NCBI GenBank assembly: GCA_964627245.1 | Contig: CAZVGS010000001.1 | Span: 89,256-153,255 of the forward strand | Reading direction: 5' to 3' | Length of the DNA stretch: 64,000 bases | Origin: an uncultured Gammaproteobacteria bacterium | GTDB taxonomy: Bacteria > Patescibacteriota > Microgenomatia > Levybacterales > GWA1-39-11 | Part shown: piece after piece, positions 1 through 64,000 of the stretch | Layout of the letters: every line of letters begins with the position of its first letter | Position numbering within the stretch: the stretch's first letter is position 1 | Made by a program: the position numbers and the translations under genes | The notes under the pieces: generated by a model | Told to the model about the DNA's origin: nothing | The model's database searches: none | The model's input: only the letters and a program-made list of their open reading frames with translations

Positions 1-132
1 ACAGAACCAGTATCAGGAGCACGCTACATTGATATTCTAGAATGTGGCATTACAATAATAAGAAAAAACGGGGATAAATATGAACTACTGAAAATCGGTG
101 ACATTTCCCATCTCTCTATTCCACTGATTTAA
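1..132 (+). CDS. 3' end of an unidentified CDS (partial, enters from window start)
   Basis: Frame 1 is open from position 1 to TAA at 130-132 (…KNGDKYELLKIGDISHLSIPLI*). No motif recognised. Confidence 0.3.
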   Translation, partial: TEPVSGARYIDILECGITIIRKNGDKYELLKIGDISHLSIPLI

Positions 133-226
133 GCAATTGCTGCAAATGAATATTTGTAAAACTCAATCTCTTTCAGTGGTAGTTTGCTATAATAAGTTCG
201 AACATCGTTCTGTAGCTGACCCCAAT

Positions 227-967
227 TTAGTTCTGATCAGTGAATAGAAAAACTTTCCCTGGAATTTCCCTCAATATCCTAGCAGGTGTTGTAGCCAGAT
301 CTCCTTCTTCAGAAAGCAAACGCAAAACTGCTTCCTTTTTATTATTTCCCGCAACATAACATACCGCCACATCAATTTTTCTTATTAAATTCATTGTTGT
401 TGTTGCCCGCAATGGATACTGGTTTTTATCTCCAGCATCATACCCCACAACCAATTTTTCAGTGTTCCCACCATCAAACATCTCATAGAATTTTTGCGGA
501 TTTTCAGGATACGGCATCATGCCCGATACATGACCGTCTGCACCTACACCTACTGTTGCAACAATTTTCCCATCAGGATTTTCTTTTAACCAATCTAAAA
601 GTGCTTGGTTAAAGCGCTTTGCCAGATTTTCTTGACTCTCACCCTGCAAAACTCTAGTGTCTATCATGCCCGCCCCATTTTCGCGTGCTTTTCTAAAAAA
701 ATCCGTCTGGTCAATTTGCCCCATATTATTCTCTTCAGGATTTGTGCTGTACCTTTCATCGAAGGGACATATAGTAACAGCAGGAGAAATAAGGTCTTCA
801 TTTATTCCCGCTAAAATTTCCAACGACGATCCCCCCGATAGCAGAAGGAGAATTTTTTTTTGCTCCTCACCAGCCTCCTCAAGCAAGGCATTCATGCAAG
901 CTTTTGCCCCGTCTAATGGCCCCACTTTTTCTTTAATTTCGGGATTTTCTGTAGTTACTATAATCAT
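227..967 (-). CDS. 6-phosphogluconolactonase / glucosamine-6-phosphate deaminase superfamily protein
   Basis: 246-aa ORF with LLLLSGGSS, FDERY and GVGADGHVSGMMPY motifs typical of the 6PGL/NagB fold. Confidence 0.65.
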   Translation of the reverse strand: MIIVTTENPEIKEKVGPLDGAKACMNALLEEAGEEQKKILLLLSGGSSLEILAGINEDLISPAVTICPFDERYSTNPEENNMGQIDQTDFFRKARENGAGMIDTRVLQGESQENLAKRFNQALLDWLKENPDGKIVATVGVGADGHVSGMMPYPENPQKFYEMFDGGNTEKLVVGYDAGDKNQYPLRATTTMNLIRKIDVAVCYVAGNNKKEAVLRLLSEEGDLATTPARILREIPGKVFLFTDQN

Positions 968-970
968 GAC

Positions 971-2449
971 CTAAAAGCTGAACTTAATAAAAGAACAATT
1001 GTCCGTAGTAACACCCTGGGCAGGCGTAAAGGTCTTTAGCTGAAGCTGTTTTCTTTGAGCTTCTGTCAGAGTAGGAGTTGGCGTCGGAGCGTCTACATTA
1101 TTCTGCACATTCTGCTGACCAAAGCCGAATAACCCGGCAAAGAAATTAACAATTCTTCCCCATAGACTAACCGGCTTGACATCTTCCGCTGCAAGCACAA
1201 CCTTGGTTGGATAAGCGTTAAATATTGCGGCGGTTTTTCTGGAACAGTCGGGCTTTGCTTGTATTCTGTACGTTTGGGAAGTATCAAGATCTAAAGGTAA
1301 ATCCAAATTCCAAATAGCCTGATAACGCGCCAATGTCGGCGTGTCCTCAATAACGGTTGTTGGAACAGTTTCTTTCTTTACTTGGTCAACCACCGTCCCG
1401 CTGCCTTTATAAAAGACGAAGGTAAATGTCGGAATCTTTGCATAATTTGTATTCTCGCCTTCTACTTTCCCGTATGCAGTAACTTTTGTAGTTGTTCCTA
1501 GTGCTATCGAACCAAAATCAAGGCTGTCGCATTTGCACATCGACTCATCAAAAGGCAATGGTGTTGGTGTTGCTGTTGGAGTCGGGGTTGGACTCGATGT
1601 AGGTGTTGGTGTTGCTGTTGCAGTCGGAACCGGCGTTGAAGTTGGGCTTGGAGTCGAAGTAGGCGTGGGAGCATCAGTTGGTGTCGGAGTTGGTGTGGGG
1701 GTTGGCGACTTTGGGACAGTGGGTGTCGCCGATGGCTTTGTGGTTGGAGTCGACTGTGGAGGATTTGTCGGACAAACTCCGCAGTCCTGAGGACACGTGC
1801 TGCATGTTTCACCGCCGCTGCAAACATTATTTGGACATGTTTGAGAAGGTGTTGTTGGCGTAGGAATATTAGGCGGAGTTGTGGGAGTGGGTGTGTTGGG
1901 CTTGCACTGTGTAAAACAATAACCTGCTTGAGCGTTATTTGAATTATACTTTGATGAAGAACACCAATCGTCTCCGGCAGGATTCCAATTCGTAGCTCCA
2001 TTTGGACACGCTTTTGAAAAATTTCCATTTGAATCGGCGCAATAACCGGAACCTCCGGGACAAGGGGTTGGAGGAGCGGGACAAGTCAATTTTAACTGCA
2101 TGCTGATTGCATTACCGTTAGTACCGCATGTCGGACCGCTTAGCGTTGAGGTGCATCCGGGAGGAAATTGTGAAGTGGGAATGTTGACACATCCGGATGC
2201 ATAAGGCGGACAACTGCACCGGGTCAAATTTATTGTACCCCCGGGCCCGGCAGAACCTGACTCCCCTATGCAGTTTGCACCGTTGTCTCCGGGACAGCTT
2301 GCCGTAATCACCCCTCCGGGCCAATTCGTAGCCGAAACAGTAACACTCATTTTTAAGCAATTTGCCAAATTTTGAGCATTGGCGCTTTCGACTCGCAAAA
2401 AACCAAACAAGAATGCAGAAATTATAACTAGAAAAATTTTTAATTTCAT
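971..2449 (-). CDS. secreted Cys-rich protein with a long Pro/Thr-rich linker
   Basis: N-terminal signal peptide (MKLKIFLVIISAFLFGFLRVESANA). Many Cys residues, ~100 aa of PTPTPT-type linker, then a beta-rich C-terminal part. Start overlaps the upstream gene stop by 4 nt. Confidence 0.6.
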   Translation of the reverse strand: MKLKIFLVIISAFLFGFLRVESANAQNLANCLKMSVTVSATNWPGGVITASCPGDNGANCIGESGSAGPGGTINLTRCSCPPYASGCVNIPTSQFPPGCTSTLSGPTCGTNGNAISMQLKLTCPAPPTPCPGGSGYCADSNGNFSKACPNGATNWNPAGDDWCSSSKYNSNNAQAGYCFTQCKPNTPTPTTPPNIPTPTTPSQTCPNNVCSGGETCSTCPQDCGVCPTNPPQSTPTTKPSATPTVPKSPTPTPTPTPTDAPTPTSTPSPTSTPVPTATATPTPTSSPTPTPTATPTPLPFDESMCKCDSLDFGSIALGTTTKVTAYGKVEGENTNYAKIPTFTFVFYKGSGTVVDQVKKETVPTTVIEDTPTLARYQAIWNLDLPLDLDTSQTYRIQAKPDCSRKTAAIFNAYPTKVVLAAEDVKPVSLWGRIVNFFAGLFGFGQQNVQNNVDAPTPTPTLTEAQRKQLQLKTFTPAQGVTTDNCSFIKFSF

Positions 2450-3381
2450 AATTTTGAAATCTCTGAGGTATTATATATCACACCGGTTTCGATTTTAGAC
2501 TTCAGCCAAGAATCATAATCCACACTTTCGCCTTTTGTTACATCTATTACATTAATTACAGCCCCTCCTGAACCGTCCGGCCAAATCCCTTTTGCAACTT
2601 GTCCCTTTTGAGAACTAAAAAGAAGTGTAAAAAATGGCTTATCTTGATCATCCGCCTCGGCCTGCAAAACCCTTGGCTGGGCAGCATCTTCAGGCTTAAG
2701 GTTAGATACCAAAGCTCCATTTAGTCCCAATATTCCTTGAAAAAGAGGATACTTTTCAGCAGTGTCCTTTACTATTGAATACGGGTCATCGCCATTTCTA
2801 AAACGGGTTTGTATCTCATTTGCCATTTCGTTTTGCACCTTCCTTTGCTCCTCAAACTCAGGCAATTGCTCGTAGGGTTCGGGAGGAATCCACCAGCTGA
2901 TATCGTACTCCGTAACCGAAACAACTTTTCCTTGAGTCACTTCACTCTTAAGTTTTTGGTAAAACTCCGCGGGCTCACCCTCAATCTTAGTGTTAAGTCC
3001 CATTAGTTGAGCTTCATTTTCCAATATTGCTCTTTCAACAGCCACCGGAATCATTTCTTTAATTACAGAACTTGTTACTGCAGACCCCAGGTATGATTCG
3101 AGAGCTATCTTTTTTACGTCAGTGTATCTGACCTCTTTATCTCCAATAGTAGCTAAGAGTACGTTTGCGGGTTCAGGCGGGGGAAGGTTGGTTGTTTTAC
3201 TATTTGTAAAAAATATAAATGCAGCAACTGCGAATACCAATATTGAAACTAAAATTCCCGCAATTACAAACATTTTTTTGGACTTTTTTGTTGGCTGCTT
3301 TGGGCTTGTGGAACCGCCGTTTTCTAATGGTGTTTCAATTGCTTCTACATCAGTTTGAGGTTTTTTTACATCATTTTCCAT
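2446..3381 (-). CDS. N-terminally membrane-anchored envelope protein, possibly a SurA/PrsA-like chaperone
   Basis: One TM helix (FVIAGILVSILVFAVAAFIFF) after a charged N-terminus. The remainder loosely resembles SurA-N/PrsA-type chaperones. Function is tentative. Confidence 0.45.
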   Translation of the reverse strand: MENDVKKPQTDVEAIETPLENGGSTSPKQPTKKSKKMFVIAGILVSILVFAVAAFIFFTNSKTTNLPPPEPANVLLATIGDKEVRYTDVKKIALESYLGSAVTSSVIKEMIPVAVERAILENEAQLMGLNTKIEGEPAEFYQKLKSEVTQGKVVSVTEYDISWWIPPEPYEQLPEFEEQRKVQNEMANEIQTRFRNGDDPYSIVKDTAEKYPLFQGILGLNGALVSNLKPEDAAQPRVLQAEADDQDKPFFTLLFSSQKGQVAKGIWPDGSGGAVINVIDVTKGESVDYDSWLKSKIETGVIYNTSEISKL

Positions 3382-3387
3382 AAGAAC

Positions 3388-3948
3388 TTATAACACAAAT
3401 AACAAGAAACCGCCTACTAGAAGGATTGCAATTCCCCCAATTATAGAAACAGTTTGAAAAATGCTTCCCGGAGGCTCTATTGTGGGGGTTGCTGTCGGGG
3501 GGACAGGTGTTGCGGTTGGCGGAACCGGGGTCGGTGTATCAATGATGGCATCAGCCTCACAGAGAAGCTGGTCGGTTCCTGCAGCAGACAACCCCCCGCA
3601 AGAGCTGACAGCAACAACATCACACTTGTAAGTTCTCCCTTGAGTTATAGCAAAACTAACCTTTGCCGTGGAAGATGTTTGGGACGCATTATTTATGATA
3701 ATAGTACCTGTCTCAACTTCGGTTACCGTCACATTGAAAGACGCAGCATCAGCCTGAGTACTCCACGCGCAACTTGCGGTAGTCAAATCACAACTCTCAC
3801 CATTACAGCCCGGGTATTCAACCGTAACGCCTGTAGGGGTTGCAGGCGCTGCGCAAGCTTGAGCGTATGAAGAGTCAACTTTGGTAAGAAAAAAAATAAT
3901 TCCAAAAAGAAATATTATCAAAAACTTTTTTAGCATAAACTCTAACAC
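3388..3948 (-). CDS. secreted protein with PT linker and C-terminal hydrophobic anchor
   Basis: Signal peptide ending SSYAQA, a Cys-containing beta-rich domain, a repeated PTATPVPPTATP linker, and a terminal PPGS followed by a TM helix. Confidence 0.55.
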   Translation of the reverse strand: MLEFMLKKFLIIFLFGIIFFLTKVDSSYAQACAAPATPTGVTVEYPGCNGESCDLTTASCAWSTQADAASFNVTVTEVETGTIIINNASQTSSTAKVSFAITQGRTYKCDVVAVSSCGGLSAAGTDQLLCEADAIIDTPTPVPPTATPVPPTATPTIEPPGSIFQTVSIIGGIAILLVGGFLLFVL

Positions 3949-4121
3949 ATAAATGTATGTGTGCTTCCTATAATATACTCAGAAAATAACTTGAAGGTCA
4001 AGAGGAAATGGAAAAAATTTGTGAGCATGATGAGTATAGAATGGAACACCTTAGAATCCTCATTCATGCGAATCTATAATACTCTGAATAAGTATAACAT
4101 AGCGGTTCCTGCGTTTGCGTC

Positions 4122-4132
4122 TGTAGTATAAT
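4122..4132 (+). promoter_or_regulatory. -10 box TATAAT (4127-4132) 5 nt upstream of ATG 4138, preceded by TGTAGT
   Basis: Sequence tcTGTAGTATAATgccgtATG. The spacing suits a leaderless or near-leaderless transcript. Confidence 0.4.
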
Positions 4133-4137
4133 GCCGT

Positions 4138-4809
4138 ATGGAACTCCCATACAGTGAATATGTCTGGTTCTCTCCGCGATTCGCGATGAATTACCTCACA
4201 GACTTGATGAGAAAATACACTCCTGATGTTGTACTGAGAAGCCCCAAATACAAGAAAGAAAAAGAAGCATGGATTATGGGCGTAGCACTCTTCGGGGTTA
4301 TTAAAATCACCCGTGTTAGGTGGTGGTTACAAGTGCCAACTGATGACCCACCAGACATGAAGGCTATGATGTTAACGCCAGACCATGATAAAAACCTCAA
4401 TATCATGAATTATCGTGAAGTTGAAATAATGCAAATCACCAAACATACTAACGGAACTATTGTTGAGGAGATTTTGAGAAAGTTAAAGGGTAATTCATAC
4501 CCCAAGGAATGGGCACTAGTCGTCTACTTAAACCGTGCAATGTTTATAGAAGATATGCGAAAAATATCAAACGAACTCGTTGAGGCAAAACCGAAAATCG
4601 CAGATATATGGGTAGTTGCCAGCACTACACCAAATGCGAATAAATACATACTATTTTCTCTTTTCCCAGAGGTTCAGACAGTTACATACGATATTGATGA
4701 GGAGATGAGAAATTTAGAAATTGGAGACTCTATTGACCTCATGCCATACCATAAAGGTACGACAATGACATTAATCCGCAATGTTAAACGCACAAAATTT
4801 ATTCCCTGA
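4138..4809 (+). CDS. hypothetical protein (first gene of element)
   Basis: 223-aa ORF with no antisense competitor of similar quality. No motif recognised with confidence. Confidence 0.55.
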   Translation: MELPYSEYVWFSPRFAMNYLTDLMRKYTPDVVLRSPKYKKEKEAWIMGVALFGVIKITRVRWWLQVPTDDPPDMKAMMLTPDHDKNLNIMNYREVEIMQITKHTNGTIVEEILRKLKGNSYPKEWALVVYLNRAMFIEDMRKISNELVEAKPKIADIWVVASTTPNANKYILFSLFPEVQTVTYDIDEEMRNLEIGDSIDLMPYHKGTTMTLIRNVKRTKFIP

Positions 4810-4839
4810 CCTCTGAATTAGCTACTGCAAACCTCAAAA

Positions 4840-4862
4840 AAAACTTGACTTCCTGCCCGTTA
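4840..4862 (+). promoter_or_regulatory. conserved promoter/operator-like box, copy 1 (AAAACTTGACTTCCTGCCCGTTA)
   Basis: 22 of 23 nt identical to 10587-10609. Contains the -35-like TTGACT. Lies 20 nt upstream of the RHH gene. Confidence 0.5.
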
Positions 4863-4881
4863 TCCGATTACGGTTATCAGT

Positions 4882-5037
4882 ATGAAGTCAACACGTGCGA
4901 CAATCATACTCTCTTCAGACGTTCATGAAGCCTTAAGACGAATGGCGTTTCAAAGACGGCTAAGCATCTCAAAACTGGTCCGACTTTCCCTCATTGACTT
5001 CCTTTTGAAGCATGGGGAGAAAAGACCGGAGGAATAG
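4882..5037 (+). CDS. ribbon-helix-helix (CopG/Arc-like) DNA-binding protein, 51 aa
   Basis: Found by hand because it is below the ORF-track cutoff: MKSTRATIILSSDVHEALRRMAFQRRLSISKLVRLSLIDFLLKHGEKRPEE. It shows the beta-strand/helix/helix pattern of RHH repressors and antitoxins. Confidence 0.55.
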   Translation: MKSTRATIILSSDVHEALRRMAFQRRLSISKLVRLSLIDFLLKHGEKRPEE

Positions 5038-5088
5038 TATGACAGGGGTGAGATTGTCCATCCTTGCCCCGCATACTAATGATTAGCT

Positions 5089-5208
5089 ATGAGCGCAAAA
5101 GATTTAACAATGATTATAGAAATACTGGTACAGATGGATTACATCAGGATTAAGCTCGATGAAAATCAGCGGGTACTTGAGATACTGGCCAAGAGACTGA
5201 AACGATAA
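5089..5208 (+). CDS. possible small protein, 39 aa
   Basis: Hand-translated MSAKDLTMIIEILVQMDYIRIKLDENQRVLEILAKRLKR. The stop lies 1 nt before the next start. No other support. Confidence 0.25.
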   Translation: MSAKDLTMIIEILVQMDYIRIKLDENQRVLEILAKRLKR

Positions 5209-5209
5209 T

Positions 5210-5509
5210 ATGAATTTAGAATTTAACAAAACATGCGAATTATGCAGGGATGAGTTTACCCTTACCCACAGGCCACACAGAGGCGGAACAATAGTCTCAC
5301 GGTTGTGTCCTAATTGTGAATCAATCAAACCTGAGATTGAAAAGGTAATGTACGGCAAATCCTACTCAAGCGCAACGGATGAGGATAAAGCCAGAATCTT
5401 CGAACGCGCACGGGAAAACAGAACAGTCAGACGCGGACCGTTCTTCAATCCCAAAGACAACGGAACGGGCGGAAAAGTTCAGTCAGAATACGAAAGGAGA
5501 AAAAGGTAA
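5210..5509 (+). CDS. small zinc-ribbon protein
   Basis: 99 aa with CELC…CPNC (CxxC-x23-CxxC). Confidence 0.5.
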   Translation: MNLEFNKTCELCRDEFTLTHRPHRGGTIVSRLCPNCESIKPEIEKVMYGKSYSSATDEDKARIFERARENRTVRRGPFFNPKDNGTGGKVQSEYERRKR

Positions 5510-5712
5510 TGCCGACAAGAAATAATACAGAAGGAAAGGTATTCGGTGATATTGAGGGACAGACAAACCACCCTGAGGGACTGGACATGACAAAACAGTT
5601 AAAAATGAGGGAAGGACAGCGCAGCGGATTGGTCAGAATGGGAGTACCGAAAAGCATCGTCAGAGCAAGTATCAATCAGGCTCAGTTTAAGCCTACAAGA
5701 AAGGGTAAATAA
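5509..5712 (+). CDS. hypothetical small protein
   Basis: 67 aa. Its start shares one nucleotide with the upstream TAA (TAATG coupling). Confidence 0.45.
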   Translation: MPTRNNTEGKVFGDIEGQTNHPEGLDMTKQLKMREGQRSGLVRMGVPKSIVRASINQAQFKPTRKGK

Positions 5713-5795
5713 TGATCACTTACTGTTCGGAATGCGGGTACAGACTTTTCCGGGGTAAATACCGATACTACTGTATTAACAAAGAATGCTTATGA
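5712..5795 (+). CDS. possible 27-aa zinc-ribbon mini-protein
   Basis: Hand-translated MITYCSECGYRLFRGKYRYYCINKECL (CxxC…CxxxxC). The start abuts the upstream stop. It is very short, so speculative. Confidence 0.2.
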   Translation: MITYCSECGYRLFRGKYRYYCINKECL

Positions 5796-5968
5796 TAGAT
5801 GAATTACTTGATGATATGGCAATTGAGATTGAACGGCTAATGGTAAGCGATGCGGTTAAAGCCCGCCTGAGATTACAGCTTGCAGAGCTTGCGGATAATA
5901 CCCAGGAGCTACGGCTGAAAGCACTATTTGACTGTATTCTGTTCGAGGCCAAAAAACTAAACACATGA
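5786..5968 (+). CDS. hypothetical small helical protein
   Basis: 60-aa ORF with an ATGA overlap onto the next ORF. Confidence 0.4.
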   Translation: MLMIDELLDDMAIEIERLMVSDAVKARLRLQLAELADNTQELRLKALFDCILFEAKKLNT

Positions 5969-6264
5969 AACTATACGAAAAAGCAATAAAACAACTGGAG
6001 CGGGATAAACCTAAGGTAACTATTGAGGATAACACAGCCAAGAGAATAGAAATCCTGAACAAACTGTTACAGGCAGAATACGGATTCATTGAGCAGAACA
6101 AAGATGAAGTAACGAAAGAGCTGAAAGGACGGTTCAAAGAAACCCTGATAAATGAAGTACTTGAAGAGATTAAGAATCACAGCAATACCGGTAAAACACC
6201 GTACTATGTAGGACTACAGATCGCCAGCGATACGGTACAAAAACGAAAGGGAAAACAGCAATAA
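5965..6264 (+). CDS. hypothetical protein
   Basis: 99-aa ORF, charged and helical, translationally coupled to its neighbours. Confidence 0.5.
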   Translation: MKLYEKAIKQLERDKPKVTIEDNTAKRIEILNKLLQAEYGFIEQNKDEVTKELKGRFKETLINEVLEEIKNHSNTGKTPYYVGLQIASDTVQKRKGKQQ

Positions 6265-6265
6265 T

Positions 6266-6613
6266 ATGAAACAAAATAAGACCATTTCCCCCTTAGAAGG
6301 AAATAATGAGGAAGCCGAACAGGCTACAAAAGAGATACGGTCAGGCAAGTCAGCTAGTGGAAAGAAATCTTCCCCCCCCGTTCCCCGTCCCCAACAAACA
6401 CCGTTTAAGATAAACAAACTCTCGGATATCCGCAAAGCAAGTAAGGTACTCATGACTGATTTAATCAACAAGGAGGGCAGGTTCACGGTTGCAGAAAGCA
6501 GAGTATTCAAGGACATGGCAGAGCTGTACTTTAAGGCGGAGGAGAACATTACAACCAAGAGACTAATGAATAAGCTGAAGAAAGAAAACGACACGGACAG
6601 AAAGGGGCGGTAG
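6266..6613 (+). CDS. hypothetical basic protein
   Basis: 115-aa ORF that starts 1 nt after the upstream stop. Confidence 0.5.
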   Translation: MKQNKTISPLEGNNEEAEQATKEIRSGKSASGKKSSPPVPRPQQTPFKINKLSDIRKASKVLMTDLINKEGRFTVAESRVFKDMAELYFKAEENITTKRLMNKLKKENDTDRKGR

Positions 6614-6796
6614 CGCAGGGGTATGGGTACTGAATAAACTGTACGGTATTTCAATGATGCTACACCACCCCCCACCTATACCTACACCCCGCGCGGTGGG
6701 ACACGGGTAAAGGGAGTGACATATAGAGGAAGTACTTAACGGTGTACAGAAGGTAACCCATTGAAGCGAACTCTTATAAATTTTTTGGGAGATTTT

Positions 6797-6805
6797 TGTC
6801 ATAAT
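6797..6805 (+). promoter_or_regulatory. extended -10 (TGtCATAAT) 6 nt upstream of ATG 6812
   Basis: Sequence tttTGTCATAATaactgtATG. Confidence 0.35.
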
Positions 6806-6811
6806 AACTGT

Positions 6812-7006
6812 ATGAATGATACCAACTTTCTAATTTCTCTGGCTATTGGTTTTGTTATATTTTTACTTTTTTCATTTAGTGGCCCAAAAACGCATCGCGA
6901 TCCATTCTATGGTGATATTGATAACATTTCGCATAGTATTGCTGTTGGATTGATCTGTATGGGGGCAACGTACAGTATTTTGCAAATTATTAGTAGTATG
7001 TTTTGA
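6812..7006 (+). CDS. small two-TM membrane protein
   Basis: Internal Met of ORF 6761..7006. The product is MNDTNFLISLAIGFVIFLLF…GLICMGATYSILQIISSMF with two hydrophobic helices. The start was chosen because of the -10 box placement. Confidence 0.4.
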   Translation: MNDTNFLISLAIGFVIFLLFSFSGPKTHRDPFYGDIDNISHSIAVGLICMGATYSILQIISSMF

Positions 7007-7092
7007 TGTCCCAATTTGACAAAGATTGATTAGCACGATACGGTGTATAAGCTTGGTAAAGGATACTATGGCAGTATTCTAATCTACAAAGG

Positions 7093-7117
7093 AGCATCTC
7101 TCAGGAGGTGCTTTTTT
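7093..7117 (+). terminator. intrinsic terminator
   Basis: AGCATCTC-tcag-GAGGTGCT stem (8 bp, one G-U pair) followed by TTTTTT. It lies inside the N-terminal extension of track ORF 7043..7399. Confidence 0.55.
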
Positions 7118-7126
7118 GTGTCTATT

Positions 7127-7135
7127 TGGTATAAT
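7127..7135 (+). promoter_or_regulatory. extended -10 (TGgTATAAT) 6 nt upstream of ATG 7142
   Basis: Sequence attTGGTATAATgaattaATG. Confidence 0.45.
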
Positions 7136-7141
7136 GAATTA

Positions 7142-7399
7142 ATGGATTATAAAACTGCCAGTGAGCTACTTAGAGAACTTTCTCTACTTTGGATATGGGA
7201 AGCCGGAAACTATAATAATAAAATTCCATCCAACTTGCTTACCCGGGATCTTTGTTATTATGACCAGGCGTGCGACTATTTACGACGATTTCCTAAAACA
7301 GGTGATCTTGAACGTGTGGCCCTCGCTCAAATGCAGATGAATTACATTGACGATATTGAGGGGAATAATGAAATGGAAAAATTATTTTCCATCCTCTAA
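7142..7399 (+). CDS. hypothetical protein, 85 aa
   Basis: Internal Met (MDYKTASELL…) of track ORF 7043..7399. The upstream part of that ORF contains a terminator and a promoter. Confidence 0.4.
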   Translation: MDYKTASELLRELSLLWIWEAGNYNNKIPSNLLTRDLCYYDQACDYLRRFPKTGDLERVALAQMQMNYIDDIEGNNEMEKLFSIL

Positions 7400-7525
7400 C
7401 CTTTTAATTACATCAGCTCTTCTCTTCCGTACTTCATCAAGGAGTTTCTTACGTCTTTCACGGACTTCATTGTACATGGGTTTTACTACTACTCGTGGCT
7501 TTCTAAACTTCCCGTATTCAGTCAT
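7382..7525 (-). CDS. possible 47-aa basic protein at the end of the cargo operon
   Basis: Hand-translated MTEYGKFRKPRVVVKPMYNEVRERRKKLLDEVRKRRADVIKRLEDGK. The ATG lies 3 nt after the upstream stop. No other support. Confidence 0.2.
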   Translation of the reverse strand: MTEYGKFRKPRVVVKPMYNEVRERRKKLLDEVRKRRADVIKRLEDGK

Positions 7526-7528
7526 ACG

Positions 7529-7822
7529 TTAGTACTCTCCTACGCGTTCAGCCCATTGAGGAGGTGTTCTTTCGTCCTCTTCGCTATGTAATTGAGTTTC
7601 AAATGATATTTTCGAGGCGTGTTCTATAGTGGAATCTTTACCTACTTCGCCACCTATTCCGAGTACGGTAATTCCTACTTTTCCGCCTCCCTTGTCACTC
7701 TTGGTAACTGCAATATCAAATTTAACGGAGCTTGAAACATAATTACCGCCAGTGTGAGCGTCCTTTATCTGCCTGAGGCTTTCTTGTATGAAGTCTTTTA
7801 GTTCGTTATTTTCGTCTGCCAT
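7529..7822 (-). CDS. trypco2-like (trypsin-co-occurring domain 2 / CU044_2847-like) small protein; family assignment tentative
   Basis: 97 aa. The pattern LKDFIQESLRQIKDA…VKFDIAVTKSDKGGGKVGITVLGIGGEVGKDSTIEHASKISFETQL resembles the helix plus beta-hairpin Gly-rich pattern I recall for trypco2 domains. Confidence 0.45.
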   Translation of the reverse strand: MADENNELKDFIQESLRQIKDAHTGGNYVSSSVKFDIAVTKSDKGGGKVGITVLGIGGEVGKDSTIEHASKISFETQLHSEEDERTPPQWAERVGEY

Positions 7823-7823
7823 A

Positions 7824-8291
7824 TTATACGGTTACCTTCTTTTTCTTGAACCTTCTGTATCCTAAATATCCCAATCCCCCAAGTAGTGCCATTGCCACAA
7901 CCCCACCACCTCCACTATCTTCACTCGCTCCCTGAACGGCTATGGTTGGTGTAGGCTCTTTGGGCGAGGGTGTATTCGTGGGTTCATCCGTAGGTTCAGC
8001 GGTAGGAGTAGGAGTATTGGTAACAGCACGGGTTGGTATTCTCGAGGGTGCGGTTGTGTTTATCGGTGCAAATTGTTTTACGGGTGCGGTTGTTGCAACG
8101 GGTGCACTTTCAACCCTTTTTACGCTTCCGTCTGGGTTATGGTGGTGATATTCTCCAGAGCCTAAACCCCATTCTTCGCAATTAGTACGGCATCTATGAC
8201 CACCGCTCCCGTCGGTCCCTCCAGGATGGGCTTCTATAGGGGAAACAGATATATAGAAGAGCAGGGATAAGATAAGTAAAGTTTGATACAT
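7824..8291 (-). CDS. YHYH-domain secreted protein with PT linker and C-terminal TM/basic anchor
   Basis: Signal peptide, then AHPGGTDGSGGHRCRTNCEEWGLGSGEYHHHN (YHYH-family signature), a PT-rich linker, and GGGGVVAMALLGGLGYLGYRRFKKKK at the C-terminus. Confidence 0.7.
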   Translation of the reverse strand: MYQTLLILSLLFYISVSPIEAHPGGTDGSGGHRCRTNCEEWGLGSGEYHHHNPDGSVKRVESAPVATTAPVKQFAPINTTAPSRIPTRAVTNTPTPTAEPTDEPTNTPSPKEPTPTIAVQGASEDSGGGGVVAMALLGGLGYLGYRRFKKKKVTV

Positions 8292-8310
8292 TAACCAGTA
8301 TTATACTCCT

Positions 8311-10227
8311 TTAATCGTGCCAAATGTCATTACCTCTCGCATCCATACCTAACCACTGCTGAGATTTTTCTAATTCCTCACGCCAGTACCACCCGCCGGG
8401 AACTTTTTCTTCTGTCTTTTTCTTAATAGCTGGTTTCCGTGTTGGGGTCGGAGACGGAGCTTCAGTTGTTATCGGGCTAGGGGTAACTGATGGTATTGCG
8501 TTTACCGTTGCTACCGGAGAAAGAATTTCGAGAGCACTCACTTCTTTTATCTTTGTTGCCGAATCAAATAAATAGTAAGTAGTAAATCCAGATACAGTTG
8601 CAAATACAGAGATGAAAATAATGATTTGACTTACAGTGAGATAATTAGCTCTAATGTGTGAAAATGCATAATTAATCCGTTTTGATAGGGGTGGGATTTC
8701 ACTTAACCGTCTTTTGGTATTTCTCATCTGTACAACCAAAATAAACGTTATTATGAAATTCCAAAAAATCCAGAATTGAATAGAAAAATAATCAATATCA
8801 AATAAATGAATATCCCCTGTCCTTAGCCCAATCAGAATTAGAATAGTATAGAAAGTGAAATATATGGTTACAAACCGTGTCGTTTGTGAGAAAGCATGAG
8901 AGACAGATTTGTGTTTCGCGTTAGTTGAAACCCATCCGACAGATTTTTTGAACAATGCGGTTTTTACTGCGTGGGAATACGCATAAGTTCGAGCCATGAG
9001 AATTCCAAAATACCCGAATCGAAATTTAGCGACTGGGAATAACCACAGGTAAACAATTGCAAAAATTAAGTGAGGGTAAAAGAGCAAACTCTTACCGAGA
9101 GGAATATATTCATTGTATAAGAACAGTGTCCAAAAGAGATGGAAAGAGAAGAGGATCATCAAAGGGTGATGTAAATAGAACATAAACCCGGTAATAAAGC
9201 AGAATTTGGTTTTCCACGATGTCTTACCTTTCCAGAAAAATTTTGAAAGCATTAATCGCAAACTACCCATACACCATCTATGTTGTTGGTGGAAAAAGGC
9301 GTATTGATTATCCGGGCATAATCCAATAGATAGAAGTATCGGTACAAATAGAACCCTTAAACCTACTCTTGAAATAGCGTACCCAGTATGAGCATCTTCA
9401 CTGTATTCAATCTGATAGGGTCCGCCGATTGCCTCGATTGCACTTCTCCGATACAATGCACACGAACCACAGCATATAGCCCCCCCGAATCGACTTCTCG
9501 TCACTTGAATAAATCGGTAAAATGGCTCTTCGGCAAATGCTGCGTTATATGCGAATTTTGATTTTTTATATGCATTATCTGACAAATCAAAGTATTGAGG
9601 CGTTTGAACAATTCCGACAGTTGGATCATCCATATACGGGAGCGTTTCTTTTATAAAATCGGGATGGGGTGCGAAATCAGCATCAAAGATTGCGATAAAA
9701 TGACCATTAGACCTCTCAAAAGTATGTTTCAAATTTCCAGCCTTTTTCATATGTCCCTTATTCGGCCGTTCCATATAAACGAATCCAAAGTGTTGAGCCA
9801 ATTCTTTATGCGCCTCGAAATTTTCCTTCGAATCATCCAATACGTATACGGTTTTATTTTTATAGTTAATGTTTGATACGTGTTCCCAGGTATTTCTGAG
9901 TACGTCAACTTCTTCACCACAAATAGGCAAGAAAATATCAACGGGGGGTTCTTTGTCATATGATTTTACAAGTGCAAAGTGTTTCAGCAAGTCAAATTGA
10001 CGGTAAAACAAGTTAAGGCCAAAGCTGGCAAGGTGATAAATAGAGAGTAGTATAAAAATTGGAATGACAAAAAATGAATAAAACGGGTCTATCCCTATGA
10101 CGTTCCAGTACCCAAGCATAATCAAGATCCATGAGAAAATCCCAAATCCATACAGTAATCTAACTTTCCAGGTGGGAGTTTTTTCAATATACAGGTACTT
10201 ATTAATTGTCGAGGGGTTGGGGAGCAT
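8311..10227 (-). CDS. processive family-2 glycosyltransferase (cellulose/chitin-synthase-like) with a C-terminal PT-rich tail
   Basis: 638 aa, multi-TM, with VLDDS, FDADF, QTPQYF, SEDAHTG and QQHRW (QxxRW) motifs. There is an extra C-terminal TM region, a PT linker and a GGWYWREE…tail. Confidence 0.85.
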   Translation of the reverse strand: MLPNPSTINKYLYIEKTPTWKVRLLYGFGIFSWILIMLGYWNVIGIDPFYSFFVIPIFILLSIYHLASFGLNLFYRQFDLLKHFALVKSYDKEPPVDIFLPICGEEVDVLRNTWEHVSNINYKNKTVYVLDDSKENFEAHKELAQHFGFVYMERPNKGHMKKAGNLKHTFERSNGHFIAIFDADFAPHPDFIKETLPYMDDPTVGIVQTPQYFDLSDNAYKKSKFAYNAAFAEEPFYRFIQVTRSRFGGAICCGSCALYRRSAIEAIGGPYQIEYSEDAHTGYAISRVGLRVLFVPILLSIGLCPDNQYAFFHQQHRWCMGSLRLMLSKFFWKGKTSWKTKFCFITGFMFYLHHPLMILFSFHLFWTLFLYNEYIPLGKSLLFYPHLIFAIVYLWLFPVAKFRFGYFGILMARTYAYSHAVKTALFKKSVGWVSTNAKHKSVSHAFSQTTRFVTIYFTFYTILILIGLRTGDIHLFDIDYFSIQFWIFWNFIITFILVVQMRNTKRRLSEIPPLSKRINYAFSHIRANYLTVSQIIIFISVFATVSGFTTYYLFDSATKIKEVSALEILSPVATVNAIPSVTPSPITTEAPSPTPTRKPAIKKKTEEKVPGGWYWREELEKSQQWLGMDARGNDIWHD

Positions 10228-10232
10228 ACGAA

Positions 10233-10532
10233 CTAGTTACCACCATTTCGTACACGGGACACAAAATCTCTAATTCTTTGTTGAAAGTCATTGTTATATT
10301 CTTTGAATTCTGGATTACGAACAGCTTTACAGCTTGGATAAGAAATTTGTCGATTAAATGGAAGTTCGCGTGTTACAGTCTGACAAACAATAGTTACAGG
10401 TGTATGAGGATTATCATAAATTGGCGGTGTTACTCCACCTCCACCATAAGCAGAAGCTGTTGGAACGTTAAATAAGAATACGGAGAGAATAAATGTGAGT
10501 ATAAATAACTTTTTCATCCTTAAAAGCATCAT
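10233..10532 (-). CDS. small secreted protein (first gene of cargo operon)
   Basis: 99 aa with signal peptide MKKLFILTFILSVFLFNVPTASA. Separated from the GT2 gene by 5 nt. Confidence 0.55.
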   Translation of the reverse strand: MMLLRMKKLFILTFILSVFLFNVPTASAYGGGGVTPPIYDNPHTPVTIVCQTVTRELPFNRQISYPSCKAVRNPEFKEYNNDFQQRIRDFVSRVRNGGN

Positions 10533-10586
10533 AACAGATGCATCTTATAATATCAATACCCATTTCTTACAATATTTTAATTTTTG

Positions 10587-10609
10587 AAAACTTGACTTCC
10601 TGTCCGTTA
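10587..10609 (+). promoter_or_regulatory. conserved promoter/operator-like box, copy 2 (AAAACTTGACTTCCTGTCCGTTA)
   Basis: 22 of 23 nt identical to 4840-4862. Confidence 0.5.
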
Positions 10610-10656
10610 GTACGATAGGGTTTCATCATAAGCTAAACAGCCAAGCACTAGCACTT

Positions 10657-10692
10657 AGCGACTAATCGTATTTTCGAGAGGTCGCTTTTTTT
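10657..10692 (+). terminator. promoter-proximal intrinsic terminator in the leader of the 10790-16553 operon
   Basis: AGCGAC…GTCGCT stem with an internal loop, followed by TTTTTTT. It lies 47 nt after box copy 2 and about 100 nt before the first gene. Confidence 0.45.
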
Positions 10693-10789
10693 GTGGCTGG
10701 AATGTTGAAAAGCGGGGGTTCCTCCTTCAACAAGGGGTCCATAATGCCCCCGCCTTTGAGCCTTTCAGTTAAATGATACAAGGTTAAAT

Positions 10790-11062
10790 ATGAAGAAAGT
10801 AAGCAGAAACAATTTATACAGAGAGATAGACAAATTATTCCTTTGGTTAATTCAGTTACCCGATACTGATGCCGATGAGGATAAGTCTTTGCGTGAAATT
10901 CAGAAACATCTTGTCAGGTTATCAAATCTGAAAAGTGAGGAATACACTCAGGAAGCTCCTGAACAGCCGGAACAACCGCAACAGCAGGAACCGCAAAAGC
11001 CGTTAACCGATATGCAACGAAAAATTATGAGCGGGGAAATCTCGATAGGAGGACAGGAATAA
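10790..11062 (+). CDS. hypothetical acidic protein
   Basis: 90-aa ORF, first of a co-directional array of 7 ORFs. Confidence 0.5.
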   Translation: MKKVSRNNLYREIDKLFLWLIQLPDTDADEDKSLREIQKHLVRLSNLKSEEYTQEAPEQPEQPQQQEPQKPLTDMQRKIMSGEISIGGQE

Positions 11063-11063
11063 A

Positions 11064-12101
11064 ATGGCTTGGGGCGAACAGGGACAGAAAATTACATGGA
11101 CACCGAACGTAGTTTCAGACGATAAGAAACAACACGGCGGATGGTATGACAATCCTTCAACGGGATATAACCAACGGTGGTACTCAGGCGGTGCAACCAG
11201 TGAAAACGGTAACTCTTCCTCTAGTGGCTTCTCAATTCCTCAACCTGATATGGAAGCAATCAATCGGGAGTATCAGCCTATTTATGAGAATTATGCCCGT
11301 GATGAGCAGTTCTTAAAAGAATCCCAGGCAAGTGAGCAGGAAATGCTTAATGACAATTTTACTCTTGCCGATACCCGACTTGATAGGAATAAAACGGAGC
11401 GCGAGTTACACAACAAGGAACAGGAAACTACACTTAATAATCAATACCGCTCAGCGTACGAGGAAGTAGTACGCGCACAGAACGCATTAACACAGCAGGG
11501 AAATGTACGATTCGGAGGCACATCTTCAGCGGGTCGGGCTATGGGAGAAATCGCACAAAGTGAATTCTTCCGACAGTCAGGAAAAATACAGAATACCCAT
11601 CTTGAGAATATAGGCAGAATTCAGTCCGATTGGAGAAAATATCTTTCTTGGCATGCGGACGAAGAGCAAAGACTGGTCCAGGAGAAAAGACACGAAACCA
11701 CAAAACTTCAAAACACGTACAAACAGATGTATGTTCAGATTGCAAATAACCGTAACATCACAAAATCAGAACAGGCACGGGCACAGCGCAACGCTCAGGA
11801 AACATACCAGGCACGTAAGGCAGACCTTGAGAACTCTATCAAACTCAGACAGATGGCAATGGATGAGTACGCCCAAAAACTCAGAATGGAACTTGATGCG
11901 CAAATTGAGTTAGCGGGTAAAACAGCCTATTCGGTATCGGATAACACGTTTGCAAGTGATACTCAGTCAGATGTTGACGGTGTAAGTTATGTTCCTTCCG
12001 AGAACGGCAGTCTTATGAATATGAATACCAGTTATGTAAATCCGTTCGCACGCGCACGATACAGCGATGATGAATTTGAGGATAATCCTTATTTCGCTTA
12101 A
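11064..12101 (+). CDS. Gln/Asn/Glu-rich coiled-coil protein, function unknown
   Basis: 345-aa ORF. The N-terminus has GGWYDNPSTGYNQRWY and the centre is long, heptad-like and charged. It starts 1 nt after the upstream stop. Confidence 0.6.
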   Translation: MAWGEQGQKITWTPNVVSDDKKQHGGWYDNPSTGYNQRWYSGGATSENGNSSSSGFSIPQPDMEAINREYQPIYENYARDEQFLKESQASEQEMLNDNFTLADTRLDRNKTERELHNKEQETTLNNQYRSAYEEVVRAQNALTQQGNVRFGGTSSAGRAMGEIAQSEFFRQSGKIQNTHLENIGRIQSDWRKYLSWHADEEQRLVQEKRHETTKLQNTYKQMYVQIANNRNITKSEQARAQRNAQETYQARKADLENSIKLRQMAMDEYAQKLRMELDAQIELAGKTAYSVSDNTFASDTQSDVDGVSYVPSENGSLMNMNTSYVNPFARARYSDDEFEDNPYFA

Positions 12102-12106
12102 TAACT

Positions 12107-15100
12107 ATGGAATTAAAATCACTGCTCAGAGACGTTTCACGCCGTTATAACGAATATAACCGTAAACAGAAAAAACCACGCATACAGCCGAGTCTTATTG
12201 AAGATGTCGGGAACCGATTCCGCTCATTCGTAAAAGAACAGTCTCAGGAAGGCCAACCGCTCCACAAAATAACCCGCACCATTCAGGAATTACCGTTAGT
12301 TACACAACGCGAAGTAGATGAGGTCGGGACCCGCTTTCGCTCTTTCGTGGATGAAAGACAAAAAAATGTTGATGATGTGGGTAAACGATTCGGGGAATTC
12401 AAAGTAAAGGCTTCTCAGTTTTCAAAGGATTATGACCCGTTCAACTTTGATGAAAAAGCCCCGATAAATCAGCTTCCCGTTCTCGGCGATATCCGCAGAA
12501 CATTACAGCCGTATACAAATCCTTATAAATTAGGTCCTATGGAACTGATGCGCAGAAATACGGAACTCATGCAAAAAGAGAGTAAAGGAATTGCATTGAC
12601 CGATGAGGAAAAGGAATTTCAGAAGTATTACATGACCGAACAGGCTTCTATGGTTATGCCGATGGGTACGGTCGGTAAAGTGGCAAAACCCGCATTAACC
12701 GCATTGCAGAAAGAAGCCGTAAAGAAATTACCTAAAATACTCTATGAATTTGATGCTAAGACCGCAAACAAGGTAATTGATGAAGCAAAAGGAGCCTCTA
12801 AAGAATGGGTTGATGAATTCAAATCATGGGTAAATACCAGAGCATCCGCACAGCTTCAGGGACTGAATCAGCGGATGAAATTCAAGGATATGGATTCTGA
12901 GGGAATTGCAGGTATTTTTAAGTTCCAGGCAGGAGACAAGACGGGACGGTTTGCCGATGTGAAGAAATTTTTTGATTCCCGCTATTCAGAACTTCAGAAA
13001 GCAGGAGTTGAATTCAGATATAAACAGGAGTATCTACCGCAACTATGGCTTAATTCAAAAGAAGAGGTTGAGGAACGGCTCGGACGAACTCTTACTTCCC
13101 GTCCTTCCTTCTCTCTTCGATCAGTAATTGAGAATTATCAGAAAGGAATAGCTAACGGACTAAAACCGCGCTTTCAGACATTATCGGAACTTATCGGATG
13201 GTATGAGGCAAAAACGGCCAAAGTTATAGCGGATCAGAATTTTTACAACTACATGAAGAAGGCAAAGTATATTCTTCCTGAGGATACGGCTCCTGCATGG
13301 TGGAAAACGATAGATTCCGAGAAGTTTCCGAAGTTCACGGTTAAAGTAGGTTCGGAGGTTAAGAATCTGAACTATAAAGCTGAGGGAAGAATTGCGGATG
13401 CTATTAACAATTATCTTAATGACCCTGAAGGAGCATTACCAGCTTTTGCTGACTTTGCCACGAAGGTTAAGAATCTGGGATTATCGGCAGGCGTACCCCA
13501 TACTTCAATTAACTTTCACGGCTATAACATCTTCGTCCGTTCGGTCCTGGCAAGTAATAACCCCGTATCTTCTATTTTCAGAACAGGCCAATGGATGCTT
13601 AAACCCAAAATTGCGGAACGGTTTGTTATGAATAACCTTGAGGATGCGCAGTATTTTGTTAAAAACGGCATGACCATGAGTACCGAGGATTACGGACTGT
13701 TCGAGGCGGTTGAGAAGGTTAAAAAAAGCGGTGTAATTAATAAGACATTAGATAAATATGAGGAATGGTTCGGGGACCCTCTGTTTAAGAAATCCCTTCC
13801 CGCAATCAAAATTCAGTATACCCGCGCATTGTTTGATGATTTACTCAAAACATTGCCTGAAGAGGAAGCGGTAAAGATAGCCGTAAAAAGCGCAAATGAT
13901 GTATTCGGGGGAATTAATTTGAATGAACTGATGCGCAACAAACAAACACAAAATGTACTCCGTTCCGTTCTGCTCGCGCCAGACTGGGCTGAGTCTACAA
14001 TCAGAATGGGTAAAGGAATTGTTAAAGGAGTTGCCAACCCGTTAAGCCCCGAGTACAAAGCATACCGTACTTTTGCCAAAAACATGGTATTCGGGTATAT
14101 CACGGCCAACGTTGTGAATAAAGCTCTGTCAGGTCACTGGATGTTTGAAAATGAAGGTAACAATAAATTCAATATTGATACCGGTACATATACGGGAGAC
14201 GGTAAGAAACGGTACTTCAGAATCTGGGGTACGGCCGTTGATTTTGCCAGACTTCCTGTTGATATCGTTAACGGTCTCTCAAAAGGCGATCCGTCAGCAT
14301 TTGTCAGAACCTTCACTAACCGCTTATCCATGCCTGTAGGTTCAGCAGGACATTTACTATTCAATAAAGATTATCTCGGACGGCCCGTATACGGAAAAGA
14401 CCAATGGGGAAATGAAATCGACCCTATACAGTCAGCAGGAGGCATAACAAATGAAGTATTACGCGGTGTCGGAACTCCTACTCAGGTAATGGCGGGTATT
14501 GATTTACTTACAGGGCGTTCAAATCCCGAACAGGCTCTTGCTCAGTCACTTGAACTTCCGATGCGATATCAGGGAGGAGCAAGCTCGGACACACAGAAAA
14601 GAAGAAATGCAGCGTTTCAGTCTCTCGGCTTTGAAGGCGAAGCATTAGCCCGCGAAATGGAGAGAACAAAGGGTATGAGATATTCGGGAAGTCAGGGAGA
14701 AGAAAAGTCACTGCTTGACCATATCGGAGAAAAGTTCATGAGCGTATTCGGTAAGAAAGAACCTAACAGACCTCAGCCGAATGACCCGCTTACAAAGGCT
14801 TTTCTTGCGGATATCGAAAAGGATGAGAATGCTACCCGTGTAAGAGAAGTATTCAAATTAGGTTTAAGCAAGGAACAGACAGAACAGTTACTTGAAAAGG
14901 AAGGATTAGGTACGTATGAAGAAGCTGAATTGATAATTATGAAAGCTCTCGGTGTTGAGAACGGAACTCGTGGAAATTACATTCAGGAGATTACAAAGGG
15001 AATGGATGATGAAAGTAAAGAGGCCACTCTTTCCTATCTGGCCGAGAACGAAATTCTGACTACCTCAGTTATATCCCAATGGGTTGATGACGGGGAAATA

Positions 15101-15391
15101 ACAGACGAGGAAGCCGATTATCTGAAGGACCTGATTAAAAAAAGTAAAGGAACGTACAAAGGTCCGAAGGCAAAAGGCGGTAAGAAAGCGGGCGCAAAGA
15201 AAGTAACGGCAGGAAGTATCCCGACAATTAAGATTCCTACTTTTGCGGGCGGTACGGTTAAGAGTGTCAGCAAGGCATATTACAAACCGATACCAAAGAT
15301 TACCTATGAAAGACCTACGCCTACTTCAAAACAAAAAGTATCAGCTCCGAAGCCTGAGACTAATTTTAAATCATACGGAGGGAACAACTAA
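12107..15391 (+). CDS. large (1094 aa) protein of unknown function with N-terminal triple repeat and basic C-terminal tail
   Basis: Longest ORF of the element. It has three copies of (D/E)(D/E)VG(N/T/K)RF(R/G)(S/E)F in the first ~100 aa and a Lys-rich C-terminus (KAKGGKKAGAKK…). I found no Walker A or other catalytic motif. Confidence 0.75.
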   Translation: MELKSLLRDVSRRYNEYNRKQKKPRIQPSLIEDVGNRFRSFVKEQSQEGQPLHKITRTIQELPLVTQREVDEVGTRFRSFVDERQKNVDDVGKRFGEFKVKASQFSKDYDPFNFDEKAPINQLPVLGDIRRTLQPYTNPYKLGPMELMRRNTELMQKESKGIALTDEEKEFQKYYMTEQASMVMPMGTVGKVAKPALTALQKEAVKKLPKILYEFDAKTANKVIDEAKGASKEWVDEFKSWVNTRASAQLQGLNQRMKFKDMDSEGIAGIFKFQAGDKTGRFADVKKFFDSRYSELQKAGVEFRYKQEYLPQLWLNSKEEVEERLGRTLTSRPSFSLRSVIENYQKGIANGLKPRFQTLSELIGWYEAKTAKVIADQNFYNYMKKAKYILPEDTAPAWWKTIDSEKFPKFTVKVGSEVKNLNYKAEGRIADAINNYLNDPEGALPAFADFATKVKNLGLSAGVPHTSINFHGYNIFVRSVLASNNPVSSIFRTGQWMLKPKIAERFVMNNLEDAQYFVKNGMTMSTEDYGLFEAVEKVKKSGVINKTLDKYEEWFGDPLFKKSLPAIKIQYTRALFDDLLKTLPEEEAVKIAVKSANDVFGGINLNELMRNKQTQNVLRSVLLAPDWAESTIRMGKGIVKGVANPLSPEYKAYRTFAKNMVFGYITANVVNKALSGHWMFENEGNNKFNIDTGTYTGDGKKRYFRIWGTAVDFARLPVDIVNGLSKGDPSAFVRTFTNRLSMPVGSAGHLLFNKDYLGRPVYGKDQWGNEIDPIQSAGGITNEVLRGVGTPTQVMAGIDLLTGRSNPEQALAQSLELPMRYQGGASSDTQKRRNAAFQSLGFEGEALAREMERTKGMRYSGSQGEEKSLLDHIGEKFMSVFGKKEPNRPQPNDPLTKAFLADIEKDENATRVREVFKLGLSKEQTEQLLEKEGLGTYEEAELIIMKALGVENGTRGNYIQEITKGMDDESKEATLSYLAENEILTTSVISQWVDDGEITDEEADYLKDLIKKSKGTYKGPKAKGGKKAGAKKVTAGSIPTIKIPTFAGGTVKSVSKAYYKPIPKITYERPTPTSKQKVSAPKPETNFKSYGGNN

Positions 15392-15393
15392 TT

Positions 15394-15579
15394 ATGAATA
15401 AAAAGTGTCTTACATGCGGGACGGAATTACAGAAACGAAAACATGAAAGCCGGGCAAGATTTGAAAAAAAGCAGTTCTGTACGGCCGAACATGCCAGGAC
15501 ACATATGAAGGAAACAGGGCGTGGCTGGTGGAATCCGGAATTTGATAGAGGAAAACTCAGAGCAAAGGGGGTGAATTAA
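15394..15579 (+). CDS. small zinc-binding protein
   Basis: 61 aa with CLTC…CTAEH. Confidence 0.5.
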   Translation: MNKKCLTCGTELQKRKHESRARFEKKQFCTAEHARTHMKETGRGWWNPEFDRGKLRAKGVN

Positions 15580-15581
15580 AT

Positions 15582-15776
15582 ATGAACAAAGACCAATTAA
15601 GAGATGAAATGCAACAGGTAGCTTATGACACTATTCGGGGCGTTTCAGGACAACAGGTAAACGAGATTGATTACAAGAACGCGCTTGTATCAAAAACTCA
15701 GGAAGTCGTTGACGGAGCATATCAGCTCGGTTATAACGCGGGCTTTGAGGCGGGCAAAAACGCGCCACAAGGTTAA
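15582..15776 (+). CDS. hypothetical small protein
   Basis: 64-aa ORF, tightly packed against its neighbours. Confidence 0.5.
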   Translation: MNKDQLRDEMQQVAYDTIRGVSGQQVNEIDYKNALVSKTQEVVDGAYQLGYNAGFEAGKNAPQG

Positions 15777-15808
15777 GAAATATTAAAAATGAAAGGAGGT
15801 GTAAAAAT

Positions 15809-16201
15809 ATGATTCGCAGAGATAAAACAAATTACGATCCTAACAAGGATAAATACAACTGGACGAACGACATGTACCGACAGGATGAGCTTTCTAACAG
15901 GGATTTAGAAGAACAGAAAGCGATAATCAATAACTGGCAGGCTATGAGTGAAAGTAAAAATGAAGCTGAAAAAGCCGAATGGGAACTGAACAGAAGAATT
16001 GCAGCGGTTACCGAAACGGATAATGCAGACATCAGACAGAAAGAGGCAATTAAGAGATACAAAATAGCCCAAAAATATGACGAGATAATCCGTAGCAAAA
16101 TGACAAGAGGCCAGACAGAGGAAGAATTTGAAGAAGAACGTCATGAATACGGAGCATTGCATCGCAGGGCTTTAAAAGAGGCTATGCGGTCAATTGAATA
16201 A
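15809..16201 (+). CDS. hypothetical charged helical protein
   Basis: 130-aa ORF preceded by a strong SD (aaaggaggtgtaaaaatATG). Confidence 0.55.
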   Translation: MIRRDKTNYDPNKDKYNWTNDMYRQDELSNRDLEEQKAIINNWQAMSESKNEAEKAEWELNRRIAAVTETDNADIRQKEAIKRYKIAQKYDEIIRSKMTRGQTEEEFEEERHEYGALHRRALKEAMRSIE

Positions 16202-16553
16202 TATGAGGGACGAGAAATGTATTGAATGCAGTGAGCAATTCACGATTACGGAAAGTGAACAATCATTTTATGTAAAGATGGGGTTCTTTCTTCCGAAAAG
16301 ATGCGCTGATTGCAGAAGAAAAAGAAAAGCTCAATTCGGGCAGGAAAGGAGGTTTAACTTAATGAATAATTCAAAACTTACAACATCAAGAATTACAAAG
16401 GCCACGAAGCAGGAAGCACCTAAAAATGCTATAGATTTTGCTTCTGACCAGAGAAAGGGAGTAACCAACTCTCAGGCTCCTGAAATTCGTGCGAATAACG
16501 GAACCATCTCTAGCAACGGCGGACGGTTCGGCGGATTCCTTAAGAACCGCTAA
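16194..16553 (+). CDS. zinc-ribbon protein (zf-trcl-like CxxC…EQxFY…RCxxCR)
   Basis: 119 aa. CIECSEQFTITESEQSFYVKMGFFLPKRCADCRRKRK matches the pattern I recall for the 'probable zinc-ribbon' family. Confidence 0.55.
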   Translation: MNNMRDEKCIECSEQFTITESEQSFYVKMGFFLPKRCADCRRKRKAQFGQERRFNLMNNSKLTTSRITKATKQEAPKNAIDFASDQRKGVTNSQAPEIRANNGTISSNGGRFGGFLKNR

Positions 16554-16963
16554 CGGTAATTGGAGGGCAGGTTGTTGTTCGTGAGTTCAAACGGAAACGA
16601 GCAGTTTCCGGGTAATGTGTTCCTCATGAGCAACGCTCTGTCCTTCAGGACGGAATGGCTTACAGCCTGAGATTTCATAGCTCTCAGTCAACACCAACGG
16701 GCGGAGCGGGTAAAGAATGTGCAGGAAAATCAGTCTCACAATAATAACTTTACCTGCCCGCTACGAAGTGCATACTCTACGGCTCTGTAATGCCTCAAAA
16801 ACGAGAGGAAATGCCTGAATCATACACATATACCATTAACGGGGTAAGACACGAAAAACGAAACTATACGGCCTTCTGGACCATAGATGAATAATAAATA
16901 TATTATGTATGTACAGGCACATAATTAGTTAAGATAACAGTAATTACTTAACGTACTATAAGC

Positions 16964-16992
16964 TTGACAAGTCACTTCCAGCATGATACAAA
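16964..16992 (+). promoter_or_regulatory. sigma70-like promoter (TTGACA-17-TACAAA)
   Basis: Sequence agcTTGACAagtcacttccagcatgaTACAAA inside the 780-nt ORF-free region. Confidence 0.4.
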
Positions 16993-16999
16993 TAATATG

Positions 17000-17110
17000 T
17001 AGCAATAAAAAAGCTATCGGGTAATAAGTGTTTGAGCAAATGACCCTTTTCGGGTGCTGTTGTTCTAACTGCTTCAAACACGGCACAGCACTACCCGAAA
17101 GGGGTTTTTT
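17000..17110 (+). ncRNA. candidate ~110-nt small RNA (promoter to terminator unit)
   Basis: Bounded by the promoter at 16964-16992 and the strong terminator at 17043-17110. It contains a second helix (17028-17038 pairs with 17070-17081) interleaved with the terminator helix. Confidence 0.25.
17043..17110 (+). terminator. strong intrinsic terminator
   Basis: ACCCTTTTCGGGTGCTGT pairs with ACAGCA(cta)CCCGAAAGGGGT (12 + 6 bp with a 3-nt bulge and 24-nt loop), followed by TTTTTT. Confidence 0.7.
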
Positions 17111-17150
17111 ATTGGCTTACTACTAGCCCTATTAGTAGTGCACATACGGT

Positions 17151-17203
17151 AGAGGCAATCAGATGAATCGCGTAAAAGCGGAAAATCGGTTGTCTCTTTT
17201 TTT
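17151..17203 (+). terminator. second intrinsic terminator preceding the conserved leader box
   Basis: AGAGGCAA…TTGTCTCT outer stem with nested GAT/ATC and CGC/GCG pairs, followed by TTTTTTT. Confidence 0.45.
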
Positions 17204-17344
17204 GTGGCTTGAATGAGGGGAATCGTCAGCGCGTTCCTCTCCTTCAATTCGCAAGAATTGAGGTAAGTAGTTAAGTCCTTTGTCTGGCTGGCATTTGCTT
17301 CTTTGTCAGTCAGTCAAAGCATTTAAGGAAAGGGGGTGAAAATT

Positions 17345-17608
17345 ATGGACAAAAGTAACGAAAACAACCTATGCAATCATTCATTCGGCGAAATAACTGA
17401 ATCAACTGACGGAGTATTTTTTATTGACTGTGAACTTTGCGAAAAGAGAGTAAGAATGACTGATGAACAGTCTGAAGAATTCATGAAATTTAGAGAAAGT
17501 ATGTGTCAGAAATGCAAATCGAATACGGCCGATTGCGGTGATTTATGTAAACGTTGTGACGGTATTTACAAAATTTTAGAGGCTACAAGAACGGAAGAAT
17601 CATGGTAA
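17345..17608 (+). CDS. Cys-rich (double zinc-ribbon-like) small protein
   Basis: ATG at 17345, 8 nt after the GGGGG SD. The track ORF starts at GTG 17336. Motifs are CNH…CELC…CQKC…C…CKRC. Confidence 0.5.
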   Translation: MDKSNENNLCNHSFGEITESTDGVFFIDCELCEKRVRMTDEQSEEFMKFRESMCQKCKSNTADCGDLCKRCDGIYKILEATRTEESW

Positions 17609-17689
17609 GAGCTGAGAGTTTGTGAGTTTTGCCTGGAGTGGTCCCGGATCACTTCAGACAAAGAACATAAGAGAAGGAGGTGTATTAAT

Positions 17690-18106
17690 ATGGAACACAA
17701 AATATTTAATAAAAAGCATGGATTTACGCAGATTGAAAACTGTATTCTGCGCAGTTCTGTTTTAAGCCAGTCAGCAAAGTTGGTTTATGCTGACCTCGTT
17801 TCTTATGACTTTAATAGTAAAGGAGTTTTCCCGGGACAAGACAGAATGGCATGGGATTTGAGAATGTCACTTAGAACCATCATCCGCGCAATTAAAGAAC
17901 TGGAATCCTGGGGTTTGATAACCGTTGAGCGAAGGGGTAGGAACAAACCCAACTTTTACATTATTGAAGAGGTCCCCCAGAAATTAAAAGATATGTTCAA
18001 CTTTACCCAGCTCGAATGGAAAATACAAAAGGATATGTCACCGGAACAAAGAGCTGAAAGAAACAAAGTTGTGAAAAAACAATGGAAAGAATTCGGCTGG
18101 ATTTGA
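17690..18106 (+). CDS. winged-HTH protein, replication-initiator/DnaD-N-like
   Basis: 138 aa with a strong SD (gagaaggaggt). FTQIENCILRS…SAKLVYADLVSY…FPGQDRMAWDLRMSLRTIIRAIKELESWGLITVERRG resembles the HTH_36/phage replication-organiser N-terminal pattern. Confidence 0.55.
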   Translation: MEHKIFNKKHGFTQIENCILRSSVLSQSAKLVYADLVSYDFNSKGVFPGQDRMAWDLRMSLRTIIRAIKELESWGLITVERRGRNKPNFYIIEEVPQKLKDMFNFTQLEWKIQKDMSPEQRAERNKVVKKQWKEFGWI

Positions 18107-18109
18107 GCG

Positions 18110-18183
18110 GGATGTGACAAATGGGATACTTCAGGATGTGACACCAGAGTAACCGAAGAATACTAAGATCTAATAATACTAAG
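18110..18183. repeat. iteron-like direct repeats (candidate replication origin)
   Basis: GGATGTGACA at 18110 and 18134, with a related GGGATACT at 18122. AATACTAAG at 18159 and 18175. A TCGCT triplet run follows at ~18190-18212. Confidence 0.45.
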
Positions 18184-18345
18184 TCTCACACTCACTCGCT
18201 TTCGCTCGCTCGTTGGCGCAGCAGAAATAATTGTTTTACCACGAATGATTACTATTAAGTTTTCTTTCGAGGCTTTTCTTATTCTCGGCTATAACGACAA
18301 GAGGTTTTCGCTTATCATTAACTCTCACAAAAATGATCAATAGTG

Positions 18346-18374
18346 TTGAGTATATAAGATAAAAGTGCTATATT
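18346..18374 (+). promoter_or_regulatory. promoter for small ORF + recombinase (TTGAGT-17-TGcTATATT)
   Basis: -35 TTGAGT at 18346-18351, a 17-nt spacer ending in TGc, and -10 TATATT at 18369-18374. Confidence 0.45.
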
Positions 18375-18394
18375 GTATATATCTTTTCTGATAG

Positions 18395-18422
18395 AACGTG
18401 AGAGGTTCTACTTACTCACGTT
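18395..18422 (+). promoter_or_regulatory. perfect 8-bp inverted repeat abutting the start codon at 18423
   Basis: AACGTGAG-N12-CTCACGTT immediately followed by ATG. Could be an operator or a translation-occluding hairpin. Confidence 0.4.
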
Positions 18423-18560
18423 ATGACTATTCAGGAAAAAGAACAATTAAAAAATTTACCTCCCTTACCTGAAGAGGTTGAAGCTAAATTGCGTGCATTC
18501 GTTAATCTGATTATCGACCGCGTGCAGGAAGAACAGGCCAAGGGGGTAGTAAAAAAATGA
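18423..18560 (+). CDS. possible 45-aa protein translationally coupled to the recombinase (RDF/accessory candidate)
   Basis: Hand-translated MTIQEKEQLKNLPPLPEEVEAKLRAFVNLIIDRVQEEQAKGVVKK. Its TGA overlaps the recombinase ATG (ATGA). Confidence 0.3.
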   Translation: MTIQEKEQLKNLPPLPEEVEAKLRAFVNLIIDRVQEEQAKGVVKK

Positions 18561-20233
18561 AGTATCAGGCAGTTGCTTTACTCCGTGTATCATCGACAAA
18601 ACAGGGCCTTCAGGGCGATTCTCCAGACGACCAAAAAGTTCAGATTATAATCAAGGCTTCCACCTTCAACATCTTACCCGAACAGATTAAATTCTTTAAG
18701 CTCATACAGTCAGCATCGGGCGAAATTCAGCCCGCACAGGACGTTATAGACTTCTGTAAAACAAATCAGGTTGAATACTGCTTTATTAAATCCATTGACC
18801 GATTTACGCGCGGTGGTGCCGATTTTTATCCATATCTTAAGAATCAACTTATAAAAGTAGGTGTTCAGTTAGTAGATGTATTCGGTGTGATCAATCCGAC
18901 AGAAGTGAATACTCTTGAACATCTCGGAATGTCATTCAAGTGGAGCAAATACCACCCTTCCTATACCTCCGAATTACTGGAAGCCGAACGCGCAAAGTCT
19001 GAGGTCCGGGATATTCTTTCCAGACTTATCGGGGCGGAAATCCGTTATATCCGTATGGGTTATTGGGTAGGTCCACCGCCACAGGGATTAGTTACCGATA
19101 AGATAGAGACTGACTTTGACGGAAAAAGAACAATTCTTTCCCCTGACCCGAAGCGAAGCATCTTCTTTAAGCGGATGTTTGAACTTCGCGCTCAGGGTAA
19201 TCTTACCGACCATGAAATAGTTACCGCAATCAATGAAATGGGATATAAATCCCCTGAAAGACGAAGAAGAAAGAGCAAGCACGACCCGACCGTTATCGGA
19301 ATAATCGGTGGTACGCCGTTAACCTGCAAGCAGATGAGAAACTTTATCGAAAACCCCATATACGCGGGAATAATCGTTCACGGATTCTCACAATTCAAGC
19401 CCGTAAAAGCGAAGTTCGAAGGACTTGTGAGTGTTGGTACATGGAACAAGGCCAATAGAGGCAGAGCTACAATCGTAACAGACGGAGATACGATCAGAAT
19501 TCTCAGACAGGAACCTGAATCGTGGCAATTAACCAAGCAGAAGCAGAATCCTGAATTTCCGTACAGGGAGTTCGTATTATGTTCTGAGTGTAAACACCCG
19601 CTGAAAGGTTCATTCTCTACCGGGAAACTCGGCAAAAAGTATCCGGGATATCATTGTTCGCTCAGACATAAGCTTTATAGAATCCCGAGGAAGGACTTTG
19701 ATAAAACCATAGAGAAATTTGTATCAGAGGTAAAGTTCTCCGACCGATTCAAACTATATCTCAAAAAGTACGCGCTTGAGGAAATGGAGAAACGAAGAAT
19801 GCTTGCGGTTGATGATTCGCTGCATTTCCAACAACTCACGGCAAACCTGACGGCCGAGAAAAAACTAATCCTTGAGAAAGTGAAAATCCTCTCAAATCCT
19901 CTCATGCTCAAAGAACTTGAAAAACAGCTTGAAGATGTGGAGGCAAAGCTTATTCAGGCCAAGCAGAAGCGCAATAATAAGGAAGAAGCTGAGGTTCAAA
20001 TTGACACTTTAATTGCACATGCGAATTATTACATGGAACACCTCAAGGAATTACTCTTTTCAGGCACGAATCCGATACGGGACGCGGAGTTTTTCAGCCT
20101 GTTATTTGAAGAATTACCTACCTATAAAGAACTGGAGGATGGAACACCTAAATTAGATTGTCTGTTCAGGCTAAATGAAGCATTCAATACGCCTCAAAGT
20201 GATGTTGTGAGCGGCCAGGGACTCGAACCCTGA
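18557..20233 (+). CDS. large serine recombinase (integrase)
   Basis: 558 aa. N-terminal resolvase domain (ALLRVSSTKQ with catalytic Ser, IDRFTRGG), a recombinase domain (GYWVGPPPQG), a zinc ribbon (CSECKHPL…YHCS) and a C-terminal coiled coil. The last 26 nt overlap tRNA-Lys on the opposite strand. Confidence 0.9.
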   Translation: MKYQAVALLRVSSTKQGLQGDSPDDQKVQIIIKASTFNILPEQIKFFKLIQSASGEIQPAQDVIDFCKTNQVEYCFIKSIDRFTRGGADFYPYLKNQLIKVGVQLVDVFGVINPTEVNTLEHLGMSFKWSKYHPSYTSELLEAERAKSEVRDILSRLIGAEIRYIRMGYWVGPPPQGLVTDKIETDFDGKRTILSPDPKRSIFFKRMFELRAQGNLTDHEIVTAINEMGYKSPERRRRKSKHDPTVIGIIGGTPLTCKQMRNFIENPIYAGIIVHGFSQFKPVKAKFEGLVSVGTWNKANRGRATIVTDGDTIRILRQEPESWQLTKQKQNPEFPYREFVLCSECKHPLKGSFSTGKLGKKYPGYHCSLRHKLYRIPRKDFDKTIEKFVSEVKFSDRFKLYLKKYALEEMEKRRMLAVDDSLHFQQLTANLTAEKKLILEKVKILSNPLMLKELEKQLEDVEAKLIQAKQKRNNKEEAEVQIDTLIAHANYYMEHLKELLFSGTNPIRDAEFFSLLFEELPTYKELEDGTPKLDCLFRLNEAFNTPQSDVVSGQGLEP

Positions 20234-20279
20234 ACCGATTCCTTAAGAGGGAATTGCTCTACCATTGAGCTAGCCGCCC
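20208..20279 (-). tRNA. tRNA-Lys (anticodon CUU)
   Basis: Manual fold: GGGCGGC/TA/GCTC-AATGGTA-GAGC/A/ATTCC-CTCTTAA-GGAAT/CGGTT/CAGGG-TTCGAGT-CCCTG/GCCGCTC/A. All stems pair, with one G-U. CCA is not encoded. Confidence 0.9.
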
Positions 20280-20319
20280 GCGTAAAACTCACTGCGTTCG
20301 TCACGCGGTGAACCCTACT

Positions 20320-20607
20320 CTACATCTCACCGACCTTGTCACTGTGTGAATGATGTATTATATAATTTTTAAGTTGCTTTTTTAAGTAATTTCTTCCTGA
20401 ACCACTTTTTAAGAATTTTTCCTTTGAAGTGGCATCGGATCTGTTCAAATAGGCCTCACAGTATATAAGCTTCCAAGGCTTATAAGATTTAGTTGATTGA
20501 ACTAAACCCTTGTTATGTTTGCCCAAACGAACTATCACATTTGATGGTGTGAATCCGATATACCACTTTTTCGTGCTTATACTTTCTAGAACGTAAACTT
20601 TATACAT
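20320..20607 (-). CDS. small GIY-YIG nuclease-domain protein (UPF0213/URI-like)
   Basis: The start was moved to MYKVYVLES… because the track ORF start overlaps tRNA-Arg. Motifs are KVYVL…KWYIGFT…R…H…WKLIYCE…A…E…K. Confidence 0.7.
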   Translation of the reverse strand: MYKVYVLESISTKKWYIGFTPSNVIVRLGKHNKGLVQSTKSYKPWKLIYCEAYLNRSDATSKEKFLKSGSGRNYLKKQLKNYIIHHSHSDKVGEM

Positions 20608-20628
20608 TCCGCTCTTGCTTGCAACGTG

Positions 20629-20646
20629 ATCCCGCAATTGCGGGAT
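20629..20646. repeat. 18-bp perfect palindrome ATCCCGCAATTGCGGGAT between tRNA-Arg and the GIY-YIG gene
   Basis: Read directly. It lies 9 nt downstream of the tRNA-Arg 3' end on the minus strand and 21 nt upstream of the GIY-YIG start. The T-run is only on the plus strand. Confidence 0.5.
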
Positions 20647-20655
20647 TTTACGCTG

Positions 20656-20728
20656 CGCGCCCGAAGGGAGTCGAACCCCCAACCGTCTCGTCCGAAGCGA
20701 GATGCTCTATCCATTAAGCTACGGGCGC
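20656..20728 (-). tRNA. tRNA-Arg (anticodon UCG)
   Basis: Manual fold: GCGCCCG/TA/GCTT-AATGGATA-GAGC/A/TCTCG-CTTCGGA-CGAGA/CGGTT/GGGGG-TTCGACT-CCCTT/CGGGCGC/G. CCA is not encoded. Confidence 0.88.
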
Positions 20729-20852
20729 CCGAACTCCTTCACTAAAAAAGCTATAGGTTTGAATGAACTTACTTATTTTACCAGAAAGTATGTTTTACCT
20801 CAATTCGTATATTTTTGGACTTTTTTTTGCTATACTCAGTTTGAGGTCAAAT

Positions 20853-21800
20853 ATGAATCCTGAATTTTCAGTTATAGTTCCTGTTTTTAACGAAGAAGAA
20901 AGTCTTTCCGAGCTTATAGCGCGTATTGGATCTGGTTTTAAGAGTTTTGGCAGAACTTACGAGATAATTTTTGTTGATGACGGATCAACAGATGCGTCAC
21001 TTGAGCTTTGCAAAAAATATGCACGTGATCACAAGAATATTCATGTGCTTTCATTTAGAAAAAATCTCGGAAAGTCTCCTGCATTAACAGTAGGTTTTGA
21101 GCATGCAAAAGGCGATTTTATTGTTACAATGGATGCCGATTTGCAAGACGATCCTAACAATATTCCCAAGTTGTTTGCAAAACTTGAAAAGGACAATTTA
21201 GATCTGGTGTCAGGATGGAGAAAAGAAAGACGTGACAGTTTTACAAAAAAAATCTCATCAAAACTATTTAATAAAGTTATTATTCCTGTTCTTTTTAACG
21301 TTAACTTTCATGATATGAATTGCGGACTCAAACTTTATAAAAAAAGCTTGGCAAAAGAGTTGAGGATTTACGGAGGAATGCACAGATTTATCCCTGTATT
21401 GGCATCTGAGATGGGATACAAGGCAGCAGAGGAAGCCATAGTCCATCATGCCAGAAAATACGGCTACTCAAAATACAAACCAACTAAAATACTAACGGAC
21501 ATCCCCGATATTTTTACGATGTTTTTCTTAACAAAGTACACAAGACGTCCTCTTCATTTCTTTTTCCAACTGGGTGCTATTTTGCTTTTTTTAGGATTTT
21601 CAATACTTTTATATTTAACATTTATCAAGTTGTTTCTTGGGGAAACTATTGGAGGTAGACCTCTTTTAATATTTGGCGTACTTTTTGTAATCGGAGGAGC
21701 ACAAACTATATTTACGGGTCTTCTTGCCGACTTGATAGTAAAAGTAAATGAAAAAAGCATTAATAACTATCTCATAAAATTTAAGTCGCCTTCTTTATGA
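20853..21800 (+). CDS. family-2 glycosyltransferase, polyprenyl-phosphate sugar transferase type (GtrB/DPM1-like)
   Basis: FSVIVPVFNEEESL, VDDGSTD and DADLQDDP motifs plus two C-terminal TM helices. The start at 20853 is supported by TGcTATACT and a GAGG SD upstream. The track ORF starts at 20763. Confidence 0.8.
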   Translation: MNPEFSVIVPVFNEEESLSELIARIGSGFKSFGRTYEIIFVDDGSTDASLELCKKYARDHKNIHVLSFRKNLGKSPALTVGFEHAKGDFIVTMDADLQDDPNNIPKLFAKLEKDNLDLVSGWRKERRDSFTKKISSKLFNKVIIPVLFNVNFHDMNCGLKLYKKSLAKELRIYGGMHRFIPVLASEMGYKAAEEAIVHHARKYGYSKYKPTKILTDIPDIFTMFFLTKYTRRPLHFFFQLGAILLFLGFSILLYLTFIKLFLGETIGGRPLLIFGVLFVIGGAQTIFTGLLADLIVKVNEKSINNYLIKFKSPSL

Positions 21801-24079
21801 ATTTGAAGAATCTGCTCCGTTTTTTCTTAGGAATTCCTCTAACAATAATTGCGTTCATTTTTATAGGAAAAATTTTTGTTGACGGACGCTATCAAATATT
21901 TGACTCAATCAAAACAATCAAGCCAGAGCTTTTTTTTCTTGGATTTTTATTTTATGCTACCTTTTTTGCGGTTAAGTCTTTTGCTTGGATTAAGATTTTA
22001 TCCGCGCGCGGACACAGCCCAGATCCCAGACAAACCATTTACCACTACTCTCTTTCCGAAATAAGAAGATACATACCCGGTAGTATTTTTGCATTCATCG
22101 GCAGGGTTGACACACACAAAACAATTCCTAAAAAAGAAACCCTGAAAGGAATTGGCATTGAAGCAATTCTTTTAGTAAGCTCTGCACTAATTGTTTCAAT
22201 GCCGGCACTTTTTTTCCTTGTACAAAAAACTCTTCCGCAGATATTGCTGGGTATGAAGATTTTAGTTATATCCCTTACTGTTTTTTTTATATTTTTGTCA
22301 TTATTTAAAAAGAAAGTTGGTACTATAGTAATAAAGTATATAAACTTATTTTTTATCTTCGTGATTGCCTGGTCCTTCTATGCTATTGGCAGTCTTCTTA
22401 TTTTTTTATCTCTCACTTTTGTAAATCCGCAAGATTATATAACAATAGCATCAATTTTTACGCTTTCATGGATGGGAGGATACTTACTTTTTATAACCCC
22501 TATGGGTCTTGGGGCAAGGGAACTTATTACGACTTTTGCACTCTCTTTTTATATTTCGCCTGCACTTGCAGGAGCGCTAGCCGTTATTACAAGACTTTCA
22601 ATGATATGCGGTGAATTATTTTACCTTGCATTTTCTTACTCTTTCTCAAAAGTAAAAAACAATTCTTTTATTGTTAAAGTAAATCCTTTTCTTACAATAG
22701 TTGTTGCGATTGCATTTCTTTATTTTATTTTTTTCTCCTACTACAGCATCGCAAAACACGACACTTTCTTGACTGGACGGTTTGATCTGGGGAATATGGA
22801 TCAGACCGTTTGGAATACTCTACACGGGAGATTTTTTGAACTTACAAATCCTGACGGGGTGAATAATATTTCAAGACTTGGAGTACATTCCGATATTTTT
22901 CTCATTTTTCTAGCTCCTCTTTATCTGCTTTGGGAAAGCCCAAAAATACTTCTTATCTTTCAATCATTATCTTTAGCCACAGCTGGAATTTTGATTTATC
23001 TAATCGCAAAAAAAATAACCGGTAAAGAAATAATTTCTTTTATCTTCGCCCTGTCTTTTTATTCAAATTTTTGGATTCATGAACAAAATCTCTTTGATTT
23101 TCATGCCGTATCAATTGCAACCATGCTACTGCTTGCTGCGTTTTACTTTCTTATTGAGAAGAAAGCACGGTTGTTTCTGTTTTTTCTTCTGCTTGCAGCA
23201 TCCACAAAAGAAAATATATTTTTTATTCTTTCTATATTCGGATTGTTCTTTCTCAAGAAAAAAGCCTGGGGTATTGGTCTAGTTTTAACCATTGTACCAA
23301 TTATAATTTTTTTCTTTCTGATAACTTATGCCATACCTGTAGCAAGAGGAGAAGAGCATTTTGCTCTTGATGCTTATCAATATCTCGGAAATTCACCGAT
23401 AAATATGCTAAAAAATGCAATACTAAATCCTTCAATAATAAGTCGTCAAATATTCAATTATTCTACTTTTGAGTATCTTAATAATCATTTTTTCCCTACT
23501 GGATATTTAACATTGCTTTCCCCTTTTTATATTCTTTTTGCATTACCCGATATGGCAATTTATCTATTCTCCGCAAATTTTGGCTACAGATCATACCAGT
23601 ACCATTTTGGAGCAGCAATTCTTCCCTTTATCTATATTGGCGCTATGTTTGGTTTTAATAAACTCATCACCAAATTTAAGAATTATAAATCAGAAAACAT
23701 TATTTACTATTACTTAGTATTTATAACCTTATATACTCTTTACTATTACTCGCCAATTCCGGGAATGAAGAATGGAGACGCCTCACCGCTTTATGTTAAA
23801 AACGCGGAAGTTATTGAAAAATATCTTACTTATATTCCGTCAACTATCGATGTTGCCGCGTCAAATTCGCTTGGAGCTCATTTATCCCAAAGAGAAAAAA
23901 TTTATGTTATCCCTTACGGAATAAATCGATCTACATATATAGCCCTGTATAAGGAACAGCAGGCAATACTTGACATGGTAGACTGGACTAAGTATGACTT
24001 TGTTATACGGGATGAAAAAAATAATTTTTTTATACTTAGGAGAAAATTCAATTTAACATGCGCGGACTGCATGCCCTAA
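21797..24079 (+). CDS. large polytopic membrane protein: flippase-like (UPF0104/LPG-synthase TM) N-terminal half fused to a DUF2079-like half
   Basis: 760 aa with more than 15 TM helices. GRFDLGNMDQTVWNTLHGRFFE…RLGVHSDIFLIFLAPLY matches the pattern I recall for DUF2079. ATGA coupling to the GT2 gene. Confidence 0.55.
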   Translation: MNLKNLLRFFLGIPLTIIAFIFIGKIFVDGRYQIFDSIKTIKPELFFLGFLFYATFFAVKSFAWIKILSARGHSPDPRQTIYHYSLSEIRRYIPGSIFAFIGRVDTHKTIPKKETLKGIGIEAILLVSSALIVSMPALFFLVQKTLPQILLGMKILVISLTVFFIFLSLFKKKVGTIVIKYINLFFIFVIAWSFYAIGSLLIFLSLTFVNPQDYITIASIFTLSWMGGYLLFITPMGLGARELITTFALSFYISPALAGALAVITRLSMICGELFYLAFSYSFSKVKNNSFIVKVNPFLTIVVAIAFLYFIFFSYYSIAKHDTFLTGRFDLGNMDQTVWNTLHGRFFELTNPDGVNNISRLGVHSDIFLIFLAPLYLLWESPKILLIFQSLSLATAGILIYLIAKKITGKEIISFIFALSFYSNFWIHEQNLFDFHAVSIATMLLLAAFYFLIEKKARLFLFFLLLAASTKENIFFILSIFGLFFLKKKAWGIGLVLTIVPIIIFFFLITYAIPVARGEEHFALDAYQYLGNSPINMLKNAILNPSIISRQIFNYSTFEYLNNHFFPTGYLTLLSPFYILFALPDMAIYLFSANFGYRSYQYHFGAAILPFIYIGAMFGFNKLITKFKNYKSENIIYYYLVFITLYTLYYYSPIPGMKNGDASPLYVKNAEVIEKYLTYIPSTIDVAASNSLGAHLSQREKIYVIPYGINRSTYIALYKEQQAILDMVDWTKYDFVIRDEKNNFFILRRKFNLTCADCMP

Positions 24080-25426
24080 TTAGTCTTTCAAAACATTATA
24101 CTCTTTCGGAAAATATAAAAAAGAAGCAGGAACATCATCTGTTAAATACTTCTGAAAATCGGAATATATCTTTTTTCTCTCCTCAACATCTGTAATTGAT
24201 CTTCCGTCTTCAAGTAATTTATCTATTCTAAGATTTTTATAGAAAGTTATGTTATTAACTTGATCGGAATGCCAAAGTACGTATTGATCGGGATCCTTAG
24301 GAAGCTTAATTTTATACATGAAGGCTTGAAAGTCGGAAGGCATATCTCCCACAATTTTTATTTTTGAATCTATTCCAATTTTCTTCCAAGCTTTTTGCAC
24401 CTCTTCAGCAACCTTGTGATATTCATCTGTTGTTGAAATTTCGATAGGCTCTATCGGCTTATCCTCAACCATATCAAGTATAGTTTTTGCAAGCTCAAAA
24501 TCAGCAATTTTATAAGAGGGAGGCTGACTAAAATATTGGGAGGTCGGCGGTATGGGACCAAAAGCTCTCTCGCCTGCATCCAGGCCCCCCGGAAGAGCAT
24601 AATTTAAGGCTTGACGTATTTTTTTATTATTTAACACTGAGTCATTGCTGTTATAAAAAATTGCAACAAGGGAATCGTAATTAATGTAAGCCTCCGACTT
24701 AACCTTTCCCCACTTTGAAAGATCAGTATTGTCAATAAGAGTATTTGAAACTCCATAGATCCTGCTGACTTCACCTAACATAAAAGCAATTTTTAAGGCC
24801 CTTTGGGTTGGATAAAAGTATATTTTCTGCTTTTTTTCTTTTGACTTAGGATCCGACAAAGTCAAACTCCTGACATAACCTCCATTAAGATCAACGTCAG
24901 ATACCTTATACTTGCCTATTCCCGATAAATTTTTTCCGAATATAGGCCTGGAGGTGCTTACAAGAAAAGGTGAGTATGCGTTTTTTAGAGTATAAGAAAT
25001 AGTATATTTATCTACAGGTTTTACCAAAACATCCGCAAAATTGAGGTCAACATTCTCACTGGTTAGTTCTTTTCCATCATGAAATTTTATACCTTTCTTC
25101 AGCTTGAATGTATAAGTTTTTTCGTCTTTAACTGTCCATGACTCAGCAGCGCCCGGCTGAATTTCTCCTTTTTCGTTCACTTTGGTAAGTCCATAGCTTA
25201 CATTTTCCAATATGTCATCAGGCAGTGTTTGAATAGTATAAGTTCCGGCATAACCAATATCCTGACTCGTCTTGAAGATTAGTGGTCTGAAGTAATAATT
25301 TAGAAGCCCAATGAATGCAAAAAAAACAAATATCCCAAGAATCGCAGAACTTATTATAGTTTTGCTCATTTTCCTGAAATACGCCTTGATAAGCCACGCG
25401 TAGTAGCGCCTCTTTAAACTTGCCAT
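24080..25426 (-). CDS. ABC-transporter substrate-binding protein, family 5 (peptide/nickel type), membrane-anchored
   Basis: N-terminal TM helix. GLTKVNEKGEIQPGAAESWTVKDEKTYTFKLKKGIKFHDGKELTSENV is typical of SBP_bac_5. Confidence 0.6.
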   Translation of the reverse strand: MASLKRRYYAWLIKAYFRKMSKTIISSAILGIFVFFAFIGLLNYYFRPLIFKTSQDIGYAGTYTIQTLPDDILENVSYGLTKVNEKGEIQPGAAESWTVKDEKTYTFKLKKGIKFHDGKELTSENVDLNFADVLVKPVDKYTISYTLKNAYSPFLVSTSRPIFGKNLSGIGKYKVSDVDLNGGYVRSLTLSDPKSKEKKQKIYFYPTQRALKIAFMLGEVSRIYGVSNTLIDNTDLSKWGKVKSEAYINYDSLVAIFYNSNDSVLNNKKIRQALNYALPGGLDAGERAFGPIPPTSQYFSQPPSYKIADFELAKTILDMVEDKPIEPIEISTTDEYHKVAEEVQKAWKKIGIDSKIKIVGDMPSDFQAFMYKIKLPKDPDQYVLWHSDQVNNITFYKNLRIDKLLEDGRSITDVEERKKIYSDFQKYLTDDVPASFLYFPKEYNVLKD

Positions 25427-25433
25427 ATAAAAA

Positions 25434-25649
25434 CTACTGCAGTACGAGAGCTAAGATGGAGTTGGCCGCAAAAAGAACAGCTAGTATTATTGTTGCGTAA
25501 AATAAGAATTTTTCAAGACCCCGCTTGCTCCGAAAACTCTCTCCGCCGCCGCCAAATGCAATTCCTGCTTCACTTCCCCTTCTTTGAAGGGTAATGACCA
25601 GAACTAAACCTATTGATAAGAATACCTGAACAATAGCAAAAATATTCAT
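25434..25649 (-). CDS. secG: preprotein translocase subunit SecG
   Basis: 71 aa with two TM helices and the central Gly-rich loop LQRRGSEAGIAFGGGGESF. Confidence 0.6.
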   Translation of the reverse strand: MNIFAIVQVFLSIGLVLVITLQRRGSEAGIAFGGGGESFRSKRGLEKFLFYATIILAVLFAANSILALVLQ

Positions 25650-25650
25650 T

Positions 25651-26055
25651 TTATTTCCCGAAAAGCCAGTTTATGACCTTAGTGATGAGGTATATTGTAA
25701 CAGAAATGAGCACGTAAGACAAAAGGGTTGTTACGTAAAATCGGTGGACTTCAATTCCCCAAAAACTATATCCGGAAAAGGTAAACGGCCTTATTTCAAT
25801 CGGAGGATATATAAGGGTTATTAGAAAGAGTATAAAAGCAATTATAAGCACGCTGAATAATCCAAGGCTTATTAAATTGAAAGGTAAAGAGATAATAGAC
25901 AATACAGGCTTTAACACTTTATAGCCTATTGCAAGAAGTATTCCCCCAATAAAAAGCGTGTTAAATCCTCCGTGAAGCACCAATCCCTCAAAAATAATTT
26001 GAGTTAAATAAAGAGCGAATGCGTAAAGCAGGATGTTTTTTAGAATTGCTTTCAT
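25651..26055 (-). CDS. four-TM membrane protein of the holin-4 superfamily/DUF360 type
   Basis: 134 aa. The pattern …GFNTLFIGGILLAIGYKVLKPVLSIISLPFNLISLGLFSVLI… resembles PF04020-like proteins. Confidence 0.5.
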   Translation of the reverse strand: MKAILKNILLYAFALYLTQIIFEGLVLHGGFNTLFIGGILLAIGYKVLKPVLSIISLPFNLISLGLFSVLIIAFILFLITLIYPPIEIRPFTFSGYSFWGIEVHRFYVTTLLSYVLISVTIYLITKVINWLFGK

Positions 26056-26085
26056 CTATATAGAATAACATAAATGAAGGTGAAA

Positions 26086-27378
26086 TTATTGCTTCTTGGC
26101 TATAAAATTTCTCTTTCTGAGCAACCTATGATATGTAATTGCAAATCTGTGCGCTTCATCTCTAATCCTTCTTACTAAATTTATTCCTGGTGTTGATTTA
26201 GGAAGTCTGACTTCGGCAAATTCAAGACTCCTAATATTTTTAAGCGGTACTATTATTGTTTCTTCTTTTTTTGCGAGCCCAACAAGAGGAAATTTTACAC
26301 TTTGTGAAGCAAGAGACTTTAGCGCAGCACTTACTTGACCCTTTCCACCATCAATTATTACAAGATCTGGACTTGGCCAATCCTGTTTCTTAAATCTTCT
26401 TGCAAGCATTTCGCTCATCATAAAAAAATCGTCAGGAGTATCTTTTGTTTTTATCTTAAAACGTCTATACTCTGATGACTTTTTATCTCCGTTTTCAAAA
26501 ACAACCATGCTACCTGTAGCGTTTTTTCCCGAAATGTTTGAAATATCATAGCACTCAATTCTTGTAAGTTTTTTAAGATCGGGAAAATAAGGCTTAAGCA
26601 GCTCAACTAGAGATGTTAATTCATTTCTTATCCTTTCATAGTAAAAATCCGGCTTTTCAATGTAATGGAACGGCTCAAAGGTAGAACTCGTTATAAGATT
26701 TATCCTATCTATTCTTTCTTGAACAGCTGATGCATTTTCAAACTCTTCCTTCTTCGAAAAATCATCCCGCTCTTTTACAAGATTATTTATAACAAGCTCT
26801 TTCTTGCCCATCAAAAACTTTTCAATTGAGGAAAGATTTTTTTTGTAAACCTGAAGGTTTTGAGGCTCTGCAGGCACACACGGACAAAGACCAATATGAT
26901 AGTAAAGGCATTTTCTTTTTGGATGATTTTTTACGGATTGATAAGGAAATATTCTTCGGAGTAACCTTAACACTGCTTTAAGAGCCGAAGCATCGGAATA
27001 CGGTCCAAAATACTTTGCATTTTTATCAATTTTTTTTCGTGTAAGTGTAACTGATGGATTTCCATTATTTGTTACTTCAATCATCGGATAAGACTTGTCA
27101 TCAACTAGCTTGATATTGTAAAAAGGTCTGTGCTTTTTTATAAGCTCGGATTCCAGTAAAAAAGCTTCAATCTCAGAGGCTACACTGATAGTTTTAATAT
27201 CCCTAATTTGGCTGACAAGCGTAATGGTCTTTGCATCAAGTGCCTTATTTGAAAAATAGGAAGATACCCGCTTTTTAAGGTCCTTAGCTTTACCTACGTA
27301 TAGAATTTTTCTTTTTTCGTCTTTGAACAAGTAAACTCCCGGTGTGGAAGGTAACTGCCGCAGTAATGATTGATACAC
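26086..27378 (-). CDS. uvrC: excinuclease ABC subunit C, short form lacking the C-terminal (HhH)2 domain
   Basis: GIY-YIG N-terminus (PGVYLFKDEKRKILYVGKAKDLKKRVSSYF), a UVR-like helix, and an RNase-H-like endonuclease domain (IECYDISN…IIDGGKGQ…DEAHRFAITYHR). The protein ends there at 430 aa. Confidence 0.8.
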   Translation of the reverse strand: MYQSLLRQLPSTPGVYLFKDEKRKILYVGKAKDLKKRVSSYFSNKALDAKTITLVSQIRDIKTISVASEIEAFLLESELIKKHRPFYNIKLVDDKSYPMIEVTNNGNPSVTLTRKKIDKNAKYFGPYSDASALKAVLRLLRRIFPYQSVKNHPKRKCLYYHIGLCPCVPAEPQNLQVYKKNLSSIEKFLMGKKELVINNLVKERDDFSKKEEFENASAVQERIDRINLITSSTFEPFHYIEKPDFYYERIRNELTSLVELLKPYFPDLKKLTRIECYDISNISGKNATGSMVVFENGDKKSSEYRRFKIKTKDTPDDFFMMSEMLARRFKKQDWPSPDLVIIDGGKGQVSAALKSLASQSVKFPLVGLAKKEETIIVPLKNIRSLEFAEVRLPKSTPGINLVRRIRDEAHRFAITYHRLLRKRNFIAKKQ

Positions 27379-29128
27379 CTATAATTCCTCCTAATATCAA
27401 AAGAAGTTTTATATCAGGAATAAAAGAAACACTTATATTCTTTTTATATCCCTTCTTTCCAACCTGAATTGTAATTATATATTTATCTTTTGTCAAAATA
27501 GGCGTATCCGAAAATGAGGTGGTTATCTCTTTGTGGCCATAAGGCGGAATATAGCCAATACTGAATTGTCTTTTTGAGCCCGTTGATGTCGTAATGTCTA
27601 CGGTCAAGTCCGAAAGAGGCGTATTCCCCGAGTTCTTAATTGAAACTGTTCCCTGAATTCCAAATTTGGGAAAAACAGCATTTGGAAAAGTATCACTAAT
27701 ACTTACTCCCTCAATCTTCTTAAACTCCTCAGCCGAAGCAAATTCTATTCCAACGTCCTTCGACTCTTTACTAAATTTGTAACCGCCTGCAGGAATTGGA
27801 TATTCACTGTCTTTCCCCTTTATCGCAAAAGCTACATGGGAAAAATCAAGTGAATTAAAATAGTCCATGCCATTTGTCGTATTCCCCCACGTTGGGTCTA
27901 TCATTATCCACTTTTTGCCTTTTGAATCGTAATACTCAGGCCATGCATGCAGTATGTCACTTACCAAAGAAAGCGGTCTTAGCTTCGAGTTGGTTGTATA
28001 AGCAAATCCCTCAACAGCTCTTGCCGGAATTCCGCTGGCTCTTGCGAGAGATATGAAAAGGTCGGTAAATTCTAGACAAACGCTATTTTTTGAGTCAGAA
28101 AGCGCTCCTTTCCCACCCAAGCGCAAATTGTCAGTCGCTATCTTATTTTTGTTATATAAAAGATTTGTTCTGACAAATTCATAAATCTGCTCAGGTGTTT
28201 TAAGGTCTCTGGACACCTCAATTATATCCGGATCGGATGCATCCCAGAATTTTTTACCCACAGTAAATTCCTGCTTTTTTTCATTATCAATATCTTCCAT
28301 CTTTGCCTCTGCAAGAACTTCAACTACACCCTTCACCTCAACCGTCTTTTTTTGCTGTGGCAACAGATTGTATTCCGCTATCCAATTACCATCATAATCT
28401 GCAGTTACGTTAAGCGGGTCTTCTGAGAAGGACGTAACTATAGTATTCTGGTAATTCGTTGTAGGGGGAAGTGCAATCTCAGTTGTTACTGGAAATAAAT
28501 TAGGGTTTGAAATATTGTACTTAAGGTGGAACTTGTAGTATTGCCTTAATCCAAAAAGGATATAAATACCCGACTTTCCAATTTCATTTTTGTCATATTT
28601 CAAAATTTTTGAATTAGCAACTTTTGAAGGTTTAGAAATTTTCGCTACCCCAAAAGTCTCAGGTACAGTAATTTGCGCGTAGTAAGAGTCAAATTCCGAA
28701 AGGTCTTCAATCCCGGGAACAGTAACCTCCCAAACCGACCCCTGTTTTTTTGCAATATCCTTTGTTACGAATTTAATTGTAAATTTATGGGTCTCACCAA
28801 GACCTGCGTACCTTTCCTGAAATGTTAACTTGATACTCTTGTTGTCGGGGTCTTTTGCATCAAAAGTTGCAGGTATTATACCGTCGTCATTGAATGCCTG
28901 AATATTTGATACATCTGAAAAACCTACCTTCATAGTGTAGCTTGGGGTGTAATAAAATTCGGTTTTGTTAGTTATTGATATATCTTGTGTAACCTCAGTT
29001 GACCCTTCTTCATCCACTTCATACAATGCCTCTACGTCAATTTCAAATTGTTCAGCAGCATATGAATTTTGGGGTAAAAAAACAAAAAGAAAAGCAAAAA
29101 GAAAAATTAGATAAAACTTCTTTGCCAT
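27290..29128 (-). CDS. transglutaminase-like domain protein, secreted with a C-terminal TM anchor
   Basis: Signal peptide. TGase core CLEFTDLFISLARASGIPAR…HAWPEYY…IDPTW (Cys-His-Asp). C-terminal TM helix plus RRKKK tail. It overlaps uvrA by 1 nt and uvrC by 89 nt. Confidence 0.7.
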   Translation of the reverse strand: MAKKFYLIFLFAFLFVFLPQNSYAAEQFEIDVEALYEVDEEGSTEVTQDISITNKTEFYYTPSYTMKVGFSDVSNIQAFNDDGIIPATFDAKDPDNKSIKLTFQERYAGLGETHKFTIKFVTKDIAKKQGSVWEVTVPGIEDLSEFDSYYAQITVPETFGVAKISKPSKVANSKILKYDKNEIGKSGIYILFGLRQYYKFHLKYNISNPNLFPVTTEIALPPTTNYQNTIVTSFSEDPLNVTADYDGNWIAEYNLLPQQKKTVEVKGVVEVLAEAKMEDIDNEKKQEFTVGKKFWDASDPDIIEVSRDLKTPEQIYEFVRTNLLYNKNKIATDNLRLGGKGALSDSKNSVCLEFTDLFISLARASGIPARAVEGFAYTTNSKLRPLSLVSDILHAWPEYYDSKGKKWIMIDPTWGNTTNGMDYFNSLDFSHVAFAIKGKDSEYPIPAGGYKFSKESKDVGIEFASAEEFKKIEGVSISDTFPNAVFPKFGIQGTVSIKNSGNTPLSDLTVDITTSTGSKRQFSIGYIPPYGHKEITTSFSDTPILTKDKYIITIQVGKKGYKKNISVSFIPDIKLLLILGGIIGVSIITAAVTFHTGSLLVQRRKKKNSIRR

Positions 29129-32010
29129 TAGGTCATCTCCTTCGCAAGATATTGCCCCGTGTATGATTCCTTAATTTTTGAAACTTCTTCTGGGGTTCCG
29201 GATGCAATGATATTTCCCCCCTGATCTCCGCCTTCAGGACCCAAGTCGATAATGTAATCCGAATTTTTAATTAAATCCAAATTGTGCTCAATAACAACAA
29301 CCGTATTTCCTTTATCAACTAACCGCCTAAGAACAAGTATTAGTTTTTCGAGATCTGCAAAGTGGAGACCGGTTGTTGGCTCATCCAAAACGTATAGAGA
29401 CCCGCCTCCTCCTTTTTTCGAAAGCTCCGAAGCAAGTTTTATTCTTTGAGCTTCTCCCCCTGATAAGGTTGTAGCAGGCTGACCAAGTCTAATGTATGAA
29501 AGCCCTACCTCTTTAAGAGTTGTCAATCTTGAGGAAAGCGGCTCATGGAAGGAGAAAAAAGGGATAGCTTCTTCAACTGACATGTTGAGTATTTCTGAGA
29601 TATTTTTTCCCTCAAACTGAATTTCCAAGGTGTCTTGAGTGTATCTCGTTCCGTTGCATGATTCGCATTTAACATAAACGTCAGACAAAAATTGCATTTC
29701 TATTTTTATCTGACCTTCACCCTCGCAAGTCTCACATCTTCCTCCTTTAACGTTGAATGAAAACCTCCCTGGACCATACCCCCTCATCCTTGCATCTCTT
29801 GAATTTGCAAATATATCTCTAATATATGTGAATGCTCCCGTGTACGTTGCAGGGTTTGACCTTGGAGTTCTACCTATAGGACTTTGATCTATCATAAATA
29901 TTCTTTTTATCTCATCTTGTCCTGTAATCTCATCGAATTTACCCGGTCTTTCTTTATGGAACGGATTTTTGTAATGCGCAATCGCATGATAAAAGACATC
30001 ATTTATAAGCGTTGACTTTCCGCTTCCCGAAACACCGGTTATACAGATGAATTTGCCTAAAGGAAACTTTACGTTAACATTCTTTAAGTTGTGCTCGGAT
30101 ACTCCCGTTAAGGTTATATACCTTTGACTCTCGGGCTCAATAAGCTTTTCCTTTTTTATTTTTATCTTTACCTTTCCGGATAGATACTGACCGGTAATAG
30201 ACTTGTCGTCATTGATGATTTGTTTTGGAGTACCGTGCGCGATAATATGTCCCCCATGTTCTCCCGCCCCGGGGCCGAAATCAAATATATAATCGCTCTC
30301 TTCCATCATTTCTTTATCATGTTCCACAACCAAAACACTATTTCCAATATCCCTCAAGTGCTTTAGTGTGCCTATCAATTTAGTATTGTCTCTCGGATGA
30401 AGTCCTATGGAGGGCTCGTCCAAAACGTACAAAACACCCGACAGACCGCTTCCTATCTGCGACGCTAGCCTGATCCTTTGCGCTTCTCCTCCTGCCAATG
30501 ACTCGGCTGATCTTGAAAGTGTCAAATAGGAAAGACCGACATCGAATAAAAATTTAAGACGGGAATTGATCTCCTTTAGAATTATTGTCGCTATTTCAAG
30601 CTCCTTTCCGCTTAGCTTTTTATCAAGATTTTTCATAAAATCATAACAATTCTCAATAGACATATCCGATACTTCAACAATTGACTTGTCAAGTATAGTC
30701 ACAGCCAGTGATTCGACCTTTAGTCTGGCACCAAGACACATATCGCATATTTTTGCTGTCATAAATTTTTGGATTTCTTTTTTAATAAGCTCACTGTCAG
30801 TCTCTAAATACCTTGCCTGCAAATATCCGACAACTCCGGGATAAGGCTCATAAATGGAAGTGTTTTCCCCAAACCTGTTGCGCCCCTTAACCTTGTAAAC
30901 CCTATCCCCTGTGCCGTAAAGAATTATTTTCTTCTGCTCGTGAGTTAATGTCATGATAAGATCAGTCATCGGTATATCATTTTCCTCAAATGCGGTTTTT
31001 AGAGTTCTTGTAAGCCAGGTGTCTCTATCATATAGATTGGCAAAAGCCAAAATCCCGCCCTCTGCAATCGTCAGGTTGGGATTTAAGACCAAATCTTCAT
31101 CAACAGTCATAATAGTCCCAAGACCGTTACACTCGGGACACGCACCAAAGGGGGAGTTGAAGGAAAAAATCCTCGGCTCAATTTTTGGCATAGGCGTAGC
31201 ATCATACGGGCATGCAAACTTCTCAGAATAAAAAGTGTCCTCCATTTCAGCCGGATACTCGGGAAAACTAAAGCTTTTATCGTTTACTTTTGCAACTATT
31301 ACCTCGCCATTTCCAAGTGCTAAAGCCTGCTCCACAGAATCCAGTATCCTTTGTCTTTCATAATTTTTATCCAAAATTATCTTGTCAACAACCGCTTCAA
31401 TGCTGTGCTTGTTGGTCTTTATGAGGGAAATGTCCGAAGAAAGACTTAATACTTTTCCGTCAATTCTTACTTGCTGAAAAGATCTTTTCCGAAGATCCTT
31501 AAATAAATCAACGTACTCTCCTTTTCTTCCGGATACAATTGGAGACAGAATCATGATCTTGACTGGATGAACAAGCGCAAATTTCGAAATTATTTCTTCA
31601 ACTATTTTTTCCTTTGTAGTTCTTGTAATCTCACGCCCGCACTTAGGACAGTGAGGGTGTCCGATACGGGCATATAAAAGTCTTAAATAATCATATATCT
31701 CAGTAACCGTTCCAACTGTTGATCTGGGATTGTGTGAAGTTGTCTTTTGATCGATTGAAATTGCAGGGGACAGACCTTCAATAAAATCCACATTGGGCTT
31801 CTTCATAATACCCAAAAACTGCCGGGCATATGACGAAAGACTTTCAACATATCGGCGCTGTCCTTCCGCATAAATCGTGTCAAAAGCAAGGGACGACTTT
31901 CCGCTTCCTGAAAGTCCTGTAAAGACGACTAATTTGTCTTTGGGAATTTCGATATCGATATTTTTAAGATTGTGTTCCCTTGCTCCTTTAATTATTATTT
32001 TTTTCTCCAT
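29128..32010 (-). CDS. uvrA: excinuclease ABC subunit A
   Basis: Two ABC ATPase modules ([26 protein letters not shown] twice) and zinc-finger Cys clusters. The start is set at [18 protein letters not shown]. The track ORF adds 12 aa that include a hairpin region. Confidence 0.92.
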
Positions 32011-32085
32011 GAAACGAGAGGATGATCCGGCAAAGTGTCCGGACAAAGTTAACTATTGTACACCCAAATGAGGACAAACTTCAAG

Positions 32086-33360
32086 CTATGCTGCGTGATC
32101 CCAGGTGTATCCGCGGAATTGGATCTGTGGTTTATCAGTTATTTCTCCAGCTATTGCCGCTTCTTGTCCTTCATCTTCCGCCATGTTTACCACTTTTCTT
32201 GCTTCCGCAATATTTTCTGTAACTACCAAAAGTCCAATCCCTCTATTCCATTGCTGACATGCAATTCTATCATTTAGATTAACTTCTTCTGCAAGTTTTG
32301 CGGGCAACTCGCTCGCAAGCTTCATAAGTGAAACAACAGCTGGGGGATCAGGAAATACAGCATCCACCGCAGCTCCAAGTCCATGCGGTTCGACCATCCT
32401 TTTGGCTTTTTCAGGAACTCCACCTCCCGAGATGTGCGCTACTCCGGTAATATTTACATTTGAAGGTTCGTCAATATTGCCTAACAAAGAATACATCACT
32501 CTCCCATAAAGTTTTGAGGGTAATAAAAGCTCTCTTGCTATTTCAGGATTTTTAACATGCCAAGGAGTCAATACCTGCTCAATTGTATCATGTCCAAAAA
32601 CTCTTTCCAAAGTGCCCGCAAGCCTATCCCTATCATTTACAGTAACAGCCTCATCGCGTTCTAATTCTTGAACGATATAATCAAGCTTTTCATCTAACCC
32701 AAGACTTGCTAAAAAAACTGCTTCTGCAATGCTTCGTGCTTTTGTTAATCCATTAGATCTTATTGATTTTTCTCCAAATGCAACAATGGGTTGCCCTGGT
32801 TTTAGCCTATCACCCAATATCAGTTTATCTTTGTTAAAAATACTGATAGCAACAGCATTCCAGTTGAGTCTGTCTTTCCCATATCCGCTGGTTCTGTAAC
32901 CAAGCTCAGCAGTCTCTCCATTTAAGATAGCGACTTGTTCTTCATTTGCTGCTTCACGCAAACCTCTCGCAGCATTTGAAGCAATATCGGGATTTTTAGC
33001 ATTGTTTACGTCAAAAATATTTGCAACTCCAACCGGGTATCTGCCAAATCGCCACTCGTCTGTAGTTACCATTGCGAGCAGATCCCTTGCAACTGATCTA
33101 AATAACTCAGGCTCTGGCTTGCCTGTCAACAAACTTAAATCATAAAGTCTTTCAGCCATTTCAGGCTTTGTACCTACACCATCTGCTGTTGGCCAAAATT
33201 CATAAGGAAAAAGGTTTATTCCAGCAATTGTGTAGTGAGGTGTTTCTAGATAAATGTTTGGTCGAAATCTTTTATCAGGAAAGTTGTTTGCGGTCTGTTT
33301 TATAACACCCCCAAATGTAATAGAGGCCAGCGCCTTCTCGTCATGTTGAATCTCATTCAT
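32086..33360 (-). CDS. PurM-like (AIR synthase-related family) ATP-dependent enzyme, atypically long
   Basis: ADGVGTKPE, NGETAELG, SIRSNGLTKAR and AHISGGGVPEK correspond to conserved PurM/AIRS-family motifs. 424 aa. Confidence 0.6.
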   Translation of the reverse strand: MNEIQHDEKALASITFGGVIKQTANNFPDKRFRPNIYLETPHYTIAGINLFPYEFWPTADGVGTKPEMAERLYDLSLLTGKPEPELFRSVARDLLAMVTTDEWRFGRYPVGVANIFDVNNAKNPDIASNAARGLREAANEEQVAILNGETAELGYRTSGYGKDRLNWNAVAISIFNKDKLILGDRLKPGQPIVAFGEKSIRSNGLTKARSIAEAVFLASLGLDEKLDYIVQELERDEAVTVNDRDRLAGTLERVFGHDTIEQVLTPWHVKNPEIARELLLPSKLYGRVMYSLLGNIDEPSNVNITGVAHISGGGVPEKAKRMVEPHGLGAAVDAVFPDPPAVVSLMKLASELPAKLAEEVNLNDRIACQQWNRGIGLLVVTENIAEARKVVNMAEDEGQEAAIAGEITDKPQIQFRGYTWDHAA

Positions 33361-33417
33361 CGCAAAGGGGCAATTTGGAGTTAGTATAGATTATTGATAA
33401 TTCTTTGTAAATAGCTC

Positions 33418-34392
33418 TCATTTCCAAATTTTTTCAGTCGCGGCTAAACCTTTTTTACCAAGATTTAACCAGTGGTTATTTTCTTTAGAATCACGGCCTT
33501 CTTCTTTTTCCCTGGTTGCACGAATAACGTGCATAGCATGGGAAAGCTTTATAAATAAAGGCAAAACTTCTAATTCTTTTTTTGTCAGCTTTTCGTATTT
33601 TTGATATTCTTCAAGAAGCAATTTGTAATATTTTTCAACTCCTATTTTACCTGTTGGATCAAACATAACATCGCACATAAGCACTGCAAGCTCAACAATT
33701 CTTGGATAGAAATTCGCGACAGAATAATCGACGAAGTATATTTTTTCTTTAGATTTTATGATATTCGTACTTATTAAATCACCATGCACTAATGCGTGGG
33801 GCAGTGCTTTCACATCAAACTTATCAAACTCATCCTTCAACTTATCAAGAACTGCCAAATCATCCTCAGACAAATACTTTCTTGCCTTTTTCAATTCGTT
33901 ATTAAAATTAATAAGTGCCCAGCTGTCATAAAGAGGCGCCGGTTTATAATCAATTTTATTTGAGATAGCAGCCATTTTTATTATTTCTTTAAGATCGTCT
34001 AAAGCCGGGTTCTTTTTTAATTCATAGTAAGTTTTTCCTTCAATCCATTCAAATACTGCAAGCCTTATATTGAATTGCTCATATTGGTTTCTAAAAATAT
34101 AACCCACATCTCTTTTCAAAAATTGCGGATGGGAAATTCCCTTATCAAGGGCACTTTTTATGACATTAATAAGCCGTAGGCATTCTGCATCATCACGGTT
34201 GTCCGCGAAAATTTTTACAAAGTAGTTACCTTTTGAGGTAATAAGCTTTATATTTACGTCTTCGTATCCTGCTTTTATAAATCCAAAATCCAAAAAACTC
34301 CCGATTTTATAAGAACTTGAAACATCACTCAGAAGCTCGCTAAATTCTCCTTGAAAATTTATTCTATTACGAAGATGTGGGGGTATATTCAC
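33418..34392 (-). CDS. aminoglycoside-phosphotransferase/homoserine-kinase-II-like small-molecule kinase
   Basis: LVHGDLISTNIIKSKEKIYFVDYSVANF (HGDxxxxN…D catalytic/Mg loop) and N-lobe Lys (YFVKIF). Confidence 0.6.
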   Translation of the reverse strand: MNIPPHLRNRINFQGEFSELLSDVSSSYKIGSFLDFGFIKAGYEDVNIKLITSKGNYFVKIFADNRDDAECLRLINVIKSALDKGISHPQFLKRDVGYIFRNQYEQFNIRLAVFEWIEGKTYYELKKNPALDDLKEIIKMAAISNKIDYKPAPLYDSWALINFNNELKKARKYLSEDDLAVLDKLKDEFDKFDVKALPHALVHGDLISTNIIKSKEKIYFVDYSVANFYPRIVELAVLMCDVMFDPTGKIGVEKYYKLLLEEYQKYEKLTKKELEVLPLFIKLSHAMHVIRATREKEEGRDSKENNHWLNLGKKGLAATEKIWK

Positions 34393-34416
34393 ACTCCATT
34401 ATAGCATACTTTGAAG

Positions 34417-36390
34417 CTAATTTTGCTGCAGGAATTTAACCTTATCACGAATAAGCGCTGCGGTTTCAAAATCAAGGTCTTTGGCGGCTGCTATCATTTC
34501 TTTTCTCAAACTCTTTATCAGCTTCTCCTTTTCGTCAGGAAGCAAAACATCTTTTTCAATTAATGGCTTTAGGTCTTCCAAAATTCTTTCGCGCTCAATT
34601 AATTTTGCCCGTATCTCCTTTTCGACTGTTTTGGCAGTTATCCCATGGTCTTTGTTGTACTTTAGCTGATACTCCCGCCTTCTATTAACTTCCCCAATTG
34701 CTTCTTCCATGGATCCTGTCACATTATCCGCATATAGAATAACGTGTGAATCAACTCTTCTTGCCCCCCTTCCCATTATTTGAATGAGTGAACTTTTTGA
34801 ACGTAAAAACCCTTCCTTGTCAGCATCCAAAATTGCAACTAACCCCACTTCAGGAAGATCAAGACCTTCTCGAAGCAGATTTATACCGACCAATACGTCA
34901 TACACACCGGATCTCAAATCATCCAAAACGTCCTGTCTTGATAAAGTATCAACATCCGAATGAAGATAATTAACCTTTATTCCTTTTTCCTCTAAATATG
35001 TCGTCAAGTCTTCAGACATCCTTTTGGTCAATGTGTTGACGAGCACTCTTTCACCTTTTTTAATTACTCTTTCAATCTCTATTATCAAATCCTGTATCTG
35101 CCCTTCTGTTGATCTGACTTCTATTTCCGGGTCTACAACACCTGTCGGTCTTATCAATTGCTCCGCAATATTTTCTTTCCCCGATTTTTCGATTTCATAA
35201 TCACTTGGGGTTGCTGACATATAGATTGTCCGCTTCACTTTCGGCCAGAACTCCTCTGCCTTAAGAGGTCTGTTGTCGTATGCTGCAGGAAGCCGGAAGC
35301 CGTAATCAATCAATGTCGTTTTTCTTGCTCTATCCCCGTTATACATTCCTCTAACTTGCGGAATAGTCATGTGGGATTCATCCATTACAAGCAGCCAGTC
35401 TTTTGATACTTGGTTGAAGAATTCTAAAAGGGAATATGGAGGATCACCAGGGGATCTCCCGTCAAAATACCGTGAGTAATTTTCAATACCGTTGACATAG
35501 CCCAATTCTTTGATCATCTTAAGGTCATATTCAGTTCTTTGTCTGATTCTTTGCGCCTCAACCAATTTACCTGCTTTTTCAAACTTTTTGACCTGTCCTT
35601 TCATGTCAGATCTTATTTCATCAAACACCCTCTCGTATGTCGATGCATCCGTTACATAATGCTTGGCCGGATAAATAATGACTTCTTTTTCTTCTTTTAC
35701 TATGTCCCCTGTCAAAGGGTCTACCTGCTCAATTTTTTCAATAAAATCCCCATTGAAAGTAATCCTGAACGACTTGTCTTCATAGCCCGGTATTATTTCA
35801 ACAACATCTCCCCTGACCCGAAAAGTGCTTCTTGTGAAATTGTAATCATTTCTTTGATACATCAGATCCAAAAGCCTGTCTACGACTGAAGTGCGTGTTA
35901 TTTTCTCACCTATTGCGACGCGAAGAGTTAGCTTGCCGTATTCATCAGGAGAACCTAGATTGTATATGCACGACACTGATGCAACAACAATTGTGTCAGG
36001 TCTTGTCATTAGATTGGTTGTTGCTGCGAGCCTGAGCTTGTCAATCTCGTCATTTATTTCTGTCTCCTTTGCAATATATGTATCGGTTGTCGGAATATAC
36101 GCCTCTGGCTGGTAGTAGTCATAGTAAGAAACGAAATATGATACAGCATTATTGGGAAAAAAATCCCTCAACTCCTGATAAAGCTGAGCAGCAAGCGTTT
36201 TGTTGTGAGACATGACCAAGGTCGGTCTCCCGTAATTTTTGATGACATTAGCGATTGTATAAGTCTTTCCGCTTCCCGTAACCCCAAGGAGAACTTGATC
36301 TTTTTTATTTTTTTCCAAACCAGAAGATAATTTTGCAATGGCATTTGGCTGGTCTCCGGTTGGCTTGTATTTGCTTACTAAGTCAAACAT
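34417..36390 (-). CDS. uvrB: excinuclease ABC subunit B
   Basis: GVTGSGKT, DESH and helicase motifs, with a C-terminal UVR domain (DFETAALIRDKV). 657 aa. Confidence 0.95.
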   Translation of the reverse strand: MFDLVSKYKPTGDQPNAIAKLSSGLEKNKKDQVLLGVTGSGKTYTIANVIKNYGRPTLVMSHNKTLAAQLYQELRDFFPNNAVSYFVSYYDYYQPEAYIPTTDTYIAKETEINDEIDKLRLAATTNLMTRPDTIVVASVSCIYNLGSPDEYGKLTLRVAIGEKITRTSVVDRLLDLMYQRNDYNFTRSTFRVRGDVVEIIPGYEDKSFRITFNGDFIEKIEQVDPLTGDIVKEEKEVIIYPAKHYVTDASTYERVFDEIRSDMKGQVKKFEKAGKLVEAQRIRQRTEYDLKMIKELGYVNGIENYSRYFDGRSPGDPPYSLLEFFNQVSKDWLLVMDESHMTIPQVRGMYNGDRARKTTLIDYGFRLPAAYDNRPLKAEEFWPKVKRTIYMSATPSDYEIEKSGKENIAEQLIRPTGVVDPEIEVRSTEGQIQDLIIEIERVIKKGERVLVNTLTKRMSEDLTTYLEEKGIKVNYLHSDVDTLSRQDVLDDLRSGVYDVLVGINLLREGLDLPEVGLVAILDADKEGFLRSKSSLIQIMGRGARRVDSHVILYADNVTGSMEEAIGEVNRRREYQLKYNKDHGITAKTVEKEIRAKLIERERILEDLKPLIEKDVLLPDEKEKLIKSLRKEMIAAAKDLDFETAALIRDKVKFLQQN

Positions 36391-36444
36391 AATTCTTTAT
36401 AAAGTTAACTTATAATTATAGCACAAATTTGAGGCTATACTACA

Positions 36445-36461
36445 TTTGGTAAGATACCAAA
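36445..36461. promoter_or_regulatory. 17-bp palindrome TTTGGTA-AGA-TACCAAA in the uvrB-lexA divergent region
   Basis: Read directly. It is flanked by ACTACA (36439-36444). Confidence 0.4.
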
Positions 36462-36497
36462 CTCAATACTGATATAGTTTGTAGTAATTTGCATATC

Positions 36498-36527
36498 TTG
36501 ACATACTTCTACTTTTTTTCGTATAAA
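36498..36527 (+). promoter_or_regulatory. lexA promoter (TTGACA-18-TATAAA)
   Basis: -35 at 36498-36503 and -10 at 36522-36527, about 45 nt upstream of the lexA ATG. Confidence 0.5.
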
Positions 36528-36532
36528 TTTAG

Positions 36533-36557
36533 TGTAGTTTACTAATAATTAACTACA
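36533..36557. promoter_or_regulatory. palindrome TGTAGTT-N11-AACTACA overlapping the predicted lexA transcription start (candidate operator)
   Basis: Perfect 7-bp arms, read directly. Located 6 nt downstream of the -10 box. Confidence 0.45.
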
Positions 36558-36571
36558 ACTTTTTTCTAATT

Positions 36572-37225
36572 ATGACAGCAGTTCTTTACAGACGAGAGCG
36601 TGAACTTTTAACATTTATCTGGCAATTCCAGGAAAGGAATGGGTACTCTCCTACTCTTCGTGAAATGGCAGATGCCATGAACAGACGGGCACCTTCAACA
36701 ATTCATTCACTCATTAGAGGGTTGGTGGAAAAAGGTTATCTTCAAAAAGTCGACGGAAATATGCGTACCCTAAAAATTCTCAAGAAAGAACAAATCGGTG
36801 CGCTCATTGGAGAAAAACTCAAAGGAGTAGGAACAACCATATCGCTACCTTTAATGGGCTATATTGCCGCGGGAGCACCCCTAGAACCCCATTCTGACCC
36901 TGAAGCCTCACTTGACGTAGCGTCATCAATGATATCGGGCAAAAAAACCTCATATGCTCTCCAAGTAAAAGGAAATTCTATGATAGAGGATGGGATATTT
37001 GACGGGGACTTTGTAGTTGTTGAGAAGACCGATGTCTGTAGCGAGGGAGATATTGTTGTAGCGTTGGTGGATGACAGCCTGGCGACTTTAAAAAGGTTTT
37101 ATAAAAAAGACGGCAGAATAGTTCTTATGCCTTCAAATAGCGAAATGGATCCAATTTATCCGAATGAATGCCGAATACAAGGAGTTGTTACAGGGCTTGT
37201 CAGGAAGTTTGGAACAGTCAACTAA
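36572..37225 (+). CDS. lexA: LexA repressor
   Basis: N-terminal wHTH (GYSPTLREMADAM), an Ala-Gly cleavage site (YIAAGAPLE), and the S24 peptidase Ser (KGNSM) and Lys (ATLKRF). Confidence 0.88.
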   Translation: MTAVLYRRERELLTFIWQFQERNGYSPTLREMADAMNRRAPSTIHSLIRGLVEKGYLQKVDGNMRTLKILKKEQIGALIGEKLKGVGTTISLPLMGYIAAGAPLEPHSDPEASLDVASSMISGKKTSYALQVKGNSMIEDGIFDGDFVVVEKTDVCSEGDIVVALVDDSLATLKRFYKKDGRIVLMPSNSEMDPIYPNECRIQGVVTGLVRKFGTVN

Positions 37226-37917
37226 CTCTTTTGTTTTTCTTTAACGGCTTTTTTTATTTCCTTATATGACGTTGCTGCCTCTTTCTCTTTTCTTTTTTGA
37301 AGTCTGTGCTTTATTACTTCAAATATCATCGGTAATAAAGAGACAAAAATAATTAAATAAATTGCATATTCGAAATTATCTTTCACTATTGGCAAATTTC
37401 CAAAGAAATAACCGGCAAAAACAAGACTTGTTACCCACACAAACCCACCAATGATATTGTAACTGAGAAAAACACTGTATTTCATATTCCCTATTCCAGC
37501 CACAAAGGGAGCAAATGTTCTAACAATTGGCACAAACCGTGCAATTATAATAGTTTTACCTCCGTATTTTTCATAAAACTCTTCAGTTTTCTTCAGATAT
37601 TTCCTGTTAAATATCTTTGAATTTTCATTTTTAAAAACTTTAGCACCGAGTTTGTTCCCAAACCAATAATTTGCTGTGTCTCCTAATACAGCCGCTATTA
37701 GCAAAATTACATAGGCAACCCAAATATTTAAGTGTCCTAGCCCAGCAAAAGCACCCACGATAAAAAGAAAAGAGTCTCCGGGTAAAAATGGAGTAACCAC
37801 AAAACCGGTTTCGGCGAATATCACTAGAAAAAGAATTATGTATGTCCAAACTCCAAAAATAGATATGATTTGCGTAAGATAATCACCAAGGTGCAAGAAG
37901 AGATCGATAATTTGCAT
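37222..37917 (-). CDS. DedA/SNARE-associated family membrane protein
   Basis: FAETGFVVTPFLPGDSFLF…GAFAG and RFVPIVRTFAPFVAG motifs. 231 aa. Confidence 0.7.
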   Translation of the reverse strand: MQIIDLFLHLGDYLTQIISIFGVWTYIILFLVIFAETGFVVTPFLPGDSFLFIVGAFAGLGHLNIWVAYVILLIAAVLGDTANYWFGNKLGAKVFKNENSKIFNRKYLKKTEEFYEKYGGKTIIIARFVPIVRTFAPFVAGIGNMKYSVFLSYNIIGGFVWVTSLVFAGYFFGNLPIVKDNFEYAIYLIIFVSLLPMIFEVIKHRLQKRKEKEAATSYKEIKKAVKEKQKS

Positions 37918-37975
37918 TGTAAAATTTTATCAAGAGTCGCTGGTAAATAGCAATCAGTTAAATTAAAATACAAAA

Positions 37976-38653
37976 ATGCACAACAAAGAAAATTTATACA
38001 TAGTTGCAACGCCGATTGGAAATCTCATGGACATAACTTTACGTGCCTTAGAAATCTTAAAAGAGGTCGGCACAATTGTCTGCGAAGACACTAGGGTGAC
38101 TTCAATACTCCTGAATAAGTACGGAATTAAAAAACCGCTTGTCCCGCTTAATGAATACAACGAAGAACAGACAGTTTATTCCATTCTTGCAAAACTTGAG
38201 ACTGAAAGCGTAGCACTGGTAAGTGATGCCGGAACACCGCTTATATCAGATCCAGGATTTAGACTTGTTTCAATGGCCAAAAAGAAGGGATTTAAGGTAA
38301 TACCAATACCCGGCCCCTCAGCACTTATTGCCTCGCTTAGCGCATCAGCACTTCCTACAGATAAATTTATTTTCTTAGGTTTTTTGCCAAAAACTCCTTC
38401 AAAAGCAGAAAGCGTACTTATGTCAGTCAAGAATCTTGGCATGACTGTTATTATCTACGAATCTCCGCATAGAATTCTTCAGACCTTAAAAGTCATTCAG
38501 GAGATTTTTGGAGACATAGAAATAACACTTGCGAGGGAGCTGACAAAAAAATTTGAAGAGATAAAAAACCTTAAGGTATCTCAACACTTACTAGAGTATG
38601 TATCCAAAAATCCGAAGGGAGAATTTACTATACTTTTTTCCTCCAAACCCTAG
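37976..38653 (+). CDS. rsmI: 16S rRNA (cytidine1402-2'-O)-methyltransferase
   Basis: LYIVATPIGNLMDITLRALEILKEVGTIVCEDTR and SDAGTPLISDPG motifs. Confidence 0.8.
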   Translation: MHNKENLYIVATPIGNLMDITLRALEILKEVGTIVCEDTRVTSILLNKYGIKKPLVPLNEYNEEQTVYSILAKLETESVALVSDAGTPLISDPGFRLVSMAKKKGFKVIPIPGPSALIASLSASALPTDKFIFLGFLPKTPSKAESVLMSVKNLGMTVIIYESPHRILQTLKVIQEIFGDIEITLARELTKKFEEIKNLKVSQHLLEYVSKNPKGEFTILFSSKP

Positions 38654-39915
38654 ACAAATTTTCCCTGAGATAACTCCATAGAGATTGCGGAAAGCCTATT
38701 GTATTTTGCAATTCTTTCACGGGCCGGAGCTCCGAATTTAACATAGTCTGCATCAATTGCCGCCGCAAAATCAACAATAAAATCATCATCTGTTTCCCCG
38801 CTTCTGCCACTTACGATTATCTTTAACTGCTTAAACCTTGCGATTTCGGCAACTGCCAATGCTTCACTTACTGTCCCTATTTGATTTGGCTTTATCACGA
38901 TAGCATTCAAAATATTACTATTAAGTGCTGCCTGAAGTCTATAAGGATTTGTACTAGTCACTTCATCTCCTGAAACCAATACTTTTGAAGAAAATGCAGT
39001 GTACATTTTTTTCCAGCCGTCCCAATCGTCTTCAGCAAATGGATCCTCAAAATAAACCAACGAAAATTCATTCTGTAAATCCTGATAAATTTGTATCAGA
39101 TCATCTTGATCCAATTGACCATTCTTGTCTTTGATAACATATTTTTTGTTGGAAAGAATTGAATTTGCGCCAACATCTAGGCCCAAAAATACGTCTTTAA
39201 GAAATCCGAATTTGGATTGCTCAATAACTGTCTTAAGCATTTTCAAGGCATCCGCATTTGAAGCAAAAGAGGGAGCAAACCCTCCCTCATCCGCTACAAG
39301 AACCGACTGATTATTGTCGATCAAAAATGACCTTGTCTTTTTGTATATCGTAACCCCTATCTCCAATGCTTCGGAAAGCGTATGAGAAGTAGCAGGAATT
39401 ACCAAAAACTCCTGAAAATTTAGTGTATTTTCAGCATGTTTCCCTCCTTCAACGATATTAAACATTGGAGTCGGTATTTTATGCCTTGCGGAAGCTAGCG
39501 ATATAAACTGTCTTATATGAAGAACTAACGGAAGAAGCGAACTTTTTGCAGCTGCTTTGCAAACGGCTTGGGATATTGGAAGGATTGCGTTACTCCCCAA
39601 TTTTACTTTATTCTGTGTTCCATCAAGCTCTATCAATGCCTTGTCGATACTCTGCTGTTCATGCGCCTCCATGCCAACTATTTTAGGAGCAATAATTGTA
39701 TTAATATTATCAATTGCGCGCATAACCCCAAGTCCAAAATATCTTTCCGGATCTGCGTCTCTTAAGGGTTGAGCCTCATATGTTCCCTGGGATGCACCGG
39801 TTGGAACGCTTGAAGAAGCAACAGTCCCGTCATCGAGCGATACTATTGCCTCGACGGTAGGGTTACCTTTTGTATCAAGAATTTCTCTTGCTGTTATTTG
39901 TTCAATTTTTGCCAT
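38650..39915 (-). CDS. eno: enolase
   Basis: AREILDTKGNPTVEA, FQEFLVIP, ADEGGFAP, FEDPF, IKPNQIGT and RSGETDDDF motifs. The usual SHRSGET reads SGRSGET here. Confidence 0.9.
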   Translation of the reverse strand: MAKIEQITAREILDTKGNPTVEAIVSLDDGTVASSSVPTGASQGTYEAQPLRDADPERYFGLGVMRAIDNINTIIAPKIVGMEAHEQQSIDKALIELDGTQNKVKLGSNAILPISQAVCKAAAKSSLLPLVLHIRQFISLASARHKIPTPMFNIVEGGKHAENTLNFQEFLVIPATSHTLSEALEIGVTIYKKTRSFLIDNNQSVLVADEGGFAPSFASNADALKMLKTVIEQSKFGFLKDVFLGLDVGANSILSNKKYVIKDKNGQLDQDDLIQIYQDLQNEFSLVYFEDPFAEDDWDGWKKMYTAFSSKVLVSGDEVTSTNPYRLQAALNSNILNAIVIKPNQIGTVSEALAVAEIARFKQLKIIVSGRSGETDDDFIVDFAAAIDADYVKFGAPARERIAKYNRLSAISMELSQGKFV

Positions 39916-39916
39916 T

Positions 39917-41095
39917 TTATGAAACGAGCATGCTGCCTCTTTTTATCTCTCCGGTTGTAGCGTTTAGACTGACCACGTCCCCTGTTGAGTAAAGCAGAGG
40001 TTTTTTATTTTTTCTTACTAGAGTTGGAATTCCGGCATTTTTCAACACGTCTGCTACTTCGGGCTCGGGTTCCTCACCCAAAACAATTCCCTTTGCCCTC
40101 TTTACTGTTTCGATCATTTTCCTGTCAAGTCTTTGTAAAACAACAATTTCATCACTGAGAATAACTCCTGAATGCTTTACCTCATCGATAACCTTGAGTT
40201 TTCCGACGGTTACCCCAGGATGAACGGTGATGTTCTCGATCAAAGAATTAAATGTATCTTTATAGTCTATCAGGTCACTATTTGCCAAGATTTTTGTTAC
40301 AAAAAAATTGTTCTCAAATTTTTCCCAAAATGCCGTATGGGGGTGATAAAATACCTCTTCTACCTTTTTTGCAGTATCAAGAAGCAATTTTATTTCGGAG
40401 GGCGTTAACGCGTCCTTAATTCCCCCAGGCAGTACTTCGCCTTTTTCAATTTTTCCGGAATGCTTATTGAAAGAAAATTTTACCATCGAATAAGCCTCAA
40501 TTTCATATTCATGCTTAGATAAAATCTTCACATGCCCCGAAAGAGTGTAATTAAACACAGGGAAAATGGCGATAACAACTCTGAACTCATGGTGATTTTG
40601 ATGATGTATTTTGTATGAAGCTAAATTCTTGACCGTAAATAAATCACTCCAGGCCTCTCTTACTTTTTCAACTACTGAAGCGTCCCCCTTCAAATCATTA
40701 AATTCTGCCGCTGAAATAAGTTTCTTTCCTTCATAATAATACGCCTTCAAAGAGATGCTCCTGTCTTCAAATGCCTCAAGTTTTTTATACATAGGCTTGT
40801 ATACTTCTTCAGGAATTTTTGATTTTAGAATAAGCTTTCGTATGTGATTTGAAATTTGCGAAACTGAATCGTGCCTATCGTGGTTGATTGATCCTAAAAG
40901 ATGCTTTATTTGCTCGTTGATATTATTAACTTCCTTAAAATAGATAAAAGAACTTGCAGTAACTACAAGGCGGGGCAAACATTCAATATTATTTCTCAAC
41001 AGTTCTCCAAATCCAGCCAACTCTTCACCGACTTCGTCTTTGTCATTAAATGACAGTTCTTTATCCCACACTACATAATCTCCGGGCAGAAGCAT
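39917..41095 (-). CDS. PEP-utilising-enzyme-like protein (PPDK_N-like N-terminus plus mobile-domain-like C-terminus lacking the phospho-His)
   Basis: C-terminal GVTVGKLKVI…EIVVLQRLDRKMIETVKRAKGIVLGEEPEPEVADVLKNAGIPTLV aligns by eye to the swivel domain, but GGxTSHAA is replaced by GEEPEPEV. Confidence 0.45.
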   Translation of the reverse strand: MLLPGDYVVWDKELSFNDKDEVGEELAGFGELLRNNIECLPRLVVTASSFIYFKEVNNINEQIKHLLGSINHDRHDSVSQISNHIRKLILKSKIPEEVYKPMYKKLEAFEDRSISLKAYYYEGKKLISAAEFNDLKGDASVVEKVREAWSDLFTVKNLASYKIHHQNHHEFRVVIAIFPVFNYTLSGHVKILSKHEYEIEAYSMVKFSFNKHSGKIEKGEVLPGGIKDALTPSEIKLLLDTAKKVEEVFYHPHTAFWEKFENNFFVTKILANSDLIDYKDTFNSLIENITVHPGVTVGKLKVIDEVKHSGVILSDEIVVLQRLDRKMIETVKRAKGIVLGEEPEPEVADVLKNAGIPTLVRKNKKPLLYSTGDVVSLNATTGEIKRGSMLVS

Positions 41096-41159
41096 ATAGT
41101 TCTATTGTGGAGAATTTACAAGAAAAAAGCAAGAACAGATGAGGCTACATAACAGTGGT

Positions 41160-42092
41160 TTATGTTTGTGATTCAGATCCGGGAACTATGAGATCAAAGG
41201 ACTTCGTATCCGATCCATAAGCCTTAGGACCATAATCGCTAACATAATTTCCAATATTGTCTCTGAAATATTGCGGCTTCGATGCTTGGATTTTTCCTAC
41301 TATATAGTAGGTCATAGCCATCATGCCCGCAAAATTGATGTTCCCGCTTGGGAAAATATCCCAACGGCTCTGGGTTTCCCCAAAGAAGTCATTTTTACTG
41401 CCAATTGAAATTACAAGCTCATCTTTATCTCTTATAACAAATTTTGCATGTCTTGCATGTCCCTGGCTGAAAGCCCTTAAGGACAATTTTGGACCAAATA
41501 ACTCACTTTTTTTAATCTCTAGCATCGGGCAGATAGGCATAAATTTGTCAGGCAATACAAAAGCATATGAACTATAACTGCCGAAATTCTCAGGAAAACC
41601 AAGCGCTAGAACTTCTTCTTTAATCCCAGTAGGGTTTTCTTTTGTTGATGCCATAATCATGCCCATATATGTAGAAGTGTTATATGTGTATGGTTCTGCT
41701 ATTGATTTGAATACGTATACCTTATCCGCAATTTTAGCAGCATCTGACTCTCCTTTTGTAGTTAAGAGAGATGTTGTAAGCCCATGCTTCTTCGCAAGCT
41801 CAATCTCCCAGACCGAATCTTTGCCTCCTGAAGCTGAGATAACAACAGCTTGGGTTATCATTTTGTTTTCAATTGCTTTTTCATAAGAGACAATAATTTT
41901 TTTGAAATTGCTTTCATCGGCAAATATTGCAGAGCTTTCAGAAAAAAGGATAAGTCCGGTATTGTAAGCGTTGCCTGAACCGACAACAAACGGCAAATTA
42001 TAGTCAGACACTTCGAATGGAGGTGGGGTATTACCTGCAAAAAAATCTAGTGCCTTGATTACAACTTCATCTAAATTTAATATATTATCCAT
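41160..42092 (-). CDS. SIS-domain sugar-phosphate isomerase-like protein (possibly PGI/PMI type)
   Basis: VVGSGNAYNTG and VVISASGGKDSVWEIELAKKHG resemble SIS nucleotide/sugar-phosphate binding segments. Tentative. Confidence 0.4.
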   Translation of the reverse strand: MDNILNLDEVVIKALDFFAGNTPPPFEVSDYNLPFVVGSGNAYNTGLILFSESSAIFADESNFKKIIVSYEKAIENKMITQAVVISASGGKDSVWEIELAKKHGLTTSLLTTKGESDAAKIADKVYVFKSIAEPYTYNTSTYMGMIMASTKENPTGIKEEVLALGFPENFGSYSSYAFVLPDKFMPICPMLEIKKSELFGPKLSLRAFSQGHARHAKFVIRDKDELVISIGSKNDFFGETQSRWDIFPSGNINFAGMMAMTYYIVGKIQASKPQYFRDNIGNYVSDYGPKAYGSDTKSFDLIVPGSESQT

Positions 42093-42094
42093 AA

Positions 42095-42934
42095 TTAGTC
42101 ATCCCCCAAATACTTACTTCTCTCAGCCCTTCTTACCTCATCTGTCTGATCACCTCTAGCGTATTTATCGTGAATTCTCCATGTGGTACTTCCATCCTCT
42201 GGTGTCGATACTTCATATACATCCATCTTGGATACCCCTTTATGCCTATGTCTTTGTCCAACTTTAGTAGTATATCCCTTATCATACTCTAACGGAAATT
42301 CAACAAGCTCCCTCTTCTGATTTTCCATAACCATCATGCAGCTGCCGTATGACATATAGTAGCTTTCAACTTTTACTGCGTGCGCCTGGAGTGAAAGCCA
42401 ACCGTCTTGCTCGATATGAAGTATCTTCATTGCTATCGGATCTCCTTCAGATTTTTTAGAGAATATAGGCTCATTACCCCATGGCTTGCTATAATCAACA
42501 GCTACAAATGGTTCGGCGGTAAATTTCCCGCTTTCAACTTTTTGACTTGGATTTTTTTCACTTCCCTCAATAATACGTGTTTTACCTTCTGTCTCAATGC
42601 CGTAGTTTTGCCCTGATTGAATTCTAAAACCGACAGCATATTCCATAGGCAGTCTTTGCATCACTCCATTTGCGTCTTCAAGAATAATTGTTCCTTTCCC
42701 ATCCCGAAGCGTTAGGATGCGGAATCTATCGCTCACATTAACCGGAATACTCCTTCCTTCATCGATTTGAAGTTCCTTTCCTAAATAATTAACGCTTTCA
42801 GGAGTCCAGGTAACGATTTTACCCCATTCAATTGCGTCTTCATGGCGATAGGGATCATTCGTAAAAGTAGAAGGATCATACTCATTCTTGTGATTTTCGT
42901 AGTCGGATAATGATTGCGCGGTCTTAGGATCCAT
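42095..42934 (-). CDS. double-cupin protein, type II mannose-6-phosphate-isomerase-like (paralog A)
   Basis: KPWGNEPIF…ILHIEQDGWLSLQAHAVKVESYY…G is a PMI type-2 cupin motif. The N-terminal half repeats the WG…G…R(F)RIL pattern. Confidence 0.5.
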   Translation of the reverse strand: MDPKTAQSLSDYENHKNEYDPSTFTNDPYRHEDAIEWGKIVTWTPESVNYLGKELQIDEGRSIPVNVSDRFRILTLRDGKGTIILEDANGVMQRLPMEYAVGFRIQSGQNYGIETEGKTRIIEGSEKNPSQKVESGKFTAEPFVAVDYSKPWGNEPIFSKKSEGDPIAMKILHIEQDGWLSLQAHAVKVESYYMSYGSCMMVMENQKRELVEFPLEYDKGYTTKVGQRHRHKGVSKMDVYEVSTPEDGSTTWRIHDKYARGDQTDEVRRAERSKYLGDD

Positions 42935-42938
42935 ACCT

Positions 42939-43775
42939 CTAAAAACTCTGCCCTCTCTCTAATTTTCTTTGTTCATCTGTTTCATCCGGTCTTTCATAAT
43001 CATCCTGAACCCTCCATGTCTTGCCGTGCTCGGGTGTACTTACCTCAAAAACAGCACAATCAGTCATTCCCTGCTGTCTATGCCTTTGACCGACCGCAGT
43101 TGTATAACCTTTATCGTACTCCAAATTAAATGTAACCATTTGCCTGTCCGAATTCTCAGCTATCACATCGCACTGCCCATCAAGTATCCAATAGCTCTCT
43201 CTTTTTACTCTATGCGCCTTTTCGGATAGTCTGTCACCGGCGTTTATATGCAAGATCTTTACCATCAAAGGATCATCCTCTTTAGCAAAGTGAAGTTCGT
43301 GTCCCCAGGGTTTTCCTATACGCAAAACGTATTCCTCCGACTGGAAGTGATTGCGGTGCACCTCTCCATCCCAAGCCTCAGACATGGTACCCTCTAAAAT
43401 TCTGCTCACTACATGTGCCTCTATACTAAACCTTTGACCCTTGTGAAGTCTGTACCCAAGACCGGTCTCCATTTGTTCCTCAACAATATTTCCCTGCGGG
43501 TCTTCCATTCGAAGCGTTGCACGGCCGTCACGGAAAACAAGTATTCTAAATCTGTCATTTATCTGCTCGTCCATTTTCCCTCCTTCGTTAAACCTCAACT
43601 CAGAACCAATATACGGAAGCCCTTCGGGAGTAAAAAGATGTCTTTCTCCCCACGGGGCTGTTTCAACTTTTACAAAAGGGGTAACTGAAAAAGTTGAAGG
43701 ATCAAAATACCTTGCAGCATCCTGATAATTCAAGTTGTTAATGTCTATCTCTTCTTTTGTAGAATCCATGTTCAA
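42939..43775 (-). CDS. double-cupin protein, type II mannose-6-phosphate-isomerase-like (paralog B)
   Basis: KPWGHELHF…ILHINAGDRLSEKAHRVKRESYWILDG. Same length and architecture as the downstream neighbour. Confidence 0.5.
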   Translation of the reverse strand: MNMDSTKEEIDINNLNYQDAARYFDPSTFSVTPFVKVETAPWGERHLFTPEGLPYIGSELRFNEGGKMDEQINDRFRILVFRDGRATLRMEDPQGNIVEEQMETGLGYRLHKGQRFSIEAHVVSRILEGTMSEAWDGEVHRNHFQSEEYVLRIGKPWGHELHFAKEDDPLMVKILHINAGDRLSEKAHRVKRESYWILDGQCDVIAENSDRQMVTFNLEYDKGYTTAVGQRHRQQGMTDCAVFEVSTPEHGKTWRVQDDYERPDETDEQRKLERGQSF

Positions 43776-43851
43776 AATACGTCCACTCTTATCGTTGCAA
43801 GAATATCCTCAATTTTTTTTGGTTAAGAATTTTTCTGATCTCAGCCATGAG

Positions 43852-45234
43852 TTATTTAATAAGTGACTCTATGAGAGCTTTTAATTTATCTCTTTTTGCT
43901 TCCATCTCATTTTTATCAAAAGACTCAACATTTAACCTTAGAAGCGGCTCCGTATTTGACGTTCTGACAGACATTCTCCATGTCGGGTAAGAAATTGCGA
44001 CTCCATCCATTGTTTCAATCTCGCCGTCTGAATATTTCTCCTTCAGTGCATCAAGAATTTCCGGCGCATTTGTAACCTTAAAGTTAAATTCACCCGACTC
44101 AAAACTTCTTCTATTTTCCTCAACTATCTCAGAAAGCGGCCGCGCTTCTTCAGTCATGACCTGTAGAACGGTCAAAATCATAGGCATTTGACTTTCTGCG
44201 TTTCCTGTATTTCTAAAAAAGTAATGGCCTGAGGATTCGCCTGCAAAAATACCACCCGAATCATTCAATCCTTCAGTAATGTAAGCGTGTCCGACTTTGG
44301 TAACCATCATTTTTCCGCCATTCTCCTCAATGATTTTTTTAGGGGTAAGAAGGTACCTAATATCAACCAGTATCTGCTCACCCGGATTTTCCTTAAGAAG
44401 CTCTTTTGCAACTATTGAGGTAATTATTGTAGGAGGAATTATCTGGCCCTTTTCATCTATAAAAAATAGCCTGTCCCCATCCCCATCCGGCGCAAGACCA
44501 AGATCGGCATTTTCTTCTATAACTTTTTTCTGAAGATCAACCAGAGTCTCAGATTGCAACGGATCAGGCTGGTGCGCAGGGAAATTTCCATCTAAATCAA
44601 AGTTCATCTTGACTAAATCTGCATCAACTTTAGAAAAAATTGCGCCTATGTATTGTGCTCCCATAGCATTTGCGGTATCGGCAACAATCTTAAATTTATT
44701 AAAATTCGGATTACCTACAATTTTTAAGGCATTTTCCACTTCCTCCTCTAAGAAACCGTCCTTCTTGTCAACTTTTCCTCCTTCTTTTTCAGGCAAACTC
44801 TCTCCGGAAAGGGCCATCTTCTTTATTTCTTCCAGGCCTTGAGATCTTCCAATTTTCAACAGCCCTTTGGGACTGTTTTTTACGATTTTAATACCGTTCC
44901 ATTCTTTAGGATTGTGTGATGCCGTAACCTGAAAGCCCGCTTCGTATCCATAGTGACTGACACAAAAATAAAAGGTGGGAGTTGAGACAACCCCGATATC
45001 AATCACATGCGCTCCTAAAGAAACTAGTGTTTTAATAGCTGCTTCTGTTAATGACGGTGAGGATGTGCGCATATCCGTACCGACAACCAATTTTAACGGC
45101 TCGTTTTCGTCTTTTCCTTCGTGTAAAAATTTATAAATTGCCTTAACAATCGGAACTATTTTTTCTTCGTCCATCTCGTCCGGATATATTGCGCGGATAT
45201 CGTAACCTTTGAAGATGTGTTCGGGTATATTCAT
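43852..45234 (-). CDS. phosphomannomutase/phosphoglucomutase
   Basis: TASHNPKEWNGIK (phospho-Ser loop), PDGDGDR (Mg loop) and GESSGH motifs. Confidence 0.85.
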   Translation of the reverse strand: MNIPEHIFKGYDIRAIYPDEMDEEKIVPIVKAIYKFLHEGKDENEPLKLVVGTDMRTSSPSLTEAAIKTLVSLGAHVIDIGVVSTPTFYFCVSHYGYEAGFQVTASHNPKEWNGIKIVKNSPKGLLKIGRSQGLEEIKKMALSGESLPEKEGGKVDKKDGFLEEEVENALKIVGNPNFNKFKIVADTANAMGAQYIGAIFSKVDADLVKMNFDLDGNFPAHQPDPLQSETLVDLQKKVIEENADLGLAPDGDGDRLFFIDEKGQIIPPTIITSIVAKELLKENPGEQILVDIRYLLTPKKIIEENGGKMMVTKVGHAYITEGLNDSGGIFAGESSGHYFFRNTGNAESQMPMILTVLQVMTEEARPLSEIVEENRRSFESGEFNFKVTNAPEILDALKEKYSDGEIETMDGVAISYPTWRMSVRTSNTEPLLRLNVESFDKNEMEAKRDKLKALIESLIK

Positions 45235-45242
45235 TCGGTAGA

Positions 45243-45920
45243 TTATGTTAACTTTGAAAGTATTAAGATGTCAAGATGCTTTGATAAACTGGTTGGTAAA
45301 GCCCCGGTCTTGAGTTTGATTTCCGTCTGCTTGAGCGCTTCGTAGAATGAAAAGAGACTTTCTTTCTTCCACATCTGAATTTGTCTTTTAAGATTTGATA
45401 GCTGCCATGGGGACATTTTTTCGGTTTCCTCGGTTCTTTCGCCTTTTGAGATCACAACCAGCTGTCTTACTCTTTTAAGTAGTGAATAGAAAACCTGCTC
45501 CGGTGCGTAGCTTTGTAAAAGCTCATGGTAAAGCTTAAAAGATTCTTTTTTACTTCTTGGGGAAAGTGTATCCAAAAATCTAAAATAATAGCTTGGAAGT
45601 AAAAATTCCTCAATTTTTGCGTTCTTAAGGGACGAAAAGCTGGTTTTTAATGCTTTTTTATCCTCCCATAAAATAATTGGAAATGTGGATTTTTCTGTAC
45701 TTAAATAGGAAAGGATTTCTTTTTTTTTCGGATTTTTAGTAATGTTTTCGACAACAACTGCCTTGTTCTCTTCAAAAAGCCCTGATGATAAAATGCTTTC
45801 CTCAAGTTCTTTTAACTGTAAATATTTACCGTCAAAAGTATTTGTGATCAATCCTTCACAAAGCGCAATCAAACGTTTGCGTGAGCTGGTTGTGTCGTCT
45901 CCATGCAGTATATAAATCAT
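45243..45920 (-). CDS. holA: possible DNA polymerase III delta subunit (short)
   Basis: N-terminal MIYILHGDD… and the overall helical pattern resemble HolA. 225 aa is short. Tentative. Confidence 0.4.
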   Translation of the reverse strand: MIYILHGDDTTSSRKRLIALCEGLITNTFDGKYLQLKELEESILSSGLFEENKAVVVENITKNPKKKEILSYLSTEKSTFPIILWEDKKALKTSFSSLKNAKIEEFLLPSYYFRFLDTLSPRSKKESFKLYHELLQSYAPEQVFYSLLKRVRQLVVISKGERTEETEKMSPWQLSNLKRQIQMWKKESLFSFYEALKQTEIKLKTGALPTSLSKHLDILILSKLT

Positions 45921-46360
45921 AATTTTGCCGAATTTTTATATCTATCAAACAATGTATTAACCTCCCTGTCAATTCTTGTGTTTCCGTACTTATGGGGAAG
46001 AAGACTCCCGGAAAAGTTTTTCGGTATGTGTAAAAGCTCATGAATAATAACTTTTTTTCTGTCTTCATGATTTAGCCTGTCAAATTTTTCAGATATTATT
46101 TCCATGACATAAGCGGGATCTATCTCAAGCGCTGTCTGGAAGATCTTTGGAAATGACCAGATCCTGGCGTAAGCCCGGGCTTTTGAACCGGTAGTCCTGT
46201 AGCAAAAAACCCTCTTTGAATCTATATGAGACATATCAAGAGCGTCTATTATTTCTTCCATCTCCTTTTGAATTGCATGATCAACCTCCCATTCGAGCTT
46301 AACCGTTTTTTTTCTTTTAATAACTTTCTTTTTGGGTTTTGATGTAAAGAAAAATGTCAT
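45917..46360 (-). CDS. predicted metallopeptidase (HExxH, COG4900-like)
   Basis: RAYARIWSFPKIFQ…VIIHELLHIPKNFSGSLLPH. Confidence 0.45.
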   Translation of the reverse strand: MTFFFTSKPKKKVIKRKKTVKLEWEVDHAIQKEMEEIIDALDMSHIDSKRVFCYRTTGSKARAYARIWSFPKIFQTALEIDPAYVMEIISEKFDRLNHEDRKKVIIHELLHIPKNFSGSLLPHKYGNTRIDREVNTLFDRYKNSAKL

Positions 46361-46361
46361 C

Positions 46362-47507
46362 TTAAAAGAACAGCTTAACGAATTCTACTACAACAATTTT
46401 TGATATGTCAGTATCATTCCTATTGCTTTCGAGTAATTTCCTAAATTCTGATATCTTTTCAACGGCTGCCCCTTTAACGGCCTCAAGAAGAGGCTGGCCT
46501 TTCTTCTTTTCCATCTTTTGACTTTGTTCATAATATTTTGTCTGCCTGCCATCCTTCACAAATGAAAATGTGTCAAACACTCCTCCCTGGGAACTCAAAA
46601 GAAAAGGGGTAATTGCAACGATTTTGTCACTGTCGTTATTCCAAAAATTCTCATAAGCAATTTTATAGTAATTGGCTATTAGACTTTCAGGGAGCTTGGT
46701 GCTGTCCCATCCGGTCTCCGTAATAAAGGCGGGTTTTTTACCATTTGTGTGCGAGTTTATGAGGTTGTATTCGAATTGATACGTTGTTATTCCGACTGGC
46801 TTATTTTTTAAGGGAGGCGCTACAAACCCGGGATTAGGATATGAATGAGAAGCAAAACCGTCAATTTTGTTAAAAATTTCCGGATTATACTCAACCATTT
46901 CTTCCAGAAAAACCATATTATCCATATACTTCACCCTGTCATTTGGCGACGCATTATCAAGCCCCGCCATGATCATGTAGAAATTTGTATTTCTATTTTT
47001 AAATATCTCTACTGCATAAGAAAGGATGTCAGCATATTCTTTCGGATTTGGAGGCTCACCGGACCATTCATCAAACCTGTTTACTTCGTTGAAAAGTATC
47101 ACATACCTATTCTCAACCGGCCACGAAAGACTATCTAAAAAATTGGCAAAGTCCAAAACATCAAGCGTTGTGGGCTTAGACCAAACCGAGGTATTTTGAT
47201 AATCCGCTTGAGTTGCAAGCCTAATAATCGGTATCAACTTATAAGTCTTACAATCGTTCATGAATTTTTGCCATTTCTCAAGATCTTTGTCTCCTGCCTG
47301 AATGGGAATCGTTACATAACCCCATTCGCCTGTTTTGGAATTAACAAGATTTGCGGCATCAGAAAGCTCGGAAGGAAATAAAATGTGAATGCCGTGGAAA
47401 TTATTCGGACGCGACAAAGGATCAAAAAAAGCTCTTGAGTAATTCTTAGGGTAAAAAAGAAAAAGAATTAGTAAAAATAACCATACAAAAAAAACTATTT
47501 TTCTCAT
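46362..47507 (-). CDS. secreted clan GH-A-like glycoside hydrolase
   Basis: Signal/TM N-terminus. Candidate acid/base in ILFNEVN and nucleophile in AFITETGW. Confidence 0.55.
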   Translation of the reverse strand: MRKIVFFVWLFLLILFLFYPKNYSRAFFDPLSRPNNFHGIHILFPSELSDAANLVNSKTGEWGYVTIPIQAGDKDLEKWQKFMNDCKTYKLIPIIRLATQADYQNTSVWSKPTTLDVLDFANFLDSLSWPVENRYVILFNEVNRFDEWSGEPPNPKEYADILSYAVEIFKNRNTNFYMIMAGLDNASPNDRVKYMDNMVFLEEMVEYNPEIFNKIDGFASHSYPNPGFVAPPLKNKPVGITTYQFEYNLINSHTNGKKPAFITETGWDSTKLPESLIANYYKIAYENFWNNDSDKIVAITPFLLSSQGGVFDTFSFVKDGRQTKYYEQSQKMEKKKGQPLLEAVKGAAVEKISEFRKLLESNRNDTDISKIVVVEFVKLFF

Positions 47508-47549
47508 CGTGAATAATCATAAAGGAATTGAGGCTTGAGGTCAAACGTA

Positions 47550-47723
47550 TTAGCTTTTTTTCCTTGAGCTTTTTTCAGGTAAAAACCAAAGGATAACTCC
47601 GCCGACAGCAAAAAGTGCGCCGGTCAACTGACTTCCTTCTGAGGTAAATTGCTGAAATTGGGGGTAAAAATAAATGATAACTCCAACTACTACTAAAATT
47701 AGGGCAAGATTGCGCTTGTTCAT
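47550..47723 (-). CDS. small two-TM membrane protein
   Basis: Internal Met (MNKRNLALILVVVGVIIYF…) of track ORF 47550..47810. The longer form would overlap the dus start region. Confidence 0.35.
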   Translation of the reverse strand: MNKRNLALILVVVGVIIYFYPQFQQFTSEGSQLTGALFAVGGVILWFLPEKSSRKKS

Positions 47724-47792
47724 ATCCCATTTAGCGTACCACCTTTCAAAAAAAATTGTCAATAGGTAAAAAAAGATAAAGTATAATACAGT

Positions 47793-48770
47793 ATGAAATT
47801 TTCTTGGCAAAATATAGAAAAACCCTTTTTTGTACTAGCTCCCATGGAGGGAGGGACAGACACTGTTTTTAGACAAATCGTCGCTTCTTGCGGCAGACCT
47901 GATGTGATGTTTACTGAATTTACGAATGTTGAGGGGCTTATGTCCAAAGGCAGGGATGACGTTGCAATAAGACTTAAATTTGAAAAATTTGAAAAACCTT
48001 TGATTGCACAAATCTGGGGAAAAGATCCCAATTCTTATTTTGAAGTTGCAAAACAGCTGGTTGAAATGGGGTTTGACGGGATAGATATCAATATGGGATG
48101 CCCGGAGCGCACGGTTGTTAGAAATGGATGCTGCTCTGCCCTTATTGAAAACCACGCACTTGCTAAAGAAATAATTGACGCAGTCAAAAAAGGAGCAGAA
48201 AACCTACCCGTTAGTGTCAAAACACGCATCGGATTTAAAACTATCCAAACAGAAGAGTGGCTCGGTTTTCTTCTGCAACAAAATCTCGATGCCCTGACGA
48301 TCCATTTCCGTACTCAAAAAGAAATGTCATTGGTTCCTGCCCACTGGGAAGAAGCGAAAATGGCTGTGAGCATGCGCAATAATATCTCAAAACAAACTGT
48401 AATTATTGGAAATGGAGACGTAATGAGCCGTAATCAAGGCATAGAGTTGGCACAAAAATACAGCTTGGACGGGATCATGATAGGACGCGGAGTTTTTCAC
48501 AATCCATACGTATTTGACGAATCGGTAAATTATGAATTACAGACTAAACAGGAGAAAATAGAACTGTTAAAAAAACACCTGAATCTTTTTGAAAAAACCT
48601 GGAAAGATAAGTACAAAGTCGATGAAAAAACTTATAACAAGCTTTATCCTCCCCTAAAAAGGTTTTTCAATATATATATAAGTGGATTCGACGGAGCAGC
48701 TGAGCTTAGAGGTGAATTAATGTTTACCACAAATATCGAAGAGGCAAGACTGATTTTTTCTAAAATGTAA
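47793..48770 (+). CDS. dus: tRNA-dihydrouridine synthase
   Basis: LAPMEGGTDTVFRQI, DINMGCP, and TIM-barrel FMN-binding segments. Confidence 0.8.
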   Translation: MKFSWQNIEKPFFVLAPMEGGTDTVFRQIVASCGRPDVMFTEFTNVEGLMSKGRDDVAIRLKFEKFEKPLIAQIWGKDPNSYFEVAKQLVEMGFDGIDINMGCPERTVVRNGCCSALIENHALAKEIIDAVKKGAENLPVSVKTRIGFKTIQTEEWLGFLLQQNLDALTIHFRTQKEMSLVPAHWEEAKMAVSMRNNISKQTVIIGNGDVMSRNQGIELAQKYSLDGIMIGRGVFHNPYVFDESVNYELQTKQEKIELLKKHLNLFEKTWKDKYKVDEKTYNKLYPPLKRFFNIYISGFDGAAELRGELMFTTNIEEARLIFSKM

Positions 48771-48801
48771 TCAAGCGATATGCTTGTGCTATTATTTACA
48801 G

Positions 48802-49287
48802 GTGAGAATACTCGGAATCGACCCCGGAATTGGGCGTATGGGGTGGGGAATAATCGACAAGGAGGGACAAAAAGTAGCCCCGGTTGATTTTGGCTGCTCG
48901 ACAACCGAGTCGACAACCGATATAGCCACAAGGCTCAAAGAGATACACAGATGTGTTGCCGATTTGATCGCAAAATACGAGCCTACTGAATTTGCAATTG
49001 AAGAGCTCTTCTTCAATACCAATGCAAAAACAGCTTTTGTCGTTGGCCAAGCACGGGGAGTTATACTTCTTGCCGCAGGGCAAAACAATCTTACGCCTGC
49101 CATATACACCCCCCTGCAAGTAAAAATTGCGCTCACAGGATACGGCAGAGCCGAAAAAAGACAGGTGGGAGAGATGGTCAAAAACAGTCTCAAGCTTGAA
49201 AAAATACCAACCCCCGACGACACGGCGGACGCATTAGCAGTAGCCCTTACCCATGCCTTTTCAGTTAAGCAGAAAAGGGTGCTATAA
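48802..49287 (+). CDS. ruvC: crossover junction endodeoxyribonuclease RuvC
   Basis: GTG start giving VRILGIDPGIGRMGWGII. Also EELFFN and TPDDTADALAVAL motifs. Confidence 0.85.
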   Translation: MRILGIDPGIGRMGWGIIDKEGQKVAPVDFGCSTTESTTDIATRLKEIHRCVADLIAKYEPTEFAIEELFFNTNAKTAFVVGQARGVILLAAGQNNLTPAIYTPLQVKIALTGYGRAEKRQVGEMVKNSLKLEKIPTPDDTADALAVALTHAFSVKQKRVL

Positions 49288-49294
49288 TCACTTC

Positions 49295-49867
49295 ATGATC
49301 GGACTTGTTAAAGGAACAGTTGATACCATACGCTCATCATTTATCCTGATTGATACCGGACCTGTTGGCTACAAAGTACTCGTAACCCAAAATATCCTGG
49401 CAAAAAAAAAGGTAGGAGACAGCATCAAGTTATATACATATACCCATGTCAGGGAAGACGCTTTGGATCTTTTCGGATTTAGTACCGTTGAAGATTTATC
49501 TCTTTTCGAACTTTTCTTGACTGTTCCAGGAGTAGGACCCAAAACTGCACTCGGCATTTTTTCAGCAGGAGATTCAAAGCAGATAACAAACGCGGTACTG
49601 ACCGCAGATGTTGCCTTTTTTGCAAAAGTGCCCAGGCTCGGAAAAAAGAACGCTCAAAAGGTAATTCTTGAGCTGAGAGGCAAATTGGGAGACACCGAAT
49701 CAACTTTGGACTTTGCAGCGCAAGACGAAGAAAAAGAGATATCAGCGGCTCTGAAAGGCTTTGGATTTAAGCCTGAGGAAATTTCCGAAGTTCTCAAAAA
49801 AATCCGCGGACACGACGGGACAGTCGAGCAAAAAATGAAACTGGCTCTCAAGCAATTGGCAAAATGA
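49295..49867 (+). CDS. ruvA: Holliday junction branch migration protein RuvA
   Basis: MIGLVKGTV… OB-fold N-terminus and HhH motifs (VPGVGPKTALGI, VPRLGKKNAQKV). The start is moved to the internal Met of the track ORF. Confidence 0.85.
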   Translation: MIGLVKGTVDTIRSSFILIDTGPVGYKVLVTQNILAKKKVGDSIKLYTYTHVREDALDLFGFSTVEDLSLFELFLTVPGVGPKTALGIFSAGDSKQITNAVLTADVAFFAKVPRLGKKNAQKVILELRGKLGDTESTLDFAAQDEEKEISAALKGFGFKPEEISEVLKKIRGHDGTVEQKMKLALKQLAK

Positions 49868-50892
49868 CACAAGATACAAAACCCAAAAAAAAGGCAGACG
49901 TCATAGACTCAGAGGAAGAAGTGGTATTTACCTCTCTTCGTGCCACTTCGTGGGATGAATTTTGCGGCCAGGCGACTGTCAAAAAATCCCTCCAGATAGC
50001 AATTGCAGCAGCACAAAATAGATCGGAGGCGATCGAGCACGTACTTCTTTACGGCCCTCCCGGTCTTGGAAAAACGAGCCTTTCACACCTGATCGCCCGC
50101 GAGATGAATTCAAATATCAGAATGACTTCAGGACCTGCGATCGTTAGGGTCGGGGATTTGGCAGCAATTTTAACCAACCTTGAAAAGGGAGATGTGTTAT
50201 TTATCGATGAAATCCACCGGCTTAATACGGCGGTTGAGGAAACACTTTACTCTGCTATGGAAGATTACGCTCTTGATGTAATTATGGGAAAGGGTCCCTC
50301 CGCCCGTACTTTACGCCTTGATCTTCCTCAATTTACCGTAATAGGTGCAACGACTAGGGTAGGCATGCTCTCCGCTCCCCTCAGAGACAGATTTGGTGTT
50401 ATTCATCACCTCACCTTTTACAATCCGTCAGAGCTTTCGGTCATCATAAAAAAGGCCGCCAAAAAACTCACCATCGGAATCGATGACGATGCTGTGGGGG
50501 AATTAGCAAAAAGAGCGCGGGGCACACCTAGAATAGCATTAAGACTACTCAAAAGGGCACGCGACTACGCAAGCGTGCACGAAAAAACAACGGTTAACTG
50601 CGATGTGGTAATCGATGCTTTAGATCTTATCGAGATCGACCCACTAGGACTGGATCCCATCGACAGGCACTATCTGAATGCTGTTATCAACAAACACGGT
50701 GGAGGGCCTGTGGGAGTGGAGACAATAGCTGCAAGCATTTCAGAGGATGTAGAGACAATCGAGGAAGTAGTCGAGCCGTATCTCATGCAGATAGGGTTTA
50801 TTAAGAGATCCCCAAGAGGAAGAGTAGCAACTGACGCTTCCTATTATCACTTGGGAATAAACCTGCCGAAAGAGAGAGTTAGCGAAAAATAA
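49864..50892 (+). CDS. ruvB: Holliday junction ATP-dependent DNA helicase RuvB
   Basis: LLYGPPGLGKTSL, FIDEIHRL and GTPRIALRLL motifs. ATGA coupling with ruvA. Confidence 0.93.
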   Translation: MTQDTKPKKKADVIDSEEEVVFTSLRATSWDEFCGQATVKKSLQIAIAAAQNRSEAIEHVLLYGPPGLGKTSLSHLIAREMNSNIRMTSGPAIVRVGDLAAILTNLEKGDVLFIDEIHRLNTAVEETLYSAMEDYALDVIMGKGPSARTLRLDLPQFTVIGATTRVGMLSAPLRDRFGVIHHLTFYNPSELSVIIKKAAKKLTIGIDDDAVGELAKRARGTPRIALRLLKRARDYASVHEKTTVNCDVVIDALDLIEIDPLGLDPIDRHYLNAVINKHGGGPVGVETIAASISEDVETIEEVVEPYLMQIGFIKRSPRGRVATDASYYHLGINLPKERVSEK

Positions 50893-50939
50893 AGCAAAGA
50901 TAGACAGCAAAACCTGTCAATAGCCTCCACAGTATCTGT

Positions 50940-51671
50940 TTATTTTTTGGAAATATTGAGGACTTTTTTTACAGGTGTTGCTTTTTTTGAAAGTGTTTTT
51001 TTAACAATCTCATTAATTATTATTCCATCTTTAAGCTCAATATTTCTCTGAGCTAATTTAGCGTACTCAGATTCATGAGTAACCATAATAATAGTTTGAC
51101 CCTGCCGATGCAAATCTAAAAAAATATCCAGCACTTTTTCAGAGGATTCGGAATCAAGATTTGCGGTAGGCTCATCGGCAAAAAGAATTTTTGGATTGTG
51201 AACAATTGCCCTTGCAATACTTACGCGTTGTTGCTGCCCGCCGGAAAGTTGGCTTGGAAGATTATCCAACCTATCCTGAAGATCAACCTTCATAAGAGCA
51301 TCTATAGCTTTTTTTTGAGCCACGCTTTCATCTAAACCCTGCATGAGAAGTGGCATCATGACATTTTCTTTGGCAGTAAGCATAGGAAGGATGGCATAGT
51401 CTTGGAAGATATATCCCAAATTTTTTAGCCTAAATGATATTTTTTCCTCACTCGTCAGTTTAGTTGTGTCTATGTCCTCAATAGTAACAGTGCCCTGATT
51501 TGGTGTGTCAAGCAAGCTAAGCTGATATAATAATGTGCTCTTGCCGGACCCTGACATGCCTGTAATTGCTAAGAACTGTCCACCCGGTACACTAAAGCTA
51601 ATTTTTTTTAATGCCGTTAGTGTGTTGTCACCGATTGTAAATATTCTCGTTACGTCTTTTACTGTGATCAT
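50940..51671 (-). CDS. ABC transporter ATP-binding protein (MacB/LolD type)
   Basis: [17 protein letters not shown] and LFADEPT motifs. Confidence 0.85.
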   Translation of the reverse strand: MITVKDVTRIFTIGDNTLTALKKISFSVPGGQFLAITGMSGSGKSTLLYQLSLLDTPNQGTVTIEDIDTTKLTSEEKISFRLKNLGYIFQDYAILPMLTAKENVMMPLLMQGLDESVAQKKAIDALMKVDLQDRLDNLPSQLSGGQQQRVSIARAIVHNPKILFADEPTANLDSESSEKVLDIFLDLHRQGQTIIMVTHESEYAKLAQRNIELKDGIIINEIVKKTLSKKATPVKKVLNISKK

Positions 51672-51674
51672 ATA

Positions 51675-52949
51675 TTATCTTCCTAAAATCGCATCTAACG
51701 TATTTTGTTTGGTTACCATTCTTGCCGGAACATACCCCGAGATAAATGCGGTTAGAGTCAGGATAAGGCCTCGCATAACAAGCCCGCTTGTGGTAACTGC
51801 TAACTTCCCTTCCGTTACCGGGAATTTGAGAGGGTGAATATCAAACCAAGGCGCTAAAAACCAGATAATAATAAGACTTGAAAAAATTATTCCAGATAAG
51901 GCATAAAATAGTGACTGCATCACATACGAGACCTCAATTGACCGAGCTGATATCCCAATACCCTTCATGATACCTATATATTTTCTTCTTGTTATGGCAT
52001 TTACAAAAATTACAATAAAAATTGTAATAGCGCCTACAATAAGAGAAATTACACCCACAATATTACCCAGCATTGAAAAAGTCTTTTTCATATCAGATAT
52101 AGCTTTTGGCAATGTTTCTTCTGCGGTTTCGACAATAACGTCGGTGTCATAAGAGAAATTTTTTAGTATATACTCCTTTGCTTCTTCCCTGCTTGAGTCA
52201 GGGTTCAACAATACTGCAATTTCACTAGCATTAAGACTATGATTGTTGATAAGTGGACGCATTGTACTTTCAAGCATGAATGCACGGCCGTCGACCGTGC
52301 TATTTCCTGTATCAACTATTCCCCTCACAAAAACGTCGATATCCTCATTGCCAATAATCAGCTTTAGTCGAGATCCAATGGTTATATCCTTCAACCGTGG
52401 CTCTGTTGAGGAGCCCTGAGAGTATTCTACAAGAAGACTTTTTCCCAGTATAATTCCATCCGTGTCATATTCCTTCAAATATTCGCCTAAAATAATTTCA
52501 GAGGATATTCCCGTAACTGCATCTTCATCTTTCGGATTAATTCCAACTATCGTGCTGTTTACTCTCTGTCCAATATCAATAGCGCGGATTTTTACTTTAT
52601 TTTCATTTTCTAGTATTGCTGGTGTCGTGTATCTGCTTGAAGACGCCTGATAAGAAGGCAGGCTTTTTATCACAGAATTCAACATGCTAGACTGCGATAT
52701 TGAGACGTACTGAGTAGCTGGTTTTATTAAAATGTCTGACGAATAATAAGTCTTAAAAGAATTCATCATACCTTCAGCCAAACCGGTCAAAATTCCACCC
52801 ATCAACACCATATTAAGGAAAGTTAGTGACATTACAAAAATAATAAGAGCAGTTGACCAGGGATTATTACGTTTTAATTCTCGGAAAGCTAAGAATTGAC
52901 CTACAAATATATCTTTCTGAAATTTACTGAAGAGATCTAGTATTTTCAT
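51675..52949 (-). CDS. ABC transporter permease (FtsX/MacB type)
   Basis: N-terminal TM helix, a large extracytoplasmic domain, and a C-terminal FtsX-like 3-TM bundle. Confidence 0.75.
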   Translation of the reverse strand: MKILDLFSKFQKDIFVGQFLAFRELKRNNPWSTALIIFVMSLTFLNMVLMGGILTGLAEGMMNSFKTYYSSDILIKPATQYVSISQSSMLNSVIKSLPSYQASSSRYTTPAILENENKVKIRAIDIGQRVNSTIVGINPKDEDAVTGISSEIILGEYLKEYDTDGIILGKSLLVEYSQGSSTEPRLKDITIGSRLKLIIGNEDIDVFVRGIVDTGNSTVDGRAFMLESTMRPLINNHSLNASEIAVLLNPDSSREEAKEYILKNFSYDTDVIVETAEETLPKAISDMKKTFSMLGNIVGVISLIVGAITIFIVIFVNAITRRKYIGIMKGIGISARSIEVSYVMQSLFYALSGIIFSSLIIIWFLAPWFDIHPLKFPVTEGKLAVTTSGLVMRGLILTLTAFISGYVPARMVTKQNTLDAILGR

Positions 52950-53899
52950 GGACTTTTACTATCTGGCCTTGCAAGAACTTCTGTTCCATTATTAAGACCG
53001 GATAGTATTTCGGCTTTTACAAATCCTTTTTCACCAATTTTTACTTCTGTAAGCTGACCGTCTCTGTCTTCAGCTTTTTGTACATATATTTTTCCGTCTC
53101 TATAAATTAAAGCACTCATAGGAACAGTAAGCGTATCTTCTTTGCGGATAAGTTGAATTGTAGCTATTGCAGTCATATTTGGTTTTACACTTGCAGGCAG
53201 GTCGTTAACTTGAATTTTTGATTCAAAAGTCACAACTCCTCCATCGATGGCTCCAGCTGTATCGATAGATTTGACTTTTCCCGACAAAGACAAGTCTTTA
53301 ATCGCATCAAAAGTGATATCCACTTTTTGTCCGGAAGAGATTTTTGGAGCATATATCTCATTGATATAAACAGTTAAATATGGCTCATCTTCCAAAGTAT
53401 CTTCATACGCAATCTTTGCCAGATTTACTTGAGCTTGAGCTGCTGAAATAGCAATGTCTGCCTCCTTGTACTTTGTTTCTGCTGATCGGAAATCTTTTTC
53501 TGCTTCAACAAGGACAGAGTCTATGCTTAATTTTTCGAGGGTTGTATACTCATCCTTAGTAGCCGGATTGGTCGTATTATCATTTTTATAATTCACACTG
53601 TTTTCTGCATCCAAAACTGCCTGTCTTTTCACCCACATCGCAGCATCTGCAGCCTGTTTGTTTTGCTTTGCGGTAGCTAATGAGTTAATTGCGCTTTGAT
53701 ATTCTGCGTATGCTGACGCTTTTTCTGTATCGGTTGCTGTCTTATGAAATGTGCCGCTTACCTGAACAGTTTCAAGAAAGGTTTCTTTTTGTACCGTATG
53801 CAACAGACGGGTATCAGGCTTTTGCAATACCAGAAATTTAAATCCGATGGCAGATATTACTATAAAAGCGACGACAAAATAAATTTTACGTAGTTTCAT
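52946..53899 (-). CDS. HlyD/MacA-type periplasmic adaptor-like protein
   Basis: N-terminal anchor, a coiled-coil hairpin and beta-barrel segments. ATGA-type overlap with the permease. Confidence 0.65.
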   Translation of the reverse strand: MKLRKIYFVVAFIVISAIGFKFLVLQKPDTRLLHTVQKETFLETVQVSGTFHKTATDTEKASAYAEYQSAINSLATAKQNKQAADAAMWVKRQAVLDAENSVNYKNDNTTNPATKDEYTTLEKLSIDSVLVEAEKDFRSAETKYKEADIAISAAQAQVNLAKIAYEDTLEDEPYLTVYINEIYAPKISSGQKVDITFDAIKDLSLSGKVKSIDTAGAIDGGVVTFESKIQVNDLPASVKPNMTAIATIQLIRKEDTLTVPMSALIYRDGKIYVQKAEDRDGQLTEVKIGEKGFVKAEILSGLNNGTEVLARPDSKSP

Positions 53900-53900
53900 G

Positions 53901-54338
53901 TTATTTAATTTTAGCTTGAGAGTCCAATATGCTGGTAAATATTCTTATCATCTCTTTGATGTCATTTTCAGGAATGGCTTTAAAGACATTAAAATGAGTT
54001 TTTTGTAGTTGATCTTTAAACACTTTTGTCTGTTTTACCCCATCTTGAGTAATAGAAAGACAAATAATTCTGCGGTCGGATGAGCTATTTTCTCTTTTAA
54101 TGAAATTTCCCTCAGCAAGACGATTGGTAAGTTGAGTTGTTGCGGATATTGACATCGATAACTCATCTGCAAGAGACCCGACAGAAGCATTAGGATTCTC
54201 GTAGATGAATGAAAGTGCCTGGGCTTGAAGAAGCGTTACTGCCTTGTCTTCAAAAGAACTTGTTTGCTCGATGAGCTTTCGGACCTTGATTGCTTTGCTA
54301 AAAAATTCAGACAATAATTTTGGGTTAATATTTTTCAT
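53901..54338 (-). CDS. MarR family transcriptional regulator
   Basis: 145 aa. wHTH segment VGSLADELSMSISATTQLTNRLAEGNFIKRENSSSDRR. Confidence 0.75.
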   Translation of the reverse strand: MKNINPKLLSEFFSKAIKVRKLIEQTSSFEDKAVTLLQAQALSFIYENPNASVGSLADELSMSISATTQLTNRLAEGNFIKRENSSSDRRIICLSITQDGVKQTKVFKDQLQKTHFNVFKAIPENDIKEMIRIFTSILDSQAKIK

Positions 54339-54350
54339 TCTTTTAAGAAG

Positions 54351-54387
54351 ATAGTTTATGACATAAATATTTTATAGTATAAACTAT
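54351..54387. promoter_or_regulatory. inverted repeat ATAGTTTAT-N19-ATAAACTAT (candidate MarR operator)
   Basis: Perfect 9-bp arms, starting 12 nt upstream of the marR start on the minus strand. Confidence 0.4.
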
Positions 54388-54563
54388 ATTCTGTCAAGGA
54401 ACGATTTCATAATACAGATTTTAAATTCAAACCTTTTTACCTAAATACTTATTTGTAAGCAGTGCTTTCGAATATAGAAATTCAGGTATATCCTAAATGT
54501 AATCTTATTGGAGAAAGACTGTCAACCTAAGTAATCAAAAAAAGTTAAGATATTCCGCCAATG

Positions 54564-54572
54564 TGGTATAAT
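54564..54572 (+). promoter_or_regulatory. extended -10 TGgTATAAT for the kinase-to-radical-SAM operon
   Basis: Sequence ccaatgTGGTATAATttgtcc, 45 nt upstream of ATG 54618. Confidence 0.45.
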
Positions 54573-54617
54573 TTGTCCACAAAAATACCAAAGAAGTACT
54601 CAGACCAGTAATATTCT

Positions 54618-55601
54618 ATGGAAAGACACATTAGTGAATTGGACTCTCAATATACTCCCGAAGTTCTAAAAACTGTAAGGCAGGACCCATTTCTTGCGAA
54701 TTTGAAGGAAATTAATGAAATCACTCCTGTTTCAAATGGTGTTTCTCATTACGTATATAAAATTACTACAGACAAAGATAATTTTTTTTTGAAGATACGA
54801 GAGAATCACTTTTCAAGGCTTCCTGAAATTGCAATAAGACCAGAGGACATTAAGAGTGAATATAAAGCACTAACCATTTACGAATCTTTCATGCCAAATA
54901 ATTTCCCCCAAATAGTCTCTTTTAGTGACCAAAAACACTACCTAATAACTACAGACGCAACATTCAATGGTATGTTGTTCCAGGAAACTTTAATAAGTGG
55001 AGACGCTACAGGAGAAATGGTTTATAATCTTGGATCAACATTGAAGGAGATTCATACTTCAACTGCAGCATACACGGATGATATCAGGGAAGAGGGGGAT
55101 AGCACCCATTATGATCTGAAGCTATTGCATAGATTTGAATTCGCTAAAAACGATGGACTCGATGAGGTAGTTGAGAAATTAAAAAAACAAAAAAAACAAT
55201 TAATTTTGGGGGACCCAGCCCCTAAAAACATTGGCATCAATAATAATGGACTACTCTTTATCTTCTTTGATCTCGAAGATGCTCATCAAGGTAATCCCAT
55301 CTTTGACTGTGGCTATTTGCTTGGTCATATATTATTACATAATCTTTTGGATCCAAAAAAAGCGAGCGAATTAGCGGATGACTATACAAGCGGTTATGGA
55401 ATAGAAAAGTTTGATGAAGATATGCTTAAAAAAATTGCATTGGGAATAGTAAGATACCGATTAGGAGGTAAAATTCCATATCCGGCACCAAATATTCCGC
55501 AAGACATGAAAATACCGATAATGAATAGAATCGAAAACATTTTTCAGGTAAATCTCAAAACTTCAGATTGGACTACAATATTTACTTATTTGAAAGCGTG
55601 A
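54618..55601 (+). CDS. APH/MtnK-like small-molecule kinase
   Basis: LGDPAPKNIGINNNG…FFDLEDAHQGNPIFDCGYLLGHILLH resembles the methylthioribose-kinase/aminoglycoside-kinase catalytic region. Confidence 0.55.
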   Translation: MERHISELDSQYTPEVLKTVRQDPFLANLKEINEITPVSNGVSHYVYKITTDKDNFFLKIRENHFSRLPEIAIRPEDIKSEYKALTIYESFMPNNFPQIVSFSDQKHYLITTDATFNGMLFQETLISGDATGEMVYNLGSTLKEIHTSTAAYTDDIREEGDSTHYDLKLLHRFEFAKNDGLDEVVEKLKKQKKQLILGDPAPKNIGINNNGLLFIFFDLEDAHQGNPIFDCGYLLGHILLHNLLDPKKASELADDYTSGYGIEKFDEDMLKKIALGIVRYRLGGKIPYPAPNIPQDMKIPIMNRIENIFQVNLKTSDWTTIFTYLKA

Positions 55602-57040
55602 AAAAATTAAATTTAATGCTTATTGGCGTGGGTCCGCATGCAAAGCGGATTTATTATCCAATTTGCAAACAGGAAAAGTCTTTAGGCGTTAAAATTGTAT
55701 GTGGGGTTGATTTAATAGAAAAAAGGAACGACATTGAGGAATACTTTGAAAAATATCAAGATAGAATGCCCATGCATTATGTGGCTAAGAATGCATATTC
55801 TAAAAAACTAACAAAACAAACAGCAGCAGCACTTAACAAGCTTGTACGAAAATATCAAGTCGATGGAGTAATCATTTCAACTGATCCTTTAGCTCACCTT
55901 CGCTATGGCTTGTGGGCCATTAGCCAAAATCTTCACGTATTGATGGATAAACCTATCTCTGCAGTCCCAGGATCATCAGTAAATGAGACAGCAGCAAGTG
56001 AAATTCTTTCTGATTTTTATTTACTGAAGAAAGCTCATATCAAAACAGGTAAAGATGCAATATTTAGTATCATGGCTCAAAGGCGGTTTCATCAAACATA
56101 TATAAAAGTACGCAAAATGGTAGAGGAAATTTTCAAAAAAACTAATTGTCCTATTACTTCTATTCAAACCGCTCACTCTGACGGTCAATGGAGACTTCCA
56201 TCGGAAATAATTGATATGGATTATCATTCTTTTGATCAGGGCTTAGGCAAGATTTCTCATTCTGGGTATCACTTCCTAGATATGATTTGCTGGCTTATAA
56301 GCGCTGCTACTACAGAGAAGAAGAAGGTAAATAATGTTGACATTTTTGCGCAAGCAATGCGTCCTACTGATTTTATCTCTCAAATAAATTTTTCTGATTA
56401 CAAAAATTTATTTGCAGATTTTTCCAAAATAAACAAATATTCCGAAAAAGAATTTAGAGAAATAACAAAAAAATACGGAGAAATTGACACATTTATCAAT
56501 TTCGCTTTCAAACATAATTCTGATGTAATTACTTTGAGTAGCTCAAATTTAATGCATAATGGTTTCTCTCAGCGAGGTTGGCTATTACCTAAGAAAGATT
56601 TGTACAAGGGAAATGGAAGAGTGAGACAGGAAGCAATGTTCATCGAACAAGGCCCCTTTCAGTCTATTTCGCTCGTCTCTTATCAGTCAAATGAAATAAA
56701 TAAAAATTCTAATAAAAAAGTTTATGATATAGGCGGTGAGTACCACTTGGACGTACATGTTTTTAGAAATAACAATTATAATCCAGAGTGGAAAGACTAT
56801 GAAAAGTTCTCGGTTGAGGATTTATCAGAAAATAGACTAAGAGGTTATTCTAGGGGTCATCAAGAAGATGCACGAAGAAACTCGATTATTGAATTTATAG
56901 AATGCGCGAAAGGTAATCACATAAAACAAAAATCTAGTCTGCTATCTCATGAATCTACTGTTAAACTTATGAGTGGAACATATCTTTCAATGGCGAAAAA
57001 ATTTAATTCTGAAAATCCTGTTGTAAATATCAGGCTCTAG
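55598..57040 (+). CDS. Gfo/Idh/MocA-like NAD(P)-dependent oxidoreductase (long form)
   Basis: GTG start overlapping the kinase stop (GTGA). Rossmann N-terminus LNLMLIGVGPHAKRIYYP and VDGVIISTDPLAHLRYGLWAISQNLHVLMDKP. Confidence 0.55.
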   Translation: MKKLNLMLIGVGPHAKRIYYPICKQEKSLGVKIVCGVDLIEKRNDIEEYFEKYQDRMPMHYVAKNAYSKKLTKQTAAALNKLVRKYQVDGVIISTDPLAHLRYGLWAISQNLHVLMDKPISAVPGSSVNETAASEILSDFYLLKKAHIKTGKDAIFSIMAQRRFHQTYIKVRKMVEEIFKKTNCPITSIQTAHSDGQWRLPSEIIDMDYHSFDQGLGKISHSGYHFLDMICWLISAATTEKKKVNNVDIFAQAMRPTDFISQINFSDYKNLFADFSKINKYSEKEFREITKKYGEIDTFINFAFKHNSDVITLSSSNLMHNGFSQRGWLLPKKDLYKGNGRVRQEAMFIEQGPFQSISLVSYQSNEINKNSNKKVYDIGGEYHLDVHVFRNNNYNPEWKDYEKFSVEDLSENRLRGYSRGHQEDARRNSIIEFIECAKGNHIKQKSSLLSHESTVKLMSGTYLSMAKKFNSENPVVNIRL

Positions 57041-57043
57041 TCC

Positions 57044-57739
57044 ATGAGATTTCAAATACTAGGAAGGAATACTATTGAGAAGGCTTCAGGTCTCGTTGTG
57101 GTAATAGACGTCCTCAGAGCGTTTACAACAGCATGCTACATATTTTCAAAAGGAGCAAAAGAAATCGTGCTTGCATCAACTCCCGAGGAGGGACTTCTTT
57201 TGAAAAAGCAGTATCCTAAATATCTTTTAGTAGGTGAGCGTAAGGGGCTAAAACTCACAGGATATGATTATGGAAACTCTCCATTTGAAATAAAACAAGC
57301 CAGTCTTTTAGATAAGACTGTCGTGATGACAACTTCCCTGGGGACCTCAACTCTTCTTGATTTGTACACATTATCAAAAGGCAAAGAATTTATTACTGGA
57401 AGTTTTGTTAATGCATCGGCCATTATTAACTACATAAAAAAAAGCAAATATGAAATAGTGAGCCTTATATGCACAGACGACTCCTTCAATGATAACGAGG
57501 ATTACATGTGTGCAAAATATATAGTAAGCAACTTTATAGGAAAATCTCTTGACTTTCAAAAAATAAAGGAAGATTTGACCAAACATCCAATATCTGAAGG
57601 GTTTCTTAAAAAACCTTTAACTAAATACGCACCAGATGATTTCAATCTGTGTTTGCAAGTGAATAAATTTAGGTTTATTATAATGTCAAATAGATCAGCT
57701 GAGAGAATACTTTTGAAGCCTATAAATTATGAGCGCTGA
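57044..57739 (+). CDS. 2-phosphosulfolactate phosphatase (ComB) family protein
   Basis: VVIDVLRAFTTACY and GERKGLKLTGYDYGNSPFE…VVMTTSLGT match ComB-family signatures. Confidence 0.65.
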   Translation: MRFQILGRNTIEKASGLVVVIDVLRAFTTACYIFSKGAKEIVLASTPEEGLLLKKQYPKYLLVGERKGLKLTGYDYGNSPFEIKQASLLDKTVVMTTSLGTSTLLDLYTLSKGKEFITGSFVNASAIINYIKKSKYEIVSLICTDDSFNDNEDYMCAKYIVSNFIGKSLDFQKIKEDLTKHPISEGFLKKPLTKYAPDDFNLCLQVNKFRFIIMSNRSAERILLKPINYER

Positions 57740-59201
57740 AAGAAGTCAAGGTGCACCCAATAGATTTACGCTCCGAAAAGAATACTTTGGCGGTCTGGTC
57801 CTTGATTCCCATTCACCCAAGAATGAATTTATCCAGCCAGATGAATATGAGTTTTTAAGCGAATTAAAAGAAACAGAAGCGGCTATATATGATCAAGTCG
57901 CCCAAAATAATCCCAATTTAGCCCAAAGAGTTGATGCTTTTGCCCAGACTGGATTTGTGGAAAAAGGTCCTAATGGTGAAATTCTTTTGACAAACATCAG
58001 ACTTGTGGATCCTCCTCAAACAATCCGCGAAGGCGTTCTTACCGCTCCCATACGTGTATACGATATGTATACCAGAAAATGCAATCTCACCTGCGAACAT
58101 TGCTACGCTGCAAGCAATCCATTTATTAAAGAGGATAGACGCACCTTAGATCAGACAGCAGATATCATGAGGAAGTTTTATGATGCCGGAGCTATAGAAT
58201 GGCGCTTCACGGGTGGGGAACCCACAGTTTACCCTGACTTATTTGACGCTATTGATGTTGCGCAAGGATTAGGTATGAATGTTAGCCTGAATTCAAATGG
58301 ATGGTGGAGCGAAAATACTGCAAAAAAAGTACTTAGTGCTGGAATATCAGAAATGGTAATTAGCATTGAAGGTGAACCAGGAACAAATGACTTAAGAAGA
58401 AAGGTGGGTTCTTATGATCATGTAGTCGACACTCTCGATAAAGTGGCGCATCACAATAAATTATATCCGGATAAATATATGAATGTAATTATAAATACCG
58501 CGGTAGGCAGGGATAATATAAATGACGTAGAATTTGTGGTAAGACTGGCTGCAAAATATGGACACGATATGAACTTTCTTCCATTAAAACCCAGCGGAAG
58601 AGCAAGACATGGACTGCAAACCACGATGCTAAGCCCAAGGGAATGGATGGAATTTTCAAGAAAAGTAAACGAACTTAGATCGGATCCCGAAATAAAAGAT
58701 TCAGGAATTAAACTCAGTCATAAATATAAAGATCTGTTCTGCCCTACTGCTCCTGATCAATCCAATAAACCTTATCCCTTTAACTATGCTGAGTGTGGAG
58801 CAACAACCACAGCTATAAGCATGTTTCCAGATGGAAGGGTTTTCGCATGCCCCTTCGTAATAGAATTTGATGTTAATAATAAATTCGTTGGCCCCAATAT
58901 GATTACGTCATCAGTGGAAGACGCATGGAACGACTTACATATTGACACATTCAGAACTGCCGAGAAAACGCAAGGCTGCTCTAATTGCGGACATCTATCA
59001 AAAGGGTGCAGGGGTGCATGCAAGGCAACAGTTCTTGGGTATGGAGGAGAAATATCGGACGGTAAATTAAAAGGAGAAGATCCGTATTGCTATGCAAATC
59101 TCATGAACGAGAATGGCAAAAACATAGTAATTCCTGAAGACAAAAAGCAAGGACGCCAAATGCTCCCACTTATTGCAATAGATGATATCCCCACACTATA
59201 A
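57729..59201 (+). CDS. radical SAM enzyme with C-terminal SPASM domain and ~100-aa N-terminal extension
   Basis: CNLTCEHC (CX3CX2C), GGEPT, and a C-terminal Cys cluster (CGATT…ACPF…GCSNCGHLSKGCRGAC…C). The N-terminus FTLRKEYFGGLVLDS… looks like a PqqD/RRE domain. It overlaps comB-like by 11 nt. Confidence 0.75.
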   Translation: MSAERSQGAPNRFTLRKEYFGGLVLDSHSPKNEFIQPDEYEFLSELKETEAAIYDQVAQNNPNLAQRVDAFAQTGFVEKGPNGEILLTNIRLVDPPQTIREGVLTAPIRVYDMYTRKCNLTCEHCYAASNPFIKEDRRTLDQTADIMRKFYDAGAIEWRFTGGEPTVYPDLFDAIDVAQGLGMNVSLNSNGWWSENTAKKVLSAGISEMVISIEGEPGTNDLRRKVGSYDHVVDTLDKVAHHNKLYPDKYMNVIINTAVGRDNINDVEFVVRLAAKYGHDMNFLPLKPSGRARHGLQTTMLSPREWMEFSRKVNELRSDPEIKDSGIKLSHKYKDLFCPTAPDQSNKPYPFNYAECGATTTAISMFPDGRVFACPFVIEFDVNNKFVGPNMITSSVEDAWNDLHIDTFRTAEKTQGCSNCGHLSKGCRGACKATVLGYGGEISDGKLKGEDPYCYANLMNENGKNIVIPEDKKQGRQMLPLIAIDDIPTL

Positions 59202-59483
59202 GTTCTATTAAAAATCTTGATACTTTCAGATTTTATATTTGGATTAATCCAGACAATTCCGCATAATAACTTCAATCTCGTAGAATAACTAGGTTAATAA
59301 CCTTGAATAGTCACCCATTCAACATGTTAATCAAATTAATATTATATGAAAAACTGATTGGGAACGAGAAAATATACTAAAATTAGGCTATCTAAGGTCA
59401 ATTACTTAAATTTTGTTATTAAATCCTGATTTGTTTGAGGCATTAATTTAGTTGGTCGCATAACTGTTGTGAGCTACCCGACC

Positions 59484-59633
59484 CTATTTTCGAACGGATT
59501 GTTTCTCACGCTTTAAAGGTTTGGGAAGTGTACCAGCAGCTTCTCTAGCTAGGAAATCATCAGCTAGTAATTCTGCAAGCTCATCTAATATTTCATCTTC
59601 AGTTTTCTTTTTCTTAACTACCTGACGGGACAT
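59484..59633 (-). CDS. possible 49-aa protein
   Basis: Hand-translated MSRQVVKKKKTEDEILDELAELLADDFLAREAAGTLPKPLKREKQSVRK. It overlaps the upstream stop by 16 nt. No other support. Confidence 0.2.
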   Translation of the reverse strand: MSRQVVKKKKTEDEILDELAELLADDFLAREAAGTLPKPLKREKQSVRK

Positions 59634-60103
59634 AATATAAAAGCATGATGATGAACAATAGTATTTTTATATTCTATTGATTCAAGAGAGGTAGTAACAC
59701 TTGTTTCAGGGTAACTACCGGTTAGTTTATATCTGTATTGCCAATCTCCCTCAGGTTCAGGTTCACAATCTTCCATTAATCTAGTCTTCTCTCCAAGTTC
59801 TAATATCATATGTTTTAAATATGAGCCCACTTCTTTATCAGATATACCTAATGACGATAAAACTTCATCATTTGGTGTTCCGCCAGCATACAAACGAGTA
59901 AAGGTTTCATCTCCTACACGGACCAGTTCCTGTCCCCCACCAGAGCTACTAGCAAACCACTCGTCATGATAAGTTGCACCCTCTGGAAGCTCAACATGAC
60001 TCACATTACCAGAAAAATCTCCACGATTTATACTTTCAGGTTTGCCTCCAGCATACCCAGCGTTTAGACCGTTTGTTAAAGCTGATTTAAATTCCTGTTT
60101 CAC
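59618..60103 (-). CDS. hypothetical protein (possibly DUF5680-like)
   Basis: 161 aa with a GTG start 7 nt downstream of a TATAAT box (60111-60116, minus strand). The GYAGG…YHDEW…GGGQELV…YAGG pattern is vaguely DUF5680-like. Confidence 0.45.
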   Translation of the reverse strand: MKQEFKSALTNGLNAGYAGGKPESINRGDFSGNVSHVELPEGATYHDEWFASSSGGGQELVRVGDETFTRLYAGGTPNDEVLSSLGISDKEVGSYLKHMILELGEKTRLMEDCEPEPEGDWQYRYKLTGSYPETSVTTSLESIEYKNTIVHHHAFILCPVR

Positions 60104-60129
60104 TAAGTTGATTATACACCACAGCCATA

Positions 60130-60141
60130 AGGGACTCGAAC
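60130..60141. repeat. orphan copy of the tRNA-Lys T-arm segment (AGGGACTCGAAC)
   Basis: 12-mer identical to 60231-60242 (inside tRNA-Lys UUU) and to 20217-20228 (inside tRNA-Lys CUU). Confidence 0.5.
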
Positions 60142-60221
60142 GAAAAGTGAAGCTATAAATTAAAAGTTAAAAGTGGAAATAGTGTTTTCGAACCAAGTTT
60201 TGAGGTCAAAAAGAAATGTTG

Positions 60222-60293
60222 TGATCCGGCAGGGACTCGAACCCTGAACCCAAAGCTTAAAAGGCTTTTGCTCTACCATTGAGCTACCGGACC
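60222..60293 (-). tRNA. tRNA-Lys (anticodon UUU)
   Basis: Manual fold: GGTCCGG/TA/GCTC-AATGGTA-GAGC/A/AAAGC-CTTTTAA-GCTTT/GGGTT/CAGGG-TTCGAGT-CCCTG/CCGGATC/A. CCA is not encoded. Confidence 0.9.
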
Positions 60294-60441
60294 ATTCGGC
60301 TCAACCTTGGCCTTGTTCCACATAACCTCAATTGAACCGACCCTAATTTTACCAAATTTAGCCTTGTCTACGCAAATACCCCGTTAATTTGACAAAAAGT
60401 AAAAAGTTGCCCATACTATGCGTGAAAGGAGGTGAAAGATA

Positions 60442-61098
60442 ATGAATAGTGTTAATGACATTTTAATTAACACCCTCAACGGCTCGGTCACAACAATAAT
60501 ATCTTTTATTCCGCTCTTTCTATCAGGCTTCATAATTCTTCTAATTGGAGTAATAGCTTCAACTTTTTTAAGACAAATTGTAAGAGAAAGCTTGAAATTT
60601 ATTAAGTTCGAGAGTTTTCTAAGAAAATACGGAGTACCGCAAACAAAAGAAGCAGCCGACTGGAGCACAATCCTATCAGAAATCGCCAGATGGTTTATTA
60701 TAATTGTCTTTCTGATACCAGCAGCTCAAATCTGGGGACTTGGAAAATTTGGAGATGTTTTGAATAACTTACTTCTCTTCTTACCAAATGTTTTTATATC
60801 TGTATTACTGCTTTTGGTAGGATTTGTTGTATCAAAGCTTGTTTATGACCTTTTGATTGCATCTGTACAAGGGCTTTCTAGAGACGGTGCCAAGAGCATT
60901 GCTTTAACCGGGAAATGGGCTGTCTTGGCATTTGTTTTTTTGATAGTATTAAATCAGCTTGGTATTGCAAGCGATCTAATACAAATTCTCTTCTCTGGAA
61001 TTGTAGCAATGATCGCTATTGCAGGAGGTCTGGCTTTTGGGCTTGGAGGTAAAGATACCGCCAAAGATATTATCGAAAAATTTAAAAAAAGACTTTGA
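60442..61098 (+). CDS. membrane protein with repeated 'conserved TM helix' segments (MscS-N-like)
   Basis: 218 aa with 4-5 TM helices. Good SD (aaggaggtgaaagataATG) and TTGACA/TACTAT promoter-like boxes upstream. Confidence 0.45.
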   Translation: MNSVNDILINTLNGSVTTIISFIPLFLSGFIILLIGVIASTFLRQIVRESLKFIKFESFLRKYGVPQTKEAADWSTILSEIARWFIIIVFLIPAAQIWGLGKFGDVLNNLLLFLPNVFISVLLLLVGFVVSKLVYDLLIASVQGLSRDGAKSIALTGKWAVLAFVFLIVLNQLGIASDLIQILFSGIVAMIAIAGGLAFGLGGKDTAKDIIEKFKKRL

Positions 61099-61143
61099 TT
61101 TGAGTTGAAACAAAATTTTTCGTATAATACGATTGCAACAAAA

Positions 61144-61217
61144 GGCCCCATCGTCTAGTGGCCTAGGACGTCGGGCTTTCATCCCGAAAATCGCGGGTTC
61201 GACTCCCGCTGGGGTCA
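61144..61217 (+). tRNA. tRNA-Glu (anticodon UUC)
   Basis: Manual fold: GGCCCCA/TC/GTCT-AGTGGCCTA-GGAC/G/TCGGG-CTTTCAT-CCCGA/AAATC/GCGGG-TTCGACT-CCCGC/TGGGGTC/A. CCA is not encoded. Confidence 0.88.
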
Positions 61218-61259
61218 CAATTAACTTGCTCACTTTGGTTGAGATTTATTTTGTCATTA

Positions 61260-62533
61260 TGGGTGTAGTACTTATTTTAGGAACTCAGTGGGGAGATGAG
61301 GGAAAGGGAAAAGTTATCGATGCGCTGAGCAAAAACTCGGAATTCGTTGTCCGCTTCCAGGGCGGTAACAACGCAGGACATACGGTCATAAATCCTCTTG
61401 GAGAATTCAAACTTCACCTAATTCCTGCTGGTGTATTTGAAAAAAAATCAAAAGTAGCAATAGCAAATGGTGTTGTAATTGATCCTGAAGTACTTGTTGA
61501 AGAAATTGAAAGTCTTGAAAAAGCAGGAATTGATCTCAAAAATAGGCTATACATATCTCCAAGATGCCATATTATTTTGCCTTATCATAAGCTTTTGGAA
61601 AAGGTGTATGAGGAGGCAAAAGGAAAAGGCAAAACAGGAACCACGGGGCGTGGAATAGGTCCTGTCTATTCGGATAAAGTCGGCTACAACGGCATCAGAC
61701 TTTATGACTTAATGGATCCTAAAAAATTTAAGAACAAGCTTGAAATTCAGCTTGGGTTAAAAAATGCAATTCTTAAATCATACGGAATAAAACCTTTGTC
61801 ATTTAGCACCATAGAAAAAACAATGAAACCTATACGAAAAAAGTTGCTGCCGTATATTAATGAACCCTTTCCCTTCATCCAAGAAGCATTAAAGAAAAAT
61901 AAAAAAATTATGATCGAGGGCGCGCAAGCTGTTTTTCTTGACAACGACTGGGGAACCTACCCATTCGTGACTGCTTCAACCATCGTTTCTGGCGGCATAA
62001 CGGGAGGTGCGGGAATTGCACCTAAATACCTGAAAGAAATTATTGGAGTAATCAAAGCATATACCACAAGAGTTGGTGAAGGACCTTTTCCGACTGAATT
62101 TGATGCTAGCGAAAGTGAGCATATCAGAAACCTTGGCCTGGAATTTGGAGCAACGACAGGAAGGGCAAGAAGGTGCGGATGGCTTGATTTGGAGATGGTA
62201 AGATTTGCAGTCGAGTTGAATGGAATTACTGACCTTGCACTAACCAAAATTGATGTCCTAGATACATACAAAGAAATAAAGCTCTGCACCGGCTACAAAT
62301 TGGAAGGCAAAATCCTGAGGTATTATGACGGTGATGAAATCTTTCTTGATAACGTAGAACCTGTATACAAGACGATGAAAGGCTGGCAATCAAGCACAAA
62401 AGGCGTAACCTTATTTGATAAGCTTCCTAGAGAAGCAAAAGCTTACATCGCGGAGATTGAAAAGCAGACAGGAGTAAAAGTCGCATACATCTCAACAGGT
62501 CCTTCAAGGGAAGAGATGATAGCAAGAAGCTAG
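61260..62533 (+). CDS. purA: adenylosuccinate synthetase
   Basis: MGVVLILGTQWGDEGKGKVID, GGNNAGHT, TTGRGIGP and GATTGRARRCGWLD motifs. The start is moved downstream of tRNA-Glu, which the track ORF overlaps. Confidence 0.92.
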
Positions 62534-62994
62534 TCTATTTTTATAATCATATAGAAGACTTCGCCTTTCGGAGCATTTAGCACTGCCATATCTCCAACTT
62601 TTTTACCAATAAGTACCTTTCCCAAAGGTGAATGCTGAGAAATTTTTCTATTTGAAGGATCAGCTTCATAGTCTCCTACTATTGAAAAGACCGCTTGGTT
62701 TTTATTGTTTTCCACGGTAACTTTTGACCCTATACATACTCTATCCGAACCTGCTGTATCAGAAACTTCAGCAAGCTTTATCTGAATATCGAGTCTGAAT
62801 ATTTGGTTGTCAATTGACCTAAGCCTTGCTTTAGCAGCAGTATATAGCCCGTTTTCCGAAAGATCCCCCATACCTCGAGCATCAGCCAAGGTTCTGACTG
62901 CCTCAGGTCTTTCTTTTTTGAGTTTTTGAAGCTCATCTTGAAGTTTTTGGTATCCCTCCTTTGTTACGGGAATTCTTTTAATTTTCTTAATCAC
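62530..62994 (-). CDS. greA: transcription elongation factor GreA
   Basis: GTG start. VTKEGYQKLQDELQKLKK…DLSENGLYTAAK coiled-coil plus a C-terminal FKBP-like domain. Confidence 0.85.
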   Translation of the reverse strand: MIKKIKRIPVTKEGYQKLQDELQKLKKERPEAVRTLADARGMGDLSENGLYTAAKARLRSIDNQIFRLDIQIKLAEVSDTAGSDRVCIGSKVTVENNKNQAVFSIVGDYEADPSNRKISQHSPLGKVLIGKKVGDMAVLNAPKGEVFYMIIKID

Positions 62995-63020
62995 AATAAA
63001 GTGTATTATACCCTATTCTG

Positions 63021-63029
63021 TGGTATAAT
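63021..63029 (+). promoter_or_regulatory. extended -10 TGgTATAAT upstream of typA
   Basis: Sequence ttctgTGGTATAATtaac. Confidence 0.4.
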
Positions 63030-63044
63030 TAACACATACTACAG

Positions 63045-63070
63045 GACACGAGCAACTCGTGTCTTTTTTT
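63045..63070 (+). terminator. perfect hairpin plus U7 located between the promoter and the typA start codon
   Basis: GACACGAG-caa-CTCGTGTC followed by TTTTTTT. It ends 7 nt before ATG 63078. Confidence 0.55.
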
Positions 63071-63077
63071 GACTAAC

Positions 63078-64000
63078 ATGGACAGCGATCAAATAAGAAA
63101 TATTGCAATAATTGCTCACGTCGACCACGGCAAAACAACCCTTGTCGATTCTATGCTCAAGCAAACTCATACATTCAGGGATAACCAAAAAGAAATGAGT
63201 GAAAATCTTATCATGGACTCAAATGATCTTGAGAAAGAAAAAGGTATTACAATTCTGTCAAAAAATAACTCGGTTAAATATAACAATGACAGTATGCCAC
63301 ACGGTGTAAAAATAAATATTATCGATACTCCAGGGCATGCCGATTTTGGCGGTGAAGTTGAGAGGATACTCAATATGGCGGATGGAGCAATTCTATTGGT
63401 TGACGCAGTTGAAGGACCTCTTCCCCAAACCAAATTCGTACTTAAAAAAGCTCTTGAGAGACATCTTAAAATAATTCTTCTTATTAATAAAATAGACAAA
63501 AAAGACGCACGCCCCAATGAAATTATTCAGGAAGTCGAAGGACTTTTTCTAGAATTAGCAACACACGATGACCACCTAAATTTCAAAACCCTATATGCTG
63601 TGGGCCGTGATGGCAAGGCTTTTGACAAGCTTCCTCAGAATTACGACACAAATACGCAAGGGGATCTCAAACCATTGTTTGAAGCGATTGTTTCAGAAAT
63701 TCCGAACAGTATTAAAGATCAGAATAAACCTTTTCAAATGCTTATCTCAACACTTGATGCAGATCCTCATGTCGGAAAGATATGTATCGGAAAGGTAACT
63801 CAGGGAAAATTGAAAAAAGGAGACATGGTAGCGCTGGTTGATGAGGATAGAGTAATTGGAACCAACAGGGTCCAGAAATTATTTACAAGCATCGGTCTTG
63901 AGAGGGTTGAAGTTGATGAAGTAACTGCAGGAGATATTGTAGCAATTGCAGGAATTCCAAATCTTACAATTGGCCAAACCGTCGCAGACCCTTCAAATCC
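63078..64000 (+). CDS. typA: translational GTPase TypA/BipA (5' part, runs off window end)
   Basis: Hand-translated MDSDQIRNIAIIAHVDHGKTTLVDSMLKQT…DTPGHADFGGEVER…NKIDK. It is not in the ORF track because it has no stop inside the window. Confidence 0.9.
   Translation, partial: MDSDQIRNIAIIAHVDHGKTTLVDSMLKQTHTFRDNQKEMSENLIMDSNDLEKEKGITILSKNNSVKYNNDSMPHGVKINIIDTPGHADFGGEVERILNMADGAILLVDAVEGPLPQTKFVLKKALERHLKIILLINKIDKKDARPNEIIQEVEGLFLELATHDDHLNFKTLYAVGRDGKAFDKLPQNYDTNTQGDLKPLFEAIVSEIPNSIKDQNKPFQMLISTLDADPHVGKICIGKVTQGKLKKGDMVALVDEDRVIGTNRVQKLFTSIGLERVEVDEVTAGDIVAIAGIPNLTIGQTVADPSN

What the first reader, a model, noticed from the sequence alone, without database searches (positions are those of the whole stretch)
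4019..20233. ~16 kb integrated element with a serine integrase but no recognisable virion, packaging or conjugation genes
The block is bounded on the right by a large serine recombinase that runs into tRNA-Lys(CUU). It contains ~25 tightly coupled plus-strand ORFs. Only five products exceed 200 aa: 223, 345, 1094 and 558 aa (the integrase), plus the 638-aa cargo GT2. No ORF has the size and P-loop expected of a terminase, and I saw nothing resembling a portal, HK97 or jelly-roll capsid, tail, Zot-type ATPase, relaxase or VirB4/TraG. What I can recognise is regulatory or replicative: an RHH protein, a wHTH initiator-like protein with iterons, and many zinc-ribbon mini-proteins. So this is either a very divergent small virus (non-tailed, perhaps membrane-containing), a satellite, or an integrative plasmid-like element of a reduced-genome bacterium. 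Its structural module (345-aa coiled-coil plus 1094-aa protein) would have no described relatives.
Basis: partly seen in the sequence, partly recalled or inferred. Interest (0 to 1): 0.85.

Follow-up and report, generated by a model that had tools for sequence, protein, structure and literature searches.

The report
Capsid-less integrative element, likely phage satellite
A 16.2-kb mobile element sits in a tRNA-Lys gene of a Levybacteria-like (CPR) bacterium; it has no capsid, portal, tail or packaging genes but keeps two virion-module genes of podoviruses, so it is most likely a new family of helper-dependent phage satellite.

Summary
Window 4027-20212 (16,186 bp, 24 ORFs) is a true insertion at the 3' end of tRNA-Lys(CUU). 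It is flanked by an 8-bp repeat, TTGTGAGC. Related genomes have the same flanks with an empty site.

The integrase is a large serine recombinase. No ORF carries a Walker A motif, and none matches a terminase, portal, capsid, tail, relaxase or Zot protein.

The claim that the 345-aa/1094-aa pair has no relatives is wrong:
- The 1094-aa protein belongs to a family with 3,393 cluster representatives at E <= 1e-3.
- Its model resembles "large polyvalent protein-associated domain" proteins of tailed phages.
- In larger viral contigs the pair, or the large protein alone, lies at the end of a podovirus virion module with an SU10-type capsid protein and tail or fibre proteins.
- The 345-aa protein folds as three long helices, so it is not a capsid fold.

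At least ten compact relatives carry the pair plus a serine recombinase and none of the virion or polymerase markers tested. One is a complete circular genome of about 16.27 kb that carries a terminase large subunit but no capsid gene.

Best reading (about 0.5): a helper-dependent phage satellite lineage derived from podoviruses. No helper phage and no packaging were shown.

A conserved, strand-specific structured RNA (16552-16790) was also found.

The parts
4019..4026 (.). attL core, TTGTGAGC. It duplicates the last 6 nt of tRNA-Lys plus 2 nt.
   Evidence: Identical 8-mer at 20205-20212. Empty sites in L029, L024 and L028 place the junction here.
4138..4809 (+). 223-aa accessory protein of unknown function, at the end of the element far from the integrase.
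   Evidence: No Pfam, PHROG, PADLOC or PDB match. 17 homologues were found. They include one in a 6.5-kb serine-recombinase islet (L062) and one in a host-like context (L060). It is therefore cargo, not a virion protein.
4840..4862 (+). Promoter/operator-like 23-mer, AAAACTTGACTTCCTGCCCGTTA. A second copy lies at 10587-10609.
   Evidence: 23-nt repeat at 96% identity, placed upstream of the two + strand operons.
4882..5037 (+). 51-aa putative RHH (Arc/CopG-like) regulator.
   Evidence: Weak hits only: Antitox_RHH at 0.02 and Arc-like repressor PHROG at 0.01. A homologue is present in L007.
5210..7399 (+). Seven small ORFs (60-118 aa). They include a CxxC zinc-ribbon protein and one membrane protein. 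Presumed early or regulatory region.
   Evidence: ORF map. No family matches.
7529..10532 (-). Minus-strand cargo block: 97 aa, a 155-aa secreted Pro/Thr-rich protein, a 638-aa membrane GT2 glycosyltransferase (8311-10227), and a 99-aa secreted protein.
   Evidence: GT2 domains at 1e-20. The block is not shared with any related element.
10790..11062 (+). 90-aa first gene of the conserved late operon.
   Evidence: Homologues occupy the same position in L006 and L007.
11064..12101 (+). F1: 345-aa protein made of three long helices. Candidate internal virion (ejection or scaffold-like) protein.
   Evidence: AF2 model shows helices 63-150, 155-227 and 234-286 at pLDDT 75-87. The family also lies directly upstream of F0 in the large viral contigs L008/L021 and L009 and in L002. 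Fold search gave only non-significant hits, some of them to T7-like internal virion proteins.
12107..15391 (+). F0: 1094-aa mostly alpha-helical protein. The conserved core is about residues 230-830, and the C-terminal tail is Lys-rich. Candidate virion-packaged, injected ('polyvalent'/LPD-like) protein.
   Evidence: AF2 core at pLDDT 70-88. Foldseek against BFVD gives LPD-containing Caudovirales proteins at E 1.5e-12 to 1e-4. No PDB match. 3,393 family representatives. It lies at the end of the podovirus virion module in group B contigs.
15394..16553 (+). Four small late-operon genes: a 61-aa Zn-ribbon protein (F18), a 64-aa protein, a 130-aa charged protein (F19), and a 119-aa treble-clef Zn-finger protein (F10).
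   Evidence: F18, F19 and F10 are conserved in L006 and L007, and F10 also in L001. No PHROG function.
16552..16790 (+). Conserved structured RNA with two long hairpin domains, directly after the late operon.
   Evidence: nhmmer hits in L006 and L007. RNAalifold predicts 64 pairs. 93% of cells are paired and 20 pairs have compensatory changes, against 1-3 in the slid controls. Fold z-score is -5.0 on the + strand and -1.0 on the - strand. No Rfam match.
17336..17608 (+). 90-aa Cys-rich zinc protein.
   Evidence: Sequence. No family match.
17690..18106 (+). 138-aa winged-helix protein. Candidate replication initiator or helicase-loader N-terminal domain.
   Evidence: Pfam HTH_36 at 3.5e-10. PHROG replication initiation and DnaD-like families at 7e-13 to 1e-7.
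18423..18560 (+). 45-aa ORF overlapping the integrase start codon. Unassigned; a recombination directionality factor is possible.
   Evidence: ORF map only. No significant match.
18557..20233 (+). Large serine recombinase (integrase). Its last 8 codons are supplied by tRNA sequence when the element is integrated.
   Evidence: PHROG 95 at 2.6e-31; Pfam Recombinase, Resolvase and Zn_ribbon_recom. The reconstructed attP has dyad symmetry of 15/24 positions centred at the core edge, reached by 9 of 1000 shuffles.
20205..20212 (.). attR core, TTGTGAGC.
20207..20279 (-). tRNA-Lys(CUU), the integration target. It remains intact after insertion.
   Evidence: ARAGORN. Rfam tRNA at 68 bits, full length.

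Best explanation
The block is a member of a previously undescribed lineage of roughly 16-17-kb integrative elements of CPR (Levybacteria-like) bacteria. The lineage derives from podoviruses and most likely spreads as a phage satellite.

**Shown**
- A large serine recombinase inserted the element at the 3' end of tRNA-Lys(CUU).
- The element has no capsid, portal, tail or packaging ATPase genes.
- It keeps a conserved late operon: a 90-aa gene, F1 (345 aa), F0 (1094 aa), small zinc proteins, and a structured RNA.
- F0, and in some contigs F1, have homologues at the distal end of the virion module of larger podovirus-like genomes.

**Inferred**
1. In the lysogen the element is kept silent by its small regulators, such as the RHH protein.
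2. A co-infecting or induced helper podovirus of the F0-bearing group triggers excision and replication. Replication uses the winged-helix initiator and host enzymes.
3. F1 and F0 are built into helper-made procapsids as internal, ejected proteins.
4. The helper's terminase packages the 16-kb genome. In the L011/L035/L039 sub-lineage the element's own TerL would do this.
5. The genome is about one third of the 42-48-kb contigs that carry the group-B relatives, so it could be packaged as a monomer in a small capsid or as a trimer.
6. On entry into a new cell, F1 and F0 are ejected with the DNA to form or protect the entry path, and the recombinase integrates the element.
7. The GT2/secreted-protein block is lysogenic-conversion cargo.
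For: **Precise, variable insertion**
- att core and empty sites in relatives.
- A differently occupied site with another serine recombinase at the same tRNA (L026).
- A contig that breaks exactly at the core (L027).

**No virion or packaging genes in the window element**
- Family scans found none.
- No Walker A motif in a real frame.
- No match to the relative's TerL or to group-B virion families.
- F1 is a three-helix bundle.

**F0 and F1 are phage virion-module genes**
- F0 resembles LPD proteins of Caudovirales at fold level.
- In IMG/VR contigs of 13-45 kb it follows an SU10-type MCP (PF17236 at 3e-20).
- It also follows a roughly 230-aa and a roughly 640-aa virion-protein family and fibre-like proteins.
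- Those genomes also carry PolA and DUF3987.

**Clean split between two groups (census)**
- The recombinase co-occurs with F0/F1 in W, L001, L003, L004, L007, L011, L035, L039, L040 and L043/L053.
- It never co-occurs with the MCP, virion-protein, PolA or DUF3987 markers.
- In the F0 tree six compact elements form one clade at 43-64% identity. L007 is a deep outlier. L035, L039, L040 and L043 were not in the tree.
- This is an old, conserved lineage rather than independent decay.

**One complete genome**
- L011 has a 238-bp terminal overlap (233/238 identical), giving a circle of about 16.27 kb.
- It carries F1, F0, PrimPol, a D5-like helicase, TerL and the recombinase, and still no capsid, portal or tail gene.
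- A terminase without a capsid implies packaging into someone else's capsid.

**Context**
- Size and integrase type match known capsid-less satellites: PLE, and VEIMEs of up to 16.8 kb, more than 80% of which carry integrases including serine recombinases (PMC9618062).
- Polyvalent/LPD proteins are predicted to be packaged and injected with the DNA (PMC5512222).
Against: - No helper phage has been identified.
- There is no evidence of encapsidation, of induction, or of interference genes.
- The 'internal virion/ejection protein' role of F0 and F1 rests on gene order and a remote fold match of helical proteins (TM 0.2-0.45).
- There is no similarity to solved T7 gp15/gp16 or to any PDB chain.
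- The F1 fold search was not significant.
- No known satellite is reported to carry its own ejection proteins, so the rationale is speculative.
- The window's sub-lineage lacks even TerL or a recognisable TerS.
- IMG/VR membership is only a computational 'viral' call.
- Portal and terminase were not seen in the group-B stretches that were fetched (only +/-10 kb each).
Confidence: 0.5

Rival explanations
1. Integrative plasmid-like or mobilisable element. It excises, replicates through the winged-helix initiator, and moves by conjugation, mobilisation, vesicles or natural competence. F0 would be a polyvalent protein transferred with the DNA, as in conjugative elements.
For: - Polyvalent/LPD proteins also occur on conjugative elements (PMC5512222).
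- The HTH_36 plus serine-recombinase backbone also occurs in a 6.5-kb islet without F0 or F1 (L062).
- No packaging gene is present in the window element.
Against: - No relaxase, coupling protein, VirB4 or any P-loop ATPase.
- All informative contexts of F0 and F1 are phage virion modules.
- A sister sub-lineage carries a phage TerL.
Confidence: 0.15
2. Defective prophage remnant. A podovirus prophage lost its head, tail and packaging genes, and the rest persists as a cryptic island.
For: - F0 and F1 come from podovirus virion modules.
- TerL in the L011 clade is split into two ORFs, which could be decay.
- The element carries host-like cargo.
Against: - The same compact gene set recurs in at least ten elements at 24-64% F0 identity, with intact ORFs and different integration sites.
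- One member is a complete circular genome.
- The split TerL has the same 265+209 layout in three diverged members.
- The att sites and integrase are intact, and close relatives have empty sites.
Confidence: 0.12
3. Autonomous small temperate virus with a non-canonical particle. F1 and F0, perhaps with the small zinc proteins and the structured RNA, would form a nucleoprotein or membrane-associated virion without an HK97 or jelly-roll capsid.
For: - A complete 16.27-kb genome with TerL but no known capsid gene exists.
- Genome size is uniform at 16-17 kb across the lineage.
- A conserved RNA lies next to the late operon.
- Capsid genes of CPR phages can be hard to recognise (PMC6509639).
Against: - Homologues of F0 and F1 coexist with an ordinary SU10-type MCP and tail or fibre proteins in larger genomes, so they are accessory virion proteins there.
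- F1 and F0 are helical and largely disordered at their ends.
- The window element has no packaging ATPase.
- TerL normally needs a portal and a procapsid.
Confidence: 0.1

Closest known systems
PLE (phage-inducible chromosomal island-like elements of Vibrio cholerae)
   Same: - About 18 kb and integrated by a large serine recombinase.
- Carries its own winged-helix-type replication initiator.
- Roughly 25 mostly unknown small ORFs.
- No capsid, portal, tail or terminase genes.
   Different: - No detectable sequence relationship; PHROGs gave only the integrase and initiator hits.
- Different host phylum (CPR).
- PLE has no F0/F1-type large virion-module proteins and no known structured RNA.
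- The PLE helper (ICP1) is a myovirus. Helper dependence is proven for PLE but not here.
VEIMEs (virion-encapsidated integrative mobile elements, marine phage satellites; PMC9618062)
   Same: - Below 5 to 16.8 kb.
- More than 80% carry tyrosine or serine integrases.
- They carry replication genes and no major capsid gene.
- They are inferred to ride in helper capsids.
   Different: - VEIMEs were found physically inside virions as concatemers. That evidence is missing here.
- In the passages read, no VEIME is described as carrying a 1,000-aa virion-module protein.
SaPI/PICI and P4-type satellites
   Same: - Integrative, at a tRNA or another fixed att site.
- About one third of the helper genome size: 16.2 kb against the 42-48-kb contigs of the F0-bearing phages.
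- Carry a few phage-derived morphogenesis genes.
   Different: - Those satellites use tyrosine integrases.
- Their hallmark genes (TerS, CpmA/B, Ppi; Sid, Psu, delta, alpha primase) were not found.
- None of them is known to encode ejection or internal virion proteins.
Podovirus internal virion (ejection) proteins, e.g. T7 gp14/gp15/gp16
   Same: - In the larger relatives F1 and F0 take the gp15/gp16 position: after the capsid protein and the virion or tail proteins, at the end of the structural operon.
- Both are large and alpha-helical.
   Different: - No sequence or fold match to solved T7 ejection proteins or to any PDB chain.
- No lytic transglycosylase domain.
- Here the genes sit in an element that has no capsid.
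Polyvalent / LPD-containing phage proteins (Iyer et al. 2017, PMC5512222)
   Same: - Best fold matches of F0, at E down to 1.5e-12.
- Large size.
- Predicted to be packaged and injected with the DNA.
   Different: - No Pfam LPD, MuF or enzymatic domain is detected in F0.
- Among the five longest family members one has an HATPase_c fusion and the rest have nothing.

Membership tests
Large serine recombinase (phage-type integrase) | N-terminal resolvase catalytic domain, followed by a recombinase domain, a zinc ribbon and a coiled-coil C-terminal part | tested here: met
   PHROG 95 'integrase' at 2.6e-31 over residues 4-480. Pfam Recombinase at 30.8 bits (cut-off 21.1), Resolvase at 22.6 bits (cut-off 23.3) and Zn_ribbon_recom at 18.1 bits (cut-off 25.3).
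Large serine recombinase (phage-type integrase) | Short att core with imperfect dyad symmetry in attP, and no long direct repeats | tested here: met
   8-bp core. The reconstructed attP has 15/24 complementary positions centred at the core edge, reached by 9 of 1000 shuffles.
Tailed-phage prophage (Caudoviricetes) | Terminase large subunit, portal protein and HK97-fold major capsid protein | tested here: not met
   No Pfam or PHROG hit in any ORF. No Walker A motif. No tblastn match to the TerL of L011. No match to the SU10-type MCP family. The two candidates of capsid size or larger that were modelled fold as helical proteins.
Non-tailed dsDNA phages (Corticoviridae, Tectiviridae, Autolykiviridae and similar) | Jelly-roll capsid protein plus an FtsK/HerA-type packaging ATPase | tested here: not met
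   No P-loop anywhere in a real frame. No matching Pfam or PHROG family. The 223-aa protein was not modelled.
Filamentous phages (Inoviridae) | Zot-type assembly ATPase and an HUH rolling-circle Rep | tested here: not met
   No P-loop ATPase. No Rep or Zot family hit.
Conjugative or mobilisable element (ICE/IME) | Relaxase, with or without a coupling protein (T4CP) and a VirB4 ATPase | tested here: not met
   No such Pfam hit in the 20 ORFs scanned with Pfam; four small ORFs were scanned with PHROGs only. No Walker A motif.
Phage satellite (general definition) | Integrative element with its own integrase and att site that is variably present between strains | tested here: met
Phage satellite (general definition) | Lacks a full set of virion genes but carries phage-derived morphogenesis or packaging genes | tested here: met
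   No capsid, portal, tail or terminase gene (see above). F0 and F1 have homologues in podovirus virion modules. A sister clade carries TerL only.
Phage satellite (general definition) | Packaged in particles made by a helper phage and dependent on that helper for transfer | not testable with these tools
   This needs virion DNA, read mapping or experiments. The only support is circumstantial. L011 (compact) and L020 (podovirus-like) come from the same IMG sample, 3300020192.
PLE | Homology to PLE core genes (RepA, TcaP, NixI, LidI and others) and a Vibrio/ICP1 context | tested here: not met
   PHROGs returned only the generic integrase and initiator hits. The host is a CPR bacterium.
PICI/SaPI, cf-PICI, P4-like | Tyrosine integrase plus hallmark genes: TerS/Cpm/Ppi; or capsid, portal and protease; or Sid/Psu/delta/alpha | tested here: not met
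   The integrase is a serine recombinase. No hallmark gene was hit in PHROGs or Pfam.
Polyvalent proteins (Iyer 2017) | Two or more disparate enzymatic or effector domains together with LPD or MuF domains in one polypeptide | tested here: inconclusive
   Fold-level similarity to LPD proteins at E 1.5e-12. No Pfam domain in F0. Only one HATPase_c fusion among the five long relatives scanned.
T7-type ejection proteins (gp15/gp16) | Similarity to solved gp15/gp16, and a position after the tail genes in the virion operon | tested here: inconclusive
   The position is as expected in the group-B contigs. There is no sequence or fold match to any PDB chain.

The most novel reading that the evidence does not exclude
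The compact F1/F0 elements are autonomous, minimal temperate viruses of CPR bacteria. Their particle would be built without an HK97 or jelly-roll capsid. For example, it could be an alpha-helical nucleoprotein or membrane-associated virion made of F1, F0 and the small zinc proteins, with the conserved structured RNA and (in the L011 clade) TerL taking part in genome packaging. That would be a new virion architecture derived from podovirus internal proteins.
Probability: 0.08. Interest if true: 0.92.

Novelty: new variant of a known kind. Interest (0 to 1): 0.62.

Why it matters
If the satellite reading is right, this would to my knowledge be the first phage-satellite family proposed for the Candidate Phyla Radiation. 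My literature searches found no earlier report. Very few phages of these bacteria are known.

It would also be the first satellite type that brings its own internal or ejected virion proteins rather than capsid-size or terminase-redirecting factors. That would point to a new hijacking strategy: replacing the helper's genome-delivery proteins.

The lineage is well defined:
- at least ten members;
- one complete circular genome of 16.27 kb;
- a clean split from the podovirus-like relatives.

It comes with testable parts: the att sites, a serine integrase whose C-terminus changes on integration, and a strongly supported new structured RNA.

The F0 family (3,393 cluster representatives, no Pfam or PDB match) is a large uncharacterised phage protein family worth structural study.

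Tried and rejected
**Searches that found nothing**
- Terminal overlaps in the Logan and ENA contigs L001, L004, L005, L006, L007 and others. None was found, so their similar lengths of about 15 kb are not evidence of circularity.
- Iterons and tandem repeats. Nothing beyond a 10-nt repeat present twice.
- Consensus promoter and terminator scans. Counts were at chance level.
- INPHARED phage tblastn with F0. No match.
- PDB sequence and fold searches for F0 and the 223-aa protein. Nothing.
- Fold search of F1 against BFVD. Not significant; the hits are generic helical proteins.
- PADLOC scan for defence genes. None.
- Pfam scan of the five longest F0 relatives for fused domains. One HATPase_c only.
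- IMG/VR scan with the F1 alignment. Only N-terminal fragments, and their contexts were uninformative.
- Covariance model of RNA domain 1 searched over 43 sources (the window and 42 loci). Found only in W, L006 and L007. A pattern scan of IMG/VR gave three chance matches that the model rejects.
- Nucleotide similarity shared between compact elements and podovirus-like contigs, as a possible pac or cos site. Only F0 coding similarity and an IS end were found.
- Nearest cultured phage to the SU10-type MCP (Clostridium phage CB452P1, 23% identity). Its annotation was uninformative.

**Ideas rejected**
- That the left flank 1-4000 belongs to the element. It is syntenic host DNA in L028.
- That the 223-aa protein is related to the TerL of L011. 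No similarity.

Full report
**1. Observation**

The ORF map matches the finding.
- There are 24 ORFs between 4138 and 20233, 20 of them on the + strand and many coupled by start/stop overlaps.
- A four-gene minus-strand block lies at 7529-10532 and contains a 638-aa GT2 glycosyltransferase.
- Only the 223-, 345-, 1094-, 558- and 638-aa products exceed 200 aa.
- The 558-aa protein is a large serine recombinase (PHROG 95 at 2.6e-31, plus Pfam Recombinase, Resolvase and Zn_ribbon_recom).
- Its last 27 nt overlap tRNA-Lys(CTT), which lies at 20207-20279 on the minus strand.
- An 8-bp direct repeat, TTGTGAGC, lies at 4019-4026 and 20205-20212.

**2. The block is a real, variable insertion**

A scan of GTDB genomes with a 43-mer of the tRNA returned seven loci.
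- In L029, L024, L028 and L023 the homologue of left-flank gene 3388-3948 lies 50-470 bp from the same tRNA-Lys. The tRNA-Arg, GT2 and DUF2079 genes follow, as in window 20655-24079.
- L028 is named Candidatus Levyibacteriota. It also shares the genes at window 227-3381, so window 1-4018 is host DNA despite its similar G+C content.
- The element is therefore 4027-20212: 16,186 bp, 86% coding, G+C 0.414 against 0.380 in the right flank.
- The site looks like a hotspot. L024 and L028 carry degenerate extra copies of the tRNA 3' end. L026 has a different 592-aa serine recombinase abutting the same tRNA. Contig L027 starts exactly at the core.
- The reconstructed attP has imperfect dyad symmetry, 15 of 24 positions, centred at the edge of the core. 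Only 9 of 1000 shuffles reach that value. This is as expected for a serine integrase.

**3. What is absent**

- Pfam, PHROGs and PADLOC scans of the ORFs gave no terminase, portal, capsid, tail, Zot, relaxase, VirB4 or defence hit. Four small ORFs (130, 119, 90 and 45 aa) were scanned with PHROGs but not Pfam.
- The four Walker A matches in the six-frame translation all fall outside real reading frames.
- The recognisable parts are a winged-helix protein (HTH_36 at 3.5e-10; phage replication-initiator and DnaD-like PHROGs at 7e-13), a weak RHH protein (E about 0.01), and several CxxC zinc mini-proteins.

**4. The 345-aa (F1) and 1094-aa (F0) pair**

- A word-indexed homologue search found only 7 relatives of F0. 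A full profile search found 3,393 cluster representatives at E <= 1e-3 and 802 at E <= 1e-30, with lengths of 600-2,067 aa. None has a Pfam or PDB match.
- The AlphaFold model of F0 is confident only in the core: residues about 230-670 at pLDDT 70-88, and almost entirely helical.
- Foldseek against BFVD gave 20 hits at E <= 1e-3. They are dominated by 'large polyvalent protein-associated domain' proteins of uncultured Caudovirales and podoviruses, with a best E of 1.5e-12.
- Foldseek against the PDB gave nothing.
- F1 folds as three long helices (63-150, 155-227, 234-286; pLDDT 75-87) with disordered ends. It is neither an HK97 nor a jelly-roll fold. Its fold search was not significant, although several weak hits are internal virion proteins of T7-like phages.

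**5. Context in related DNA: two groups**

I fetched 7 contigs through the homologue searches, 15 IMG/VR loci and 23 metagenome loci.

Group B (L008/L021, L009, L010, L012, L014-L020, L045-L049, L056):
- The contigs reach 48 kb.
- F0, often with F1, lies at the end of a virion module.
- That module contains an SU10-type major capsid protein (PF17236 at 3e-20 in L020, with a homologue in L019).
- It also contains a family of about 230 aa and one of about 640 aa with PHROG connector, tail and virion-structural hits, plus fibre-like proteins.
- A PolA-UDG fusion, DUF3987 and a ParB-methylase lie nearby.
- The order of capsid protein, the 230-aa family, the 640-aa family, a protein of about 320 aa, F1, then F0 resembles T7 genes 10, 11, 12, 13/14, 15 and 16. 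This resemblance is an inference.

Group A (W, L001, L003, L004, L006, L007, L011, L035, L039, L040, L043/L053, L038):
- These elements are compact.
- They carry F1 and F0, small proteins, a variable replication module and a serine recombinase. The partial loci L006 and L038 show no recombinase.
- Replication modules include DnaG-Toprim-DnaB in L001, PrimPol plus a D5-like helicase in L011, and a DnaD-like protein in L043.

Census and phylogeny:
- In a profile census the recombinase never co-occurs with the capsid, 230-aa, 640-aa, PolA or DUF3987 markers, and those markers never co-occur with the recombinase.
- In a tree of the F0 core, six group-A elements form one clade at 43-64% identity, nested among group-B lineages. 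L035, L039, L040 and L043 were fetched later and were not in the tree. L007 is a deep outlier for F0 but shares F1, F18, F19 and F10 with the window.
- L040 repeats the window's layout, with the recombinase running up to a tRNA-Arg gene.
- L003 and L043/L053 are integrated in contigs of 67-417 kb and span roughly 17 kb.

**6. A complete genome**

- The IMG/VR contig of L011 (16,505 bp) begins with F0 and ends with F1.
- Its first 238 bp recur at the end, with 233 of 238 positions identical. This gives a circular or terminally redundant genome of about 16.27 kb.
- L039 confirms the recombinase-to-F1 junction without the IS insertion.
- The gene list is F1, F0, PrimPol, D5-like primase-helicase (PHROG 1829 at 3e-111), small ORFs, a terminase large subunit, the recombinase and a TnpB insertion.
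- The terminase is encoded as 265-aa and 209-aa ORFs (Terminase_6N and PHROG 2 at 1e-21, plus a nuclease domain). The layout is conserved in L035 and L039.
- There is no capsid, portal or tail gene.
- The terminase is absent from the window and from all other loci.

**7. Interpretation**

A conserved lineage of 16-17 kb keeps only integrase, replication and regulatory genes and the two distal virion-module genes. One branch adds a terminase. This is best explained as a helper-dependent satellite derived from the F0-bearing podoviruses.
- It matches capsid-less satellites in size and integrase type, namely PLE and the VEIMEs.
- The 1:3 ratio to the 42-48-kb group-B contigs recalls SaPI/80-alpha and P4/P2. 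That comparison rests on my own knowledge.
- LPD/polyvalent proteins are predicted to be packaged and injected with the DNA (PMC5512222). A satellite could plausibly need its own copies.
- Microgenomates are known to host podoviruses and ordinary prophages of about 27 kb with recognisable capsids (PMC6509639). The missing capsid gene is therefore not simply a detection failure.

Helper identity, encapsidation and the role of F0 and F1 remain unshown, so I put confidence at about 0.5. The rivals are an integrative plasmid-like element (0.15), a defective remnant (0.12) and an autonomous virus with a novel particle (0.10).

**8. Side findings**

- *Structured RNA.* Directly after the late operon lies a 240-nt element at 16552-16790. 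It is conserved at the DNA level in L006 and L007, better than the neighbouring proteins.
  - It forms two long hairpin domains. 93% of cells are paired, and 20 of 64 pairs show compensatory changes against 1-3 in the slid controls.
  - Invariant G-U pairs make it specific to the + strand. The fold z-score is -5.0 on the + strand and -1.0 on the - strand.
  - It has no Rfam match, and a covariance model finds it only in this sub-lineage.
- *Integrase C-terminus.* The integrase ORF crosses the att core. The integrated form ends ...SDVVSGQGLEP (558 aa). The excised circle would encode a 586-aa form ending ...SDVVSMMSIEWNTLESSFMRIYNTLNKYNIAVPAFASVV.
- *The 223-aa protein.* It is recurrent cargo of CPR islands, not a virion protein.

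**9. Verdict**

- I rate the element as a new variant of a known kind, a phage-satellite-like integrative element.
- Its features are unusual: ejection-protein-like genes, a new structured RNA and a CPR host.

Noticed in passing
window 16552-16790 (+); L006 8089-8330; L007 14172-14410: A new structured RNA with two long hairpin domains lies directly after the late operon. 93% of cells are paired, and 20 of 64 pairs show compensatory changes against 1-3 in the slid controls. The fold z-score is -5.0 on the + strand only. It has no Rfam match. Its function is unknown; candidates are a packaging RNA, an immunity RNA or an antitermination RNA.
   Followed up: partly
window 20205-20233 and 4027-4131: The att core lies inside the 3' end of the integrase gene. 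The integrated form is 558 aa and ends in tRNA-encoded residues. The excised circle would encode a 586-aa integrase with a different 35-residue tail, in the same frame as ORF 3961-4131. This could be an integration-dependent switch.
   Followed up: partly
window 20320-20607 (-), between tRNA-Lys and tRNA-Arg: A small GIY-YIG-type ORF sits in a roughly 375-bp spacer between the two tRNAs. It is 39% identical over 69 aa to a Pfam GIY-YIG protein in L062. In L029 the two tRNAs are only 21 bp apart, so this is probably a separate small insertion.
   Followed up: partly
L024 400-460; L028 (reverse complement) about 400-440; L026; L027 position 1; L023 2980-3200: tRNA-Lys(CUU) is an integration hotspot. 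'Empty' sites carry degenerate extra copies of the tRNA 3' end. Another genome has a different 592-aa serine recombinase at the same tRNA. One contig breaks exactly at the core. In L023 the tRNA pair is inverted.
   Followed up: partly
L011 8419-9829; L035 11060-12470; L039 2106-3516: The terminase large subunit of the compact sub-lineage is encoded as two overlapping ORFs: a 265-aa ATPase part and a 209-aa nuclease part. The layout is the same in three diverged elements. It could be a programmed frameshift, a true split, or shared decay.
   Followed up: no
window 4840-4862 and 10587-10609; 10681-10704 and 17192-17215: A 23-mer (AAAACTTGACTTCCTG[C/T]CCGTTA, 96% identical) and a 24-mer (92% identical) are each repeated upstream of different + strand operons. 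They are probably shared promoter or operator elements that tie the left arm and the late operon into one regulon.
   Followed up: no
window 4138-4809; L060 10001-12238; L062 1080-1748: The 223-aa family has no known domain and recurs in CPR genomes. It is often next to a GIY-YIG gene. In one case it sits at the far end of a 6.5-kb islet that carries HTH_36 and a serine recombinase. In another it occurs as tandem paralogues in a host-like context.
   Followed up: partly
L030 12800-12835 and 14033-14089; L014 18995-19051 and 20493-20528: The TnpB insertion in the circular element L011 shares a 36-nt stretch at 100% identity, and a 57-nt stretch at 86%, with the region around a TnpB gene in the podovirus-like contig L014. 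This hints that both kinds of element have shared host cells.
   Followed up: partly
window 3388-3948 (-), 7824-8291 (-), 8311-10227 (-): The host flank gene and two cargo genes all encode proteins with Pro/Thr-rich linkers. The flank protein and the 155-aa protein also end in a C-terminal membrane anchor. The element's cargo therefore looks host-derived and acts at the cell surface, possibly in receptor modification or superinfection exclusion.
   Followed up: no
L042 10911-11740: One F0-bearing contig from Hainich groundwater carries an array of six tRNA genes downstream of a 1,586-aa F0 homologue.
   Followed up: no

What the first reader, a model, noticed from the sequence alone, without database searches (positions are those of the whole stretch)
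4840..4862. 23-nt box AAAACTTGACTTCCTG(C/T)CCGTTA present twice in the element
Positions 4840-4862 and 10587-10609 are identical at 22 of 23 positions. Each copy precedes the start of a plus-strand module: the RHH/early-like genes and the large-protein operon. The box contains a perfect -35-like TTGACT, but at 17-nt spacing there is only (A/T)TA(C/G)GG and no canonical -10. A looser relative, CTTGACaagtcaCTTCCAG, sits at 16963. This suggests an element-specific promoter, or an operator for the RHH or another element protein, that coordinates the two halves.
Basis: seen in the sequence. Interest (0 to 1): 0.5.

Follow-up and report, generated by a model that had tools for sequence, protein, structure and literature searches.

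The report
Shared promoter core in CPR prophage
The 23-base repeat is real and is most likely the upstream half (-35 element plus spacer) of two matching bacterial-type promoters in a small phage-like element of a Levybacteria (CPR) genome, so it is an ordinary kind of signal in a little-studied setting.

Summary
Positions 4840-4862 and 10587-10609 match at 22 of 23 bases, and chance does not produce such a pair.

Both copies carry TTGACT, an 18-nt spacer, then TA(C/G)GGT. In an alignment with four related sites, the only invariant columns are TTGAC and the T, A and final T of that hexamer. This is the sigma-70 promoter signature.

- **Copy 1.** Its -10 ends 7 nt before the ATG of a 51-aa ribbon-helix-helix (RHH)-like gene that has no Shine-Dalgarno sequence. 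This fits the host's own leaderless-mRNA geometry.
- **Copy 2.** It drives a leader whose intrinsic terminator ends about 65 nt after the predicted start, ahead of the virion-type operon. Relatives L003, L044 and L045 keep this promoter-terminator layout (62-67 nt).

The box-specific spacer (TCCTGYCCGTTA) appears in no related element. Whether it is an operator, for the RHH protein or another factor, is therefore inferred and not shown. The "looser relative" at 16963 is a separate promoter-like site and not a copy of the box.

The host is a CPR bacterium (Levybacteria). Verdict: a new member of a known kind, of moderate to low interest. The conserved promoter-proximal terminator is the most interesting lead.

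The parts
4840..4862 (+). Box copy 1. It comprises the end of an A-tract, the -35 TTGACT (4845-4850) and the first 12 nt of the spacer.
4869..4874 (+). -10 hexamer TACGGT of promoter 1, 18 nt after the -35. It is followed by 7 nt and then the ATG at 4882.
   Evidence: sequence; T, A and final T invariant across 6 sites; host -10-to-start gap of 5-8 nt
4857..4873 (.). 17-bp near-palindrome CCGTTATC-C-GATTACGG (7 of 8 pairs). It spans the end of the box and the -10 and is present only in copy 1. It may be a separate operator.
   Evidence: read directly. I estimate the chance of finding one in a 72-nt gap at about 0.03.
4882..5037 (+). 51-aa RHH-like gene with no Shine-Dalgarno sequence. It is predicted to be translated from a leaderless mRNA that starts at its ATG.
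   Evidence: CopG 2cpg/1b01, E 0.23-0.27; RHH_1, RHH_5, RHH_7 and Antitox_RHH, E 0.02-0.12, all below Pfam cut-offs
10587..10609 (+). Box copy 2. It comprises the -35 TTGACT (10592-10597) and the first 12 nt of the spacer.
10607..10621 (+). Family motif TTAGTACGATAGGGT, which includes the -10 hexamer TAGGGT (10616-10621).
10628..10692 (+). Predicted short leader transcript of about 65 nt. It ends at an intrinsic terminator: hairpin 10657-10686 followed by a T7 run at 10686-10692.
   Evidence: orthologous region in L003
10694..10771 (+). Long G+C-rich leader hairpin enclosing GGTTCCTCCTT. It lies upstream of the Shine-Dalgarno sequence and ATG (10790) of the operon.
10790..16553 (+). Operon headed by promoter 2. 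It encodes a 90-aa protein, a 345-aa protein, a 1094-aa polyvalent-protein-like protein and several small genes.
7016..7044 (+). Third promoter-like site of the same class, TTGACA-N17-TACGGT with TTAGCACGATACGGT. A strong terminator follows at 7085-7120.
16964..16992 (+). It is a separate promoter-like site, TTGACA-17-(TGa)TACAAA, ahead of the replication/recombinase genes. It is not a copy of the box.
17192..17215 (+). Second copy (92% identical) of the leader segment GTCKCTTTTTTTGTGGCTKGAATG found at 10681-10704. GTTCCTC follows it, as in leader 2.
10528..10556 (-). Canonical divergent promoter TTGATA-17-(TG)TATGAT for the minus-strand glycosyltransferase operon.

Best explanation
The 23-nt box is the upstream half of a sigma-70-type promoter that occurs twice in a roughly 16-20 kb phage-like integrated element of a Levybacteria (CPR/Patescibacteria) genome. 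It comprises the end of an A-rich tract, the -35 hexamer TTGACT and 12 nt of the spacer.

In both copies a G+C-rich -10 hexamer, TA(C/G)GGT, lies 18 nt after the -35.
- **Promoter 1** starts transcription at or next to the ATG of the RHH-like gene. This would give a leaderless mRNA for a run of small early-type genes.
- **Promoter 2** starts about 160 nt upstream of the virion-type operon. Its transcript meets an intrinsic terminator about 65 nt after the start, so expression of the operon probably needs terminator read-through (antitermination or attenuation).

Sigma-70 does not read the upstream spacer. The near-identity of TCCTGYCCGTTA in the two promoters therefore most likely marks a shared binding site for one element-encoded regulator that couples the two modules. 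The RHH protein encoded directly behind copy 1 is the leading candidate.

**Shown:** the repeat, the hexamer geometry, conservation of the hexamers and of the terminator layout, and the host's leaderless geometry.
**Inferred:** the transcription starts, the regulator binding and its identity, and antitermination.

The confidence of 0.7 is for the promoter reading. I put the shared-operator part at about 0.4.
For: 1. **The repeat is non-random**.
2. **The host uses canonical sigma-70 promoters.** TTGAGT-17-TATAAT and TGnTAAAAT lie upstream of its tRNA genes.
3. **The -35 and -10 are the conserved parts.** Aligning w1, w2, w3 (7016), L003, L045 and L002 leaves only TTGAC and T, A ... T of the hexamer 17-18 nt downstream invariant. 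In L003, the closest relative (58% identity in the large protein), the -35 and TAGCGT are kept while the upstream spacer differs.
4. **Similarity between the two copies falls in two blocks.** It is 22 of 23 identical, then 0 of 6, then 6 of 7 (TAsGGTT). I calculate that 6 of the 7 mismatches falling in one 6-nt run has a chance of about 1e-4.
5. **The host's leaderless geometry fits copy 1.** Twelve of 59 genes in the window have a TATAAT-like hexamer (at least 5 of 6) ending 5-8 nt before the start codon. The background is about 0.5 genes per offset, and most host genes lack a Shine-Dalgarno sequence. The RHH ATG lies 7 nt after TACGGT and has no Shine-Dalgarno sequence.
6. **The promoter class recurs.** TTGAC-N9/10-TTAGnnnGATAnGnT occurs at w2, w3, L003, L044, L045/L050/L060 and L050:411, against 0.17 expected by chance in 936 kb. 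Four of these sites defined the pattern.
7. **The terminator layout is conserved.** In w2, L003, L044 and L045 an intrinsic terminator ends 62-67 nt after the predicted start.
8. **The gene behind copy 1 looks like an RHH protein.** It gives weak but consistent matches to four RHH Pfam families and to CopG.
Against: - There are no transcription data, so no transcription start is observed.
- The -10 hexamers match TATAAT at only 3 of 6 positions and are G+C-rich. The standard consensus scan did not list either site.
- The box-specific spacer is found in no related locus. Its function therefore rests on within-element identity alone, which a recent short duplication or gene conversion could also produce.
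- The box has no clear dyad or tandem sub-sites of the kind RHH operators usually show.
- The RHH assignment is below the Pfam thresholds, and the single-sequence AlphaFold model was uninformative.
- No antiterminator gene was identified.
Confidence: 0.7

Rival explanations
1. The box marks two promoters, but its spacer has no function. One promoter arose by a short recent duplication or gene conversion of the other, and no regulator binds the shared sequence.
For: The spacer part of the box is absent from every related element. Spacers of the same promoter class differ freely among w3, L003, L044 and L045. The box has no internal symmetry.
Against: The identity stops sharply and resumes exactly at the -10 (22 of 23, 0 of 6, 6 of 7). 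Neutral decay of a duplicated promoter would not give that pattern. Flanks outside -41 show no residual similarity.
Confidence: 0.25
2. The promoters belong to a class read only with an element-encoded factor, either a sigma-like protein or a Q-type antiterminator loaded at the promoter. In this reading the box or the TTAGnnCGATAsGGT motif is that factor's DNA site, and the terminator at +62-67 is its target.
For: The G+C-rich -10 hexamers contrast with the canonical TATAAT promoters used elsewhere in the same element (4127-4132, 7130-7135, 10528-10556). The -10-proximal motif is conserved across elements whose large protein is only 38-58% identical. The promoter-proximal terminator is conserved in four elements.
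Against: No sigma, Q or N homologue was detected in Pfam, PHROGs or NCBIfam. Copy 1 has no downstream terminator. The CGATA core resembles the sigma-28 -10 (GCCGATAA), but the -35 and the spacing do not fit; that comparison is from my own knowledge. The IMG/VR scan for the motif found 4 unrelated hits and no enrichment.
Confidence: 0.2
3. The two copies are direct repeats left by, or used for, DNA rearrangement. They could be att-like or target-duplication ends of a nested 5.7-kb insertion (4863-10586), or substrates for its deletion. In this reading they are not transcription signals.
For: The copies are direct repeats in the same orientation bracketing a 5.7-kb block. In L003 a different cargo, a restriction-modification system, lies upstream of the equivalent promoter.
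Against: No integrase or transposase lies between the copies. Both copies are in register with a -10 hexamer and a downstream gene. The -35 and -10 of copy 2 are conserved in L003, where there is no second copy in the 8.8-kb contig. The box is not palindromic as serine-recombinase sites are.
Confidence: 0.05

Closest known systems
Bacterial sigma-70 (housekeeping) promoters with an 18-nt spacer and a weak -10; leaderless regulator mRNAs such as lambda cI from PRM
   Same: The site has a TTGACT -35 and a TAnnnT hexamer 18 nt downstream, sits behind an A-rich upstream tract, and lies in intergenic DNA ahead of operons. The regulator gene starts at the predicted +1, like leaderless cI (the cI comparison is from my own knowledge).
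   Different: The -10 is G+C-rich (TAsGGT, 3 of 6 matches). The spacer is identical in the two copies. A longer -10-proximal motif, TTAGnnCGATAsGGT, is shared across related elements, which ordinary sigma-70 promoters do not require.
RHH repressor-operator pairs that overlap the repressor's own promoter: CopG/Pcr of pMV158, and Arc and Mnt at Pant of phage P22
   Same: A small RHH-like protein is encoded as the first gene behind a promoter that carries a conserved non-sigma sequence over the -35 and spacer. CopG is the best match among solved natural proteins.
   Different: The box has no dyad or tandem half-sites. Binding is untested. The sequence match to RHH families is below threshold. A second copy sits at a distant operon. 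A separate 17-bp palindrome (4857-4873) exists only at copy 1 and could be the true autoregulatory site.
Lambdoid late-gene control: PR'-qut-tR' with Q antiterminator, and put RNAs of HK022
   Same: A promoter is followed closely by an intrinsic terminator ahead of the virion gene operon. Conserved sequence lies between the -35 and -10, where lambda's Q-binding element lies (from my own knowledge). The structured leader has a similar size (about 65 nt) in four elements.
   Different: No Q, N or Nun homologue was found. The terminator is much closer than lambda tR'. A pause element is not demonstrable. Copy 1 of the box has no terminator.

Membership tests
Sigma-70-type promoter | -35 hexamer close to TTGACA | tested here: met
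   TTGACT (5 of 6) at 4845-4850 and 10592-10597. TTGAC is invariant in 6 aligned sites.
Sigma-70-type promoter | -10 hexamer TAnnnT placed 16-18 nt after the -35 | tested here: met
   TACGGT and TAGGGT at 18 nt. T1, A2 and T6 are invariant in 6 sites. Only 3 of 6 positions match TATAAT, so the consensus scan missed both sites.
Sigma-70-type promoter | The host RNA polymerase recognises this consensus | tested here: met
   The host's tRNA genes and many protein genes have TTGnnn-17-TATAAT or TGnTAAAAT upstream. This is inferred from sequence, not from biochemistry.
Sigma-70-type promoter | Transcription starts 6-8 nt after the -10 | not testable with these tools
   No transcriptome is available. 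The indirect evidence is that the RHH ATG lies 7 nt after the -10, matching the host's leaderless offset of 5-8 nt.
Sigma-70-type promoter | Hexamers conserved in orthologous positions while the spacer drifts | tested here: met
   Comparison of the window with L003, and with L044 and L045.
RHH (CopG/Arc/Mnt-type) operator | Dyad or tandem sub-sites about one helical turn apart | tested here: not met
   The box has only 3-bp terminal complementarity (AAC...GTT) and a 5-nt-spaced ACTT repeat (read). A 17-bp palindrome exists, but only at copy 1 and mostly outside the box.
RHH (CopG/Arc/Mnt-type) operator | Overlaps the promoter of the RHH gene itself | tested here: met
   Copy 1 lies 20-42 nt upstream of the RHH ATG and includes the -35.
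RHH (CopG/Arc/Mnt-type) operator | The adjacent protein has the RHH fold | tested here: inconclusive
   Four RHH Pfam families match at E 0.02-0.12, all below their cut-offs. CopG matches at E 0.23. The AlphaFold single-sequence model shows one long helix.
RHH (CopG/Arc/Mnt-type) operator | Specific binding of the protein to the site, and covariation with the protein in relatives | not testable with these tools
   No RHH homologue was found in 5.8 billion proteins or in the related loci searched.
Q-type (lambdoid) late antitermination unit | Intrinsic terminator between the late promoter and the virion genes | tested here: met
   The terminator ends 62-67 nt after the predicted start in the window, L003, L044 and L045.
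Q-type (lambdoid) late antitermination unit | A Q-family protein is encoded by the element | tested here: not met
   No hit in Pfam, PHROGs or NCBIfam for the element ORFs that were scanned; a few small ones were not.
Q-type (lambdoid) late antitermination unit | Promoter-proximal sigma-dependent pause and a Q-binding element | not testable with these tools
   TAAGCT at +2 to +7 of leader 2 is -10-like but is not kept in L003. No functional test is possible.

The most novel reading that the evidence does not exclude
The box and the adjoining TTAGnnCGATAsGGT motif may define a promoter class specific to CPR phages. Its features would be a G+C-rich -10, frequent leaderless starts, and a terminator fixed about 65 nt downstream. 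An unrecognised element-encoded factor would load at the promoter spacer, as lambda Q loads at its binding element, and carry RNA polymerase through the terminator into the virion operon. The RHH protein would set the lysogeny/lysis switch through the same box.
Probability: 0.15. Interest if true: 0.6.

Novelty: new member of a known kind. Interest (0 to 1): 0.35.

Why it matters
Gene regulation in CPR/Patescibacteria and their phages is almost entirely uncharacterised, because the hosts are uncultivated. This element gives a compact and testable regulatory map.
- Two co-ordinated promoters share an identical candidate operator.
- A regulator gene is predicted to be leaderless.
- A promoter-proximal terminator ahead of the virion genes is conserved in several distant relatives.

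If confirmed, this would give usable promoter and terminator parts and a first model for a lysogeny/late-gene switch in a CPR phage. The repeat taken alone is a routine promoter motif.

Tried and rejected
**Searches for the box or leader elsewhere**
- IMG/VR scan with the box 19-mer gave one hit, inside a 2343-aa ORF (L001), which I judge a chance match.
- IMG/VR scans with the leader 17- and 18-mers gave five chance hits in unrelated coding DNA, L010-L014.
- Megablast of the element against GenBank phages found nothing.
- Rfam returned only tRNAs at gathering threshold and nothing credible at E up to 5.
- An nhmmer profile of the window/L003 promoter plus leader found no other locus.

**Searches for related elements**
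- The large-protein family alignment found no relative in 185,579 species genomes.
- Exact look-ups of the window's RHH and UvrB found neither on record.
- The RHH homologue search found none.
- IMG/VR scans with the 223-aa and 345-aa proteins found none.

**Structure and motif tests**
- RNAalifold on four leaders was too divergent for a covariation test.
- The AlphaFold model of the RHH protein alone gave a single helix and was uninformative.
- PDB sequence and fold searches for the large protein found nothing.
- The spacer sub-motif TTCCTGYSSGTT has no further meaningful copies.
- The IMG/VR scan for the family promoter motif gave 4 unrelated hits and no enrichment.

**Readings I rejected**
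- ECF-sigma reading (AAC...CGT): the spacing is only 13 nt.
- Sigma-28 reading of CGATA: the -35 and spacing do not fit.
- DnaA-box reading of TTATCCGAT: it matches 6 of 9 positions and lies outside the shared box.
- Serine-recombinase site: the box is not palindromic.
- Partial tRNA duplicate as an attL: none was found.

Full report
**1. The observation**

The two 23-mers are at the stated coordinates and match at 22 of 23 positions. No other copy with up to 3 mismatches exists in the window, and shuffles give none. In 300 first-order Markov randomisations of bases 1-21000, none contained any pair of 23-mers with at most 1 mismatch. Both copies are intergenic, on the + strand, and upstream of + strand genes.

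**2. Setting**

The window's UvrB is 86-91% identical to UvrB in MAGs titled Candidatus Levyibacteriota (other MAGs in the same identity range are titled uncultured Gammaproteobacteria). It is 69% identical to a Candidatus Levybacteria MAG and about 60% identical to other Patescibacteria. The host is therefore a CPR bacterium.

Bases up to about 20.2 kb have a higher G+C content (0.40-0.44) than most of the rest of the window (mostly 0.34-0.40). This part ends with a large serine recombinase gene (18557-20233) that abuts and overlaps tRNA-Lys(CTT). It also encodes a DnaD-like or replication-initiator-like protein (17690-18106) and a minus-strand GT2 glycosyltransferase operon.

The 1094-aa protein (12107-15391) has only 7 homologues among 5.8 billion proteins. 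A metagenome scan added 23 loci at 29-51% identity. Several of these contigs are 14-17 kb and carry phage hints, namely an SU10 adaptor, a faint CHAP hit and ribosomal protein S21.

The AlphaFold model of the large protein has modest confidence (pLDDT 54; core 70-85). Its best matches are phage "large polyvalent protein associated domain" proteins in BFVD, with E 1.5e-12. Nothing matched in the PDB. The box therefore sits in a small phage-like integrated element, and copy 2 heads its virion-type operon.

**3. What the box is**

*A -10 element at 18-nt spacing.* Both copies read TTGACT-N18-TA(C/G)GGT. The hexamers are TACGGT at 4869-4874 and TAGGGT at 10616-10621.

*Similarity in two blocks.* Between the copies the match is 22 of 23, then 0 of 6, then 6 of 7 (TAsGGTT). 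I calculate that 6 of the 7 mismatches over 36 positions falling in one run of six has a chance of about 1e-4.

*The host's own promoters are canonical.* TTGAGT-17-TATAAT and TGnTAAAAT lie upstream of its tRNA genes.

*More sites of the same type.* A pattern search found further sites: window 7016-7044, L003:2437 and L002:12778. In the six-site alignment the only invariant columns are TTGAC and the T, A and last T of the downstream hexamer. These are the positions sigma-70 depends on most, which I state from established knowledge.

*The closest relative keeps the hexamers.* In L003 the orthologous intergenic region keeps AAACTTGAC and GATAGCGT but has a different upstream spacer. The transcribed leader that follows is about 80% identical.

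*A longer shared motif.* TTGAC-N9/10-TTAGnnnGATAnGnT recurs at w2, w3, L003, L044:7558, L045:2425 (the same sequence as L050 and L060 at 7790) and L050:411. Chance would give 0.17 hits in 936 kb. Four of these sites defined the pattern, so only two hits are independent.

**4. Copy 1 and leaderless translation**

The RHH-like ORF has no Shine-Dalgarno sequence, and its ATG (4882) lies 7 nt after TACGGT. In this window 12 of 59 genes carry a TATAAT-like hexamer (at least 5 of 6) ending 5-8 nt before the start codon, against about 0.5 genes per offset elsewhere. Most host genes also lack a Shine-Dalgarno sequence.

Leaderless mRNAs thus appear common in this genome, and promoter 1 fits that geometry. 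Element genes 4138 (TATAAT plus 5 nt plus ATG) and 7142 (TGgTATAAT plus 6 nt plus ATG) do as well.

The ORF matches four RHH Pfam families at E 0.02-0.12 and CopG structures at E 0.23-0.27. This is consistent with an RHH fold but below threshold.

**5. Copy 2 and its leader**

The predicted start at about 10628 is followed by an intrinsic terminator: a hairpin at 10657-10686 and a T7 run ending at 10692. A long G+C-rich hairpin (10694-10771) enclosing GGTTCCTCCTT comes next, then the Shine-Dalgarno sequence and the ATG at 10790.

The same layout is present in L003, L044 and L045. It consists of a promoter of this class, a terminator ending 62-67 nt after the predicted start, a small gene, a 345-410-aa gene and the large gene.

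Expression of the virion operon therefore probably requires terminator read-through. The mechanism is unknown, and no Q- or N-like protein was recognised.

A 24-nt piece of this leader (10681-10704) recurs at 92% identity at 17192-17215, ahead of the replication/recombinase genes. GTTCCTC follows it there as well.

**6. The spacer part of the box**

TCCTGYCCGTTA occurs in no related locus and nowhere in IMG/VR apart from one chance hit in coding DNA. Other promoters of the class have unrelated upstream spacers.

Its identity in two promoters of one element, with sharp edges, is best explained by a shared regulator site. This is inference. The RHH protein is the obvious candidate by analogy with CopG/Pcr and with Arc at Pant, which I recall from my own knowledge. 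Against that, the box lacks the dyad or tandem sub-sites typical of RHH operators. In addition, copy 1 alone carries a 17-bp palindrome (4857-4873) that could be the real autoregulatory site.

The RHH gene has no detectable homologue.

**7. The site at 16963**

It reads TTGACA-17-(TGa)TACAAA. It is a plausible separate promoter that shares only the -35 and CTTCC with the box. It is not a diverged copy.

**8. Verdict**

The box is real. Most likely it is the -35 plus spacer of two co-ordinated sigma-70-type promoters, with an inferred shared operator. My confidence is about 0.7 for the promoter reading and about 0.4 for the operator reading. It is a new member of a known kind. The features that lift it slightly above routine are:
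- the CPR-phage context;
- the G+C-rich -10 class alongside canonical promoters in the same element;
- the apparent prevalence of leaderless genes;
- the conserved terminator about 65 nt after the predicted start.

Noticed in passing
window, whole (e.g. 33418-34392 -, 47793-48770 +, 59618-60103 -, 4138-4809 +, 7142-7399 +): Leaderless gene organisation looks common in this Levybacteria genome. Twelve of 59 genes have a TATAAT-like hexamer (at least 5 of 6) ending 5-8 nt before the start codon, and most host genes lack a Shine-Dalgarno sequence. Several element genes do have strong Shine-Dalgarno sequences.
   Followed up: partly
window 10681-10704 and 17192-17215 (also 10718-10728 and 17233-17243): This is a second repeated regulatory segment. 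The terminator tail plus GTGGCTKGAATG is 92% identical over 24 nt, and GTTCCTC(C/T) follows it in the leaders of two different operons. The anti-Shine-Dalgarno-like GGTTCCTCCTT also occurs in the leaders of L003 and L045.
   Followed up: partly
window 16554-17335: This 783-nt non-coding stretch lies between the virion-type operon and the replication/recombinase genes. Its predicted RNA structure is very stable (z = -6.4) and it contains two terminator-like hairpins. It could hold small RNAs or the replication origin.
   Followed up: no
window 7016-7142: Three signals are packed into a short stretch: a promoter-like site of the box class (TTGACA-17-TACGGT), a strong terminator 40-75 nt downstream (7085-7120), and a canonical extended -10 (TGgTATAAT) 6 nt before the ATG at 7142. 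This suggests a small RNA of about 70 nt followed by a leaderless gene.
   Followed up: partly
window 18557-20279: The last 27 nt of the large serine recombinase ORF overlap the 3' end of tRNA-Lys(CTT), which is on the opposite strand. No partial tRNA duplicate was found elsewhere in the window, so the left end of the element remains undefined.
   Followed up: partly
window 7529-10532 (- strand): This operon encodes a 638-aa GT2 glycosyltransferase and small proteins and is driven by a canonical TTGATA-17-TGTATGAT promoter. It looks like lysogenic-conversion cargo. In L003 the same position holds a restriction-modification system: a DNA methylase, R.HinP1I and Vsr.
   Followed up: no
window 11064-15391; loci L002-L009, L041-L063: A rare gene pair, a 345-435-aa protein followed by a 1000-1600-aa mostly helical protein, defines a family of phage-like elements, several on 14-17 kb contigs. 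The family has 7 homologues in 5.8 billion proteins and none in 185,579 species genomes. Some members are integrated in contigs of 312-417 kb (L050, L060).
   Followed up: partly
window 971-3948 (- strand): Three minus-strand ORFs have no family match. One has a signal-peptide-like N-terminus and Thr/Pro-rich linkers, and one contains a 12-18-nt periodic repeat at 1560-1757. Their G+C content matches the element, so they may belong to it or to a neighbouring island.
   Followed up: no
L065 2125-2155 (- strand): An unrelated IMG/VR contig carries TTGAC-N10-TTAGCGCGATACGGT about 20 nt upstream of a Shine-Dalgarno sequence and an ATG. This is the same extended promoter motif in a different virus, and it may be coincidence.
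   Followed up: no

What the first reader, a model, noticed from the sequence alone, without database searches (positions are those of the whole stretch)
7382..10532. Opposite-strand cargo operon: secreted peptide, processive GT2 synthase, YHYH protein, trypco2-like protein
The plus-strand element genes are interrupted by a minus-strand operon with gaps of 1-19 nt. It encodes a 99-aa secreted protein and a 638-aa cellulose/chitin-synthase-like GT2 (DD, DAD, QTPQYF, SEDAHTG, QQHRW). The GT2 has an unusual extra C-terminal TM segment, a Pro/Thr linker and a GGWYWREE tail. The operon also encodes a YHYH-domain protein with a PT linker and C-terminal anchor, a trypco2-like protein, and possibly a 47-aa basic peptide. 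PT linkers and C-terminal anchors match the host secreted proteins at 971-3948, so the cargo looks host-adapted. A mobile element that supplies an exopolysaccharide synthase could remodel the cell surface for superinfection exclusion, attachment to a host cell, or biofilm formation, in the manner of lysogenic conversion.
Basis: partly seen in the sequence, partly recalled or inferred. Interest (0 to 1): 0.65.

Follow-up and report, generated by a model that had tools for sequence, protein, structure and literature searches.

The report
Mobile polysaccharide-synthase cassette on integrated element
A roughly 16-kb integrated mobile element in what is probably a Patescibacteria (CPR) genome carries, on the opposite strand, a cellulose-synthase-like enzyme and a small secreted partner protein; this same gene pair also turns up on a phage and a plasmid-like contig, so it looks like a portable kit for changing the cell surface, though its product and purpose are untested.

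Summary
Five tightly packed minus-strand ORFs (7382-10532) interrupt the plus-strand genes of an element that ends in a large serine integrase abutting tRNA-Lys.

The 638-aa protein is a BcsA-type processive family-2 glycosyltransferase. All catalytic motifs are intact and it has no PilZ domain. It carries an extra C-terminal membrane helix, a Pro/Thr linker and a conserved 30-aa Trp-rich tail found in 4 of the 120 closest homologs.

Only the first two genes form a conserved unit. A ~95-aa secreted protein (signal peptide, invariant A|YGGGG, two Cys) sits directly upstream of every close GT2 homolog examined.

The cassette looks like acquired cargo:
- Its GC3 is host-like (0.35), against 0.41 for the element backbone.
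- It has its own promoter-like site.
- It is absent from three related ~16.5-kb viral contigs.
- Close copies lie on a plasmid-like contig, next to another serine recombinase, in a phage contig with terminase and capsid genes, and in chromosomal contexts.

The YHYH call passes marginally. The Trypco2 call holds only at family level. The 47-aa ORF has no support.

The polysaccharide made and its biological role (exclusion, attachment) remain inference. Mobile-element-borne synthases of this kind are already known, so this is a new variant of a known kind and of moderate interest.

The parts
10233..10532 (-). Small secreted partner protein. The ORF is 99 aa; the likely start is M6 at 10517, giving 94 aa. 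It has a signal peptide, an invariant A|YGGGG cleavage-site motif, two invariant Cys and a C-terminal amphipathic helix.
   Evidence: The protein lies directly upstream of every GT2 homolog of >=52% identity examined. It has no Pfam, NCBIfam or PHROG hit.
8311..10227 (-). 638-aa BcsA-like processive family-2 glycosyltransferase. It has no PilZ domain. It carries an extra membrane helix (~527-553), a Pro/Thr linker and a conserved tail, GGWYWxxxLxxxQxWxGxDxxGxDxW.
7824..8291 (-). 155-aa surface-anchored protein. It consists of a signal peptide, a short His-rich YHYH-type motif (HPGGTDGSGGH...EYHHH), a ~75-aa Pro/Thr stalk, a C-terminal membrane helix and a Lys-rich end.
   Evidence: NF033223 scores 30.5 bits against a cutoff of 30. 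No relatives were found in the related loci.
7529..7822 (-). 97-aa cytoplasmic protein belonging to a divergent Trypco2/Pepco-like family.
   Evidence: Homologs are stand-alone genes in chromosomal contexts. No protease gene is adjacent.
7382..7525 (-). 47-aa basic ORF with unsupported coding status.
   Evidence: No homolog was found. It overlaps the convergent plus-strand ORF ending at 7399.
10528..10556 (-). Promoter-like site, TTGATA-17-TATGAT with a TG extension, matching 10 of 12 consensus positions. It would drive the minus-strand block as a near-leaderless transcript.
   Evidence: This is a consensus match only; the count of such matches in the region equals the chance expectation.
10587..10609 (+). 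23-nt motif AAAACTTGACTTCCTGTCCGTTA. It matches 4840-4862 at 22 of 23 positions. It is a probable operator or promoter element of the mobile element.
   Evidence: By my own estimate about 2e-4 such pairs are expected by chance in 21 kb.
4840..4862 (+). Second copy of the 23-nt motif, lying upstream of a 51-aa ribbon-helix-helix-like gene (4882-5037).
4138..7399 (+). Left block of the mobile element. It consists of small plus-strand genes with backbone-type GC3.
10790..20233 (+). Right block of the mobile element. It holds the 345-aa (11064-12101) and 1094-aa (12107-15391) gene pair shared with viral contigs, an HTH_36/DnaD-like replication initiator (17690-18106) and a large serine integrase (18557-20233).
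20207..20279 (-). tRNA-Lys(CTT), the probable integration target. The last ~26 nt of the integrase ORF lie inside its 3' part.

Best explanation
A two-gene synthase cassette is carried as accessory cargo by a ~16-kb integrative element (about 4.0-20.2 kb of the window). The element inserted next to tRNA-Lys in a genome that is probably Patescibacteria/CPR.

The 638-aa enzyme is a membrane-embedded processive GT2 of the BcsA type. It would polymerise a UDP-sugar on the cytoplasmic face and push the growing chain out through its own membrane channel. The product is most likely a beta-glucan, but its identity is not established. Without a PilZ domain the enzyme is not gated by c-di-GMP.

One extra membrane helix places the Pro/Thr linker and the Trp-rich 30-aa tail outside the cell. 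At that position many paralogs carry a peptidoglycan-binding domain. The tail is therefore inferred to hold the enzyme or its product at the wall.

The tightly coupled ~70-aa mature secreted protein is inferred to be an extracytoplasmic subunit of the synthase.

The YHYH surface protein, the Trypco2-like protein and the 47-aa ORF are additional passengers with no demonstrated link to the synthase.

Expressed from its own promoter in the integrated state, the cassette would change the host's surface glycan. This would work in the manner of lysogenic conversion or plasmid-borne exopolysaccharide genes.

Shown: the gene content, the intact motifs, the fold, the accessory status and the recurrence on mobile elements.
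Inferred: the product, the topology of the tail, the role of the partner, expression and benefit.
For: Synthase:
- BcsA structures match at E~1e-33 by sequence.
- In the Foldseek search BcsA structures are the best matches, at 4e-24 to 4e-18, ahead of plant CesA and Chlorella virus hyaluronan synthase.
- The AlphaFold2 core (residues 1-510) mostly has pLDDT above 90.
- The D, DxD, ED and QxxRW motifs are invariant in 26 homologs.
- A KAGN motif aligns with the same motif in BcsA.

Tail outside the cell:
- A Lys/Arg-rich loop precedes the extra helix.
- About 20 of 120 homologs carry PG_binding_1 at this position.

Partner protein:
- It lies directly upstream, 0-7 nt away or overlapping, in 14 distinct loci plus the window.
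- The family is narrow, with 36 representative hits among 1.84 billion proteins.

Mobile element:
- It has a serine integrase next to a tRNA.
- Backbone GC3 is 0.41 against 0.33 for the host (p=3.7e-5).
- The 1094-aa protein is 48-50% identical to proteins on IMG/VR contigs. Those contigs also carry a prim-pol, a helicase, TerL-like genes and a serine integrase.
- Shared 23-nt and 24-nt intergenic motifs lie at 4840/10587 and 10681/17192.

Cargo status:
- The cassette is absent from relatives. In L009 only two small ORFs lie between the integrase and the 395-aa gene.
- Operon GC3 is 0.35. This differs from the backbone (p=0.006) and not from the host (p=0.91).
- It has its own promoter-like site.

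Recurrence on mobile elements:
- L092 is plasmid-like, with Rep3, ParA, Replic_Relax, a resolvase and a primase; its GT2 is 73% identical.
- L006 has a serine recombinase and a diversity-generating retroelement.
- L100 is a phage contig. It carries a DnaD-like gene, a methyltransferase, a TerL (2e-28) and a major head protein, and the cassette lies between the replication and packaging modules.
- Chromosomal copies exist as well, in L003/L004 and L094. They intermix with the mobile copies in a neighbour-joining tree.
Against: - No att sites or empty site were found, so the left boundary (3949-4137) is inferred from composition only.
- The window element has no detectable capsid, terminase or primase genes. 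It shares only two genes plus the integrase type with the viral contigs, so it may be defective or not viral.
- Host-like GC3 is equally what trapped host DNA would show.
- The promoter match is a consensus hit in a region where such hits occur at the chance rate.
- The neighbour-joining tree has no support values.
- TIGR03030 scores 175 bits against a cutoff of 699, so the product need not be cellulose.
- The tail and the partner protein have no detectable relatives of known function.
- There is no expression data.
Confidence: 0.62

Rival explanations
1. The block is resident host DNA, not cargo. It would be a chromosomal synthase locus now bracketed by two independent or nested insertions, or by a decayed genomic island. 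On this view the element does not move the synthase.
For: - Operon GC3 cannot be told apart from host GC3 (p=0.91).
- The block is on the opposite strand from the element genes.
- Equally close homologs sit in plainly chromosomal contexts: L003/L004 between an M48 peptidase and GatCAB/DnaE, and L094 near PriA, def and fmt.
- The left block (4138-7399) has no relatives in the viral contigs.
- No att sites were found.
Against: - Both flanks have the same non-host GC3.
- Both flanks share a 22-of-23-nt intergenic motif at 4840 and 10587.
- There is only one integrase and one tRNA junction.
- Cassettes at 48-73% GT2 identity lie inside a phage contig, a plasmid-like contig and beside another serine recombinase. 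Mobilisation of this pair is therefore directly observed elsewhere.
Confidence: 0.13
2. The cassette is cargo, but its product is not a free exopolysaccharide. It would be a wall-integrated glycan needed for envelope construction, as with the Streptomyces CslA tip glucan. Alternatively it could be a chitin- or PNAG-like polymer. On this view the element carries a spare housekeeping wall-synthesis module rather than a conversion factor.
For: - Paralogs carry a peptidoglycan-binding domain at the extracellular C-terminus.
- SP-YGGGG partners in L015 and L018 also carry sequence that looks PG-binding-like by eye (no domain search was run on them).
- CslA with GlxA makes cellulose at the cell wall in another monoderm (PMC11022532).
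- NodC and PgaC models also match, though weakly (2e-19 and 3e-10).
Against: - The best sequence and fold matches are all to glucan synthases.
- No GlxA-like, deacetylase or hydrolase partner is present in the operon.
- Nothing here distinguishes a bound polymer from a free one.
Confidence: 0.15
3. The block is primarily a defence or addiction module. The Trypco2/Pepco-like protein would be a latent pore-forming toxin, the 47-aa basic peptide its partner, and the synthase incidental.
For: - 8 of 11 family members hit Trypco2.
- Pepco/Trypco proteins are protease-activated pore-forming defence effectors (bioRxiv 10.1101/2025.11.14.688446).
- Mobile elements often carry defence genes.
Against: - No protease or sensor gene is adjacent.
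- PADLOC finds nothing for any operon protein.
- Homologs are stand-alone next to housekeeping genes.
- The window protein itself is below the Pfam cutoff.
- The 47-aa ORF has no homologs.
Confidence: 0.05

Closest known systems
Bacterial cellulose synthase catalytic subunit BcsA (PDB 4HG6, 4P00, 9B8V)
   Same: It has the same GT-A catalytic domain with the D, DxD, (T/S)ED and QxxRW motifs plus KAGN. It has the same arrangement of membrane helices forming a polymer channel. BcsA is the best sequence and fold match.
   Different: Identity is only about 20% in the structural alignment. TIGR03030 scores 175 bits against a cutoff of 699. There are two N-terminal membrane helices in the model, where BcsA has four by recollection. 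There is no PilZ domain and no BcsB partner. A ~95-aa secreted partner, an extra C-terminal helix and an extracellular tail are present instead.
Virus-encoded processive GT2 synthases: Chlorella virus hyaluronan synthase (PDB 7SP6 and others) and the 'putative cellulose synthase' of Synechococcus phage S-CBWM1
   Same: These are mobile or viral genomes carrying a membrane-integrated processive GT2 that would coat the infected cell. Both are detected as relatives: Foldseek ~1e-13 and tblastn 2e-37 at 27% identity. GT2 'cellulose synthase' genes are also listed among viral auxiliary genes in virome surveys (PMC12285232).
   Different: Those are lytic large viruses of an alga and a cyanobacterium, and they carry single genes. 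Here the carrier is a small integrative element in a probable CPR bacterium. The cargo is a conserved two-gene cassette that is also found on plasmid-like and chromosomal DNA.
Lysogenic conversion by temperate-phage glycan-modification genes (for example GtrABC O-antigen glucosylation); recalled from general knowledge, not tested here
   Same: These are accessory genes with their own promoter on an integrated element. They are expressed in the lysogen and change the surface carbohydrate, and they are often on the opposite strand to the phage genes.
   Different: Gtr enzymes decorate an existing O-antigen through a lipid carrier. This cassette would make a whole polymer by the synthase-dependent route in a bacterium that, if it is CPR, is generally considered to lack an outer membrane (general knowledge, not tested here).
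Streptomyces CslA-GlxA cellulose synthase complex (PMC11022532)
   Same: It is a PilZ-less BcsA-like synthase in a monoderm that needs an extracytoplasmic partner and deposits glucan at the wall. After CPR, Actinomycetota hold the next-closest relatives, at 36-41% identity.
   Different: No GlxA-like copper oxidase is present here. The one actinobacterial relative checked (L056) is followed by a GH26-like hydrolase, not GlxA. Orthology to CslA is therefore not shown.
Plasmid-borne bcs, curdlan or NodC-type synthases of rhizobia and others (PLSDB)
   Same: BcsA-like GT2 genes on mobile replicons are common: 729 plasmid records match.
   Different: All are at or below 35% identity. They lie on large replicons within multi-gene operons, and none has the YGGGG partner or the tail.

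Membership tests
Processive membrane-integrated GT2 synthases (BcsA/CesA/HAS/CHS type) | GT-A domain with the D, DxD, (T/S)ED and Q(Q/R)xRW motifs | tested here: met
   D131, D182xD184, E277-D278 and Q314QHRW318 are present and invariant in 26 homologs. Pfam GT2 families score 1e-20.
Processive membrane-integrated GT2 synthases (BcsA/CesA/HAS/CHS type) | Membrane helices after the catalytic domain form a translocation channel with interface helices and a gating loop | tested here: met
   The AlphaFold2 model has helices at 338-360, 363-377, 380-396, 405-425, 444-470 and 478-509, with a loop at 426-443 containing WVSTNAK; most of this stretch has block-mean pLDDT of ~90 or more, lower (70-87) around 371-380 and 421-440. 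Foldseek probability is 1.00 to BcsA, CesA8 and HAS.
BcsA proper (UDP-forming cellulose synthase, TIGR03030 / NF008558) | Score at or above the curated equivalog cutoff | tested here: not met
   TIGR03030 scores 175.4 bits against 699.1, and NF008558 scores 131 against 992.
BcsA proper (UDP-forming cellulose synthase, TIGR03030 / NF008558) | C-terminal PilZ domain (c-di-GMP gating) and an adjacent BcsB subunit | tested here: not met
   No PilZ or BcsB family was hit in any operon protein. The C-terminus is instead a helix, a linker and a 30-aa tail.
BcsA proper (UDP-forming cellulose synthase, TIGR03030 / NF008558) | The product is beta-1,4-glucan | not testable with these tools
   This needs enzymology or polymer analysis.
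YHYH domain proteins (NCBIfam NF033223; Pfam PF14240) | Match to the curated model above its cutoff | tested here: inconclusive
   NF033223 scores 30.5 bits against a cutoff of 30, with an 8-residue insertion. Pfam YHYH gives no hit even at E<=10.
Trypco2 / Pepco (PF19631) | Match to the Pfam model above the gathering score | tested here: inconclusive
   The window protein scores 16.9 bits against 24.2. 8 of 11 family members match at E<=0.01, best 2.6e-7.
Trypco2 / Pepco (PF19631) | Encoded next to a trypsin-like or caspase-like protease, usually fused to a sensor | tested here: not met
   There is no protease in the operon or flanks. There is none beside the homologs in L096-L099. PADLOC finds nothing.
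Integrated temperate phage (prophage) | Integrase at one end, abutting a tRNA target | tested here: met
   The large serine recombinase at 18557-20233 scores 2.6e-31 against phrog_95. Its 3' end overlaps tRNA-Lys at 20207-20279.
Integrated temperate phage (prophage) | Capsid, portal, terminase or tail genes | tested here: not met
   There are no PHROG or Pfam structural or packaging hits in 4138-20233. Relatives L002/L007/L009 have TerL-like ORFs that the window element lacks.
Accessory cargo ('moron') of a mobile element | Absent from related elements, distinct composition, own promoter, and separable from backbone transcription | tested here: met
   The block is absent from L002, L007 and L009. 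GC3 is 0.35 against 0.41 for the backbone (p=0.006). It is on the opposite strand and has a promoter-like site at 10556-10528 (weak evidence).

The most novel reading that the evidence does not exclude
The secreted YGGGG protein plus the PilZ-less BcsA-like enzyme would be a previously unrecognised minimal synthase-dependent polysaccharide system of monoderm CPR bacteria. It would circulate as a two-gene cassette on phages, plasmid-like replicons and integrative elements. The invariant mature N-terminus (Tyr followed by a Gly run) and the Trp-rich extracellular tail would be the parts that receive or anchor the nascent chain. Mobile elements would use the system to re-coat the tiny host cell, either to block superinfection or to alter attachment to the organism the CPR cell lives on.
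Probability: 0.25. Interest if true: 0.65.

Novelty: new variant of a known kind. Interest (0 to 1): 0.45.

Why it matters
CPR/Patescibacteria are ultra-small bacteria, many of them episymbiotic, whose biology depends on their surface, and almost nothing is known about what their mobile elements carry. This locus gives a concrete case: a compact, transferable polysaccharide-synthase cassette with an unannotated obligate partner and an unannotated extracellular module. It is seen on four kinds of genetic background.

If the cassette is functional, it would be a simple two-protein system for studying synthase-dependent secretion without c-di-GMP control. It would also be a candidate mechanism by which phages and plasmids alter attachment or phage susceptibility in CPR.

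The general principle is not new. Mobile and viral GT2 synthases and lysogenic conversion of surface glycans are already known, which limits the surprise.

Tried and rejected
- Searched for att direct or inverted repeats and for a tRNA-Lys fragment at the left end. Nothing exceeded shuffled controls. This is expected for a serine integrase, so the boundaries stay inferred.
- Foldseek of the small-protein model against the PDB gave no match at E<=0.001.
- Pfam at E<=10 on the 37-aa tail and on the GGWY-containing N-terminus of the 345-aa protein gave nothing.
- A profile search with the four tails against 5.8 billion proteins gave nothing, because the query is too short.
- PADLOC on the operon and its neighbours gave nothing relevant.
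- An Rfam scan of the whole window found only four tRNAs and no riboswitch upstream of the operon.
- PDB sequence searches with the 1094-aa and YHYH proteins gave nothing.
- I tested whether the actinobacterial relatives are the CslA-GlxA locus. In L056 the downstream gene is GH26-like, not GlxA, so I do not claim CslA orthology.
- Viral-contig scans with the GT2 alone, the integrase and the 223-aa left-end protein found no relatives. The small-protein alignment was too variable to scan with.
- An exact look-up of the window's own GT2 contig found nothing on record. The window's genome is not among the GTDB representatives searched. The taxon is therefore inferred from the homologs' names only.
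- I considered that the 47-aa ORF is real and that it pairs with the Trypco2-like gene. There is no conservation to support this.

Full report
OBSERVATION

The gaps are 3, 1, 19 and 5 nt. They sit between plus-strand ORFs at 4138-7399 and 10790-20233. A sigma-70-like site, TTGATA-17-TATGAT with a TG extension, lies at 10556-10528 on the minus strand. Its -10 box overlaps the first ATG of the 99-aa ORF, and homologs align from residue 6. The real start is therefore probably M6 at 10517, on a near-leaderless transcript. This promoter call is only a consensus match, and the region holds no more such matches than shuffled sequence does.

THE ENZYME

The 638-aa protein hits four Pfam GT2 families at 1e-20 to 3e-13. 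By sequence it matches the solved bacterial cellulose synthases BcsA (4HG6, 4P00, 5EJ1, 7LBY) at E~1e-33.

CCGS at 252-255 and a KAGN motif align with the BcsA equivalents. These residues are invariant in an alignment of 26 homologs.

An AlphaFold2 model built on that alignment has mean pLDDT 82.7, and most of residues 1-510 is above 90. In the Foldseek search of that model BcsA structures are the best matches (4e-24 to 4e-18), followed by plant CesA8 and Chlorella virus hyaluronan synthase at about 1e-13. The protein is therefore a membrane-embedded processive GT2.

It is not a BcsA equivalog. TIGR03030 scores 175 bits against a cutoff of 699. There is no PilZ domain, and no BcsB is encoded nearby. 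The polymer it makes is not established. A beta-glucan is the best guess from the ranking of matches.

THE C-TERMINAL EXTENSION

After the last core helix (478-509) comes a Lys/Arg-rich loop, a further hydrophobic helix (~527-553), a Pro/Thr-rich stretch, and the sequence GGWYWREELEKSQQWLGMDARGNDIWHD. By the positive-inside rule the extra helix puts the rest outside the cell.

Among the 120 best homologs, 88 stop at or below 570 aa, soon after the core. About 20 carry a peptidoglycan-binding domain (PF01471) after an equivalent extra helix. Six are fused to large multi-helix domains. Only four (the window protein, P0002, P0003 and P0011) carry this tail. In those four, 13 positions are invariant: GGWYW, L, Q, W, G, D, G, D, W.

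The tail is thus a real, conserved and rare module. Pfam did not recognise it, and a profile search with it found nothing. Its modelled confidence is low. It does not resemble PilZ, BcsB or a known carbohydrate-binding module. Its position, where paralogs carry a wall-binding domain, suggests a wall- or glycan-binding role. That is inference.

THE PARTNER PROTEIN

The 99-aa ORF has no Pfam, NCBIfam or PHROG hit. A profile built from it finds a homolog directly upstream of the GT2 in every locus whose GT2 is at least 52% identical to the window's and that has enough upstream sequence. This covers 14 distinct loci, with the stop overlapping or 0-7 nt from the GT2 start in those checked.

A full scan of 1.84 billion representative proteins returned 36 hits, nearly all 85-109 aa long. 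An alignment of 26 members shows a signal peptide, an invariant Ala-Tyr at the predicted cleavage site followed by a Gly run (A|YGGGG), two invariant Cys, and a C-terminal amphipathic helix. The AlphaFold2 model (pLDDT 79) gives a disordered Gly/Pro N-terminus, a confident beta-hairpin (41-67) and two short helices. It has no structural match in the PDB.

More distant GT2 loci carry longer proteins that begin with the same signal-peptide-YGGGG head. Two of these have a C-terminal part that looks peptidoglycan-binding-like by eye; no domain search was run on them. The strict adjacency across very different genomic backgrounds is good evidence for a functional pair. What the partner does is unknown.

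THE OTHER THREE ORFS

The 155-aa protein. It has a signal peptide and then HPGGTDGSGGH...EYHHH. This passes NCBIfam's short YHYH model by half a bit (30.5 against 30) and is missed by Pfam. A ~75-aa Pro/Thr stalk, a C-terminal membrane helix and a Lys-rich end follow. Iyer and colleagues predicted YHYH domains to be metal-dependent hydrolases associated with phage tails (PMC7824862). No relative of this protein occurs in any fetched locus.

The 97-aa protein. It is below the Pfam cutoff for Trypco2 (16.9 against 24.2 bits). It has only 10 detectable relatives, but 8 of the 11 family members match Trypco2, best E=2.6e-7, so the family assignment is reasonable. Trypco/Pepco proteins were recently reported to be protease-activated pore-forming defence effectors (bioRxiv 10.1101/2025.11.14.688446). 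Here, however, there is no protease, PADLOC finds nothing, and the homologs are stand-alone genes beside GreA or FtsZ.

The 47-aa ORF. It has no homolog.

These three are therefore not conserved companions of the synthase. The 'operon' is a conserved pair plus passengers.

THE ELEMENT

The 558-aa protein at 18557-20233 is a large serine recombinase. It has the Resolvase, Recombinase and Zn-ribbon domains and matches phrog_95 integrase at 2.6e-31. Its last ~26 nt lie inside tRNA-Lys(CTT) at 20207-20279. An HTH_36/DnaD-like replication initiator lies at 17690-18106.

The 1094-aa protein (12107-15391) is 48-50% identical to 1260-1312-aa proteins on an IMG/VR contig and two metagenome contigs (L002=L008, L007, L009). 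The preceding 345-aa protein is 26-27% identical to their 395-aa neighbour. Those contigs have all genes on one strand. They carry a prim-pol, a helicase, a TerL-like gene split in two and a serine integrase. L002 and L009 are circular permutations of one ~16.5-kb map.

The window element lacks the primase and terminase genes. I could not identify any virion gene, so I call it an integrative element related to viral contigs, not a proven prophage.

No att repeats were found, as expected for a serine integrase. The left end is placed at about 3949-4137 for two reasons. The three secreted-protein genes at 971-3948 have host-like GC3 (0.36), and the plus-strand genes from 4138 onward do not.

CARGO STATUS

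Four lines of evidence bear on this.

1. Composition. Per-gene GC3 has a median of 0.41 for the 17 backbone genes on both sides and 0.33 for 32 host genes (Mann-Whitney p=3.7e-5). The five operon ORFs have a median of 0.35. This differs from the backbone (p=0.006) and not from the host (p=0.91).

2. Shared intergenic motifs. A 23-nt motif occurs at 4840-4862 and 10587-10609 with one mismatch. A 24-nt motif occurs at 10681-10704 and 17192-17215 with two mismatches. By my estimate about 2e-4 and 2e-3 such pairs are expected by chance. These motifs tie the left and right plus-strand blocks into one element that encloses the minus-strand block.

3. Absence from relatives. In L009 only ~1.4 kb with two small ORFs separates the integrase from the 395-aa gene. 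L007 likewise has no GT2 upstream of that gene.

4. Recurrence on other mobile DNA.
- L092/L093 (GT2 73% identical) is plasmid-like, with Rep3, ParA, Replic_Relax, a resolvase and a DnaG-type primase.
- L006 (69%) has the pair between an HTH gene with a diversity-generating retroelement on one side and a 403-aa serine recombinase on the other.
- L095 (68%) is next to another retroelement.
- L090 (67%) follows an HNH gene.
- The IMG/VR contig L100 (48%) has a 98-aa signal-peptide-YGGGGGG protein plus the GT2 sitting between a DnaD-like gene and a methyltransferase on one side and TerL (2e-28) and a major head protein on the other.

Equally close copies are plainly chromosomal, in L003/L004 and L094. 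In a neighbour-joining tree of 60 homologs, the mobile and chromosomal copies intermix within one clade (no support values). The simplest reading is a host-lineage cassette that has been picked up repeatedly by mobile elements.

The main rival is that the block is trapped host DNA between two insertions. It is not excluded, because no empty site or excision junction could be examined. I give it about 0.13.

TAXON AND KNOWN PRECEDENTS

Named homologs are all Patescibacteria: Paceibacteria, Uhrbacteria, Zambryskibacteria, Gottesmanbacteria, Kaiserbacteria and Taylorbacteria. The next-closest group is Actinomycetota at 36-41% identity. The window's own genome was not in the reference set and carries no name, so its CPR identity is inferred.

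In 50,697 phage records only Synechococcus phage S-CBWM1 carries a BcsA-like gene, at 27% identity. By contrast 729 plasmid records do, all at or below 35% identity. GT2 'cellulose synthase' appears in lists of viral auxiliary genes (PMC12285232). Chloroviruses are known to encode hyaluronan synthase, and their structures appear among the fold matches.

A survey of Patescibacteria phages notes surface-modification genes and lectin-like auxiliary genes but not this synthase (PMC12911398). I found no paper that links CPR, cellulose synthase and mobile elements.

VERDICT

It overstates the unity of the five genes, and its functional claims are untested.

This is a new variant of a known kind: surface-polysaccharide genes carried by mobile elements. 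Three points are of real interest:
- the unannotated obligate partner family;
- the rare extracellular tail;
- the cassette's presence on phage, plasmid-like, integrative and chromosomal DNA in a poorly understood bacterial radiation.

Interest is 0.45.

Noticed in passing
window 20320-20682 (-): A 120-aa GIY-YIG domain ORF (Pfam 2e-12) is wedged between tRNA-Lys(CTT) and tRNA-Arg(TCG), and its start overlaps the tRNA-Arg gene. It may be a homing-endonuclease-like insertion beside the integration site.
   Followed up: no
window 4840-4862 and 10587-10609; 10681-10704 and 17192-17215: Two pairs of near-identical 23-24-nt intergenic motifs lie on the plus strand of the element. The first pair contains TTGACT and precedes a 51-aa ribbon-helix-helix-like gene (4882-5037). 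They are probably operator or promoter elements. One lies only ~30 nt from the minus-strand operon's promoter-like site.
   Followed up: partly
L002=L008, L007, L009 (IMG/VR and metagenome contigs): These contigs form a family of ~16.5-kb single-strand-coded genomes. Each has a prim-pol, a helicase, a TerL-like gene split into 265-aa and 209-aa ORFs, a serine integrase, and a 395-aa plus ~1300-aa gene pair of unknown function. Gene orders are circular permutations of each other. No capsid gene was recognised, so they may be satellites or an unclassified small virus group.
   Followed up: partly
L006 421-1827 and L095 8497-9900: Diversity-generating retroelement genes (bAvd plus a reverse transcriptase) lie within a few kb of the GT2 cassette on two otherwise unrelated contigs. 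Whether any cassette-linked gene is a target was not examined.
   Followed up: no
L015 9466-9996, L018 9243-9761, L012 2013-2570: Longer proteins (172-185 aa) next to more distant GT2 homologs start with the same signal peptide and A|QYGGGG head as the small partner. In two of them the C-terminal part looks peptidoglycan-binding-like by eye (no domain search was run). The YGGGG head may be the functional core.
   Followed up: partly
window 11064-12101 (+), N-terminus: The element's 345-aa protein begins ...KKQHGGWYDNPSTGYNQRWYSGG, which faintly echoes the GGWYW tail of the synthase. Pfam gives no hit, and this could be chance.
   Followed up: partly
window 971-3948 (-): Three genes encode secreted or anchored Cys-rich and Pro/Thr-rich proteins of 492, 311 and 186 aa with no family hits. 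Overall GC is 0.45 because of the Pro/Thr codons, but GC3 is host-like at 0.36. They lie immediately outside the inferred left end of the element.
   Followed up: partly
L056 11443-12414 (Streptomyces naphthomycinicus): The actinobacterial relative of this GT2 is followed by a GH26-like glycoside hydrolase (E=1e-26 to Endoglucanase H chains in the PDB), not by GlxA. This suggests an uncharacterised synthase-hydrolase pair distinct from CslA-GlxA.
   Followed up: partly
window 18557-20233 / 20207-20279: The last eight or so codons and the stop codon of the integrase ORF are encoded by the 3' part of tRNA-Lys on the opposite strand. The integrase C-terminus would therefore differ between the integrated and excised forms.
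   Followed up: no
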